Shown: piece by piece, positions 1-17,227 of the stretch
Position numbering within the stretch: the stretch's first letter is position 1
How the letters are laid out: the number at the start of each line of letters is the position of its first letter
Virus record (IMG/VR): IMGVR_UViG_2802429237_000005
Coordinates: 1 to 17,227 of that record
Direction: 5' to 3' (one strand)
Length of the DNA: 17,227 nucleotides
Source: a virus
Taxonomy: Duplodnaviria; Heunggongvirae; Uroviricota; Caudoviricetes
Notes under the pieces: model-generated
The model's database searches: none
Told to the model about the DNA's origin: nothing
Seen by the model: the letters and a program-made list of their open reading frames with translations, nothing else
Position numbers and translations under genes: made by a program

Positions 1-342
1 CTACATACGACTCTGCTGCTTCTCCGTATGCACACGTTTGACTATCTTATAAATCCATTGCAGCGTCAGATTATATTTCTTCGCTAATTCGGCGTAGTTG
101 CGCCCATCGCACTCGCTATAGATTTGGTAGTCACGCTCCGATGCTCGTCCGGAGATCCCCTTAGGGAAATAAATGCTTTGCCCACCCCAGTTGCGCATCA
201 TTCGATCGGCAATGGCAAAACCCACATTTTCTGCCGATGAGCTGTCCAGATTAATGCTCTCAATCAGAACTTGCGATGCATGAAAAGCCAGGTCGTTAAT
301 GATCTCCGGTGTCCGGGCCATCTCTTTTGATTTTCGTATCAT
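1..342 (-). CDS. Mor/C-family transcriptional activator (Mu middle/late activator-like), 113 aa
   Basis: Complete minus-strand ORF with stop at 1-3 and start at 342. Size and C-terminal helix-turn-helix-like segment (GRNYAELAKKYNLTLQWIYKIVKR) fit the Mor/C activator family. GGAGA Shine-Dalgarno lies about 5 nt upstream of the ATG on the minus strand. Divergent from the lysis/tail operon. Confidence 0.7.
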   Translation of the reverse strand: MIRKSKEMARTPEIINDLAFHASQVLIESINLDSSSAENVGFAIADRMMRNWGGQSIYFPKGISGRASERDYQIYSECDGRNYAELAKKYNLTLQWIYKIVKRVHTEKQQSRM

Positions 343-565
343 TTTTCATCTCCATATATCTTGCATCCTGTATAAGACCCGATGCGTGTAAAACCACGGA
401 TATACGCTAAACAGTTGTTATTACTGTTACTCAATACATTCAACAAACAAATAAACAATTATCAGAAGTATAAAACTTTAATATCAATGAACTTCATAAA
501 TTCACAAAATAAATATATTGCTTGCGTTATGTTTCTTGCCAACAGGAGTACCATTTTACACGATG

Positions 566-581
566 CTGTATGTGTATACAG
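566..581. promoter_or_regulatory. LexA (SOS) box CTGTATGTGTATACAG in the divergent control region
   Basis: Read directly: tgCTGT-ATGTGTAT-ACAGta, a perfect CTGT-N8-ACAG palindrome with AT-rich centre and flanking T..A, matching the E. coli LexA consensus taCTGTatatatatACAGta. A TAAAAT -10-like hexamer on the minus strand (553-558) sits just downstream in the direction of the activator gene. Confidence 0.55.
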
Positions 582-879
582 TATTATTTTTACCTGTAGT
601 GTAAAAATAACGTTCTCCTCACAGTCGCTAAATTTCTTAAACAAACTTTAAAAATCAAATAACTATCGACTACCTCTACGATCCACCATCATCTTTCCCC
701 TGCATAATGACGCGCTTATTCTCCAGGTCAACTTTTACTCTTTTATTGATGGGGGGATTTATTAGCGGGCATGTTCATTTATAGAGAATCTATTTTTTAA
801 AGTTATTTATTAAAGCCTTTTTCATTCTTCACTGGAGGGTTCTGACGACACTAAACGCTCACTTATGAGGAGATATCGT

Positions 880-1167
880 ATGAAAAAAATCACATTTCCC
901 CGGCTTTCCGGTTGGCTGGCTGCAGCCATTGCTCTGATTGCATTGATCGGCTGGACCTCTTCAGCACAAATCCCGGTCGTCATTTATAAACTAAGCCTGG
1001 TTTCGCTTTCCGCAGTACTGGGATACTGGCTCGATCGCAGTTTGTTCCCCTGGGCACGACCTGACTCTTTTTCCCCCTGGAAGGAGCCGCGTTGCTGCGC
1101 GGCGGCAATGATTCGTCGGGCTATCATCGTTGCTGCCGTCTGCCTTTCCGTCGCGTTAGGGCTATAG
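880..1167 (+). CDS. holin-like small membrane protein with three predicted transmembrane segments
   Basis: ORF track 865-1167; the second in-frame ATG at 880 is preferred because GAGGA (867-871) lies 8 nt upstream. Three hydrophobic stretches (WLAAAIALIALIGW, LSLVSLSAVLGYWL, AIIVAAVCLSVALGL). Position immediately upstream of the endolysin. Function inferred from topology and context only. Confidence 0.55.
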   Translation: MKKITFPRLSGWLAAAIALIALIGWTSSAQIPVVIYKLSLVSLSAVLGYWLDRSLFPWARPDSFSPWKEPRCCAAAMIRRAIIVAAVCLSVALGL

Positions 1168-1169
1168 TG

Positions 1170-1775
1170 ATGTGGCTGAAATATATCGTGTCTATGATTA
1201 TTTTCGTTCTTTTCCCGCTTAACGCCTCTGAACCGCCGCGAGCCTCTCTGGCATGGCGAAACGAACTAATTCGTACCGCTCGAGAAGTCTGGGGACTGAA
1301 CGCCCCAGTGGCTGACTTTGCCGGGCAATTACATCAGGAGTCTGCCTGGCTGCCAATGGCACGTTCCCCTGTTGGCGCGCAGGGTATGGCGCAATTTATG
1401 CCTGCTACAGCGACATGGATAAGCCAGTTGTATCCACAACTGCGTGAAAACAAACCGTATAACCCAACCTGGGCAATTCGCGCGCTGGTGCAATATGACC
1501 AGCATTTGTGGAAAAACATCTCTGCGAAAAATGATTGTCAGCGTATGGCATTTACCCTAAGCGCCTATAACGGCGGTCAGGGATGGGTTAACCGGGATAA
1601 AAAACTGGCTGCATCCAAAGGGTTAGATGCCACTATCTGGTTTGGTCATGTCGAGCAAGTCAACGCCGGGCGCAGCCCCTCGAACTGGCGAGAAAATCGT
1701 CGCTACCCAAAGATGATTCTCTATCAACACGCCGCCCGCTATTTACTCTGGGGACAGGCAAGCTGTCTTCACTAA
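1170..1775 (+). CDS. endolysin, soluble lytic transglycosylase (SLT) domain with N-terminal signal/SAR sequence
   Basis: In-frame ATG at 1170 directly after the holin stop (TAG 1165-1167); the track start at 1092 would overlap the holin. N-terminus MWLKYIVSMIIFVLFPLNA is a hydrophobic signal or signal-anchor. Catalytic-region motifs typical of SLT domains: LHQESAW and AQGMAQFMPATA, plus AYNGG. Confidence 0.75.
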   Translation: MWLKYIVSMIIFVLFPLNASEPPRASLAWRNELIRTAREVWGLNAPVADFAGQLHQESAWLPMARSPVGAQGMAQFMPATATWISQLYPQLRENKPYNPTWAIRALVQYDQHLWKNISAKNDCQRMAFTLSAYNGGQGWVNRDKKLAASKGLDATIWFGHVEQVNAGRSPSNWRENRRYPKMILYQHAARYLLWGQASCLH

Positions 1776-1787
1776 TCAGAGGGGCCG

Positions 1788-2141
1788 ATGAAACTCAGTA
1801 TCGATTTTTGGGAAGTGATCTCCCTTATGCTTTCCTTCGTTGGATTAATATTTGCTGCCGGAAAATTGCTGTTAGCACAAATTGAAAAACGACTTAATGA
1901 ACGTTTTGAGTCTCTGGAAAATGCCCGCAGGGAATCAGAAACAAGTTGGTCGAAACTGGAAAGAGAATTTCTCGAATTTCGTGCCGAGCTTCCGCTGCAT
2001 TATGTCCGCAGAGAAGATTATCTTCGTGGGCAAGCTGTATTAGAAGCAAAGCTGGATGCCTTATATAGCAAAATCGAGCTGTTACAACGTGGCAGCTATA
2101 CTCTAAATAATTCGAGTTGCAGGAAGGCGGCAAGCGAATGA
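1788..2141 (+). CDS. membrane-anchored coiled-coil protein, possible i-spanin-like lysis accessory protein
   Basis: N-terminal transmembrane helix (VISLMLSFVGLIFAAGKLLL) followed by a charged heptad-like helical region. GAGGGG Shine-Dalgarno before the ATG. Sits in the lysis cassette. No embedded lipoprotein (o-spanin) ORF was found by manual frame reading. Confidence 0.45.
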   Translation: MKLSIDFWEVISLMLSFVGLIFAAGKLLLAQIEKRLNERFESLENARRESETSWSKLEREFLEFRAELPLHYVRREDYLRGQAVLEAKLDALYSKIELLQRGSYTLNNSSCRKAASE

Positions 2142-2231
2142 ATCTCCAGGAGCTTACATAAGTAAGTGACTGGGGTGAGCTAACGCAGACGCAGCACATG
2201 CAACTTGAAGTATGACGAGTATATTAAATAC

Positions 2232-2265
2232 ATCCCCACCTTTAGGTAAGCGTGGGGATTTTTAT
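2232..2265 (+). terminator. rho-independent terminator after the lysis cassette
   Basis: Inverted repeat ATCCCCAC (2232-2239) / GTGGGGAT (2252-2259) with a 12-nt loop, followed by TTTTTA (2260-2265). Confidence 0.6.
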
Positions 2266-2272
2266 AGTCATT

Positions 2273-2310
2273 CAATTTTTTCTCTAAATCACATTAAAAG
2301 ATTCTTCACC
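2273..2310 (+). promoter_or_regulatory. candidate activator-dependent promoter motif upstream of the tail-core genes
   Basis: CAAT-N7-CTAAATC-N4-TAAAAG block (2273-2300) repeated with identical spacing at 10832-10859, followed by ATTCTTCAC (2301-2309), which recurs at 824-832 upstream of the holin. Confidence 0.3.
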
Positions 2311-2372
2311 TTCACTGCTTCAGAATACATTTCAACGATAACGAAGTGAGCGGTAATTAAGGTACACCTCAT

Positions 2373-2828
2373 ATGAAAACTTTATCTGTAATGAATTATG
2401 TCGTGGTTAAATTACGTATTCGGCATCCTGAAATGGACATATTTATTTCATCTACGGACGCCCAAAAATATATTCCACAGACACAGCAAATTGCGGTGAT
2501 TATTAATTATAGCGGTTCTGTCTTTACCACGCCCGAAAGCAGTGATGCCATTGTGCAACAGCAAATACTCCGCTTAACCGCCACCGTTATTGTTGGCAAA
2601 AATTGTGACGCGTTAAACGCACTGGATCGCATACGCAGCACATTGGGTGGCCTTCAGCTTCCTGATTGCGATCGTCTTCTTTGGCTTGAAAAAGAAACTA
2701 ATACGGGTGAGAGCGGCGGTTTCTGCCGCTACATCCTGGAAATGGCGACCAGCTCGCTGTTTATCGCTGAACAGGAAAGCACGGATCTTCCCCTGCTTAC
2801 GGAAGTTAATTACGAGGAAACTGAATGA
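2373..2828 (+). CDS. hypothetical protein, 151 aa; placement suggests a tail completion/terminator-type protein
   Basis: Intact ORF, first gene after the terminator/promoter region, stop overlaps the next start (ATGA at 2825-2828). No motif I can assign with certainty; role inferred from its position before the sheath gene. Confidence 0.45.
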   Translation: MKTLSVMNYVVVKLRIRHPEMDIFISSTDAQKYIPQTQQIAVIINYSGSVFTTPESSDAIVQQQILRLTATVIVGKNCDALNALDRIRSTLGGLQLPDCDRLLWLEKETNTGESGGFCRYILEMATSSLFIAEQESTDLPLLTEVNYEETE

Positions 2829-3022
2829 AATACATCTACAACGGCCCGGCAAGCGGCGTCACCCTTGCCGACGGACAAGAAATCTTATTGTGGCCGAACA
2901 GTGAAATTGATCTGCCAGAAGACAACGAGTGGGTCATGACCATGATTGCCCGCAATCACCTGACTCCTGTCATCACTCAGGAAGAACAAAACAACGCAGA
3001 GGAAATTGTACATGGCAGCTAA
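2825..3022 (+). CDS. small conserved hypothetical protein, 65 aa, immediately upstream of the sheath gene
   Basis: Translationally coupled to flanking genes (ATGA overlap upstream, short overlap with the sheath start). Small acidic proteins in this position are common in Mu-like and P2-like tail clusters. Assignment by context. Confidence 0.45.
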   Translation: MKYIYNGPASGVTLADGQEILLWPNSEIDLPEDNEWVMTMIARNHLTPVITQEEQNNAEEIVHGS

Positions 3023-4436
3023 TTACCTGCACGGTGTAGAAACCATTGAAATTGAAACCGGCCCGCGTCCGGTTAAAGCGGTAAAATCCGCCGTCATCGC
3101 TTTAATCGGTACGGCCCCCTGTGGTCCGGTAAACAAACCAACATTATGCCTTTCTGAAAGCGATGCCGCGCAGTTTGGCGCAGGCATGGCTAACTTTACG
3201 ATCCCGCAAGCGCTGAAGGCAATTTATGACCACGGCGCCGGTACGGTGGTGGTGATTAACGTACTAGATCCGGCAAAACATGGCTCCAGCATCAGCAATG
3301 AGAGTATCACTTTTGATGCTAACAACCAGGCGAGACTCGCTCACCGCAATGTGCGTAACGTGGTACTAAAGCCCTCTTCATCAAATTCAACAACCTATAA
3401 CACCGCAGCATTTAGCGTAGATGAACAAACAGGCATAATTACCCGAAAAGGAGCCGACATTCCTCCTGGGGCAAAAGTTTGCGCCTATTATTCCTGGTGC
3501 GATCCTACAAAGGTTACCGCAGCCGATATTATCGGTGCCGTTAATACCGCAGGCGATCGCACGGGGATGAAACTGCTACAGGACACTTATAACCTGTATG
3601 GTTTCTACGCCAAAATCCTGCTTGCTCCCGTTTTCTGTACGCAAAAATCGGTGACTACTGAGCTAATTGCACAAGCGGAAAAACTCGGTGCTATCGCCTA
3701 CATTGACGCCCCAATCGGTACTACATTCCAGCAGGTGTTAGCTGGACGCGGTTCGCAAGGCGCAATCAACTTCAACACCAGCTCTGACCGTGCGCGTTTG
3801 TGCTATCCGCACGTCAAAGTTTATGACGGCGCAACCAACCAGGAAATTCTCGAACCGCTCTCTTCGCGCGCTGCCGGGCTGCGTGCCAAACTGGACGTGG
3901 AGAAAGGTTTCTGGTGGAGCAACTCAAACCAGGAAATTCAGGGTATTACCGGTATCGAACGTTCACTTTCCGCGATGATCGATGACCCGCAAAGTGAAGT
4001 GAATCAGCTCAACGAAAACGGCATTACCACTATTTTCAATAGTTACGGCTCTGGTCTGCGTTTATGGGGCAACCGCACTGCAGCATGGCCGACCGTGACC
4101 CATATGCGTAACTTTGAGAACGTTCGCCGCACGGGTGATGTGATTAACGAGTCGATCCGCTATTTCAGCCAACAGTATATTGATATGCCTATTAATCAGG
4201 CACTTATTGACGCGCTAACCGAATCGGTAAATACCTGGGGCCGAAAACTGATTGCCGACGGCGCACTGCTTGGCTTTGAGTGCTGGTACGATCCGGCGAG
4301 AAATTCACCGACTGAACTCAGCGCCGGGCATTTATTGCTGAGCTATAAATTCACCCCGCCGCCGCCGCTGGAACGTCTGACGTTTGAAACTGAAATTACT
4401 TCTGAATACTTAGTCTCTCTGGAGAGCAATAGCTAA
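3012..4436 (+). CDS. contractile tail sheath protein (P2 FI / Mu L-like)
   Basis: N-terminus MAANYLHGVETIEIETGPRPV and C-terminus CWYDPARNSPTELSAGHLLLSYKFTPPPPLERLTFETEI resemble recalled P2 FI sheath termini (xYHHGVQVLEI... and ...YIDYDYTPVPPLENLT...). ATG at 3012 preferred over the track's TTG at 3006; GAGGA lies upstream. Length of about 474 aa is typical. Confidence 0.9.
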   Translation: MAANYLHGVETIEIETGPRPVKAVKSAVIALIGTAPCGPVNKPTLCLSESDAAQFGAGMANFTIPQALKAIYDHGAGTVVVINVLDPAKHGSSISNESITFDANNQARLAHRNVRNVVLKPSSSNSTTYNTAAFSVDEQTGIITRKGADIPPGAKVCAYYSWCDPTKVTAADIIGAVNTAGDRTGMKLLQDTYNLYGFYAKILLAPVFCTQKSVTTELIAQAEKLGAIAYIDAPIGTTFQQVLAGRGSQGAINFNTSSDRARLCYPHVKVYDGATNQEILEPLSSRAAGLRAKLDVEKGFWWSNSNQEIQGITGIERSLSAMIDDPQSEVNQLNENGITTIFNSYGSGLRLWGNRTAAWPTVTHMRNFENVRRTGDVINESIRYFSQQYIDMPINQALIDALTESVNTWGRKLIADGALLGFECWYDPARNSPTELSAGHLLLSYKFTPPPPLERLTFETEITSEYLVSLESNS

Positions 4437-4960
4437 TGGCTGGAAAAATTCAAATTAATCGTATTACCAATGCCAATATTTATCTCGATGGTAATAACCT
4501 TTTAGGTCGTGCAACCGAAATTAAATTGCCGGATGTCAGTTTAATTATGCAAGAGCATAAGGCACTGGGCATGGTGGGTAAAATCGAACTCCCGGCTGGT
4601 TTCGATAAACTGGAGGGGGAAATTAAATGGAACTCCTTTTATCATGACGTCATGCGTAAAACGGCAAATCCGTGGCAGGCGGTAGCATTACAGTGCCGCT
4701 CCAGCATTGATTGCTATAACTCCCAGGGGAAAGCGAATCAATTAGCATTAGTGACACATTTAACCGTGATGTTTAAAAAGAATCCACTGGGCACATTTAA
4801 ACAGAATGAAAACCCGGAATTCAGCAGCGCCTTTGGCTGCACTTATATTAAACAAGTAGTCGATGGCGAAACACTGCTGGAACTGGATTACCTGGCGAAT
4901 ATTTTCCGCGTTAACGGCGTGGATCAATTAAGTACCTATCGCAATAACATCGGTGGTTAA
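4436..4960 (+). CDS. tail tube protein (P2 FII-like)
   Basis: ATG overlaps the sheath stop (TAATG). C-terminal motif VNGVDQLSTYRNNIGG matches the conserved end of P2-type tube proteins (recalled VNGVDRLEQHRRNIGL). Size 174 aa. Confidence 0.9.
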   Translation: MAGKIQINRITNANIYLDGNNLLGRATEIKLPDVSLIMQEHKALGMVGKIELPAGFDKLEGEIKWNSFYHDVMRKTANPWQAVALQCRSSIDCYNSQGKANQLALVTHLTVMFKKNPLGTFKQNENPEFSSAFGCTYIKQVVDGETLLELDYLANIFRVNGVDQLSTYRNNIGG

Positions 4961-4964
4961 GTTA

Positions 4965-4984
4965 TTCGGGGCTACCGCCCCGAA
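4965..4984 (+). other. GC-rich stem-loop after the tube gene (mRNA stabiliser or attenuator candidate)
   Basis: Perfect inverted repeat TTCGGGGC (4965-4972) / GCCCCGAA (4977-4984) with loop TACC. No downstream U-tract, so not a classical terminator. Confidence 0.4.
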
Positions 4985-5010
4985 CTTCGCAAAATAAATA
5001 AGGATACAAA

Positions 5011-5328
5011 ATGACAGAACACTATATCTTACAGTTTCCGTTTACTTCAGCGGCGGGAGACGTAATTAACACTCTGCAATTACGTCGCCTGAAAGTAAAA
5101 GATATGCGCAACGCACGCCGAATCAGCGAAAAGCCAGAAGAATGGGATGAACCGCTGATGGCGGCGATGACCGGACTGGTGCCGGAAGATTTAGCTGAAA
5201 TGGATTTGCTGGATTACCAGGCGTTGCAGAAACGATTTCAATCCATGCTTAGCGTGGCTACAGAATCCTCCCTTGCTATGGCAGGCAATGGCGCTACTGG
5301 CGAGATGGTTTCGCTTTCCGCCCAGTGA
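5011..5328 (+). CDS. tail assembly chaperone (P2 gpE-like position)
   Basis: 105-aa acidic ORF between tube and tape-measure genes, AAGGAT Shine-Dalgarno at 5000-5005. Followed by a 188-nt gap in which the +1 frame stays open to 5416, the expected arrangement for a frameshift-extended chaperone. Confidence 0.75.
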   Translation: MTEHYILQFPFTSAAGDVINTLQLRRLKVKDMRNARRISEKPEEWDEPLMAAMTGLVPEDLAEMDLLDYQALQKRFQSMLSVATESSLAMAGNGATGEMVSLSAQ

Positions 5329-5402
5329 GATCGACGCGCTCACAATAGATGACTTTAGCAACTGGCTGGATGAAGCCAGCGCTCAAATAAAGATCGAATA
5401 TG

Positions 5403-5433
5403 ACTCGCAGACCTGATGTCTGCGAGTTCTTTA
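5403..5433 (+). terminator. hairpin with T-rich tail between chaperone and tape-measure genes (attenuator/terminator candidate)
   Basis: ACTCGCAGAC (5403-5412) / GTCTGCGAGT (5418-5427) form a 10-bp perfect stem with loop CTGAT, followed by TCTTTA. The stop codon of the +1-frame extension (TGA 5414-5416) lies in the loop. Confidence 0.4.
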
Positions 5434-5516
5434 AAGCCCGCCAGGTTTATTTCTTCCCTGCCCATTTTTCAGAAAACTAACCAGCGGGCCATCACCAATC
5501 TATAAGAGAAACAATT

Positions 5517-7892
5517 TTGGCCAACGATATTATTACCCTGCTTCAGACGCGTAATGAGACGTTGACGCAGGCAATAGCCCGTTACGGCTCACTCAACGCC
5601 AGAACATTGTTAGCTCTCTCTTCTCAGCAAGCGACAGTAATCAAACTAACGCAGCAACTTGCCGATTCTGCTCTCCGCCTGGAGGAAAATAGCCGGAACC
5701 GCGCTGATCTGATGGAGAAAACCCAAACATTTGCCGGGCAATTTAACAAGGTATTCAATGTTGAAGCCCCTGACTGGAAGTTGCCGTATGAGTTTCAGGA
5801 CAACATGGTCAATATAGCGACCAAAGGTGGGATGAATGATACAACCAGCGTGACGCTCAGCCTTAACCTGCGCGACTGGAGCATGGATTTTAACCAGCAG
5901 CAGACCACATTACAGAACGCAGCCCAAACGCTGATCGAAGGCAATTTGTCGTCGTTGCAGGATCTCAACCGTTATATGCCGGAGATCGCCAAAGCTGCCA
6001 CCGCCACACGCGAAAGTGCTGAAACATGGGCGAATGCCGCGCTCACAACTCATGATCGCCTGAATATTGCGCCAGAAAATTTCCACGCCGCGCAAAACAT
6101 GATGTACGACATTAGCAAAAGCGGTGGGCCTGCCGTTGCCGAGCAAACGCAGTGGATAGACAAATTTGCAGGTAAAACGGGTGCGCAAGGTTTAGAAGGT
6201 ATGGCTGAACTGACCGCCACAATGCAGATCGCCATGAAAAACGGTGCCAGCGCCAGTGCGGCGGCGGAGAATTTCGACCACTTTCTGCAAACCACCTTTT
6301 CGAAAAAAACCGATAACTGGTTCGCCAGCCAGGGCGTCGATCTGCAAGGCTCTCTGCTTGAACATCAGCAAAACGGCATGGGTGTTAGCGAAGCCATGAC
6401 TCATATCGTGCAAATGCAGCTTGAGAAGATGAATCCGGCGATCCTCGGCACCTTCAAACGCACCATGCAGATTGAGGATTTATCTGCTCGCGGCAATGCA
6501 CTGCAATCGATGGTGACGCAATTTAATCTGGGTGAAATGTTCGGCGATGCACAAACTGTGGAATTCCTGGCTCCTATGTTGGCGAATATGGAAGAGTATC
6601 GCCAGTTAAAAACTTCCGCCATGCAAGCCAGCAGCAAGAATCTGATTGACTCCGACTTTTCTGCGCAGATGGCCTCGCCTATTGAACAGACTAAAGCGTT
6701 ACAGCTGGCGTTAAATGATTTATGGCTCAGCATTGGCTTGCAATTAATGCCGCTGATTGGCGAGCTGGCGCAAAGCCTTACGCCAGTGATTCGCCAGTTC
6801 AGCGCCTGGATACGTGAACACCCGGCGCTGGTGCAAAACATTGCGAAAATCGTCGGGGCGATTTGGCTGTTTAACGGCGCACTGAATGTTTTAAAGCTGG
6901 GCGCGAACTTCATCGCCTCGCCGTTTATTCGTCTGGTCGATATCTTCCTGAAAGTCAGGGCAAGTCTGGCGCTCACAGGCGCAGCGAGTAAGGTACTATC
7001 GGCGGTTAAGTCATTGGGTGGCGGCGCAAAATGGCTATCGCTACTGCTTGGTCGTGGCCTAATCGGAGCATTGAAACTGGTTGGTTTAACCGTTCTCTCG
7101 CTAGGCCGGGTGTTATTGATGAATCCCATTGGTCTGGTCATCACTGCGATTGCGGGCGCCGCTTATCTGATTTATCGCAACTGGGAGCCTATCTCAAGGT
7201 TCTTTTCGACCATCTGGCAACGTATCACCACGGCCTTTGACGGTGGCATTGCAGGAATTTGCCGGTTGATTCTCGACTGGTCGCCGCTGGAGTTGTTCTA
7301 TAGCGCCTTTTCCAGTGTGATGAATTGGTTTGGCGTTGAGATGCCAGCGAGTTTTAGCGAGTTCGGCAGCAATCTTCTGGGCAGTCTGGTTGACGGCATA
7401 ATGAATGCCTTCCCCGCTCTGAAAGGCATTATTGATCAGGTCAAAAACGTCTTACCGGACTGGCTAAAAACCACGATGGGTATTAGCACAGAAGGATCGG
7501 CTACGGCTGTTACAAGCACGACGAATACCGCATCCGTCTCCCCCGCAACCGTTGTTCCAGGCGTTGCCGGTGCAATTTTAACACCTCTGGTGGGCAAACA
7601 ACTCGCGCCCCCCAGCAAAACGACAACGCCGCCATCGGCACCAGCGGCAAAAAATACAGCCACCAACCCCGCATCGGCTTCTTTACCTGGTAAATCCGTA
7701 ACCAAACCGGCGACGCTACCTTCCCGTTCCTCAGGAAAAGTTCAGGTGAATTTTTCGCCACAAATTACCGTGCAGGGTAACGGACAAAACACCACTAAAG
7801 ACATTCAGAACGTGTTGACGATGAGTAAACGCGAACTGGAAAGAATGATTAACGACGTAATGGCGCAACAACAGCGCCGGGGGTATGCCTGA
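5517..7892 (+). CDS. tail tape measure protein
   Basis: 791-aa ORF directly after the chaperone, the longest gene in the cluster. Internal hydrophobic segment (LIGALKLVGLTVLSLGRVLLMNPIGLVITAIAGAAYLIY) and Thr/Pro/Ala/Ser-rich C-terminal region. TTG start at 5517 is the first start codon after an in-frame stop at 5478-5480; the start is uncertain. Confidence 0.85.
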   Translation: MANDIITLLQTRNETLTQAIARYGSLNARTLLALSSQQATVIKLTQQLADSALRLEENSRNRADLMEKTQTFAGQFNKVFNVEAPDWKLPYEFQDNMVNIATKGGMNDTTSVTLSLNLRDWSMDFNQQQTTLQNAAQTLIEGNLSSLQDLNRYMPEIAKAATATRESAETWANAALTTHDRLNIAPENFHAAQNMMYDISKSGGPAVAEQTQWIDKFAGKTGAQGLEGMAELTATMQIAMKNGASASAAAENFDHFLQTTFSKKTDNWFASQGVDLQGSLLEHQQNGMGVSEAMTHIVQMQLEKMNPAILGTFKRTMQIEDLSARGNALQSMVTQFNLGEMFGDAQTVEFLAPMLANMEEYRQLKTSAMQASSKNLIDSDFSAQMASPIEQTKALQLALNDLWLSIGLQLMPLIGELAQSLTPVIRQFSAWIREHPALVQNIAKIVGAIWLFNGALNVLKLGANFIASPFIRLVDIFLKVRASLALTGAASKVLSAVKSLGGGAKWLSLLLGRGLIGALKLVGLTVLSLGRVLLMNPIGLVITAIAGAAYLIYRNWEPISRFFSTIWQRITTAFDGGIAGICRLILDWSPLELFYSAFSSVMNWFGVEMPASFSEFGSNLLGSLVDGIMNAFPALKGIIDQVKNVLPDWLKTTMGISTEGSATAVTSTTNTASVSPATVVPGVAGAILTPLVGKQLAPPSKTTTPPSAPAAKNTATNPASASLPGKSVTKPATLPSRSSGKVQVNFSPQITVQGNGQNTTKDIQNVLTMSKRELERMINDVMAQQQRRGYA

Positions 7893-8845
7893 TGTATGCC
7901 GTTTTAGGAGAGATTGAATTTAAGGTTGTCACATTCTGGGACGGCTTTAAAAGCACAATGGGCGTGGATTACGCCACTCATGCCCGTATAGAGGGCAAAC
8001 CCGGCGTGCAGTTTATTGGCGATAAGCTGGATATGCTGGCGCTGGAATTTTCTCTGCACAGCCAGTTTTGCCAGCCCACAACAGAGCTGAATCGACTGCG
8101 TGAAGCCATGCTTGCGCACAAAGCGATGGCACTGGTATTTGGCAATGGCGATTATCGCGGCTGGTTTGTGATTACAGAGTTAACCGCCACCCACCAGCAC
8201 ACCGATCCCTGGGGCAATGTGATTGCCCAAAGCGGAACGATGTCGCTCCAGGAGTACACTGGCGCTCCTAAAAATCCACTCTTACCCCCGGCGATTACCG
8301 CCCAGGAGCCCAACATCGAGGAAAAGGCGAGCGATTTTCCAGACATGGTGGAGTCCTGGTTTGATCAGATATTAAACGCCATTGAAGAAGGTATGCGTAA
8401 GGCTAAAGAGATGCTGGATGAACTGACTCAAGCCATTGAAGATATTAAAAAAACAGTGGCAAAGGTCAAAGCACTAATTAAAGAGGCCAAAGCGTTAAAA
8501 GAAAAGTGTGAAAAGATAATTACGTCGTTGAAAAAAACAATCGACGCCATCGAAACCCTGTTTAAACAACCAATAGATCTGCAAACGCTGGCAGGACTCC
8601 CAAAAGCGTTGTCGGCGCAGATTAAAGCTTTACTGGGTAACATGCCAGGTATCCGGGACTGCGCCAATGACGCCAGTACGCTGGTTGACCATGCTCAGGC
8701 GCTTTTCGACGACATTACCAGCGACATCGCCGAAGCGACGTTTGATAAAGCCGCAGCGTTGGTTGATCAGGCACGAACAACGGTACAACAAACCACTCCA
8801 GCAGTGAGCCAGCTTGCTGCCGCGACCATTACGAGGAGCTGGTGA
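7892..8845 (+). CDS. P2 gpU-like tail protein with a ~190-aa C-terminal helical extension
   Basis: ATG overlaps the tape-measure stop (TGATG). The N-terminal ~125 aa (MYAVLGEIEFKVV...GWFVITELT) resemble recalled P2 gpU (MMVLGLFVF...GMFVI). The C-terminal half is Lys/Glu/Ala-rich with heptad-like periodicity (KAKEMLDELTQAIEDIKKTVAKVKALIKEAKALKEK). Confidence 0.7.
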   Translation: MYAVLGEIEFKVVTFWDGFKSTMGVDYATHARIEGKPGVQFIGDKLDMLALEFSLHSQFCQPTTELNRLREAMLAHKAMALVFGNGDYRGWFVITELTATHQHTDPWGNVIAQSGTMSLQEYTGAPKNPLLPPAITAQEPNIEEKASDFPDMVESWFDQILNAIEEGMRKAKEMLDELTQAIEDIKKTVAKVKALIKEAKALKEKCEKIITSLKKTIDAIETLFKQPIDLQTLAGLPKALSAQIKALLGNMPGIRDCANDASTLVDHAQALFDDITSDIAEATFDKAAALVDQARTTVQQTTPAVSQLAAATITRSW

Positions 8846-9054
8846 TGCGATACCTTGAACATATCACCACCGACGGCGAACGCTGGGATAATCTGGCATG
8901 GCATTACTACGGCGATGCGCTGGCTTATGAACGTATTATCGCCGCCAATCCACATGTCGCCATTTACCCGGTACTGCCTTCCGGTATTCAGCTCATTATT
9001 CCGGTCATTTCCGTCAACAAAACCTTATCGGAGATCCCACCATGGCTGAGATAA
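8845..9054 (+). CDS. tail protein X (P2 gpX-like)
   Basis: 69-aa protein with a ...WHYYGD...IIAANP... pattern resembling recalled P2 gpX (...RYYGR...VLAANP...). GAGGAG Shine-Dalgarno at 8833-8838. ATG at 8845 preferred over GTG at 8842. Confidence 0.8.
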   Translation: MRYLEHITTDGERWDNLAWHYYGDALAYERIIAANPHVAIYPVLPSGIQLIIPVISVNKTLSEIPPWLR

Positions 9055-10082
9055 GCGTATCTGGTGGCGTCTTTGCCACGCTTGCGCCCATTTTTACCCT
9101 CTGGTATGGGCATAAAGATATCACTTATGACATCACGCCCTATGTCACCAGCATCAGTTACCACGACAGCATCAAAAACGAGTCGGATACCATCGCGATT
9201 ACCCTGGATGATACCGATGGACGCTGGATAAAAGAGTGGTATCCCGGCAAAGGCGATACGCTGGCGCTGCATATGGGTTATCAGGGGGAGAAGCTTCTCG
9301 ATTGCGGTCAGTATATTATTGATAAAATTGATATTTCAGCGCCACCTTCCACGGTAAATATTGATGGCATCGCCACTTCCGTCAATCAGGCGCTGCGCAC
9401 CCGTAACAGCCAGGGTTTTGAAGAAACGACGCTTTCGGCTATTGCCAGCCGTATCGCGCAAACTCACGGTCTGAAGCTGGTGGGCAAAATCGAACCGCTG
9501 ACGATTGACCGGGTGACACAGTATGGCGAAACCGATGTCGGATTTCTCAAGCGTCTGGCCAGTGAATATGGCTATGCCGTAAAAGTGACGACAAAAGAGC
9601 TTATTTTTTCACATCTGCCGACGTTACGCTGCCTGGCGCCAGTGAAAAGCATCGACCGCAAAGAGGTTTCCCACTTCACCTTCAAAGACACCATTAATCG
9701 CATCTACAAGAACGCCACCGTACAACATCAAAACAGTAAGAAAAAAGAGTTGGTTATCTACACACATGACAGCCAGCAAAAACCGTCCGCCCGTGGAGCA
9801 GGCACCAGTGCCGACACGTTAAAACTCAATAGCCGGGCGCCGGACGTTGGCGCGGCACAGGCAAAGGCCAACGCTGCACTCAACAGCCACAACGAATATC
9901 AGCAAACCGGAACGCTAAAGATGATGGGCTGCCCGGAACTGACGGCAGGCAATAAAATCGAGCTAACCGATTTTGGTGTGCTTTCCGGTCAGTGGCTGAT
10001 TGATAAATCTACTCACAGTTTTGTGCGCAGCGGCTATACCACTGAAATCGACGTTTCGCGCGGGCCAGCGACCAGCCAGTAA
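9042..10082 (+). CDS. baseplate hub / late control gene D protein (P2 gpD-like)
   Basis: 346-aa ORF with patterns matching recalled gpD: GDTLALHMGY, TTLSAIASRIAQTHGLKL, GETDVGFLKRLASEYGYAV. Position directly after gpX. Confidence 0.85.
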   Translation: MAEISVSGGVFATLAPIFTLWYGHKDITYDITPYVTSISYHDSIKNESDTIAITLDDTDGRWIKEWYPGKGDTLALHMGYQGEKLLDCGQYIIDKIDISAPPSTVNIDGIATSVNQALRTRNSQGFEETTLSAIASRIAQTHGLKLVGKIEPLTIDRVTQYGETDVGFLKRLASEYGYAVKVTTKELIFSHLPTLRCLAPVKSIDRKEVSHFTFKDTINRIYKNATVQHQNSKKKELVIYTHDSQQKPSARGAGTSADTLKLNSRAPDVGAAQAKANAALNSHNEYQQTGTLKMMGCPELTAGNKIELTDFGVLSGQWLIDKSTHSFVRSGYTTEIDVSRGPATSQ

Positions 10083-10091
10083 GGAGGCAAT

Positions 10092-10793
10092 ATGAAAGGA
10101 GTAACCCGGCAAACGGGGATTATCAGCGATATTGACGAAACCAGCGTTCGGGTGCGGGTCACGCTGCCAGAGTGTGACAATCTGAAGAGCAACTGGCTTG
10201 CGGTACTTCAACGCAATTCCCAGGACAATAAAGACTACTGGCTACCGGATATGGGCGAGCAAGTGGAAGTTCTGCTGGACGATAACGGTGAAGATGGCGT
10301 GGTGCTGGGCGCAGTTTATTCTACGGTTGACACCGCGCCAGTGGCCTCGCGCGACAAACGTTACGTCCAGTTTTCTGATGGCGCAGCGTTTGAATATGAC
10401 CGCAGCACCCACCAACTTACGATTAACGGCGGTATCGAGAAAATCGTGATTGAGGTTATCGACAGTACCCGCCTGACATCGCCCAACATTGAGATTAAAG
10501 CCCAACAGGTCAGCGTGACTTCCGATACCGTCGATGTTAAAGCGACCGATGTCAACATCGACGCCACTGAGGTCAATGTTAAAGCGGCAGCAGTGACGGT
10601 AGATGCGCCCATAAGTACCTTTACTGGTAACGTCACGGTAATGAAAAAACTCACCTGGCTTGGCGGGATGGCAGGAAGTGGAGGCATCGGTAACGCCGCC
10701 ACGATAACCGGCAATGTCAACGTGATCGGCAACGTTCAGGCCAGCGGCACATTGCAGGACAGCGGAGGCAACTCAAACCACCATTCACACTAA
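10092..10793 (+). CDS. baseplate central spike (P2 gpV-like)
   Basis: AAGGAGG Shine-Dalgarno before the ATG. N-terminal OB-fold-like region, repetitive V/T/D-rich beta-helical segment (VTSDTVDVKATDVNIDATEVNVKAAAVTVDA) and C-terminal His cluster NSNHHSH, consistent with the metal-binding apex of P2-type spikes. Confidence 0.85.
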   Translation: MKGVTRQTGIISDIDETSVRVRVTLPECDNLKSNWLAVLQRNSQDNKDYWLPDMGEQVEVLLDDNGEDGVVLGAVYSTVDTAPVASRDKRYVQFSDGAAFEYDRSTHQLTINGGIEKIVIEVIDSTRLTSPNIEIKAQQVSVTSDTVDVKATDVNIDATEVNVKAAAVTVDAPISTFTGNVTVMKKLTWLGGMAGSGGIGNAATITGNVNVIGNVQASGTLQDSGGNSNHHSH

Positions 10794-10799
10794 CTTTTA

Positions 10800-10828
10800 A
10801 CCCGCCTGATGGCGGGTTTTCTCTTTTT
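10800..10828 (+). terminator. rho-independent terminator between spike and baseplate-wedge genes
   Basis: ACCCGCC (10800-10806) / GGCGGGT (10811-10817) with loop TGAT, followed by TTTCTCTTTTT. Confidence 0.65.
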
Positions 10829-10831
10829 AAT

Positions 10832-10859
10832 CAATCAGTTTTCTAAATCGCTTTAATAT
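10832..10859 (+). promoter_or_regulatory. candidate activator-dependent promoter motif upstream of gpW
   Basis: CAAT-N7-CTAAATC-N4-TAATAT with the same internal spacing as the block at 2273-2300. Lies between the terminator and the gpW start codon. Confidence 0.3.
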
Positions 10860-10891
10860 CGCCACTGCCCGTTCAGGGCGAAAATACCCTC

Positions 10892-11251
10892 ATGAACACA
10901 AAAACAAGACCCTCAACGCTGCACTGGCAACCAGCCTTGCAGCGGCCTGAAGAATACGTCTGCGGGCAGGATGATATTCACCAGGCAATACACATCATTC
11001 TGCGTACACCGCGCGGCAGTGATCCCCACAGACCGCTGTTTGGCAGCAACTTGTGGCACTACATCGATTACCCCATCGAGCGGGCAATCCCGCATGTGGT
11101 ACGGGAGTCGGTGGAAGCCATCCGCCAGTGGGAACCGCGATGCCGGTTGCTGAAGGTGACACCAGTAATCGACGGTGAACATCTGACGTTACGTGTGCAA
11201 TGGCGCGCCGCTGACGGTGTTATCAACTCAACGGAGGTGTTATGGCGATAG
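10892..11251 (+). CDS. baseplate wedge protein (P2 gpW / GPW_gp25 family)
   Basis: 119 aa. Pattern DDIHQAIHIILRTPRGSDPHRPLFGSNLW...AIRQWEPR matches the gpW/gp25 family (recalled P2 W: ...IGDILRTPVGSRVMRRDYGS...VLKWEPR). Confidence 0.85.
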   Translation: MNTKTRPSTLHWQPALQRPEEYVCGQDDIHQAIHIILRTPRGSDPHRPLFGSNLWHYIDYPIERAIPHVVRESVEAIRQWEPRCRLLKVTPVIDGEHLTLRVQWRAADGVINSTEVLWR

Positions 11252-12357
11252 CCGAACCCAATTTTATTGACCGCGATCCTGCGCAAATTACCAGTGAGAT
11301 GATTGCGCAATACGAAGATGCCAGCGGTAAAAAACTCTACCCGGCACAGGCCGAGCGGTTGCTTATCGACCTGTTTGCCTATCGTGAAAACCTTGTACGC
11401 ATCGCCATTCAGGAAGCGGCGAAACAAAACCTGGTCGCGTATTCCCGCGCGCCAATGCTGGATTATTTAGGTGAACTGGTGGGCGTTCACCGTTTACCTG
11501 CACAACCGGCAAAAACGACGTTGCAGTTTTCGGTCGTCAGTACATATGCCAGCAATATCCTGATTCCCCAGGGGACGCGGGCCAGTGCCTCTGATAGCGT
11601 GATGTTCGCCACCGATGAAGATGTTCTGCTTCCGGCGGGAAGTTTGCATATCGCCGTTCCTGCCACCAGCCTCGCAACAGGTGAACAGGGTAACGGCTGG
11701 CAGCCTGCACAAATTAGCGCACTTGTCGACAGGATTGGTCATTATGACATCAACGTAACCAACCTGACTGCGTCAACGGGCGGCTGCGGTGAGGAGAGCG
11801 ATGAGGCATTGCGCCAGCGTATCCAACTGGCACCAGAAAGCTTCAGCAATGCAGGCAGCTATGGCGCATACCGCTTTCATACGCTTTCTGTTAGCCAGTC
11901 GATTATTGACGTTGCAGTACTGGGACCAGATGAGGGGTTGCCAGAAGGCTGCGTGGAGATCTACCCGCTAACGCTGAATGGCCTGCCGGGCGTGGAACTG
12001 CTCGTGCAAATCGAACAGGAAGTTAGCAAGGAGAAAAAACGTCCGCTGACCGACAAAGTGAGTGCGAAATGCGCTCTTCGAGTACCGTATGAGATCCGTG
12101 CGCAGCTAACGCTGTTTACCACCGCCGATCAGGAGACAACGCTGGCTGCGGCGCGTAAAGCGATTAGCCTCTGGACGCAACAGCGGCAGAAACATCTGGG
12201 ACAGGACATTGTGCCAAACCAGATAATCAAAGTGTTACAGGTCAATGGCGTCTATGACGTTGTGCTGAACTTGCCTACAAAACGCATTTTGCAGGCACAT
12301 GAGTGGGCGGAATGCACCGCAATAGACGTCACGATTGCCGGAGTCAGCGATGGATAA
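11242..12357 (+). CDS. baseplate protein J (P2 gpJ-like)
   Basis: 371 aa, GGAGG Shine-Dalgarno before the ATG, 10-nt overlap with gpW. Conserved position and size; N-terminal region resembles the baseplate J family. Confidence 0.85.
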   Translation: MAIAEPNFIDRDPAQITSEMIAQYEDASGKKLYPAQAERLLIDLFAYRENLVRIAIQEAAKQNLVAYSRAPMLDYLGELVGVHRLPAQPAKTTLQFSVVSTYASNILIPQGTRASASDSVMFATDEDVLLPAGSLHIAVPATSLATGEQGNGWQPAQISALVDRIGHYDINVTNLTASTGGCGEESDEALRQRIQLAPESFSNAGSYGAYRFHTLSVSQSIIDVAVLGPDEGLPEGCVEIYPLTLNGLPGVELLVQIEQEVSKEKKRPLTDKVSAKCALRVPYEIRAQLTLFTTADQETTLAAARKAISLWTQQRQKHLGQDIVPNQIIKVLQVNGVYDVVLNLPTKRILQAHEWAECTAIDVTIAGVSDG

Positions 12358-12982
12358 ATTGCTGCCGCCACCGCCGCTTGCCAGCGATGAGCGTTTTTCG
12401 ATTCTGGCAAATATCGCCGCCGAGCGTTTTGCCCAACTCGATCTGACGGCGTTGATGGTTTATCTGGTCGACCTGGTTGATGCTTCGGCTTTGCCTACGC
12501 TTGCAGAACAATTTCACGTTCAGGGGCTGGAAGGTTGGTTATTTACCACCGATGAGCGGGAGAAGCGCGAGTTAATTAAGCAAGCCATTGAGCTGCATAA
12601 ATATAAAGGAACAATTTGGGCGGTACGGCAGGTACTGGAAATACTCTCGCTACCCGGAACTATTTCCGAATGGTTTGAATATGGCGGGAAGGCTTATTTT
12701 TTTAAGGTTGATATAGAGCTGGTGGATAAAGGCATGGATGAAAACCTTTTCAATAATCTGGTAGAACTCATTCATGAATATAAAAACACACGTTCAAAAC
12801 TGGAAGCATTAATTGTCTGGATCATTAACCAAAGTGCTATTCCTGTTATTGGTTGTGCACTTTATGGTGGTGAACTGACGACGGTTTTACCTTTCCAGAT
12901 AAGGGAAGTACAGCAAAACACATCAATTTATTACGGAACAGGGCAATGGAGCCTTGAAATTACATCTATTTACCCGGAGTGA
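12350..12982 (+). CDS. baseplate/tail protein I (P2 gpI-like)
   Basis: ATG at 12350 with GGAG at 12340-12343 preferred over the track's TTG at 12335. Motif HKYKGTIWAVRQVLE resembles recalled P2 gpI (HCHKGTIGAIRRVVE). Confidence 0.8.
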   Translation: MDKLLPPPPLASDERFSILANIAAERFAQLDLTALMVYLVDLVDASALPTLAEQFHVQGLEGWLFTTDEREKRELIKQAIELHKYKGTIWAVRQVLEILSLPGTISEWFEYGGKAYFFKVDIELVDKGMDENLFNNLVELIHEYKNTRSKLEALIVWIINQSAIPVIGCALYGGELTTVLPFQIREVQQNTSIYYGTGQWSLEITSIYPE

Positions 12983-12984
12983 TT

Positions 12985-14466
12985 ATGGATAATGAGTTTT
13001 ATACTCTGCTCACCAGCAGGGGGATGGCAAAAATTGCCAATGCCCTTGCAAATAAAAAACAGCTTCATCTACAAAAGATGGCCATTGGAGACGGCGGTGG
13101 GCAATATTATGAACCCACCGTCAGCCAAACTAAATTACGTCACGAAGTATGGCGTGGCGATTTAAATACATTAACCGTTGCGCCCAATAATCCTAACTGG
13201 TTAATTGCGGAACTTGTACTGCCCGAAAATATCGGTGGCTGGTATGTACGTGAAGTCGGTGTTTTTGATACTGACGGTGAACTCATTGCTATCGGTAAAT
13301 TCCCTGAGTCGTATAAACCGCTATTACCCGGCGGCAGCGGTAAGCAAGTTTGCATTCGTCTTATTATGGAAGTTTCCAATACGGCAGCGGTAACACTCAC
13401 CGTTGACCCCAGTATTGTGCTGGCAACGCGCGATTACGTCGATTCGCAACTGGATGAACATGAACGTTCAACTAATCATCCTGATGCTACGTTATCGCAA
13501 AAAGGCTTTACGCAGTTGAGTAACTCCACTGACAGCGATGACGAAACCAAAGCGGCTACGCCCAAAGCGGTGAAAGCAGCGATGATTGAAGCTCGAAATC
13601 ATCGTCATACCTGGAGTCAGATTACTGATATTCCGGATGGCACGCTGGCGCAAAAAGGGATCGTGAAGCTTAATAACGCGACCAATAGTACCAGCACGAC
13701 AGAGGCGGCGACACCGAGCGCGGTCAAGGCGGCGTATGACCTGGCGAATGGTAAGGCTGCGGGAAACCATACTCACCCATGGGGGCAGATTACGGGTGTT
13801 CCAGACGGCACCCTGTCGCAAAAAGGGATTGTGACGCTTAATAACGCGACGGATAGCACCAGTACGACTGAGGCGGCGACGCCTAGTGCGGTGAAGGCGG
13901 CGTATGACTTGGCGAATGGTAAGGCTGCGGGTAGTCATACGCACCCCTGGGGGCAGATTACCAATATTCCCGACGCAACTCTTGGTAAGAAAGGAATTGT
14001 TCAGCTAAGCAGTACCGTCCCTAATACCAGTACAACAGAAGCAGCAACGCCATACTCAGTTAAGGTTGCCTATGACCTTGCGAACACTAAAGCTCCGGCA
14101 AGCCATACTCATCCATGGAATCAAATTACTGGTATCCCGGACGGTACGCTGACGCAAAAAGGGATTGTGAAGCTTAATAACACAACAAACAGCACCAGTA
14201 CAACAGAGGCGGCGACACCCAGTGCGGTGAAGGCTGCGATGGACAAAGCAAATACAGCTTTGAATAACACCACTGCATCTATATCAGATGTCAGACTGGG
14301 TGCTAAATTTGATCAGGTTATGGCAAAAGGGGGGCGCTATGAATTTCCTGGTAATGTTCTGACTGGGTTGAGAATTATCGGAGAAGTGGATGGAGATGAT
14401 CTCGCTATATTTCGCCCACTTCAGATAAAGGTTAGAGGTTCTTGGTATACGGTAGGACAACTTTAA
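12985..14466 (+). CDS. tail fiber protein (P2 gpH-like N-terminal domain, tandem-repeat shaft, conserved C-terminal domain)
   Basis: ATG at 12985 with GGAG upstream (track start is GTG at 12979). N-terminal region (...MAIGDGGG...HEVWRGDLN...IAELVLPENIGGWYVREVGVFD...YKPLLPGGSGKQ...) matches the P2 H-type fiber N-terminus. Five tandem repeats of the ATPKAVKAAxDLAN type. C-terminus GLRIIGEVDGDD...FRP. Confidence 0.9.
   Translation: MDNEFYTLLTSRGMAKIANALANKKQLHLQKMAIGDGGGQYYEPTVSQTKLRHEVWRGDLNTLTVAPNNPNWLIAELVLPENIGGWYVREVGVFDTDGELIAIGKFPESYKPLLPGGSGKQVCIRLIMEVSNTAAVTLTVDPSIVLATRDYVDSQLDEHERSTNHPDATLSQKGFTQLSNSTDSDDETKAATPKAVKAAMIEARNHRHTWSQITDIPDGTLAQKGIVKLNNATNSTSTTEAATPSAVKAAYDLANGKAAGNHTHPWGQITGVPDGTLSQKGIVTLNNATDSTSTTEAATPSAVKAAYDLANGKAAGSHTHPWGQITNIPDATLGKKGIVQLSSTVPNTSTTEAATPYSVKVAYDLANTKAPASHTHPWNQITGIPDGTLTQKGIVKLNNTTNSTSTTEAATPSAVKAAMDKANTALNNTTASISDVRLGAKFDQVMAKGGRYEFPGNVLTGLRIIGEVDGDDLAIFRPLQIKVRGSWYTVGQL
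13477..14247 (+). repeat. five in-frame tandem repeats (153-168 nt; 51-56 aa) in the tail fiber shaft
   Basis: The unit TL(S/A/T)QKGIVxLNNxTxSTSTTEAATPSAVKAAYDLANGKAAGxHTHPWxQITxIPDG recurs five times; the nucleotide period measured between CAAAAAGGGAT copies is 153, 168, 168, 168 nt. Confidence 0.85.
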
Positions 14467-15119
14467 TGGAATATAAAAATTTCACACTCTATAAACCGGC
14501 AGAAAGTATTGGTGGTATTTTTTATCTAAAATCTGATGACGATGTTGATTGGTACGAGGCACAAAAAAAATTTTCTGCCGAAACGTTAAAAATTGCTTAT
14601 GACAGCACAGGTAGAATTTGCATTGCGGATACTGATGCATCAGCGATTTGGCCAATAAATTCATCTATCAGTGAGATCTCATCTGAGAATGTTCCTGATG
14701 ATTTTTCAACAAATGGGAAATGGTTCTGGAATGGCGAAACGATAATCAATGCTGTAACAATCGTAACTGCTAAAAAAAATAAAATGGAGGATATCAAAAA
14801 TCGACGAGATGAAATAACGGCAGACTACATCATCATCAACGACCATCACTTCCACAGTGATACCAGCAGCCGAATCCAACAGATCTCGCTCACTAAAATG
14901 GGTAAGGAGAAACAAATTCCGCCAGGTTTAATGTGGAAAACTAAAAATAACGGTCTGATTGAGTTAACCAACGAAATCGCCGCGCAGTTTGAATCCGTCA
15001 CCATGGATCACGATATGCGCTTATTCGCCAACGCCCAACGTCATATCGCGGCGGTGGAAGCTCTGGACGATATTCAGGCGGTGCTCGATTACGATTACTC
15101 CACAGGCTGGCAACCATGA
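14466..15119 (+). CDS. tail fiber assembly protein (P2 gpG-like chaperone)
   Basis: ATG at 14466 overlaps the fiber stop (TAATG); the track start at 14442 lies inside the fiber gene. Pattern DWYEAQKKFSAETLKIAYDSTGRICI resembles recalled P2 gpG ([26 protein letters not shown]). AT-rich N-terminal part is typical of exchangeable fiber/chaperone cassettes. Confidence 0.8.
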   Translation: MEYKNFTLYKPAESIGGIFYLKSDDDVDWYEAQKKFSAETLKIAYDSTGRICIADTDASAIWPINSSISEISSENVPDDFSTNGKWFWNGETIINAVTIVTAKKNKMEDIKNRRDEITADYIIINDHHFHSDTSSRIQQISLTKMGKEKQIPPGLMWKTKNNGLIELTNEIAAQFESVTMDHDMRLFANAQRHIAAVEALDDIQAVLDYDYSTGWQP

Positions 15120-15571
15120 GTAAAACCACTGTCTGGCTCGCTTGTTATAAGGGCCGAACAGAGCACCGCGGTATTGCCCGACTGGCTGACTGGCTTACCC
15201 GTAAGATCACACGCGGTAGTTATTCCCACTGTGAATTAGCCGTTAAGCATGGTGAAAAGAGTTACCTTTGTTACTCCGCATCCCTACGCGATCGCGGCGT
15301 ACGCGGAAAGATAATGCCATTACCGCCAGATAAGTGGGATATGCTGCCACTTAACTCCAGCCTTCAGGACGTTGAAGCTTTTTTCCATAAACATGATGGC
15401 AAAAAATATGACTGGCGCGGCGCGCTTGGAATTATCACCGGCAATAAAGAACAGCGCGATCGCCTGTTTTGCAGTGAATTTTGTGCTGAATTCCTGCAAT
15501 TAAAAGATAGTTGGCGATACTCACCAAATCACCTGTATGCCTTAGTAAGTAACTGGCAATCCCATCCGTAA
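15116..15571 (+). CDS. hypothetical 151-aa protein, last gene of the tail operon; tentative permuted papain-fold (NlpC/P60 / LRAT / YiiX-like) signature
   Basis: ATGA start/stop overlap with the assembly-protein gene implies translational coupling. N-terminal His motif (TEHRGIA) and C-terminal Cys motif (LFCSEFCAEF) about 100 residues apart, an order and spacing reminiscent of LRAT/YiiX-type enzymes. The fold assignment is a motif-level guess. Confidence 0.6.
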   Translation: MSKTTVWLACYKGRTEHRGIARLADWLTRKITRGSYSHCELAVKHGEKSYLCYSASLRDRGVRGKIMPLPPDKWDMLPLNSSLQDVEAFFHKHDGKKYDWRGALGIITGNKEQRDRLFCSEFCAEFLQLKDSWRYSPNHLYALVSNWQSHP

Positions 15572-15576
15572 ATAAC

Positions 15577-15601
15577 ACCGGGCACAGTGCCCGGTTCCTT
15601 A
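15577..15601 (+). terminator. stem-loop/terminator at the end of the tail operon
   Basis: Perfect palindrome ACCGGGCAC-A-GTGCCCGGT (15577-15595) followed by TCCTTATAT. Downstream sequence turns AT-rich and lacks long ORFs. Confidence 0.5.
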
Positions 15602-16084
15602 TATACTCTAAATAGCTTATATAGACACATCCCCGATGCAAGCACGGTCAGACAGAGAAAATGGCCTCAGTGCCTTACCCCAAAAGGGCTGACCGAAAGT
15701 GGAACACTATTCCGCGAGGCTATTTAGAATCAGGCTATAAGGCATTCATAAAAAATATCATTCCACACAAAACATTTGCATAGAGAATAAAAAGCGATTT
15801 TTAAACATAAATATATTGCGTTATAAATCACTTCAAATATAGTTTGTCCTTTTGGCGCCCTCATAGACGATGCGAGGAAACAGCATGTTTACTGCCTCAC
15901 TCCTCTGGAAAAGTAAGGTTATCACTAATAAAAATGAGTCAGATAACACGTTACTGTCTGCACGCCACAAAGATAGAGGCTTAAGTAGGGCAACATTCAT
16001 ACATACACTATGCACATACGCTGATTCCTCATTTGCTTATAAAAACTCAATAAAGCAAGGTAACAATAAAAAGGATAATTCATC

Positions 16085-17227
16085 ATGGTTGATAAAATAA
16101 TTTTCACTGTTACGCCAATTTTTTCCATTCCTCCACGTTGCGCTGCTGCTGTAGAAACCTGGATTTATCAGGTTGCTATGATGACAAGAATACCGAATAG
16201 AATTGTTTGTATAAAAGAAGAAGGTTATTCTGATACCACCACTGTCAGTGAACGATGCTCAATTCATCGCATCGGATTCAGTCGAATTTATAAACGCATA
16301 TTTCAGAAATTGACGCGTATAGATCCCCTACCTTACTCTCAACGAATTTTGAATGTCGCTAACGATTTCAATATTACGGATAACAGTGTAATCATTGTAC
16401 ATAATAGCATGAAGTTATATCGTCAGATTCATGAGCGTTCACCTCAGGCAAAAATAGTAATGCATATGCATAACGCTTATGAGCCAAAAGGAATGGATGC
16501 CGATGTCAAAATGATCGTCCCCAGCAACTATTTAAAAAACTATTATCAGGGGTTCCTTCCTGATGCAGACATCGCTATAGTTCCAAATGGCACAGATCCA
16601 TATAATACAGATAAGCACCATGCCAAAATCAACAGATCTGATCTGAACATATCCCCTGACAAGAAGATTATATTTTATGCGGGAAGAATATCTCCTGAAA
16701 AAGGGTTGATGTTACTTCTGCAAGCGTTTGAACTACTCATCAGAACCCATGATGATATAGAACTGGTTGTTATCGGAGATTATGCGAGCAAAAGTAAGGG
16801 TGAAAAAGGAATTTACCAACAGAAAATTCGAGAATTAGCAAAACAACTAGGTTCACACTGCCATATGTTAGGAGGTGTCGCTCCTGAGGAAATGTATCGC
16901 TATTATTCTCTGGCTGATTTAGTTGTTATTCCATCTCAATTTCAGGAGCCATTTTGTATGGTGGCAATAGAAGCGATGAGTGCAGGTAAACCTGTACTGG
17001 TGAGTACTCGAGGTGGAATGATAGAATTTGTAAAAGATAAAGATACCGGCTATCACCTGCAAGAGCCGATGACACCCGAAACAATTGCTGTAGATATAGA
17101 AAAAACACTTAACAATTCTGATTTACTTAGTGTTGCCCATCACGGAAAACAATTTGTCATGGAAAATTATTTATGGTGGCAAGTCACTCACAAGTTTGAA
17201 ACTGTAATTAGCAATTGGTTTGATTGA
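16085..17227 (+). CDS. GT4-family (GT-B fold, retaining) glycosyltransferase
   Basis: 380-aa ORF with AAGGA Shine-Dalgarno upstream. C-terminal domain motifs typical of GT4 enzymes: GRISPEKG, VIPSQFQEPFCMVAIEAMSAGKPVLVS with the E-x7-E signature (EPFCMVAIE). Markedly AT-rich codon usage compared with the tail genes (by eye). Confidence 0.85.
   Translation: MVDKIIFTVTPIFSIPPRCAAAVETWIYQVAMMTRIPNRIVCIKEEGYSDTTTVSERCSIHRIGFSRIYKRIFQKLTRIDPLPYSQRILNVANDFNITDNSVIIVHNSMKLYRQIHERSPQAKIVMHMHNAYEPKGMDADVKMIVPSNYLKNYYQGFLPDADIAIVPNGTDPYNTDKHHAKINRSDLNISPDKKIIFYAGRISPEKGLMLLLQAFELLIRTHDDIELVVIGDYASKSKGEKGIYQQKIRELAKQLGSHCHMLGGVAPEEMYRYYSLADLVVIPSQFQEPFCMVAIEAMSAGKPVLVSTRGGMIEFVKDKDTGYHLQEPMTPETIAVDIEKTLNNSDLLSVAHHGKQFVMENYLWWQVTHKFETVISNWFD

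Follow-up and report, generated by a model that had tools for sequence, protein, structure and literature searches.

A headless BcepMu-like tail cluster beside lysC in Escherichia is a probable R-type tailocin locus

R-type tailocins of natural origin have been studied in depth in Pseudomonas, Pectobacterium, Burkholderia and Xenorhabdus. The R-type pyocins, such as R2 of P. aeruginosa, resemble the locus described here in combining a headless contractile tail of P2-family proteins with a lysis cassette, and they are induced by DNA damage; unlike it, they follow the P2 gene order, with baseplate and fibre first, and are regulated by PrtR/PrtN rather than by a LexA box and Mor. The nearest experimentally proven tailocin is carotovoricin Er (Ctv) of Pectobacterium. 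Ctv control is said to have been traced by Liu and Chatterjee in 1994 to a RecA–RdgA–RdgB pathway in which RdgB is Mor-like. Yamada 2006 is cited as giving Ctv and a Salmonella Typhi prophage a common ancestor, and Hockett 2015 (summarised in PMC4684702) describes R-syringacin (Rp4) of Pseudomonas syringae as a Mu-like myophage tail co-opted independently. R-syringacin, a precedent for such co-option, differs from our locus in belonging to an SfV/Mu-like lineage and to Pseudomonas.

Here we analysed a stretch of 17,227 nucleotides (the window) held as viral record IMGVR_UViG_2802429237_000005. With one mismatch, it corresponds to positions 960–18186 of a 151-kb Escherichia contig, and its host is an Escherichia other than typical E. 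coli. The island in the window has inserted between lysC and yjbD/rluF, with Mor starting about 60 bp beyond the end of lysC; downstream of the island follow, in order, a GT4 glycosyltransferase, an RlaP nucleotidyltransferase, yjbD and rluF. In one island-free E. coli, lysC and yjbD are 252 bp apart. The initial annotation, which had proposed a candidate R-type tailocin, named contiguous head genes beforehand as its refutation; we ran this check, and neither flank (lysC on one side, GT4–RlaP–yjbD–rluF on the other) carries capsid, portal, terminase, integrase or transposase genes. Pfam and PHROGs searches agreed with its further statement that the window is devoid of capsid, portal, terminase, protease, integrase, transposase and replication genes, as no ORF matched any such family. 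No att-like direct repeats bounding the island were found in a repeat search of a 21-kb contig segment, and the window yielded no RNA families (Rfam, gathering threshold) and no tRNA (ARAGORN). The full contractile-tail set, the lysis cassette and the Mor/C-type activator that had been read from the letters were all recovered as intact genes with Pfam or PHROGs family matches, the tail genes on the + strand and Mor on the − strand.

Mor, a Mor/C-family late transcription activator of 113 aa (1–342, − strand; PF08765, E = 2e-37; phrog_532, E = 4e-35), is identical in 100% of its amino acids to the E. coli island copy and in 91% to Salmonella STM4219. All genes, hairpins and promoter-like elements given below lie on the + strand. 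The lysis cassette for release consists of a 95-aa holin with three hydrophobic segments by hydropathy (880–1167; PF13272, E = 4e-26; phrog_1528, E = 9e-35), an SLT-domain endolysin (lytic transglycosylase; 1170–1775; PF01464, E = 1e-14; phrog_669, E = 5e-62) whose N-terminus forms a hydrophobic signal/SAR-like segment by hydropathy, and an i-spanin-like membrane protein (1788–2141; phrog_462, E = 7e-34) with an N-terminal transmembrane helix and a coiled coil. The final 13 codons of this last gene derive from an inserted ERIC-like repeat, and its counterpart in E. coli PSJ-42 is annotated as a 104-aa membrane protein; because the repeat rewrites the C-terminus, lysis from the island in the window may be impaired. 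A search of the window for an embedded or adjacent o-spanin/lipoprotein ORF found none. An 89-aa ORF at 382–651 was rejected as a gene, being AT-rich, of low complexity, poorly conserved, unannotated in relatives and free of family matches, and overlapping the operator described below.

The tail module begins with a terminator of the Mu gp37 family, which caps tube and sheath as a hexamer (2373–2828; PF09646, E = 6e-33; PDB 2GJV, E = 1e-55, six chains). 2GJV has been cited as a hexameric tail terminator, and in Mu the terminator role falls to gp37 and that of head adaptor to gp36 (PMC11915804). Next comes a conserved 65-aa tail-module protein (2825–3022; phrog_895, E = 2e-35), which holds the identical position in PhiKM and all relatives and has a dN/dS of 0.07–0.08. 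The initial annotation had placed only two small ORFs between lysis and sheath: both exist, but both are these tail genes, and they are preceded by the third lysis-cassette gene (1788–2141). The sheath (3012–4436; PF04984, PF17482), the P2 FII-family tube (4436–4960; PF04985, E = 6e-56) and the assembly chaperone E (5011–5328; PF10109, E = 4e-18) follow. A frameshift extension, E′, stays open in the +1 frame to 5416 (5011–5416 with E) and matches PF06528 (GpE, E = 9e-4) over profile positions 4–35 of 37; its peptide LLARWFRFxPSEID... is kept in all relatives, complete phages included. Beyond it lie a 791-aa tape measure protein (5517–7892; PF10145, E = 5e-11), annotated as such in its E. coli and Salmonella counterparts, a gpU-like tube initiator extended at its C-terminus by a coiled coil (7892–8845; PF06995, E = 6e-34), gpX (8845–9054; PF05489, E = 2e-23), the baseplate hub gpD (9042–10082; PF05954, E = 7e-11), the spike gpV (10092–10793; PF04717, E = 1e-7) and the baseplate wedge proteins gpW (10892–11251; PF04965), gpJ (11242–12357; PF04865, E = 5e-62) and gpI (12350–12982; PF09684, E = 9e-34). 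The same components have been resolved in the tail of Mu.

The 493-aa tail fibre (12985–14466; PF12571 and five PF03406 matches, E = 1e-78) carries four 56-aa repeats, visible as 168-nt repeats in the DNA, and a divergent C-terminal tip. Both its C-terminus and its length differ from those of the E. coli PSJ-42 fibre (608 aa), and its final 45–70 residues have no close phage match. Between islands that are otherwise 94% identical, the tip has been swapped together with the fibre assembly chaperone (DUF4376; 14466–15119; PF14301, E = 2e-13; Caudo_TAP, E = 0.0024; phrog_136, E = 1e-29), a pattern expected of a specificity module. No fibre invertase was found in the window. The last conserved gene, orf151 (15116–15571), encodes a 151-aa protein with a YiiX-like permuted NlpC/P60 cysteine hydrolase fold, and a GC-rich hairpin (15577–15595) closes the conserved cluster at about 15583–15596, in line with the end at 15601 drawn initially. 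PADLOC matched no defence system to the GT4, RlaP and orf151 proteins of the window, nor to the slipin and nucleotidyltransferase found in the E. coli island.

By gene content and order, this cluster is a BcepMu-like (Bcepmuvirus) late region from which two blocks have been removed, one being the entire set of early genes that separates Mor from the lysis genes, the other the head module from the small terminase through the head–tail adaptor. The window is colinear, gene by gene, with Escherichia phage PhiKM (PQ738613; Bcepmuvirus) and nine complete prophages, and the edge of the head deletion falls exactly at the boundary between the adaptor (gp36) and the terminator (gp37). Lysis and tail genes are ordered identically in PhiKM, which also has a Mor-family regulator, the +1-frame E′ and the late-promoter motifs; its proteins are identical at 73% for the sheath, 75% for the tube, 68% for X, 67% for W, 59% for D and 57% for J. 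Unlike the window, PhiKM has an early block between Mor and lysis, with transposase, MuB, gam and GemA among its genes, and a head block between lysis and gp37 made up of TerS, TerL, portal, F, G, protease/scaffold, major capsid protein and adaptor genes; tblastn with the PhiKM transposase, MuB, gam, GemA, TerS, TerL, portal, F, G, protease, major capsid and adaptor proteins found no match in the window or its orthologs. Bcepmuvirus architecture also accounts for the initially noted coexistence of a Mu-like gene order with P2-like proteins.

Ctv shows the same kind of reduction, its headless BcepMu-type layout running from holin, SLT endolysin and membrane protein to a gp37-like terminator and through the fibres. 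Its tail order (sheath, tube, E, tape measure, U, X, D, V, W, J, I, fibres) is that of the window, its sheath and tube are 75–76% identical, and P_I-like and P_W-like promoter motifs are shared. However, Ctv occupies a different site (tolC_2–ybiB rather than lysC–yjbD), lacks an adjacent Mor, shows no LexA box in the 900 bp preceding its holin and retains an additional lysis gene, for a lipoprotein, that has no counterpart in the window. In a concatenated neighbour-joining tree (200 bootstrap replicates), Ctv and head-bearing phages formed a group, with 100% support, that left out the window clade; each of the two clades was itself recovered at 100%, and a grouping of the window with Ctv appeared in 0 of 200 bootstraps. 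Membership of the carotovoricin lineage was therefore rejected, given the different locus and the lack of monophyly, and the placement of Ctv among head-bearing phages indicates that the two lineages were domesticated independently.

Further analysis of the intergenic regions revealed a predicted SOS operator between Mor and the holin. This LexA box, CTGTATGTGTATACAG (566–581, site 555–583), matches CTGT-N8-ACAG exactly and overlaps a σ70-like promoter found by promoter scan on the + strand (TTTACA-16-TACAGT, 555–582); its invariant bases can also be read on the − strand as a −10 element, TAAAAT, facing Mor. The promoter under SOS control may read toward Mor, the lysis genes or both, as with the LexA box shared by uvrA and ssb. 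The box and CATTTTACAC are unchanged in all six orthologous Mor–holin spacers from four genera, the rest of the spacer being poorly conserved, and the Salmonella copy, TACTGTATATATATACAGTT, agrees with the consensus at 19 of 20 positions. Since LexA-like matches within the window alone are no more numerous than expected by chance, the case for the SOS box rests on this conservation. No LexA box lies upstream of the holin in PhiKM, Ctv or the Brenneria loci, and a BLAST search of the spacer against phages matched only a Salmonella genome contig. The invariant LexA box among these islands, as a predicted operator, is a new finding, and so are the three conserved late-promoter-like elements described next.

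Three late-promoter-like elements accompany this operator. The element of the lysis operon (793–851) consists of TTTTTTAAAGTTATTTATTAAAG at 793–815, a conserved TTCTTC and a GAYACT −10-like hexamer; it is invariant across four genera and unique in the window, with no occurrence expected by chance. Behind the lysis cassette, an intrinsic terminator (2233–2262; CCCCAC...GTGGGG and a T run), maintained by compensatory changes in Salmonella, Superficieibacter and Phytobacter, precedes the element of the first tail operon (2276–2326), in which TTTTTTCTCTAAATCACATTAAAAG is followed after 20 nt by CAGAAT. That element is kept in all headless relatives, and in complete BcepMu-like prophages its motif precedes the protease/scaffold gene, where Mu has P_I. 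A terminator hairpin found by terminator scan (10799–10818) separates gpV from the third element (10839–10885), which comprises TTTTCTAAATCGCTTTAATATC (10839–10860), 19 nt and GAAAAT (10880–10885), 6 nt ahead of the gpW ATG; its CTTTAATATC core and −10-like hexamer are conserved in 11 of 11 aligned relatives, complete phages included. Two of the three elements are thus common to complete phages, and both terminators between the operons are conserved. Together with a Mor-family protein, three conserved elements at the positions expected for lysis and morphogenesis promoters suggest, on sequence grounds, Mor-dependent transcription.

Headless islands adjoining lysC, at the pgi–lysC site, occur in E. 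coli, Salmonella, two Superficieibacter species and Phytobacter. Only 40 of 5,426 complete E. coli genomes carry the island, a rarity that marks it as often dispensable. Across four genera, the 20 genes are without exception intact and free of stop codons, and all have dN/dS values of 0.02–0.28 against the three other genera at a dS of about 1–2.5; by this measure, all 20 are under purifying selection. Flanking host genes have a comparable dS (0.85–1.9), which argues that selection acted during the headless state. The fastest-evolving protein is gp37, with the highest dN/dS and 38–60% identity between genera compared with about 80% for its neighbours.

The Salmonella island, ‘Def4’ (STM4198–STM4219 in LT2), is orthologous, sharing the lysC–yjbD site, gene order, SOS box and late-promoter elements, with proteins 60–95% identical to those of the window; it differs in cargo, with a gtrABC operon for O-antigen glucosylation lodged between gpV and gpW and other genes behind those of the fibre. 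For its sheath, STM4213, both protein (PMC5797601) and mRNA induction (PMC3405474) have been reported, and its fibre gene STM4200 is in use as a serovar PCR marker. The Salmonella literature labels Def4 only as a prophage remnant, and in the literature searched for Escherichia and Salmonella we found no published tailocin at a lysC-linked locus. The E. coli ST131 ‘tailocin’ paper was set aside as a prior description because it concerns another, P2-ordered prophage, as was BceTMilo, which is P2/KL3-like. Tailocins of this kind are known; the lineage shared by the window and Def4 is a new, uncharacterised member.

The headless state kept at one locus in four genera, strong purifying selection, the conserved SOS box and the late promoters argue for function over decay and, as sequence evidence, support the R-type architecture first proposed. 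That the island is instead an inert, decaying remnant that makes no particle, its tail genes persisting for want of time to decay, would accord with the label given to the Salmonella ortholog, the lack of the island in over 99% of complete E. coli genomes, the ERIC-like change to one lysis gene and the missing o-spanin. Yet neutral decay over a dS of about 1 or more would give stops and frameshifts, whereas the 20 ORFs are intact at low dN/dS with synonymous sites saturated; regulatory elements are invariant within divergent spacers, and the deletions are precise at functional boundaries, making this reading unlikely.

We consider it more improbable still that the island donates tails to capsids of a co-resident BcepMu-like prophage or a capsid-forming satellite, yielding infectious or transducing particles. 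The terminator gp37, the head-docking surface in Mu, has been kept, and complete PhiKM-type prophages are common in E. coli (PhiKM head genes in 717 of 5,426 genomes), but the rapid evolution of gp37 is consistent with a lost head-docking constraint, none of five orthologous islands has head genes nearby, and an island with its own lysis cassette and SOS switch needs no helper. Least probable, to the point of receiving hardly any credence, is an Afp/PVC-like extracellular contractile injection system or effector delivery to eukaryotic cells: no ORF encodes an AAA+ ATPase, an Afp/PVC-type cap or ruler, or toxin cargo, the proteins all belong to P2/Mu phage-tail families, the fibres and the lysis cassette are of phage type, and the closest kinship is with temperate phages and a bacteriocin.

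The window therefore probably holds a domesticated BcepMu-like prophage, reduced to an R-type tailocin locus and fixed between lysC and yjbD; with a complete tail, a lysis kit, a DNA-damage switch and no head, DNA-free killing particles are its most likely product. In such a system, DNA damage would activate RecA and lead to LexA cleavage, and loss of LexA would derepress the promoter overlapped by the SOS box at 566–581, so that Mor is made. Mor would then switch on three late promoters, serving the lysis operon, gp37 to gpV, and gpW to the fibre, chaperone and orf151. Tails would assemble on the baseplate to a length set by the 791-aa tape measure and be capped by a gp37 hexamer with no head to dock, and holin, endolysin and spanin would lyse the producer to release them. 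The fibre tip would bind a surface receptor on related bacteria, probably LPS, and sheath contraction would drive tube and spike through the envelope, causing death by membrane depolarisation. A more far-reaching history is possible, though we hold it only tentatively: an ancient tailocin that predates the split of Escherichia, Salmonella, Superficieibacter and Phytobacter, was kept or lost by lineage, exchanged between Escherichia species, domesticated independently of carotovoricin and rewired from a phage repressor to direct LexA control of the Mor cascade, with Def4 functional and the LPS-modifying cargo self-protective.

If functional, the island would give the best-studied enterobacteria a precision weapon of their own, triggered by the SOS response and affecting gut competition, and the Def4 region, long annotated as junk, would be reinterpreted as an overlooked working weapon of a model organism. 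Its naturally swappable fibre tips could also make it a scaffold for engineered antibacterials. The window lineage, carotovoricin, the Brenneria loci and the Chromobacterium loci appear to have arisen separately as four headless derivatives of a single phage family, offering a system in which to study repeated phage-to-weapon conversion and regulatory rewiring. Finally, LPS-modifying cargo travels with the island, as gtrABC in the Salmonella copy and as the GT4 glycosyltransferase in the window.

We searched the ORFs of the window against Pfam and PHROGs, the profile comparison that the initial annotation had proposed, and each component that it had assigned was recognised: the complete tail gene set, the holin and endolysin, and the Mor-type activator. 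The Mor gene lies alone on the minus strand (1–342) and is followed by an uninterrupted series of plus-strand ORFs up to 15571; all ORFs from Mor to 15571 were matched. The matches comprised a Mor-family activator, a Holin_2-3 holin and an SLT-domain endolysin; the tail-shaft proteins Gp37, sheath, FII-type tube, E-type tail assembly chaperone and tape measure; the baseplate proteins gpU, X, D, V, W, J and I; and a fibre with a collar domain and five fibre repeats, accompanied by a DUF4376/Caudo_TAP fibre chaperone. Families for capsid, portal, terminase, protease, integrase, transposase and replication proteins matched no ORF of the window. The two small ORFs noted earlier between lysis and sheath are both tail genes. 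Gp37 matched PDB 2GJV (E=1e-55, six chains), which is cited as a tail terminator and crystallized as a hexamer. In phage Mu itself, tube and sheath are capped by a hexameric terminator made of gp37, and the role of head-to-tail adaptor falls to gp36 (PMC11915804).

Tracing gpD to public contigs placed the window, with one mismatch, at positions 960–18186 of a 151-kb contig at NCBI. On the upstream side, about 60 bp separate the end of lysC from the Mor stop codon; on the downstream side follow a glycosyltransferase gene, which closes the window, and then genes for an RlaP nucleotidyltransferase, yjbD, rluF and ccdAB. The search for head genes contiguous with the cluster, whose presence the initial annotation had named as a refutation, was therefore negative on both sides, which supports its reading as a candidate R-type tailocin. 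In E. coli without the island the lysC–yjbD spacer is only 252 bp, and its right 156 bp still adjoin yjbD in the island-bearing contig. The host is Escherichia, though not typical E. coli; the island proteins are labelled MULTISPECIES [Escherichia], the nearest cluster member of the fibre comes from Escherichia sp. B1147, and rluF and yjbD differ from those of E. coli at a dS of 0.4–0.5.

Variable cargo of low GC content (38%) occupies 15600–17227 of the window and 17044–19209 of L002 (the locus spanning the lysC 3′ end, the island and the downstream flank), within the same insertion. Here it encodes a GT4 glycosyltransferase (PF00534 and PF20706, 'GT4-conflict') and the RlaP nucleotidyltransferase; the island of E. 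coli PSJ-42 instead carries a slipin gene and a nucleotidyltransferase, and in the Salmonella copy gtrABC is inserted between gpV and gpW, that is, inside the tail cluster. PADLOC returned no defence-system matches for GT4, RlaP or the slipin and nucleotidyltransferase of PSJ-42. The cargo (GT4/RlaP, or gtrABC in Salmonella) may modify LPS for self-protection.

Among phages in GenBank, the closest is the Escherichia Bcepmuvirus PhiKM. Its first arm runs from holin, SLT, lipoprotein and membrane protein through TerS, TerL, portal, F, G, protease/scaffold, major capsid protein, a small protein and the adaptor gp36 to a gp37-like protein, an 84-aa protein, sheath, tube, E, tape measure, U, X, D, V, W, J, I and fibre; the second arm holds early genes, transposase, MuB, gam and GemA, with Mor at its end. 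The window equals such a genome minus two blocks, the interval from Mor to the lysis promoter region and that from TerS to the adaptor, and the endpoint of the head deletion coincides exactly with the functional boundary between head and tail. This layout explains the Mu-like gene order and P2-like proteins that had been remarked on initially. PhiKM-type head genes were also found in 717 of 5,426 complete E. coli genomes, mostly at ≥95% identity; many of these strains are labelled ST131/O25b:H4.

A scan with the sheath protein, taking one genome per species and classifying loci by tblastn, yielded five groups of related loci. Loci with the layout of the window (Mor, lysis, gp37, tail) occur in E. 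coli, Salmonella, two Superficieibacter species and Phytobacter, and adjoin pgi–lysC in every case. The Pectobacterium/Samsonia type is headless and lies directly after a TolC-like gene, which is where carotovoricin has been placed in the literature (between tolC_2 and ybiB; PMC13195805). The Brenneria type (loci L015 and L016) lacks the head module and retains transposase and MuB; at the B. izbisi junction, what appear to be the first codons of the protease/scaffold gene are left over. In the Chromobacterium type (loci L028–L030), gp37 and sheath directly follow Mor, with no lysis genes between; like the Brenneria type, it too descends from this phage family and is headless. The fifth group consists of complete prophages with heads from many genera. 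E. coli seldom carries the island, which is present in 40 of the 5,426 complete genomes (query coverage at least 80%, 93–94% identity). The Salmonella copy corresponds to LT2 locus tags STM4198–STM4219, an element named the Def4 prophage remnant (PMC5322425).

Whether the window lineage and carotovoricin, a proven R-type tailocin, descend from a single domestication was addressed with a distance-based neighbour-joining tree of concatenated sheath, tube, X, D, W and J proteins (1,587 columns, 200 bootstraps). The window clade and the carotovoricin clade were each supported at 100%, as was the split that unites carotovoricin, head-bearing phages and Brenneria to the exclusion of the window clade; a grouping of the window with carotovoricin appeared in 0 of 200 replicates. 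On locus and phylogeny alike, the window thus falls outside the carotovoricin lineage. Unless heads were regained, the tree argues for independent domestications of one phage family, the cluster belonging to a lineage so far uncharacterised. Tailocins as such are already known.

All 20 genes are intact when the window is compared with the Salmonella, Superficieibacter and Phytobacter islands (dN/dS 0.02–0.28, synonymous divergence about 1–2.5), and the flanking host genes have a similar dS of 0.85–1.9; purifying selection has therefore acted on the headless set over a period roughly equal to the divergence time of these genera. The fastest-evolving protein is gp37 (2373–2828), with 38–60% identity between genera and dN/dS of 0.13–0.28; its neighbours, a 65-aa protein and the sheath, retain about 80%. 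This divergence fits release from docking to a head, the alternative being replacement of the module. Comparison of the window with the E. coli islands gives a dS of only 0.08–0.42, lower than in adjacent host genes (0.4–1.0), and transfer or recombination between Escherichia species must therefore have occurred later than the species split. Otherwise near-identical, these islands differ in the fibre C-terminus and the chaperone, as expected for a putative specificity cassette. The region around the island is of mosaic ancestry: the end of lysC (L002 1–898) has a dS of 1.03 to E. coli, as distant as Salmonella, compared with 0.4–0.5 for rluF/yjbD and 0.08–0.42 for island genes. The cluster, shared at the same site, has neither integrase nor transposase.

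The 537-bp Mor–holin spacer is poorly conserved overall and contains two invariant islands. The first, CATTTTACAC-NN-T-N-CTGTAT-NNNN-ATACAGT, includes an exact match to the LexA box at 566–581 (Salmonella version, TACTGTATATATATACAGTT), which overlaps a promoter-like TTTACA-16-TACAGT and is present in 6/6 islands of the window clade. In the 900 bp preceding the holin gene, PhiKM, seven carotovoricin-type loci (six Pectobacterium and one Samsonia) and the Brenneria loci contain no LexA box. The invariant flank may be the −35 element of a rightward promoter or, on the opposite strand, the −10 element TAAAAT of a leftward promoter towards Mor. The second invariant island (793–815) precedes the holin ATG by 65–87 bp. 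Another two conserved elements, which consist in order of a T-run, CTAAA, a TTAA(A/T)A core, 19–20 nt and a −10-like hexamer, are late-promoter-like on conservation only. One (2276–2326) lies upstream of gp37, after a terminator hairpin kept through compensatory changes; in complete prophages, the same motif precedes the protease/scaffold gene, the position of Mu P_I. The other (10839–10885) lies upstream of gpW, follows a strong terminator (10799–10818) and is conserved in 11/11 aligned relatives, complete phages included. Three conserved promoter-like elements would therefore define three putative late units (lysis; gp37 to gpV; gpW to orf151, the last gene of the cluster, 15116–15571), resembling the C-dependent late promoter set of Mu. 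The regulatory cascade would run from LexA to Mor to the late promoters. Carotovoricin is controlled by RdgA/RdgB; in contrast, the window has an adjacent Mor gene and LexA box.

Together, these results support a system that would work like an R-type tailocin, with carotovoricin as its closest proven analogue; from the 791-aa tape measure, its tails would be roughly 120 nm long. Def4 is orthologous to the window island, and no account of it as a tailocin was found in the full-text literature searched. For the Salmonella copy, functional hints are limited to the sheath ortholog STM4213, whose protein was found in an infection proteome (PMC5797601) and whose mRNA rises about six-fold with indole (PMC3405474). 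A conserved, SOS-wired tailocin candidate in Escherichia and the LT2 'remnant' would be useful and can be tested directly.

The lysis cassette includes a third gene (1788–2141) encoding an N-terminal transmembrane helix and a coiled coil, features suggesting an i-spanin-like product. No o-spanin or lipoprotein ORF was found in any frame of 1170–2372, and the 216-aa lipoprotein gene that PhiKM and carotovoricin carry between SLT and membrane protein is missing throughout the window clade. An ERIC-like dispersed repeat (2097–2228) overlies the 3′ end of the i-spanin-like ORF; its insertion lengthened the ORF from 104 to 117 aa and rewrote the C-terminal end in the window copy. The repeat has several matches in each E. 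coli genome, is missing from the PSJ-42 island, and contains the ERIC2 primer sequence AAGTAAGTGACTGGGGTGAGC.

A plus-strand ORF of 89 aa (382–651) spanning the SOS box region is probably not a gene, having no family match, low complexity, weak conservation and no annotation in relatives. The tail assembly chaperone E has an extension, E′ (5195–5416), that remains open to 5416, matches the P2 GpE family and is kept in every relative examined. It lies in frame +1 (or −2) relative to E, as in all BcepMu-like relatives, across which the nucleotide motif CTGGCGAGRTGGTTTCG accompanies this frame; the P2 chaperone extension, by contrast, uses the −1 frame. The holin gene (998–1013) and the E/E′ overlap (5306–5321) share an exact 16-nt direct repeat, TGGTTTCGCTTTCCGC, possibly by chance (about 0.05 expected).

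Follow-up and report, generated by a model that had tools for sequence, protein, structure and literature searches.

A conserved LexA box beside a Mor-type activator gene as the candidate SOS switch of a tailocin-type element in enterobacteria

Which gene does a single SOS box serve, if it lies between an activator gene and a set of lysis and tail genes that point in the opposite direction? This question is raised by the left end of a 17,227-bp stretch of viral DNA (Caudoviricetes; IMG/VR record IMGVR_UViG_2802429237_000005), which was analyzed at its full length and is called the window in the following. It comprises these genes:

1 to 342, minus strand: gene of a Mor/C/RdgB-family transcription activator of 113 aa, stop codon at 1-3 (Pfam PF08765)
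343 to 367, minus strand: leader and ribosome-binding region of the Mor gene (part of the conservation island 340-367)
880 to 1167, plus strand: holin of 95 aa, the first lysis gene (Pfam Holin_2-3, E=4e-26; ribosome-binding site GAGGAG at 867-872)
1170 to 1775, plus strand: lytic transglycosylase (Pfam SLT domain; E. coli annotation)
1788 to 2141, plus strand: small membrane protein that completes the lysis cassette (E. coli annotation)
2373 to 15571, plus strand: contractile-tail genes in Mu/BcepMu order (Pfam matches)

A preliminary description of this DNA had placed the box between a Mor/C-family gene and a lysis and tail operon, and this arrangement holds: the minus-strand gene matches PF08765 over its full length (residues 10-112, 127.8 bits, E=2e-37), while holin, lysis and tail genes follow downstream of the box. 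Comparison of the activator with the solved Mor protein of phage Mu (1RR7) gave E=7e-8 and with Mu C E=3.5e-5, and it is 45% identical to a protein annotated as 'rdgB' in the BcepMu-like Klebsiella phage KP12. It is the only regulator of the element and is transcribed divergently from the lysis operon, from which it is separated by an AT-rich intergenic region of 537 bp. The window starts at the stop codon of the Mor gene, so the left flank is known from the copy in E. coli S10; the start codon of the holin was likewise taken from the E. coli annotation.

The tail genes follow the order Gp37, sheath, tube, chaperone, tape measure, gpU/X/D-like proteins, baseplate V/W/J/I, tail fibre and a DUF4376 fibre-assembly-like gene. 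The set of sheath, tube, tape measure, baseplate and fibre genes is complete and all of them lie in long intact open reading frames, with a sheath that is 71-74% identical to those of BcepMu-like transposable phages. In E. coli S10, the copy of the element lies between lysC and yjbD and comprises the regulator, the lysis genes, the tail genes and two cargo genes; between lysC and yjbD, no head, terminase, transposase, integrase or repressor genes were found. A gene for a cI/LexA-like S24-peptidase repressor was found neither in the window nor in this stretch of E. coli S10. The Salmonella copy also adjoins lysC, where the notes of its record map it to the LT2 genes STM4212-4219, and two further contig sets, from sequencing-run and metagenome assemblies, carry the element beside lysC as well. 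Since tail and lysis genes are present and head genes are not, we regard the cluster as a domesticated, headless tail-plus-lysis module of the tailocin type. Its genes point to an origin from a BcepMu-like phage, and it presumably produces particles. A description of this cluster was not found in the literature.

The box itself was read directly. As the preliminary description had claimed, CTGTATGTGTATACAG at positions 566-581 is a perfect CTGT-N8-ACAG, and it is the only one within the 17,227 bp of the window. It is a 16-bp palindrome with an AT-rich centre, as SOS boxes are.

564 to 583, no strand assigned: predicted LexA operator (SOS box), 20-mer TGCTGTATGTGTATACAGTA with the core CTGT-N8-ACAG at 566-581 (score and conservation)

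Taken as a bare 16-mer, the pattern is only mildly improbable, because at least one such match occurred in 26 of 200 shuffled windows (13%; mean 0.15). The 20-mer, however, differs at just three positions from the 20-bp consensus TACTGTATATATATACAGTA, and such a match was reached in none of the 200 shuffles. The scoring of the site with a LexA matrix, which the preliminary description had proposed as a check, gave a heterology index of about 3.2; this equals the range of strong operators such as those of recA, sulA and lexA and is below the value of about 12 that marks the range of proven sites, whereby the matrix consists of 28 E. coli LexA operators and its values are approximate. No other site in the window has an index below 11. 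One might nevertheless argue that the palindrome is non-functional, being a relic, a chance palindrome in AT-rich DNA or the site of another protein, and that the element is silent or otherwise controlled. The frequency of the bare pattern in shuffled windows is in line with this idea, while the quality of the 20-mer match speaks against it. The strongest evidence against a chance origin is the conservation of the box in relatives.

Forty homologous Mor-holin intergenic regions were compared, which stem from E. coli alleles, Salmonella, Dryocola, Phytobacter, Superficieibacter, and metagenomic and IMG/VR contigs; promoter elements were counted in 22 distinct sequences. Five of the sequences (L165-169) were taken as Salmonella only from the likeness of their box flanks to those of L019. 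Conservation of the intergenic region is concentrated in five islands of the alignment:

340 to 367: Mor leader
549 to 590: CATTTTACAC and the LexA box
about 640 to 658: AAACTTTAAAAATCAA
about 787 to 821: ATTTTTTAAAGTTATTTATTAAAG
858 to 877: holin ribosome-binding region

A perfect CTGT-N8-ACAG is found at the equivalent position in 35 of the 40 regions, and the intergenic regions of other genera share just 50-57% identity with the window. While the arms of the box are invariant, its inner eight bases vary, so that the relatives comprise 18 distinct 20-mers with heterology indices between 0.3 and 5.2. Fixed arms combined with changing inner bases and flanks, across at least five genera, are the pattern expected from selection on the LexA contacts, and they argue against a palindrome devoid of function.

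In the remaining five regions the box is absent. Four of these (L140, L174, L178 and L179) represent a single Enterobacter-type lineage, which keeps the Mor, holin and transglycosylase genes and shows a shortened holin-proximal block. Because this lineage lacks the box, LexA control is not universal, and its ability to do without the box fits to the assumption of a non-functional palindrome. The fifth region, L142, belongs to a locus whose tail genes are apparently lost, given that RlaP comes after the lysis cassette in the 3-kb stretch that was read; its box is missing, too. The same is true for Salmonella remnants with Mor only, in which the box region is gone as well. The absence of the box from L142, with its apparent loss of tail genes, and from the remnants reduced to Mor is at odds with a dispensable palindrome and supports a model in which the box gates the activator and thereby lysis and tails. 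We conclude that the site at 564-583 is real and very probably a LexA operator.

The complete BcepMu-like phage KP12 has its Mor homolog at the end of the early operon, and its 35-kb genome is free of CTGT-N8-ACAG. Distant relatives of Mor in Pasteurellaceae are located in Mu-like early operons, and no CTGT-N8-ACAG was found upstream of Mor in those loci. According to this distribution, the LexA box belongs to the domesticated cluster and not to the parent phage.

Two predicted promoters, one on each strand, overlap the box:

553 to 558, minus strand: predicted -10 TAAAAT of a Mor-directed promoter (plus strand ATTTTA), within the conserved block CATTTTACAC (552-561)
576 to 581, minus strand: -35 position of the Mor-directed promoter, CTGTAT, inside the LexA box, with a 17-bp spacer to the -10
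555 to 582, plus strand: rival promoter toward the holin, TTTACA (555-560), 16-bp spacer and TACAGT (577-582) (consensus scan)

The minus-strand TAAAAT at 553-558 is present as previously noted, since the plus strand reads ATTTTA at this place. As the box lies 7 bp upstream of it, the box would cover the region from -35 to -20 of a promoter that reads toward Mor. The earlier claim that the box overlaps the -35 region of an activator promoter thus stands with respect to the TAAAAT, which is conserved beside the box, while its other half is less convincing: CTGTAT matches TTGACA at only two of six bases, the minus-strand promoter was not reported by the consensus scan, and a better promoter on the plus strand overlaps it. 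Among the 22 distinct sequences, ATTTTA is kept at the position of 553-558 in 19, and TAAAAT (TAAAGT in Dryocola) is found beside the box in all of them. In the window the box is 224 bp away from the start codon of Mor, and consequently a poorly conserved leader of about 200 nt must be assumed.

The plus-strand promoter at 555-582 leads to a different reading of the locus. The box might be its operator, with a transcription start near 589, and LexA would then repress the late operon directly; possibly, the Mor promoter could make use of the box as well, which would then be a shared divergent operator like that of uvrA-ssb and would result in a feed-forward design. With 9 of 12 sigma-70 consensus bases, this promoter is the best match reported by the scan. 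Of the sigma-70-like predictions, it alone holds its position from genus to genus, and its TTTACA is kept in 20 of the 22 distinct sequences. The box covers its spacer and its -10, the classic position for strong repression, and between 589 and 880 of the window no terminator is predicted. However, the LexA consensus alone already demands the TACAGT, whose conservation therefore does not count as separate evidence, and TTTACA overlaps the minus-strand TAAAAT, both predicted promoters sharing a conserved TTTTACA. Consequently, conservation alone cannot separate them.

Other aspects of the alignment favour the Mor-directed promoter. The plus-strand -10 decays, as it is without its critical last T in 4 of the 22 distinct sequences, while TAAAAT or TAAAGT is always kept. 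In the variant L170-172, the box is retained and both plus-strand hexamers are gone; TAAAAT has moved to the other side of the box, which would put the box around the start of the predicted Mor-directed transcript. Furthermore, the spacing between the box and the Mor start codon is nearly constant, with 221-246 bp in relatives and 293 bp in L005 and L176 (the leader of L005 carries a 62-bp insertion, which accounts for the surplus), whereas the spacing to the holin start codon varies between 298 and 349 bp. A start near 589 would need a variable leader of about 290 nt in front of the holin. The holin, moreover, already has its own strictly positioned upstream block, and direct control from the plus strand would make this block and the activator redundant.

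Expression data from Salmonella point in the same direction. In an RNA-seq dataset of S. Typhimurium 14028, STM14_5073 went up 4.08-fold with nalidixic acid, from about 49 TPM, a level it already has in the absence of inducer, to 204 TPM, in a comparison that mixes SOS induction with growth phase, while none of the genes STM14_5042-5072, the lysis and tail region, is listed as induced (PMC8072944, Dataset S1). STM14_5073 is a 348-nt gene next to lysC at the position of Mor, and the presence of the box in strain 14028 is assumed from other Salmonella sequences (L019, L165-169). An induced gene at the Mor position next to late genes that are not among the induced ones favours the Mor-directed promoter and disagrees with a direct LexA control of the holin and tail genes. 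We thus consider it most likely that the box lies on a Mor-directed promoter, as predicted from sequence, and find it rather unlikely that it acts as operator of the plus-strand promoter.

The same data bear on the two-step cascade of the preliminary description, according to which DNA damage would lead to activator expression and this in turn to lysis and tail expression. The first step is in agreement with the fourfold increase at the Mor position; since the late genes were not induced in strain 14028, the second step finds no support in expression. Silent late genes would also suit a palindrome without function, as would the omission of STM14_5073 from two Salmonella SOS-regulon studies: it is not in the table of 48 SOS genes (PMC8072944), and it is also missing from an earlier in-silico list. 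Given the perfectly kept arms and the loss of the box in loci whose tail genes are apparently gone, we nevertheless regard a non-functional palindrome as quite improbable. The supplements of PMC10794520 contain no transcript-start or promoter data for STM4217-4219, and none were found in the supplement of PMC9879122.

A long intergenic region with an SOS box also brings to mind that the LexA site might serve an SOS-induced small RNA or peptide of the kind of tisB/istR or dinQ. The length of about 540 bp would offer space for it, and two open reading frames of the window, 89 and 60 aa long, run across the box. Plus-strand hairpins occur beyond the box in Salmonella and Phytobacter, one of those in Salmonella having a T-run. 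However, the box-spanning open reading frames differ in frame and length among the relatives, the one of 89 aa comprising just 28-40 aa in E. coli, and neither the 89-aa nor the 60-aa frame has a Pfam match. The flanks of the box show little conservation and are interrupted by indels. In the plus-strand leader, neither a conserved fold nor a conserved terminator was found; the leader folds at only -1.8 kcal/mol in the window, and an Rfam search delivered nothing above chance, its only hit being PinT with 18 bits against a threshold of 60. A small RNA that ends at a terminator after the box was consequently dropped as a candidate, the hairpins being limited to Salmonella and Phytobacter. We give a small RNA or peptide hardly any credence.

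If the box controls Mor, the activator should have targets of its own, for which the AT-rich blocks of the element are candidates:

640 to 658, no strand assigned: conserved island AAACAAACTTTAAAAATCAA (alignment)
791 to 815, plus strand: most conserved intergenic block, TATTTTTTAAAGTTATTTATTAAAG, near-invariant across genera
847 to 852, plus strand: predicted -10-like GACACT (consensus nAyACT), from conserved alignment columns
2234 to 2263, plus strand: terminator-like hairpin CCCCAC...GTGGGG with a T-run, before the tail operon
2276 to 2300, plus strand: second conserved AT-rich block, TTTTTTCTCTAAATCACATTAAAAG, upstream of the tail operon and conserved in 11 relatives

The block at 791-815 is unique in the window, and its end is found at a fixed distance of 67-70 nt from the holin start codon. 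It likely belongs to a Mor-dependent late promoter and may represent the binding site of the Mor-type activator for the lysis operon. The predicted late promoter with its -10 at 847-852 has no recognisable -35; a fixed block together with a weak nAyACT and no -35 is how an activator-dependent late promoter would be expected to look. Part of the block recurs: the 11-mer TTTTTAAAGTT is located at 794-804 on the plus strand and again, in inverted orientation, from 654 to 644 on the minus strand, where it repeats the first half of the late-promoter block; both copies lie within conserved islands. The block of the tail operon (TTTTTTCTCTAAA..ATTAAAAG) is related to the holin-proximal block as well, with only the T-run and TAAAG/TTAAAAG motifs in common. 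The full 23-nt matrix of the holin-proximal block did not find the other two AT-rich blocks. Because the matrix fails to link the three, we claim a shared short motif only and no common site. That all three blocks might nevertheless provide a common activator site, with possible autoregulation, is put forward as a hypothesis only.

Two further ideas about these blocks were abandoned. A Mor-dependent minus-strand promoter past the inverted half-site, dropped as a general trait of the element, would have relied on TACACT from 603 to 598, which fits in the window and in E. coli but is not conserved in Salmonella and Phytobacter. A metagenome scan with the late-promoter block suffered from a pattern that is too AT-rich; it gave 120 loci, which were mostly unrelated, the relevant ones being L115 and L129.

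Put together, these elements would form a short regulatory chain. In the undamaged cell, a LexA dimer on 564-583 would keep Mor-directed transcription (342 to 1) low. DNA damage would activate RecA, and LexA would cleave itself. The Mor/RdgB-type activator could then be made and would bind the block at 791-815, probably also the related block at 2276-2300. Once bound, it would turn on promoters that lack a -35, and hence the holin/transglycosylase cassette and the tail genes. That a LexA box gates a Mor-type activator, which in turn drives lysis and tails in a domesticated tailocin-type element, is in our view somewhat more probable than its alternatives taken together. We are evenly divided on the evolutionary reading, in which the cluster, kept at lysC in several enterobacterial genera, discarded the phage repressor and the early operon and was rewired into a minimal circuit by one host LexA operator at the promoter of its Mor/RdgB-type activator. 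The inverted half-site TTTTTAAAGTT (654 to 644), which with respect to Mor transcription precedes the Mor promoter, might provide a positive autoregulation and thereby an all-or-none firing in a subpopulation of cells.

How does this circuit compare with known ones? The R- and F-pyocins of Pseudomonas aeruginosa are controlled by a two-tier damage cascade that consists of the repressor PrtR and the activator PrtN. The likeness is obvious: once damage and RecA have taken away a repressor, the activator is produced, and lysis and tail genes of a headless cluster follow. In contrast to this system, the element contains no PrtR-like cleavable repressor, and the host LexA apparently takes over this role; in addition, the activator belongs to the Mor/C family and not to the PrtN family. 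Related work is found in PMC12066065 and PMC8609362.

Closer in its activator is the RdgA/RdgB system of Pectobacterium, in which a damage signal passes via a repressor to RdgB, followed by pectin lyase, carotovoricin and lysis. RdgB of Pectobacterium is a Mor-like activator. The regulation by RdgA and RdgB was reportedly described by Liu and colleagues in 1994. The likeness of RdgB to Mor fits to the 'rdgB' annotation of the KP12 protein that resembles our activator. Carotovoricin is described as a Mu-type tailocin whose cluster is without a repressor gene of its own (PMC13566846, 2026). Nevertheless, Pectobacterium employs a dedicated repressor, RdgA, and its rdgA and rdgB genes lie apart from the tailocin cluster, whereas the activator gene of the element studied here points away from the lysis operon and has a canonical box for the host LexA in front of it.

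With phage Mu, its Mor/C cascade and the BcepMu-like phages, the element shares the activator family, the order of the tail genes, Gp37 and the lysis cassette. The late promoter predicted here, with its upstream block conserved and its -35 poor or missing, is a further likeness. In those phages, however, Mor is the last gene of a repressor-controlled early operon without a LexA box, while in the element the early region, the transposase and the head genes are gone and the activator possesses its own promoter region, marked by a LexA box.

Direct control by the host LexA is known from colicin operons, tum of coliphage 186, the Gifsy antirepressors, CTXphi and GIL01. A canonical LexA box at a bacteriocin or phage promoter makes a cleavable repressor encoded by the element itself unnecessary. 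What LexA controls directly in these systems is an early promoter, an antirepressor, or a gene for a toxin or for lysis; a Mor/C-type activator of a tail cluster is not known to be among the targets. The dinI-like genes of Gifsy appear in PMC8072944. A literature search for a canonical LexA box on a Mor/C-type activator gene within a tailocin cluster found no description; the E. coli ST131 'tailocin' (PMC9205054) and the Epel endolysins of ExPEC with their LexA boxes (PMC9621596) are different elements.

Consequently, the preliminary view of an unusual wiring has to be narrowed. Cascades from damage via an activator to a tailocin are known, and so is direct LexA control; what is new is the combination, with the host LexA in place of a dedicated repressor in a cascade from SOS via an activator to a tailocin. 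The circuit is thus not surprising in principle, but it is a tidy and testable case of the domestication of a phage module in well-studied bacteria. With one operator, one activator and two conserved promoter blocks, it should be easy to test and to reuse.

If the model is true, enterobacteria would harbour an uncharacterised tailocin-type element with a very simple trigger that is owned by the host, so that the host decides on its firing. The SOS regulon would gain a gene which the published Salmonella lists omit, and the module of a transposable phage would be a clear example of domestication in which a host operator took the place of phage repression. For carrier strains, DNA-damaging antibiotics would be predicted to cause lysis and the release of tails. 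Of 5426 complete E. coli genomes, 197 contain a copy with 93% identity, and the element occurs in many Salmonella serovars and in other enterobacteria. In E. coli CREC-544, an ISKox3 element is inserted inside the box.

Two features of the intergenic region between the Mor gene, which codes for a Mor/C/RdgB-family activator, and the holin gene of the lysis operon, together with two features of the junction between lysis and tail genes, bear on where this activator might act. These are:

794-804, plus strand: 11-mer TTTTTAAAGTT, copy 1, inside the conserved AT-rich block proximal to the holin gene (holin-proximal block)
654 to 644 (within 640-658), minus strand: 11-mer TTTTTAAAGTT, copy 2, inverted, in a second conserved island
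within 2234-2300: terminator-like hairpin CCCCAC...GTGGGG followed by a T-run, 3' of the lysis cassette
within 2234-2300, after the hairpin and upstream of gp37: AT-rich block TTTTTTCTCTAAATCACATTAAAAG, kept in 11 relatives

Both copies of TTTTTAAAGTT are located inside islands that are kept across genera, and the inverted copy is found upstream of the predicted LexA box (566-581) with respect to the direction of Mor transcription. Judged from the sequence, this inverted copy could represent a second activator site and would then permit autoregulation. Since a hairpin follows the lysis cassette and the conserved block TTTTTTCTCTAAATCACATTAAAAG stands between it and gp37, the arrangement suggests that the tail operon might possess its own activator-dependent promoter, apart from that of the lysis cassette.

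The LexA box itself is not intact at every homologous locus. In E. coli CREC-544 (L153, positions 520-620), ISKox3, an element of the ISL3 family, disrupts the box from within, and only its right half (ATACACATACAG...) is still joined to the holin side. On the far side of the insertion, the 1.3 kb that were read carry no annotated Mor gene, and the locus resembles a knock-out of this regulatory region that arose naturally. The box is absent as well from one lineage (loci L140, L141, L174, L178, and L179) whose Mor allele is named for Enterobacter hormaechei. These loci retain the genes for Mor, holin, and transglycosylase, their holin-proximal block is shortened, and CCATTTTA is retained at the equivalent position. 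Such a constellation may reflect either a different regulation or decay. Another locus, L142, lacks the LexA box and retains the holin-proximal block; directly 3' of its lysis cassette (holin, transglycosylase, and membrane protein), a gene for an RlaP nucleotidyltransferase is found in place of the tail genes.

There are also Salmonella loci (L147, L148, and L150) in which Mor is the sole gene of the element beside lysC and a gene encoding a hexapeptide-repeat acetyltransferase occupies the expected place of the holin. At these three loci, the sequence ceases to match the complete element some 150 bp upstream of Mor, and consequently the LexA box is gone. In S. Typhimurium 14028, STM14_5073, which occupies the Mor ortholog's place beside lysC, was upregulated 4.08-fold by nalidixic acid (PMC8072944, Dataset S1). 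Though listed as induced, it does not figure among the LexA-box-bearing SOS genes compiled in Table 1 of the same study, and it is also absent from an earlier in-silico list for Salmonella. Either strain 14028 has no box or the gene was overlooked.

Variation is found in the Mor leader as well. In Superficieibacter electus (L005), a 62-bp GC-rich insertion lies between the LexA box and Mor in an otherwise AT-rich leader and extends the distance from box to ATG from about 232 to 293 bp. Inspecting the alignment by eye, we spotted a GGTGC(A/G) motif on the minus strand that closely precedes the ribosome-binding site of Mor (358-421 and relatives). Most relatives carry an inverted copy approximately 45-60 nt further upstream, whereas the window and E. 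coli have a different partner sequence (GCATC...GATGC). Given this motif and its inverted partner upstream of the ribosome-binding site, the leader RNA could form a hairpin beside that site.

At the far end, the cargo varies among copies, as a comparison with the E. coli S10 copy (L001) illustrates:

window, 16085-17227: group-1 (GT4) glycosyltransferase gene, running off the window end
L001, 35775-37699: nucleotidyltransferase gene and slipin-family gene on the opposite strand

Follow-up and report, generated by a model that had tools for sequence, protein, structure and literature searches.

We conclude that the three transcription units in the window, the whole 17,227-nucleotide stretch of viral DNA analyzed here, probably each begin at a sigma-70 promoter of the Mor/C type known from phage Mu, which depends on an activator and is made up of a 16-bp site, a gap of 22 bp, and a weak -10 element. 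Across about 85 related loci, all three unit starts share a 16-bp site of the form T[C/T]TAA-N6-TTAA[A/T], 22 variable nucleotides, and a hexamer of the form nAnnnT. This is an ordinary Mu-style arrangement and not an unusual one. The original prediction had described recurring promoter-like blocks at the unit starts. These blocks are real and conserved and mark all three units, but their -10 element was misplaced: the TAAwA(T) assigned that role corresponds to the downstream (promoter-proximal) half-site of a dyad, and the likely -10 is the hexamer lying 22 nt beyond the 16-bp site.

The window contains a headless Mu-type tail cluster that comprises mor, a lysis cassette, and tail genes. With tail, baseplate, fibre, and lysis genes at a chromosomal locus and no head, packaging, or replication genes, it has the gene content of an R-type tailocin. 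The E. coli counterpart lies between lysC and yjbD (bounded by lysC and yjbD-adjacent genes), and the Salmonella counterpart is bounded by lysC; a literature search with the Salmonella locus tags turned up nothing of relevance. Similarity to the E. coli cluster stops at window position 15583. The three units run from the holin through the lysis genes, from the tail terminator gene through the spike gene, and from the baseplate wedge gene through the fibre genes. The lysis unit is followed on the plus strand by a terminator at 2232-2265 (hairpin 2232-2259, then ATTTTT; MFE -15.5 kcal/mol, z = -4.1), which is kept in most orthologous clusters, though not in all. A second terminator, found by a terminator scan on the same strand, follows spike gene V at 10799-10829 (hairpin 10799-10818, then TTTTCTCTTTTT; MFE -15.3 kcal/mol, z = -5.0). 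The claim that each block sits just downstream of a terminator therefore holds in the window for the second and third units (promoters B and C), but several orthologous B promoters have no terminator, and the one before C is absent in all C promoters of more distant lineages.

Our promoter statistics derive from 98 distinct orthologous sequences (17 for promoter A, upstream of the holin gene; 41 for B, upstream of gp37; and 40 for C, upstream of a gp25-like gene), which are related, so these counts overstate independent support. Pairwise identity is 0.79-0.85 in the 16-bp site versus 0.46-0.54 in the 22-nt spacer. The hexamer that begins 22 nt after the site has A at position 2 in 96/98 sequences and T at position 6 in 95/98. 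All three window promoters have a spacing of exactly 22 nt, as do those of lineages whose sheath proteins share 70-97% identity with the window's. Where ERIC-type repeats or the Salmonella gtrABC operon are inserted, they always lie upstream of the motif, and the segment from motif to gene is intact.

At promoter B, the predicted block CAATTTTTTCTCTAAATCACATTAAAAG is present at 2273-2300. Within it we recognize a candidate activator site, TCTAAATCACATTAAA (2283-2298, plus strand), in which the half-sites TCTAA and TTAAA are separated by a 6-bp spacer; it covers the previously noted CTAAATC and most of the supposed -10. Its score of 22.1 bits is the highest for any site in the window, using a matrix built from orthologous promoters of other genera, without those of the window lineage. 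T3, A4, and A5, as well as T12, T13, and A14, are invariant among the 41 distinct orthologues. The window dyad (TCTAA-ATCACA-TTAAA) has a 5-6-5 layout and pairs at 4/5 positions, as do most B sequences. The -10-like hexamer, CAGAAT (2321-2326, plus strand), begins 22 nt after the site, which places the predicted start at about 2333-2334, upstream of the ATG of gp37 (tail terminator) at 2373. Orthologues have CATAAT, GATAAT, CAAAAT, or GATACT at the same spacing (A2 in 41/41, T6 in 40/41). In nearly all full phages, gp37 is directly preceded by head genes and has no such motif upstream. The CAAT proposed as an element of both blocks lacks support as a promoter element: outside the window lineage it is not kept at B, and at C it belongs to a TAATCAA block common only to the closest clusters and absent from distant lineages.

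Promoter C has the same design. Its block, CAATCAGTTTTCTAAATCGCTTTAATAT, likewise lies where it was predicted (10832-10859) and matches the B block at 20/28 positions. The candidate site TCTAAATCGCTTTAAT (10842-10857, plus strand; 21.9 bits) forms a 5-6-5 dyad, TCTAA-ATCGCT-TTAAT, that pairs at 3/5 positions, and several orthologous C sites include TAAAGCGCTTTA. All three lineages keep this site ahead of the gp25-like gene, among them complete Mu-like phages and a Burkholderiaceae genome. Elsewhere the dyad is stronger, reaching 5/5 in some orthologues (e.g., TTTAAAGCAGATTAAA in L002); in the Burkholderiaceae genome L005, all 16 bp form a complete palindrome, TTTAATGCACATTAAA. The C hexamer, GAAAAT (10880-10885; A2 and T6 each in 38/40), is followed after 6 nt by the gp25-like ATG at 10892, a distance of 6-8 nt in every lineage. 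No Shine-Dalgarno sequence is visible before this ATG in CAGGGCGAAAATACCCTC. Because the predicted start falls on the A of the ATG, at about 10892, mRNA from C may be leaderless.

We consider promoter A a variant because its dyad pairs at only 2/5 positions, short of the 16-bp pattern, and its site scores only 2.5 bits. The predicted activator region (796-824, plus strand) instead carries two direct TTAAAG half-sites, at 797-802 and 810-815, which are 13 bp apart. The 16-bp frame at 809-824, ATTAAAGCCTTTTTCA, is in register with the B and C sites and has a degenerate right half, and the region as a whole is nearly invariant across genera (TTTTTTAAAGTTATTTATTAAAG). Its -10-like hexamer, GACACT (847-852, plus strand), again begins 22 nt after the frame; the equivalent is G/C/A-A-T/C-A-C-T at the same spacing in 17/17 distinct orthologues, with A2 and T6 in all of them. 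Transcription is predicted to start at about 859-860, ahead of an SD-like GAGGAG at 867-872 and the holin ATG at 880, the equivalent of which is the annotated holin start in E. coli.

The three promoters lack a recognizable -35, where the 16-bp site would lie instead: the hexamers 17 bp upstream of the proposed -10s are ATTCTT (A), AAGATT (B), and TATCGC (C), each with at most 2/6 matches to TTGACA. The proposed hexamers themselves match TATAAT weakly, at 3-4 of 6 positions, and a sigma-70 promoter scan reported no promoter at A, B, or C.

The best-surviving alternative, though unlikely, is the layout originally proposed, in which TAAAAG (2295-2300) and TAATAT (10854-10859) would be the -10 elements, CTAAATC would be an activator or extended element within the spacer, starts would fall about 7 nt later, and the downstream hexamer with its GC-rich repeat would be part of a 5' leader RNA. 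At C, TAATAT is itself a good -10 match (5/6 to TATAAT) and occurs in 35/40 distinct sequences. Moreover, the C hexamer is enclosed by an inverted repeat (AGGG at 10875-10878 and CCCT at 10887-10890, within 10875-10894 on the plus strand), which covaries: the mean stem is 4.73 bp in true pairs versus 3.55 bp in cross-pairs, a value that 0/2000 permutations reach. Such a repeat, between TAATAT and the ATG, fits a leader hairpin. However, C is the only promoter at which this hexamer shows a conserved A2 and T6. At B, 39/41 sequences have TAAAAG and the remaining two have TAGAAG or TAGGAG, never with a final T, and the equivalent bases at A are TTCATT or TTCGTT. A dyad-symmetric block also suits a dimer-binding site rather than a -10, all three promoters have a second hexamer, with near-invariant A2 and T6, at a constant 22 nt, and Mu's own promoters show the identical frame. 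We therefore favor the Mor/C-type layout with the downstream hexamer as the -10.

The original prediction had further proposed that the blocks are sites or promoters for a Mor/C-family activator. This idea is supported because the predicted promoter geometry matches that of published Mu Mor/C promoters and because the cluster encodes a Mor-family protein of 113 aa (mor, 1-342, minus strand; Pfam PF08765 Mor, E = 2.2e-37), divergent from the lysis genes. A Mor-family gene adjoins all 30 window-type clusters, the window included, whose DNA extends that far. The window protein is 27% identical to Mu Mor and 34% identical to Mu C in the DNA-binding half. Its recognition-helix stretch, TLQWIYKIVKR, resembles SLQWIYSVVKR in a 40%-identical phage homologue and differs from those of Mu Mor and Mu C. 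The half-sites are the same for that homologue but different for Mu Mor and Mu C. The blocks are most likely sites bound by the cluster's own Mor-family activator at three late promoters.

Less probable than the alternative -10 assignment is that the geometry is as we describe it but the dyad is bound by another factor (IHF, Fis, H-NS, or a further protein of the element), with Mor acting elsewhere. The site is AT-rich, and A, which has no dyad, is nevertheless the most conserved promoter. On the other hand, no other regulator was identified in the cluster; the E. coli annotation lists only Mor, and the window proteins scanned gave no match to other DNA-binding families. The A region does not fit a sigma-28 pattern when compared by eye with the consensus. 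The 5-6-5 dyad and the 22-nt spacing are, in addition, those of Mu Pm, in which the half-site TTAAT also occurs.

The covarying repeat that encloses the proposed -10 at C would be easier to understand as an RNA hairpin, in a transcript from further upstream or in read-through from V. It invites the improbable view that the blocks are not promoters at all and act in RNA, where they would serve read-through transcripts as signals for processing, antitermination, or translation, for example. At C in distant lineages, the motif is transcribed within a longer RNA, because it directly follows the V stop codon with no terminator between. Against this, the AT-rich dyad is unable to form a stable RNA hairpin, the center of B is not palindromic, and an Rfam search of the window gave no match. 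The motif also always precedes unit starts in the same orientation, and its distance to a -10-like hexamer is fixed.

Taken alone, the window offers only moderate support against coincidence, as the best 28-mer identity between the two intergenic regions (21) was reached by 2/500 shuffles. The core TCTAAA-N5-TTAAW occurs twice in the window, only at B and C, where 0.03 occurrences are expected, and the site-plus-hexamer scores of 25.8 bits (B) and 29.1 bits (C) are the only ones above the maximum of 200 shuffles (23.7 bits). Complete related phages have two to four matrix matches each, on the coding strand, before lysis, head, chaperone, and gp25-like genes. Chance similarity in AT-rich intergenic DNA, a doubt raised when the blocks were first described, is thus a negligible explanation that these sequence comparisons have already refuted for B and C, as both blocks are kept at orthologous positions across genera while their flanks diverge and both outscore 200/200 shuffles with a matrix from other genera.

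Two smaller resemblances fare less well. The 9-mer ATTCTTCAC is a real repeat (824-832 and 2301-2309), but it lacks support as a promoter element: it is 3 nt out of register, beginning 23 nt ahead of the hexamer at A but 20 nt ahead at B, and elsewhere no more than a loose TTC...AC is kept. By our own arithmetic, some repeated 9-mer is expected by chance in 17 kb. The partial copy CTAAATAGCTTATATAG is present at 15608-15624 as reported, but not as a supported promoter. It scores 4.8 bits (15607-15624, plus strand), has no hexamer at 21-23 nt, and falls beyond the conserved cluster, where an unrelated AT-rich glycosyltransferase region follows it; chance is its likely explanation.

By analogy with Mu, we infer that the Mor-family protein would bind the dyad, centered at about -42.5 to -43.5, and would recruit RNA polymerase through sigma region 4 and the alpha C-terminal domain, replacing the missing -35. 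Transcripts would then start at about 859 for the holin unit, about 2333 for gp37 to V, and about 10892 for the gp25-like gene to the fibre genes. A predicted LexA (SOS) box, TGCTGTATGTGTATACAGTA, lies in the mor-holin divergent region (564-583), with one mismatch to TACTGTAT-N4-ATACAGTA; 0.03 such matches are expected by chance. It contains the CTGT-N8-ACAG palindrome, is close to the consensus TACTGTATATATATACAGTA, and overlaps promoter-like sequences on both strands (a TTTACA-16-TACAGT match on the plus strand and TAAAAT on the minus strand). Because this box adjoins mor and is conserved, being kept in 10/12 genus-level representatives, it suggests an order in which DNA damage would lead to production of Mor, and Mor to expression of the lysis and tail genes.

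Among known systems, the closest comparison is Mu Pm, whose 16-bp element consists of two 5-bp inverted repeats around a 6-bp spacer. Pm has no -35 and a weak -10, and the alpha C-terminal domain binds an A/T-rich stretch immediately ahead of its Mor site (PMC4390567). In our own reading of the Mu record, Pm falls in the same frame as AGTAAAGCCGGTTAAT (AGTAA-AGCCGG-TTAAT), 22 nt, and TATCCT, and its site ranks 11 of 73,342 positions with our matrix; Pmom reads as ATTATGCCCCAATAAC, 23 nt, and TAAGAT. Besides the 22-nt spacing and the TTAAT half-site, Pm resembles the window promoters in directly following a terminator hairpin and in its A/T-rich stretch, which has a counterpart in the T-rich tract preceding sites B and C. 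It differs in that the window activator is only 27% identical to Mor, the dyad spacer is not G/C-rich in the window (ATCACA and ATCGCT), a single activator serves three late-type units with no separate C, and the window promoters belong to a headless tail cluster instead of a transposable phage. The C-dependent late promoters of Mu likewise drive lysis, head, and tail genes, and C binds a 16-bp imperfect dyad centered at -43.5 that overlaps the -35 region, with a recognizable -10 (PMC2582627). Their half-sites are, however, ATTAT and ATAAC, their spacing in our reading is 23 nt versus 22 in the window, and PP, their internal tail promoter, is located within gene N and ahead of P, whereas that of the window precedes the gp25/gp46-like gene. 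The Ogr/Delta-dependent late promoters of P2 and P4 are also activator-dependent, lack a -35, and stand before the lysis and tail operons of a contractile-tail phage, but their activator is a zinc-finger protein unrelated to Mor/C, and its site, TGT-N12-ACA, is centered near -55. The R-pyocin cluster of Pseudomonas aeruginosa similarly combines tailocin genes with a lysis cassette and is turned on after DNA damage through a dedicated activator (PrtR/PrtN); PrtN is unrelated to Mor, and the SOS link there is RecA-dependent cleavage of PrtR rather than a LexA box.

The window is a headless phage-tail cluster of the tailocin type. A Mor-family activator gene lies on the minus strand (1-342; Pfam Mor, E = 2e-37), and three units lie on the plus strand. 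The lysis unit encodes a holin (ATG at 880, ending at 1167), an SLT-type transglycosylase (1170-1775), and a small membrane protein (1788-2141). In the tail unit, the Gp37 tail terminator (2373-2828) is followed by a small ORF, sheath, tube, chaperone, tape measure, and N-, X-, and D-like proteins, with spike V as the last gene (ending at 10793). The baseplate and fibre unit comprises a gp25/W-like wedge gene (10892-11251), J, I, fibre, a fibre-assembly protein, and an ORF ending at 15571. Positions 1-15583 share 93% identity with a cluster found in 40 of 5,426 complete Escherichia coli genomes, where it sits between lysC and the yjbD region. The Salmonella copy corresponds to STM4198-STM4219, and Phytobacter, Superficieibacter, and Dryocola carry syntenic copies. 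The right flank (15584-17227) is AT-rich, encodes a GT4-family glycosyltransferase from 16085 onward, and has no match among the complete E. coli genomes; thus, the window derives from a related organism in which the cluster has a different insertion context. In the literature on the Salmonella locus tags and on tailocins with Mor and LexA, we found no study of the cluster's promoters, and a paper on an E. coli ST131 "tailocin" addresses neither promoters nor a Mor activator.

Related loci came from a scan of genome contigs with the gpD-like protein (4 loci) and from a scan of viral contigs with the sheath protein, which added 80 and is the main source of diversity. The latter fall into three groups: more copies of the window's cluster, a second tail-only lineage (sheath 76% identical to that of the window), and complete Mu-like phages, in which head genes sit between the lysis genes and gp37. 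When the sequences preceding the holin, gp37, and gp25-like genes are aligned across all loci, the three gene starts show a common architecture, in which 22 nt separate a 16-bp site from a downstream hexamer. In the window, proposed promoter A (before the holin) has its site at 809-824 (ATTAAAGCCTTTTTCA) and the hexamer GACACT at 847-852; promoter B (before gp37) has TCTAAATCACATTAAA at 2283-2298 and CAGAAT at 2321-2326; and promoter C (before the gp25-like gene) has TCTAAATCGCTTTAAT at 10842-10857 and GAAAAT at 10880-10885. Among 98 distinct sequences, pairwise identity is 0.79 to 0.85 in the site and 0.46 to 0.54 in the spacer, and position 2 of the hexamer is A in 96 of them and position 6 is T in 95. 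The site has the dyad form T[C/T]TAA-N6-TTAA[A/T], with a symmetry of 4/5 at most B promoters and 5/5 in one related locus (L002, TTTAAAGCAGATTAAA). The site of a Burkholderiaceae genome is fully palindromic (TTTAATGCACATTAAA) and is likewise followed by 22 nt, the hexamer CACGAT, 6 nt, and ATG.

A matrix for site plus hexamer, trained on orthologous promoters with the window's lineage excluded, gives two to four coding-strand matches per complete related phage, before lysis genes, a head gene, the tail chaperone gene, and the gp25-like gene. In nearly all of these phages gp37 is directly preceded by coding sequence and the motif is absent. The motif therefore tracks the starts of units rather than particular genes. 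The second tail-only lineage and the complete phages have an extra copy between the tube and tail-chaperone genes (L031 at 5516, L051 at 12004, L035 at 12003, L071 at 12261, and L045 at 11941); the equivalent stretch of the window (4960-5011) holds a GC-rich hairpin only, and no motif.

The original prediction started from the likeness of two blocks, 2273-2300 and 10832-10859, and the strings that it picked out are all present where it placed them. The two 28-mers are identical at 20 of 28 positions. Between the two intergenic regions, the highest identity of any pair of 28-mers is 21, which is reached in 2 of 500 shuffles, and the core TCTAAA-N5-TTAAW has no occurrence in the window besides those at 2283 and 10842 (0.03 expected). 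Taken by itself, the window suggests that the similarity is real, short of proof. Comparison across loci establishes it: the blocks are conserved, and the matrix scores B at 25.8 and C at 29.1 bits, compared with a maximum of 23.7 over 200 shuffled windows and at most 14.3 bits in the rest of the window. Strong hairpins precede both blocks, in agreement with the proposed terminators.

The proposed -10 elements (TAAAAG and TAATAT) did not survive this comparison, as each consists of positions 13 to 16 of the site and two further bases. Of the 41 sequences at B, 39 have TAAAAG and the remaining two have TAGAAG or TAGGAG, and none ends in T; in the two sequences with TTAG, the right half complements the left half CTAA better. 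The equivalent bases at A are TTCATT or TTCGTT, so that the proposed element is -10-like at C only. Judged from the alignments, the hexamer 22 nt downstream of the site is the candidate -10 that fits all three promoters. This frame (CAGAAT, GAAAAT, GACACT) preserves the A of position 2 and the T of position 6 and applies to every lineage, even one (L026) that has lost AATAC; that string, 23 nt past ATTAAAAG, had been considered as a conserved -10 core and was dropped for the hexamer 3 nt upstream. None of the three has a -35: the sequences 17 bp upstream of the hexamers (ATTCTT, AAGATT, and TATCGC at A, B, and C) have at most 2 of 6 matches to a -35, and a sigma-70 scan called no promoter at A, B, or C. 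A correct call of an activator site can thus come with a wrong -10, which only comparative data reveal.

The smaller shared elements fared less well. CAAT is not conserved at B, and at C it is part of a TAATCAA block confined to the closest clusters. The 9-mer ATTCTTCAC does occur twice, but its first base is 23 nt ahead of the hexamer at A and 20 nt ahead at B; elsewhere, this region conserves only TTCTTC (A) or TTCAC (B, in variable register), and the exact identity looks lineage specific. These bases may be loosely related, because in Mu the bases just past the activator site matter (PMC2582627). Beyond the conserved cluster, at 15607-15624, the supposed further copy has a score of 4.8 bits and lacks a hexamer.

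At promoter A the architecture takes a variant form. The 16-bp frame lines up with those of B and C, 22 nt before GACACT, but retains the left half-site only, and a second TTAAAG lies 13 bp upstream (797-802), within a region whose stretch TTTTTTAAAGTTATTTATTAAAG is nearly invariant across genera. A may alternatively be read as a TTTAA-N9-TTAAA dyad, with its centre one helical turn further upstream, but this does not fit the N6 spacing of B and C. A model in which a tetramer binds across nearly three helical turns (10.1101/2025.05.02.651988) may be relevant to recognition of A. The -10 consensus of sigma-28 promoters is GCCGATAA-like; by eye, no such element follows TAAAGTT in region A, and a sigma-28 reading was rejected.

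Upstream of A, the divergent mor-holin region contains a near-consensus candidate LexA box, TGCTGTATGTGTATACAGTA, at 564-583, which is conserved among genus-level representatives (10 of 12). The box overlaps a rightward (plus-strand) promoter candidate, TTTACA-16-TACAGT, and a possible leftward (minus-strand) TAAAAT toward mor, both of which overlap one common conserved decamer. The simplest reading of this predicted box is that mor would be under SOS control. Between the box and promoter A, a conserved block (610-660) contains GATCGTT and the dyad TTAAACAAACTTTAA (637-651). As a Mor-type leftward promoter for mor autoregulation, this dyad scores about 1.5 bits with no good hexamer and was rejected.

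Several insertions and leader features lie near these promoters. Positions 2097-2228 hold what we take to be an ERIC/IRU-like repeat, which matches other phage-collection records as an isolated repeat of about 130 bp and is probably why the window has several matches in every E. coli genome. Its insertion at the stop codon of the 1788-2141 ORF extends that ORF by 13 codons compared with E. coli. Similar ERIC-type insertions occur in three related loci (L004, between V and the gp25-like gene; L002, upstream of gp37; and L015, in the mor-holin region), always upstream of the promoter motif. In a Salmonella Infantis locus (L086), a gtrABC O-antigen glucosylation operon (13227-16062; STM4204-STM4206 in LT2) is inserted between spike V and the gp25-like gene, and the promoter C motif is kept directly before the latter (site at 16176). 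Past the B hexamer, the window (2327-2372) and orthologous leaders conserve GAAC-N-ATAACGAAG; in most genera a short hairpin precedes the gp37 ribosome-binding site, and the leader is 14 to 15 nt shorter in the window's lineage. One "viral contig" (L025, IMGVR_UViG_3300050189_000004) appears to be a cloned expression construct in metagenome-derived data: a T7 promoter, lac operator, and pET-type ribosome-binding site (TAATACGACTCACTATAGGGGAATTGTGAGCGGATAACAATTCC...AAGGAGATATACCATGG) are joined to a Salmonella-type gp37 homologue at 124.

The prediction for promoter C is somewhat more unusual. The gp25-like ATG lies 6 nt past the hexamer in the window and 6 to 8 nt past it in all lineages, and no Shine-Dalgarno sequence precedes it. 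Since a start 7 nt past the hexamer would be the A of the ATG, a leaderless mRNA is predicted. Around the hexamer, both in the window (within 10875-10894) and in most lineages, lies a short GC-rich inverted repeat. It covaries (AGGG/CCCT, GAGGC/GCCTC, GGGAC/GTCCC, GGGGC/GCCCC), with a mean stem of 4.73 bp in true pairs versus 3.55 bp in cross-pairs, and 0 of 2,000 permutations reach the observed mean. Rfam yields no match anywhere in the window. The repeat may act in read-through RNA, or else it may point to an upstream start at C; it is what chiefly limits our confidence in the proposed architecture. We consider it possible, if rather unlikely, that promoter C is a dual element. As DNA, its hexamer would direct initiation exactly on the AUG of the baseplate-wedge and fibre unit, whose mRNA would be leaderless; as RNA read through from the spike gene, the repeat would fold beside this AUG, which lacks a Shine-Dalgarno sequence, and so block translation. 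Synthesis of wedge and fibre would then hinge on Mor-driven initiation at C and not on read-through. The arrangement is conserved from Enterobacterales tailocins to complete Mu-like phages.

The suggestion that a Mor/C-family activator acts here is supported in substance by the Mor gene, the dyad, and the geometry of Mu Pm, with the -10 placement as the part to be corrected, and the promoters would belong to the known Mor/C class, here in a tailocin-type cluster. At promoters that have a -10 and lack a -35, Mu C binds an imperfect dyad of 16 bp with its centre at -43.5 (PMC2582627), and a 2025 preprint places the site just upstream of a non-optimal -35 (10.1101/2025.05.02.651988). When the annotated Mu promoters are read in the window's frame, Pm is AGTAA-AGCCGG-TTAAT, 22 nt, and TATCCT (matrix rank 11 of 73,342 positions), and Pmom is ATTAT-GCCCCA-ATAAC, 23 nt, and TAAGAT; the dyad centre of both is at -43.5 if the start lies 7 to 8 nt past the hexamer. 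Pm and the window promoters thus have in common the 22-nt geometry and the TTAAT half-site. The C-dependent promoters of Mu score low (ranks 123 to 1,548), as expected, since their half-site differs. The window's Mor-family protein is 27% identical to Mu Mor and 34% identical to Mu C. A phage homologue that is 40% identical to it (L051), and whose promoters have the same half-sites, retains the recognition-helix stretch TLQWIYKIVKR, whereas Mu Mor (TFNTVYKAIRR) and Mu C (SQPQIYQIIAR) differ in the helix and use other half-sites. From these sequence correspondences, we infer that Mor binds the predicted sites. The outcome is a testable regulatory map, with one Mor-family activator, three promoters with a 16-bp site and predicted starts, and probable SOS input, for a tail-only cluster of Salmonella, some E. 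coli, and several other enterobacterial genera. The Mor/C promoter rule (5-6-5 dyad, 22 to 23 bp, -10) would extend from Mu to a distant branch of the family with its own half-site, T[C/T]TAA / TTAA[A/T], which should help late-promoter annotation in related prophages and tailocins.

Follow-up and report, generated by a model that had tools for sequence, protein, structure and literature searches.

Every internal junction between the PF03406 repeats of a P2-type phage tail fibre carries the motif HxHxW. Judging from the junction sequences of relatives, this periodic motif is under strong purifying selection, and it represents an optional connector of 12 residues inserted between PF03406 modules. 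By likeness to known HxH sites, the connector probably binds metal. The PF03406 repeats and the protein are already catalogued; what had not been described, as far as found, is that HxHxW recurs periodically in a connector that forms a discrete module and is optional. The open literature searched contained no description of HxHxW, HTHPW or metal in PF03406 fibres, which is weak evidence, most subscription journals lying outside of it.

The fibre gene and its neighbourhood

The window (the whole stretch of DNA analysed, 17,227 nucleotides) contains a contractile-tail/baseplate module with genes for sheath, tube, tape measure and the gpD-like and gpV-like hub/spike proteins. Baseplate_J and Tail_P2_I genes lie upstream of the fibre gene and a DUF4376/Caudo_TAP assembly gene lies downstream of it, the order at the locus being J, I, fibre, tfa. 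Translation of the fibre gene (nt 12985-14466, plus strand) gives a protein of 493 aa (plus stop), which in a database search was 100% identical to P0001, "MULTISPECIES: tail fiber protein [Escherichia]", and which at least 24 contigs carry in the same gene neighbourhood. A search of complete E. coli RefSeq genomes at ≥90% identity did not recover the window; the protein occurs in other Escherichia assemblies. Residues 1-150 match PF12571 ("phage tail-collar fibre protein, N-terminal") over its entire length (E 2e-61, profile positions 1-150 of 150), tblastn against a phage collection returned P2 gpH, Wphi gpH and many Peduovirus fibres, and the C-terminal ∼60 residues align to the Mu S tip (aa 435-502; PDB 5YVQ). 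Both the N-terminal domain and the position of the gene, after J and I and before the assembly gene, correspond to those of P2 gpH, and the C-terminal tip shares homology with those of gpH and Mu S. Because of the database identity, the matches to P2 and Wphi gpH and the Mu/P2-like tip, the protein is an ordinary P2 gpH family member from a P2-type prophage and had been annotated before. From homology with its relatives, we infer that it is a homotrimer. The features of the gene and of its immediate downstream neighbour are as follows.

12985-14466, plus strand: tail-fibre gene of the P2 gpH type (translation, PF12571 and PF03406, gene order)
12985-13434, plus strand: N-terminal baseplate-attachment domain, aa 1-150 (PF12571 Phage_tail_fib)
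13480-13599, plus strand: PF03406 repeat 1, aa 166-205 (best Pfam stretch aa 169-206; AATP core at aa 190)
13600-13632, plus strand: connector 1, aa 206-216, HRHTW-S-QITDI (motif position)
13633-13767, plus strand: PF03406 repeat 2, aa 217-261 (Pfam, core; 86% nucleotide identity to repeat 3)
13768-13800, plus strand: connector 2, aa 262-272, HTHPW-G-QITGV (motif position)
13801-13935, plus strand: PF03406 repeat 3, aa 273-317 (Pfam, core)
13936-13968, plus strand: connector 3, aa 318-328, HTHPW-G-QITNI (motif position; mosaic switch at about 13885-13945)
13969-14103, plus strand: PF03406 repeat 4, aa 329-373, which diverges most among the five units (matches repeat 4 of P0002 almost exactly)
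14104-14136, plus strand: connector 4, aa 374-384, HTHPW-N-QITGI (motif position)
14137-14253, plus strand: PF03406 repeat 5, aa 385-423, with no HxH after it (Pfam, core)
14272-14463, plus strand: C-terminal tip, aa 430-493 (alignment with Mu S; visible likeness to the end of P2 gpH)
14466-15119, plus strand: tail-fibre assembly gene, 217 aa (DUF4376, E 2e-13; weak Caudo_TAP; PHROG 136, tail fiber assembly)

P2 gpH (NP_046775) shares with the fibre of the window the PF12571 N-terminal domain, PF03406 repeats that begin at the same position (HPDA(S/T)L...) and a closely similar C-terminal tip of ∼60 aa; the J-I-H-G order of P2, with an assembly gene downstream, is likewise the same. In contrast, P2 gpH has only two repeats, 44 aa apart and connected by a His-free joint (GKYTAQDATT), and about 370 additional residues between repeats and tip. 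The fibre of the window is unusually minimal, consisting of the gpH N-terminal domain, five repeats and a 65-aa tip without this ∼370-aa middle part, and candidates for its receptor-binding surface are the tip or the attached assembly protein. The only significant PDB sequence match to the protein was Mu gpS (PDB 5YVQ and 9KI1; Mu S/S′ chimera 8JU3), which also contains a PF03406 repeat (aa 108-153) and a related tip (aa 435-502) and binds an assembly protein, but differs in having a single repeat not followed by HxH and another N-terminus.

The start codon of the assembly gene overlaps the stop codon of the fibre gene (TAATG), and its product combines a weak N-terminal Caudo_TAP match with a C-terminal DUF4376 domain. 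In three related loci (L003, L005 and L007), the assembly gene is followed by the 151-aa ORF found here at 15116-15571 (plus strand), which gave a hit to PHROG 1128 ("enoyl-CoA hydratase/carnithine racemase-like", moron category) and had no Pfam or NCBIfam match. Between this ORF and the RlaP gene lies a gene for a group-1 (GT4) glycosyltransferase (16085-17227, plus strand; also PF20706, "GT4-conflict"), which is missing from the otherwise similar locus of P0071 (L007); its absence there suggests that it is an inserted accessory gene. Upstream, the central spike protein (10092-10793, plus strand; TIGR01644 phage_P2_V/PF04717) ends in ...NSNHHSH, placing an HxH at its extreme C-terminus. As this parallels the apex of P2 gpV (LHTHKHPGD), a known Fe site, the spike encoded in the window may also bear an iron-binding tip.

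Five PF03406 repeats form the shaft

PF03406 (Phage_fiber_2, "phage tail fibre repeat") matched five stretches of the protein, with 258.9 bits compared with a cut-off of 22. The shaft that they make up is encoded at 13477-14247. The AATP cores of the repeats are located at aa 190, 241, 297, 353 and 409, corresponding to a spacing of 51, 56, 56 and 56 residues, and they lie in tandem in a phage tail-fibre protein encoded inside a tail/baseplate cluster, in keeping with membership in this family. At the DNA level, Tandem Repeats Finder (TRF) detected a period of 168 nt at 13618-14238 (3.7 copies, 72% matches), and a repeat search found four copies at 168-nt spacing. Pairwise nucleotide identity among the units ranged from 54 to 86%, and the longest exact run in register was 22 nt. 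A match to PF12789 (PTR, "phage tail repeat like") at aa 311-336, which is connector 3, remained below the gathering score (25.9 bits compared with a cut-off of 27) and was graded "faint" in precomputed matches. An antisense ORF across the repeats (13492-13944, minus strand; 150 aa, Arg-rich and repetitive) is most likely a by-product of the repeats and was rejected as a gene.

The HxHxW motif recurs at all four internal junctions

HRHTW was found at aa 206 (nt 13600-13614) and HTHPW at aa 262, 318 and 374 (beginning at nt 13768, 13936 and 14104). Each motif is directly followed by x-QIT-x-(I/V)-PD, and all four internal junctions of the shaft are covered; the consensus of the connector is (S/N)-H-(T)-H-x-W-x-Q-I-T-x-(V/I)-P. 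All His and Trp residues of the shaft are inside HxHxW motifs; in the whole protein, 8 of 12 His and 4 of 8 Trp residues lie in these motifs. Thus, two claims of an earlier, sequence-only reading were borne out, namely that the centre of the fibre is made of five tandem repeats of 51-56 aa and that HRHTW or HTHPW precedes QIT at four repeat junctions, these being all the internal ones, with a period of 56 aa (168 nt); its description of the 168-nt units as near-identical does not hold for this gene, given the nucleotide identities above.

When the protein was shuffled 100,000 times, one HxHxW arose in 0.44% of the shuffled sequences and more than one in none. Since the repeat copies are homologous to each other, conservation rather than chance is the fair test of the motif. 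The codons for the second His at the four junctions are CAT, CAC, CAC and CAT, and this use of both synonymous codons points to selection on the protein.

The motif is conserved in a discrete class of junctions

In 120 close homologs, junctions were located via the repeat cores and, therefore, independently of the motif. HxHxW was present in 103 of 105 distinct inter-core segments from this sample, part of which consists of close relatives, and the other two contained QxHxW. The exchange of Gln for the first His (QTHTW) was found at junction 1 in some Salmonella homologs, which form one lineage.

A more distant survey, in which a two-unit query (aa 212-323) was compared with 1.84 billion representative proteins, yielded 2,274 proteins at E ≤ 0.001. 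Spacing classes of the junctions were counted in the best 150 of these 2,274 (representatives clustered at 50%); the cores were found by a regular expression, so that some may be missed or mis-spaced. The main classes in these best 150 were the following.

44-aa spacing: 76 distinct junctions; HxH in 0 of 76, and no His at all in 73 of 76
53-aa spacing: 18 distinct junctions; 13 with HxH but without Trp (KANxxHxHxxxDLP)
56-aa spacing: 31 distinct junctions; 26 with HxHxW

Junctions with HxHxW also occurred among the rarer spacings of 51 and 61 aa in the same best 150. Because the spacing falls into discrete classes, with or without the motif, the connector is optional; and because most PF03406 junctions elsewhere lack His, it is dispensable for a PF03406 shaft as such. 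The His-free junctions, together with the natural Gln variant, show that a staple is not essential for shafts of this kind.

In a connector-centred alignment, units that were 32-78% identical to those of the window had two His, the Trp, one Gly and one Ala as their only invariant residues, and in units of 32-47% identity the two His and the Trp were the sole invariant residues of the linker. As the sequences of this alignment were chosen by the motif itself, the counts at core-located junctions are considered the primary evidence. The residues between the invariant ones vary and are partly charged (T, I, N, A, K, S or R at the position between the two His; A, P, T, V, S, K, G, D or R at that between His and Trp). 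Such an alternation of invariant and variable residues, ending in Trp, fits a β-strand with one buried face, which in a thin trimeric fibre would be the axial face.

HxHxW is shared by fibres of different hosts whose N- and C-terminal domains are unrelated. In P0205, a distant fibre from the representative library, residues 506-545 run from 11-residue HxH repeats (HTHSEYALTT, HNHDAAYASIT, HNHAGTYANLT) through an HSHAW connector into PF03406 repeats, an arrangement that links the connector to denser HxH arrays.

Metal binding is the preferred reading of the connector

In T4 gp37, T4 gp12, P2 gpV and R-pyocin fibres, each of the three chains contributes HxH to the binding of Fe or Zn on the threefold axis (PMC6116203). 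The sites are octahedral and occupied by Fe in T4 gp37, in the spikes of P2 (gpV), phi92 and R2 pyocin and in the fibre shaft of R1 and R2 pyocins, whereas T4 gp12 contains Zn; the authors of the pyocin structures suggest that HxH sites are registration points in folding and tune stiffness (PMC6116203). The precedents on which the sequence-only reading had drawn (T4 gp37, T4 gp12 and P2 gpV) are thus accurate according to the same source. The (S/N)-H-T-H context of the connector resembles that of proven Fe sites (NHSHT, GHTHS and AHTHT in gp37; LHTHKH in P2 gpV).

By this analogy, H-x-H-x-W would form a β-strand with His, His and Trp facing the threefold axis. Six His residues, two per chain, would provide an octahedral site for one Fe(II) or Zn(II), beside which a layer of three Trp residues would be packed, and the fibre would contain four such sites, one per 56 residues. 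The sites would keep the chains of the trimer aligned while they fold with the help of the chaperone and would stiffen the joints between modules.

Of the features that define the HxH metal-site class, a conserved His-x-His is present (four motifs, and nearly all core-located junctions of the close homologs), and homology to a solved site was not detected, as no PDB chain spans the connector in phmmer and profile searches. Membership of the connector in this class rests on two of its five defining features, that is, the motif and its conservation. The only homologous structures found by PDB sequence and profile searches, Mu gpS and AP22 gp53 (PDB 4MTM), both lack the connector. In the latter, a fibre fragment of Acinetobacter phage AP22, residues 25-73 match the repeat of P0166, a divergent HxHxW fibre (E 5e-5); it differs in that the repeat is followed by KFNFQNSKN and not by a His connector. 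Structure prediction with AlphaFold2 as a monomer gave an unusable model for the full-length fibre (33 homologs; mean pLDDT 40) and five models for a fragment with two junctions (pLDDT 71, 60, 47, 46 and 43). Confidence in these monomer models is low or uneven; in the best of the fragment models, N/S-H-T-H-P lies in a strand, which is a weak hint. Fold searches with the full-length model and the best fragment model returned no match. The many PDB matches to Fab heavy chains were discarded, as they reflect a chance likeness of the J-CH1 junction to the connector region; the resemblance concerns WGQITGVPDGTLSQKGIVTLNNATDSTSTTEAA (13768-13900 of the window, aa 262-305) and could mislead automated annotation.

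T4 gp37 (PDB 2XGF) and the C-terminus of lambda Stf are trimeric, their axial HxH motifs bind Fe(II), and a small residue precedes H-(S/T)-H as it does in the connector. They contain, however, seven or eight HxH motifs 9-14 residues apart in one continuous β "needle", without Trp at +4, without an intervening PF03406 module and without detectable similarity to the connector; the single PF03406 repeat of lambda Stf has no HxHxW connector. Membership in the gp37-type needles was, therefore, rejected, as the motifs of the window are spaced by 56 aa with a full PF03406 module between them and no gp37 chain was matched. The fibres of R1 and R2 pyocins also belong to P2/Mu-like contractile tails, and a single buried Fe(II) is held in their shaft by three copies of HxH (PMC6116203). 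They differ from the fibre of the window in having one site instead of a periodic series and in the unrelated fold and sequence of the shaft; no PDB sequence match to them was obtained. The fuller proposition is that the connector is a distinct, structurally uncharacterized metal joint, a 12-residue plug-in element that provides one axial Fe/Zn site per 56-aa unit, makes the number of staples scale with copy number and marks the sites of cutting and rejoining; we consider the chances of this being right and wrong to be evenly balanced.

A joint without metal, in which the His and Trp rings stack or form hydrogen bonds in the core of the trimer and thereby act as a "plug" between modules, would also fit the signs of burial, as the invariant Trp and the alternating pattern do not in themselves indicate a metal. 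It would also accommodate the Gln at one junction of the Salmonella lineage, where the gene is not evidently lost, and the commonness of fibres with His-free junctions. Nevertheless, such an ion-free joint is unlikely, because the HxH sites of the listed solved trimeric fibres and spikes (T4 gp37, gp12, P2 gpV, phi92, pyocins) hold Fe or Zn (PMC6116203), and because two His at i and i+2 are invariant down to 32% identity, although Gln, Asn or Tyr would usually be tolerated in mere packing. Even less probable is a surface-exposed role of the His residues in pH sensing, in contacting a receptor or LPS-bound cations, or in binding the assembly chaperone, with no axial metal involved. These His residues are the least variable of the unit, unlike surface-exposed determinants of host range, which as a rule vary; HxHxW is shared by fibres whose terminal domains are unrelated and whose hosts differ; and an invariant Trp that lies on the same face points to burial. 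What speaks for exposure is that the fibre has no obvious separate receptor-binding domain, the ∼370-aa middle of P2 gpH being absent, and that the orientation of the side chains is not fixed by any measurement here.

The junctions are sites of recombination

Close homologs contain three to seven repeats, and the number of HxHxW motifs is usually one below that of the repeats. The genes for P0002 (498 aa) and P0006 (442 aa) align with 0 mismatches over 1,329 nt, except that one 168-nt unit is missing from the latter. The junction copies involved share an identical run of 36 nt that encodes YDLANSKAATSH and has the first His codon at its end; identity between the two units concerned is 94%. In an E. 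albertii homolog, the units are 98% identical (94% over 3.6 copies according to TRF). The P0002/P0006 deletion and the E. albertii units document unequal crossing-over between units in this fibre family, by which the number of repeats is altered. The suggestion that repeat number varies by recombination thus stands for the family, in which copy number at homologous loci, as had been proposed for comparison, ranges from 3 to 7 and a clean 168-nt deletion has occurred; the units in the window have diverged, making this locus a less active substrate than had been implied.

The fibre gene of the window is itself a mosaic, as revealed by DNA identity profiles against loci L005 and L007 together with protein alignments. 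From nt 12685 to 13885, the window is 83-100% identical to the locus of P0071 (a 589-aa E. coli fibre), and from nt 13945 to 14724 it is 93-98% identical to that of P0002; the distal part of the gene stems from a P0002-like parent and the rest is P0071-like. The switch at 13885-13945 coincides with the third junction. A second one lies within the assembly gene, at about 14725-14785, and up to about nt 14725 the assembly gene has the same parent as the distal fibre. The positions of the two switches indicate that a single cassette was exchanged, comprising repeats 4 and 5, the tip and the N-terminal ∼90 residues of the assembly protein. A crossover at a junction, therefore, exchanges the distal fibre and, along with it, the beginning of the assembly-protein gene, and the conserved DNA of helix and connector doubles as recombination homology.

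It is highly improbable that the motif owes its conservation mainly to the DNA, serving as a recombination linker by which fibre modules are shuffled and contributing nothing specific to the protein. Both the mosaic switch and the one-unit P0002/P0006 deletion map to the helix/His junction, but the His codons differ synonymously among junctions while the intervening codons vary, H, H and W persist in proteins that are just 37-45% identical and in which DNA homology is gone, and the 36-nt identical run of the deletion case mostly encodes the helix and not the motif.

Implications

As both PF03406 repeats and metal-binding HxH sites were established before, the current understanding of fibres remains unchanged. 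If the connector does bind metal, a simple modular rule would follow according to which one repeat equals one metal site. The repeat to which it would extend is one for which 1.84 billion representative proteins yielded 2,274 matches at E ≤ 0.001. Metal staples would then increase in number with the repeats, from two to seven in relatives with four in the fibre described here, and, given six fibres as in P2, a virion would contain about 24 ions. Such a rule would help in designing tail and tailocin fibres of a desired length and stiffness and in picking safe splice points for host-range swaps, the junctions being, as this analysis demonstrates, natural sites of crossover.

Follow-up and report, generated by a model that had tools for sequence, protein, structure and literature searches.

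A solitary WaaK/WaaD-family glycosyltransferase cassette at the distal end of a tail-only island in Escherichia

Organization of the island and its distal cassette

We analysed a 17,227-nt stretch of DNA (the window) catalogued in IMG/VR as a tailed-virus record. The window covers a tail-only, tailocin-like island and the cassette at its distal end; the island is chromosomal and occupies the lysC–yjbD interval of an Escherichia other than E. coli. The flanking genes are 88–94% identical to those of E. coli, and the source names in the protein cluster of its glycosyltransferase (GT) include Escherichia sp. E4742, E. ruysiae and 'MULTISPECIES Escherichia'. A syntenic island in E. coli IAI39 occupies the same lysC–yjbD location and is annotated without head, terminase or integrase genes. 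We found no literature description of an Escherichia lysC–yjbD tailocin. The features of the locus are as follows.

1–15571, plus strand: tail-only island (Pfam and PHROGs scans, called genes on identical contigs, IAI39 synteny)
1–342, minus strand: Mor-type late activator
382–651: lysis cassette, holin-like
1092–1775: lysis cassette, lytic transglycosylase
1788–2141: lysis cassette, lipoprotein
3006–4436: sheath
4436–4960: tube
5517–7892: tape measure
Within 1–15571: gpU/X/D/V/W/J/I homologues
12979–14466: tail fibre
14442–15119: DUF4376 fibre-assembly protein
15116–15571: 151-aa ORF of unknown function
15577–15595: left copy of a terminator hairpin, ACCGGGCACAGTGCCCGGT, just 3′ of the stop codon of the 151-aa ORF
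15596–15725: non-conserved part of the spacer, containing a 7-bp inverted repeat
15726–16084, plus strand: GT-linked upstream region, conserved in five of five cassette-carrying lineages
15813–15849, plus strand: invariant 37-nt block, ATATTGCGTTATAAATCACTTCAAATATAGTTTGTCC, candidate promoter
16085–17227, plus strand: WaaK/WaaD-family LPS outer-core GT4 glycosyltransferase, 380 aa (NF012028, Pfam, identity matrix, omega)

The window ends exactly at the stop codon of the GT gene. Contigs identical to the window continue with an RlaP nucleotidyltransferase gene (minus strand), yjbD, rluF, ccdAB or a sorbose operon, pepE, yjbB and metH, with no further polysaccharide genes downstream. Sugar-nucleotide, transferase, flippase and export genes are likewise absent beside the GT gene among the downstream called genes.

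GC content drops from about 0.50 to 0.38 past the hairpin, consistent with the AT-rich junction that an earlier, sequence-only reading had placed there. The 513-nt spacer (15572–16084) has a GC content of 0.388 and the GT gene 0.381, and the AT-rich codon usage ascribed to the gene is borne out by its profile, with a GC3 of 0.318 against 0.50–0.57 in flanking core genes and 0.43–0.63 in tail genes. Low GC is not unique to the junction, as further AT-rich patches lie within the tail cluster (about 400–800, 12600–13000 and 14400–14800).

Comparison with the E. coli and E. albertii islands shows that the spacer and GT gene form a cassette of roughly 1.7 kb with a copy of the terminator hairpin on either side, the second of which lies 54–72 nt past the window end (L002 11206–11224). 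In the E. coli and E. albertii islands a single copy separates the 151-aa ORF from the RlaP gene, which is convergent with it. Homology to the empty site of E. coli IAI39 stops at L002 9500 and restarts at 11198, and the hairpin is duplicated. An island labelled E. albertii (L041) has the same empty site. Besides the hairpin, no transposon-like terminal inverted repeats or target duplications were found at the cassette. Both hairpin copies score as terminators on the minus strand only, so an origin as the terminator of the RlaP gene fits. This DNA differs in composition from its surroundings and, in comparison with E. coli IAI39 and L041, is a clean indel; together these observations support the proposal, also made by the sequence-only reading, that it was acquired separately.

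That reading had found no credible ORF in the spacer, and none of its 513 nt belongs to a conserved one. The lone plus-strand ORF of at least 60 aa (15870–16100, 76 aa) evolves neutrally (omega about 0.8; range 0.79–0.86) and carries a frameshifting 4-nt indel in a sister lineage, and was rejected as a gene. A 7-bp inverted repeat reported from the letters (CGGTCAG, 15645–15651; CTGACCG, 15689–15695) is indeed present, but at chance level and without conservation, and we rejected it as a functional element. At least one such repeat occurs in 79% of dinucleotide-preserving spacer shuffles, and the four observed (two of which are the hairpin) compare with a shuffle mean of 2.1. Its left arm is mutated in a cassette-carrying lineage (L018), and the segment that holds it lies outside the region conserved with L029, the most distant copy of the cassette.

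The GT-linked remainder of the spacer (15726–16084) evolves at about 40% of the synonymous rate of the GT gene (JC distance 0.24–0.28 versus dS 0.65). Within it, the 37-nt block is identical in the window, L018, L029, L033 and L037, and was not found upstream of other clades of the WaaK/WaaD family. This block may function as a promoter, to judge from a TTGCGT (15816–15821) and a TATAGT (15838–15843) separated by 16 nt, which match 8 of 12 consensus positions. By consensus, the candidate is weak. A simple scan of the plus strand for a consensus sigma-70 promoter returned none. No Rfam family was detected in the spacer and GT region at E ≤ 1, and the spacer contains no RfaH-dependent ops/JUMPstart element, the nearest matches to GGCGGTAG falling within tail genes. 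A search for a structured leader RNA was also negative, the upstream region folding no better than its shuffles (z = 0.08); the covariation check of the leader comprised three sequences, too few for that purpose.

The glycosyltransferase and its family

The GT4 glycosyltransferase called from the letters proved correct: the ORF is intact and matches Pfam Glycos_transf_1 (PF00534), the GT-B C-terminal domain, with an E value of 3.2e-38. By homology, the protein is a full-length member of the WaaK/WaaD family of LPS outer-core transferases. Residues 1–380 align with positions 1–380 of NCBIfam NF012028 (PRK15484) at 673.1 bits, compared with a curated cutoff of 618, a full-length match that supports the reading of the protein as an LPS glycosyltransferase. 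The EX7E motif is intact (E288-x7-E296, EPFCMVAIE; nt 16946–16972); every clade member retains it, and it lines up with that of a solved GT4 structure (6kih). An omega of 0.14–0.16, which includes comparison with a tail-less lineage, indicates purifying selection.

WaaK (RfaK) is a UDP-GlcNAc:(glucosyl)LPS alpha-1,2-N-acetylglucosaminyltransferase. The Salmonella enterica and E. coli R2 enzyme shares the NF012028 family, fold and length of the window GT; however, it is only 53% identical and is an outgroup to the window GT clade, so GlcNAc specificity is not to be assumed for the window GT. The genomic context of WaaK is different as well. The sister of the clade is the chromosomal R3 waa-locus enzyme: WaaD of E. 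coli R3 and Shigella flexneri is 66% identical over its full length, has the same 380 aa and EPFCMVAIE motif and, in R3, is encoded by a gene of similarly low GC content (0.367). R3 WaaD has a fixed place in the waaQ operon, between waaJ and waaL. The window GT, in contrast, stands alone in a cassette between the tail island and RlaP/yjbD, 1 kb from tail-fibre genes, and has conserved upstream sequence of its own. WaaD reportedly adds the terminal outer-core glucose (PMC3972090). With 66% identity to R3 WaaD but 53% to WaaK, the window GT, judged by sequence alone, could use either Glc or GlcNAc as donor.

We also considered a WabB-like identity (the inner-core GlcNAc transferase of pO157 and Shigella) and rejected it by an indirect test, a tblastn search of 72,556 plasmids in which no pO157-type plasmid matched at E ≤ 1e-10. 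Close matches (66–69% identity) occurred in 16 records, those examined being P1-like phage-plasmids, and the remaining matches were GT4 genes of other genera with at most about 36% identity.

Genomic neighbours and inheritance

Besides this island, at least four phage backgrounds have a close relative of the window GT beside tail-fibre assembly genes. In P1-like phage-plasmids a fibre-assembly gene lies about 55 nt from the GT gene, which converges on it; a same-clade gene accompanies the fibre-assembly genes of an IncFII phage-plasmid whose tail is P2-like; in Salmonella prophages the fibre-assembly gene lies about 3.3 kb away; and the same linkage is seen in L030. Among IMG/VR contigs with a close homologue, nine of ten link it to tail-fibre assembly genes. 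In S. enterica subsp. arizonae, a copy with 75% identity is flanked by umuDC and an endonuclease gene, in a neighbourhood free of phage genes. None of the deposited phage genomes in INPHARED has a close homologue, which leaves the derivation of the Salmonella copy from a sequenced phage such as ST64B unsupported, and we found no description in the literature of a prophage-borne WaaK/WaaD homologue.

The genes of the phage-plasmids (E. albertii, E. coli and E. fergusonii) and Salmonella prophages belong to the same clade as the window GT at 68–72% identity and, like it, are solitary, AT-rich and placed beside the fibre and fibre-assembly module of a temperate element. The arrangements differ, however. 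The phage-plasmid and prophage genes converge on a Caudo_TAP-type assembly gene and frequently have a hexapeptide acetyltransferase and a macro-domain protein as partners, whereas the window GT is co-directional, follows the 151-aa ORF and hairpin, and is part of a headless chromosomal island. No upstream sequence is common to the two groups. Our searches turned up no study of any of the phage-plasmid or prophage genes.

Within several non-coli Escherichia lineages, the cassette is vertically inherited, congruent with the flanking core genes. Between islands the GT is 95.3–99.5% identical, compared with 57–78% for the fibres, which differ in length (442, 493 and 541 aa) and domains; the GT thus does not co-vary with the fibre. 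Neither is its co-occurrence with the tails obligate, as each occurs without the other. The tail cluster is present without the GT in 151 of 5,426 complete E. coli genomes and in the E. albertii-labelled island, and the GT is present without tails in L018–L021. One lineage, 99.5% identical to a tail-bearing one, has lost the sequence corresponding to window 459–15255 and retains an intact GT gene. The sequence-only reading had named, as evidence against self-protection or receptor modification, a gene that occurs in strains lacking the tails, belongs to a long conserved LPS or capsule operon and has no effect on sensitivity to the particle; of these, occurrence without the tails was found and operon membership was not. 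Persistence after tail deletion and vertical inheritance indicate that any benefit of the cassette need not involve the neighbouring tail genes.

Proposed role in remodelling the LPS core

Many rough-specific phages, P1-type phages and contractile bacteriocins use the LPS core as their receptor, and the core also carries the O-antigen attachment site. We propose, with a probability of roughly 0.6, that the window GT is a phage-type 'moron' in a one-gene cassette that remodels this surface receptor. A general receptor-remodelling role is the reading we infer to be best, because, in phage-plasmids, Salmonella prophages and other viral contigs, members of its closest clade neighbour tail-fibre assembly genes. 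The cassette, at the distal end of the island, consists of the conserved upstream region, in which the candidate promoter lies, followed by the GT gene and the hairpin. The product, a predicted cytoplasmic GT-B/GT4 enzyme, would by homology transfer one alpha-1,2-linked hexose (Glc, as for R3 WaaD, or GlcNAc, as for WaaK) to the terminal outer core and, because its gene lies outside the waa operon, would give the host core an additional or altered terminal or branch sugar. Core-binding phages and tailocins would then adsorb differently, and the O-antigen ligation site might be affected too. Acceptor and donor sugars, expression from the cassette's own promoter and an effect on phage or tailocin sensitivity are predictions in this scheme, and the enzyme could be redundant with host waa genes.

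Known systems offer parallels. Phage FelixO1 uses the GlcNAc added by WaaK as its receptor; the same residue hinders another phage, and WaaL ligation requires it (PMC8744999, PMC13293308). The gtrABC genes and O-acetyltransferases of P22-like, SfV and BTP1 phages alter LPS and block superinfection (PMC7067206, PMC4413052); like the window GT, these classical lysogenic-conversion modules are prophage-borne, AT-rich accessory genes at the tail end, and in the window, as in its relatives, a gene of an LPS-modifying family lies in a phage-derived element near the tail or fibre end. GtrA, GtrB and GtrC, however, act on O-antigen in the periplasm with bactoprenol-linked sugars, whereas the window GT is a single cytoplasmic GT4 enzyme with a predicted core target. 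Neither Gtr-type nor O-acetyltransferase machinery was found among the ORFs at 11242–17227 (baseplate, fibre, fibre-assembly and unmatched) or the downstream called genes.

A minority possibility that deserves weight is that the gene serves ordinary diversification of the host LPS core and has no functional link with phage, its position at an insertion-prone junction being fortuitous; its benefit would lie, for instance, in O-antigen ligation specificity, serum resistance or gut colonization. Vertical inheritance congruent with core genes, purifying selection, retention without tails, the phage-free S. arizonae context and the sister relationship to the R3 waa-locus enzyme are all in its favour; it leaves unexplained, however, why the same clade recurs by fibre-assembly genes in at least four unrelated temperate elements and nine of ten viral contigs.

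A dedicated tailocin self-immunity function, in which the GT caps the core epitope bound by the neighbouring fibre and so spares producers, we regard as improbable. In its favour, the gene shares a strand with the fibre and fibre-assembly genes and begins about 1 kb beyond them, the hairpin in between scores poorly as a plus-strand terminator, and relatives adjoin fibre modules in other elements; furthermore, R-pyocin fibres bind core LPS, which contractile tailocins commonly use as receptor (PMC6363177). Yet the many tail clusters that lack the gene, its vertical inheritance, its constancy (95–99% identity) across islands whose fibres have been swapped, and its survival after tail loss weaken this specific explanation.

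A target other than LPS, such as a phage or tail protein or nucleic acid, as for 'conflict-system' GT4 enzymes, is very improbable. It is suggested by a secondary match to PF20706 (GT4-conflict; 44.8 bits, residues 191–324), but this match spans just the generic nucleotide-sugar-binding half, against the full-length 673-bit match to the LPS core family and the 66% identity to a waa-operon enzyme, and the anti-phage defence models of PADLOC matched none of the GT, the 151-aa ORF, RlaP and slipin. Finally, the suggestion that the gene might be the edge of an unrelated LPS or capsule locus, as the first gene of a longer biosynthesis locus continuing past the window, has AT-rich composition as its sole point in favour and is refuted by the solitary gene being followed by RlaP, yjbD, rluF, pepE, yjbB and metH on identical contigs.

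Returning to receptor remodelling, we tentatively raise a broader and rather speculative version, in which the mobile WaaD/WaaK-like clade would constitute an unrecognized module of 'core-level lysogenic conversion', capping the terminal outer-core sugar to exclude both the cognate particle and other core-binding phages, and acting in the tailocin island as the producer's resistance determinant. As part of the same tentative proposal, the module would travel with receptor-binding modules (fibre tip, assembly chaperone and GT) among P1-like phage-plasmids, P2-like elements, Salmonella prophages and the Escherichia tailocin island. If the enzyme does remodel the outer core, phage-derived elements of Escherichia and Salmonella would alter the LPS core in addition to O-antigen, with bearing on host-range prediction for phage therapy, on how tailocin producers escape self-killing and on in-silico core typing, which considers the waa locus only. 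Natural genotypes with tails only, with tails and GT, and with GT only were all found, and are suited to a direct test.

Insertion and history of the glycosyltransferase cassette

The glycosyltransferase (GT) gene closes the distal end of a tail-only island, in a cassette of roughly 1.7 kb that also comprises a spacer and a hairpin. The features concerned are as follows, the first three lines listing the genes of the island upstream of GT:

Mor-type activator, holin-like gene, lytic transglycosylase, lipoprotein
Sheath, tube, tape measure, and gpU/X/D/V/W/J/I homologues
Fibre, DUF4376 assembly protein, 151-aa open reading frame (ORF)
15577–15595, G+C-rich hairpin ACCGGGCACAGTGCCCGGT, just after the end of the 151-aa ORF at 15571
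15572–16084, spacer
15813–15849, 37-nt invariant block
16085–17227, GT ORF, its stop codon being the exact last position of the window

E. coli IAI39 carries the syntenic island between lysC and yjbD, without head, terminase or integrase genes and with a single hairpin, AACGCCGGGCATCACGCCCGG, common to the 151-aa ORF and the gene for the nucleotidyltransferase RlaP. A genome labelled E. albertii, with core genes about 89–90% identical to those of all others, has the same layout. Relative to this empty site, homology in the window organism breaks at 15584 and picks up about 1,697 bp further on, with a full hairpin copy at each cassette junction, the two loops differing. The insertion point of the cassette is the terminator that separates the tail island from RlaP. 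Both hairpin copies are terminator-like only for the minus strand, which suggests an origin in the RlaP terminator. The cassette has neither a transposase or integrase gene nor terminal inverted repeats. Complete E. coli genomes, 5,426 in all, never carry it; 151 of them have the island without the cassette.

The composition of the cassette is foreign. GC is 0.388 in the spacer and 0.381 in the GT ORF, and GT has a GC3 of 0.318 vs 0.43–0.63 for the tail genes and 0.50–0.57 for the downstream chromosomal genes. This profile across the junction, together with the interrupted empty-site homology, bears out the sequence-only reading that the DNA was separately acquired. The spacer also lacks a credible ORF, as that reading held: the sole sizeable plus-strand candidate (15870–16100) evolves neutrally (omega 0.79–0.86), and a 4-nt indel interrupts it in L018, from a tail-less lineage. 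The 7-bp inverted repeat described in the spacer does lie where it was placed (15645–15651 and 15689–15695), but we reject it as a significant element, since one or more perfect 7-bp inverted repeats within 60 nt turn up in 79% of dinucleotide-preserving spacer shuffles, a sister lineage has a mutated left arm, and the most distant cassette copy does not conserve the stretch around the repeat.

Homology common to all cassette copies starts at about 15726. From there, the region upstream of GT shows a JC distance of 0.24–0.28 vs a GT dS of 0.65, its rate of change being about 40% of that at synonymous GT sites. The 37-nt block does not vary among five lineages, and other clades lack it; it can be read as TTGCGT-16 nt-TATAGT, a candidate promoter of weak consensus. 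Searches of the upstream region yielded neither an ops element nor an Rfam family, and no convincing RNA structure emerged.

Other Escherichia lineages, including P0122 (source name E. ruysiae) and P0123, carry the cassette in the same place, with GT at 95–97% nucleotide identity; their tail cluster is present and the RlaP gene absent. GT divergence tracks that of yjbD–rluF, both being 99.5% identical between L018 and the tail-bearing L033 and 96–97% identical between L033 and L037, another tail-bearing lineage, which indicates vertical inheritance from a common ancestor. With a GT omega of 0.14–0.16, the cassette has long been maintained under purifying selection. In L018–L021, a lineage 99.5% identical to a tail-bearing one, window positions 459–15255 are deleted, fusing the 5′ part of the holin-like ORF with the 3′ end of the 151-aa ORF; the hairpin, spacer and intact GT are still carried.

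Enzyme family and relatives in other elements

GT is a GT4 glycosyltransferase, as had been read from the sequence, and is intact. It matches Pfam Glycos_transf_1 (E 3e-38), and its EX7E motif is intact (E288–E296, EPFCMVAIE). Its NCBIfam match, NF012028/PRK15484 ('lipopolysaccharide N-acetylglucosaminyltransferase'), covers the full length (residues 1–380 of 380) at 673 bits, the curated cutoff being 618 bits; this family is heterogeneous. The experimentally known GlcNAc transferases, WaaK of the Salmonella waa operon and of E. coli R2, are 53% identical to GT and take an outgroup position; WaaD of the R3-type waa operon, between waaJ and waaL, is 66% identical, and the terminal outer-core glucose of R3 has been attributed to it (PMC3972090). 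Because the family mixes these activities, GT is best called, from its sequence, a putative WaaK/WaaD-family outer-core alpha-1,2-hexosyltransferase, with Glc or GlcNAc as candidate donors. Among tblastn matches to 72,556 plasmids, close relatives at 66–69% identity occur in 16 records, those examined being P1-like phage-plasmids; the matches included no pO157-type plasmid, and we rejected identity as a WabB homologue.

In P1-like phage-plasmids (about 95 kb) of E. albertii, E. coli and E. fergusonii, a GT of the same clade converges on a tail-fibre assembly gene about 55 nt away. A hexapeptide acetyltransferase gene flanks it, and the macro-domain and fibre genes come next. A phage-plasmid with an IncFII replicon and a P2-like tail has the same arrangement. 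The very common Salmonella relative P0040 (more than 2,500 index blocks) lies in prophage regions with a fibre-assembly gene and fibre about 3.3 kb off, and in the contig L030 GT is convergent with a Caudo_TAP_N/DUF4376 assembly gene. A fibre-assembly gene lies within 3.4 kb of a close GT homologue in nine of the ten IMG/VR viral contigs that carry one; the deposited phage genomes of the INPHARED collection contain no close homologue. Another member of the clade, a copy in S. enterica subsp. arizonae, lies between umuDC and an endonuclease gene, without nearby phage genes.

In the phage-plasmids (L017, 5274–9686; L027, 3567–6759), the acetyltransferase paired with GT is DapH/GlmU-like, and the macro-domain protein is encoded between the fibre and fibre-assembly genes. 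The phage-plasmid assembly genes share 54–87% amino acid identity with those beside the Salmonella prophage GT copy, a homology that suggests a mobile fibre-tip/chaperone/GT module.

Proposed role and alternatives

We firmly assign GT, by sequence, to a solitary cassette of the WaaK/WaaD core glycosyltransferase family. Most likely, the enzyme would remodel the terminal outer core, a receptor for many phages and contractile bacteriocins. The GlcNAc added by WaaK serves FelixO1 as its receptor, impedes another phage and is needed for WaaL ligation (PMC8744999, PMC13293308), and R-pyocin fibres bind core LPS (PMC6363177). In unrelated temperate elements, the clade repeatedly lies next to receptor-binding modules, which supports such a phage-related 'moron' function. 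A purely host-centred diversification of the core, for O-antigen ligation or host interaction, is a serious rival. It is less likely that GT is a dedicated self-immunity gene of this tailocin, as its position next to the receptor-binding genes had raised: tails are found without GT, GT is found without tails, and GT does not co-vary with the fibre, whose gene is only 57–78% identical between islands (products of 442, 493 and 541 aa with differing C-terminal domains).

The further suggestion that GT might be the edge of an LPS or capsule locus is refuted, because the proposed downstream search, run on contigs that match the window with 0–1 mismatches over 11 kb and encode the identical GT protein, found no further polysaccharide genes; what follows is a convergent RlaP-type nucleotidyltransferase gene, yjbD, rluF, ccdAB or a sorbose operon, pepE, yjbB and metH. 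The core genes flanking GT are 88–94% identical to those of E. coli, and the protein-cluster source names are Escherichia sp. E4742, E. ruysiae and 'MULTISPECIES Escherichia', so the host is a non-coli Escherichia.

Public databases already give the GT protein a homology-based name, and prophage accessory genes that modify LPS are of a known kind. In the literature searched, we found no account of a WaaD/WaaK-like core transferase clade as recurrent cargo beside tail-fibre modules, or of such a gene capping a headless Escherichia tail island. On sequence grounds, the cassette may be regarded as a testable lead rather than a discovery.

Variation elsewhere in the island

The fibre gene (12979–14466) is hypervariable relative to L033, L037 and L004 (E. 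coli), in islands otherwise 92–96% identical; products reach 582 aa, some with a Collar domain, and the window fibre has five Phage_fiber_2 repeats. The holin-like ORF (382–651, 89 aa), first in the late operon, is holin-like by position and extremely AT-rich (GC 0.293), and has no PHROG match. The 151-aa ORF (15116–15571), after the fibre-assembly gene, is kept in every island version (E. coli, E. albertii-labelled and cryptic-clade lineages). Pfam, NCBIfam and PADLOC give no match for it; it does match phrog_1128 (E 7e-59, 'moron' category), whose enoyl-CoA hydratase label is doubtful; its His...Cys pattern (YSHCE ... FCSEFC) recalls permuted papain/NlpC-P60-like enzymes. The ops core GGCGGTAG has two exact matches in or beside the tube gene (4678–4685, plus strand; 4972–4979, minus strand). 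With up to one mismatch, the window has 19 matches vs a shuffle mean of 9.7, and 19 was attained in 4 of 200 shuffles; the excess is probably compositional.

A viral contig covering the same island (L043, IMG/VR UViG 2913112809_000005, 16,976 nt) ends within GT, matching residues 13–380 at 95% identity; as this viral prediction includes GT, provirus callers count the gene as 'virus'. The most divergent cassette copy, on a 1990-nt contig (L029; GT 84% identical in amino acids), has a rluF fragment on its left (1–70) and a yjbD fragment on its right (1917–1988), an order permuted relative to the chromosome that a rearrangement, a circular or tandem form or a misassembly could explain. Strains with identical islands differ between rluF and pepE, with a ccdAB toxin–antitoxin pair (L001, 13557–14167) or a sorbose PTS operon (L002, 13817–20336). 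RlaP is paired with a slipin (Band_7), a pair with no PADLOC match, at the distal end of the island in E. coli (L004, 18187–20111) and the E. albertii-labelled genome (L041, 6471–8395). RlaP stands alone, the slipin gone, in the window lineage (L002, 11214–12005), and both are absent from the L033 and L037 lineages; the pair appears to have been lost stepwise.
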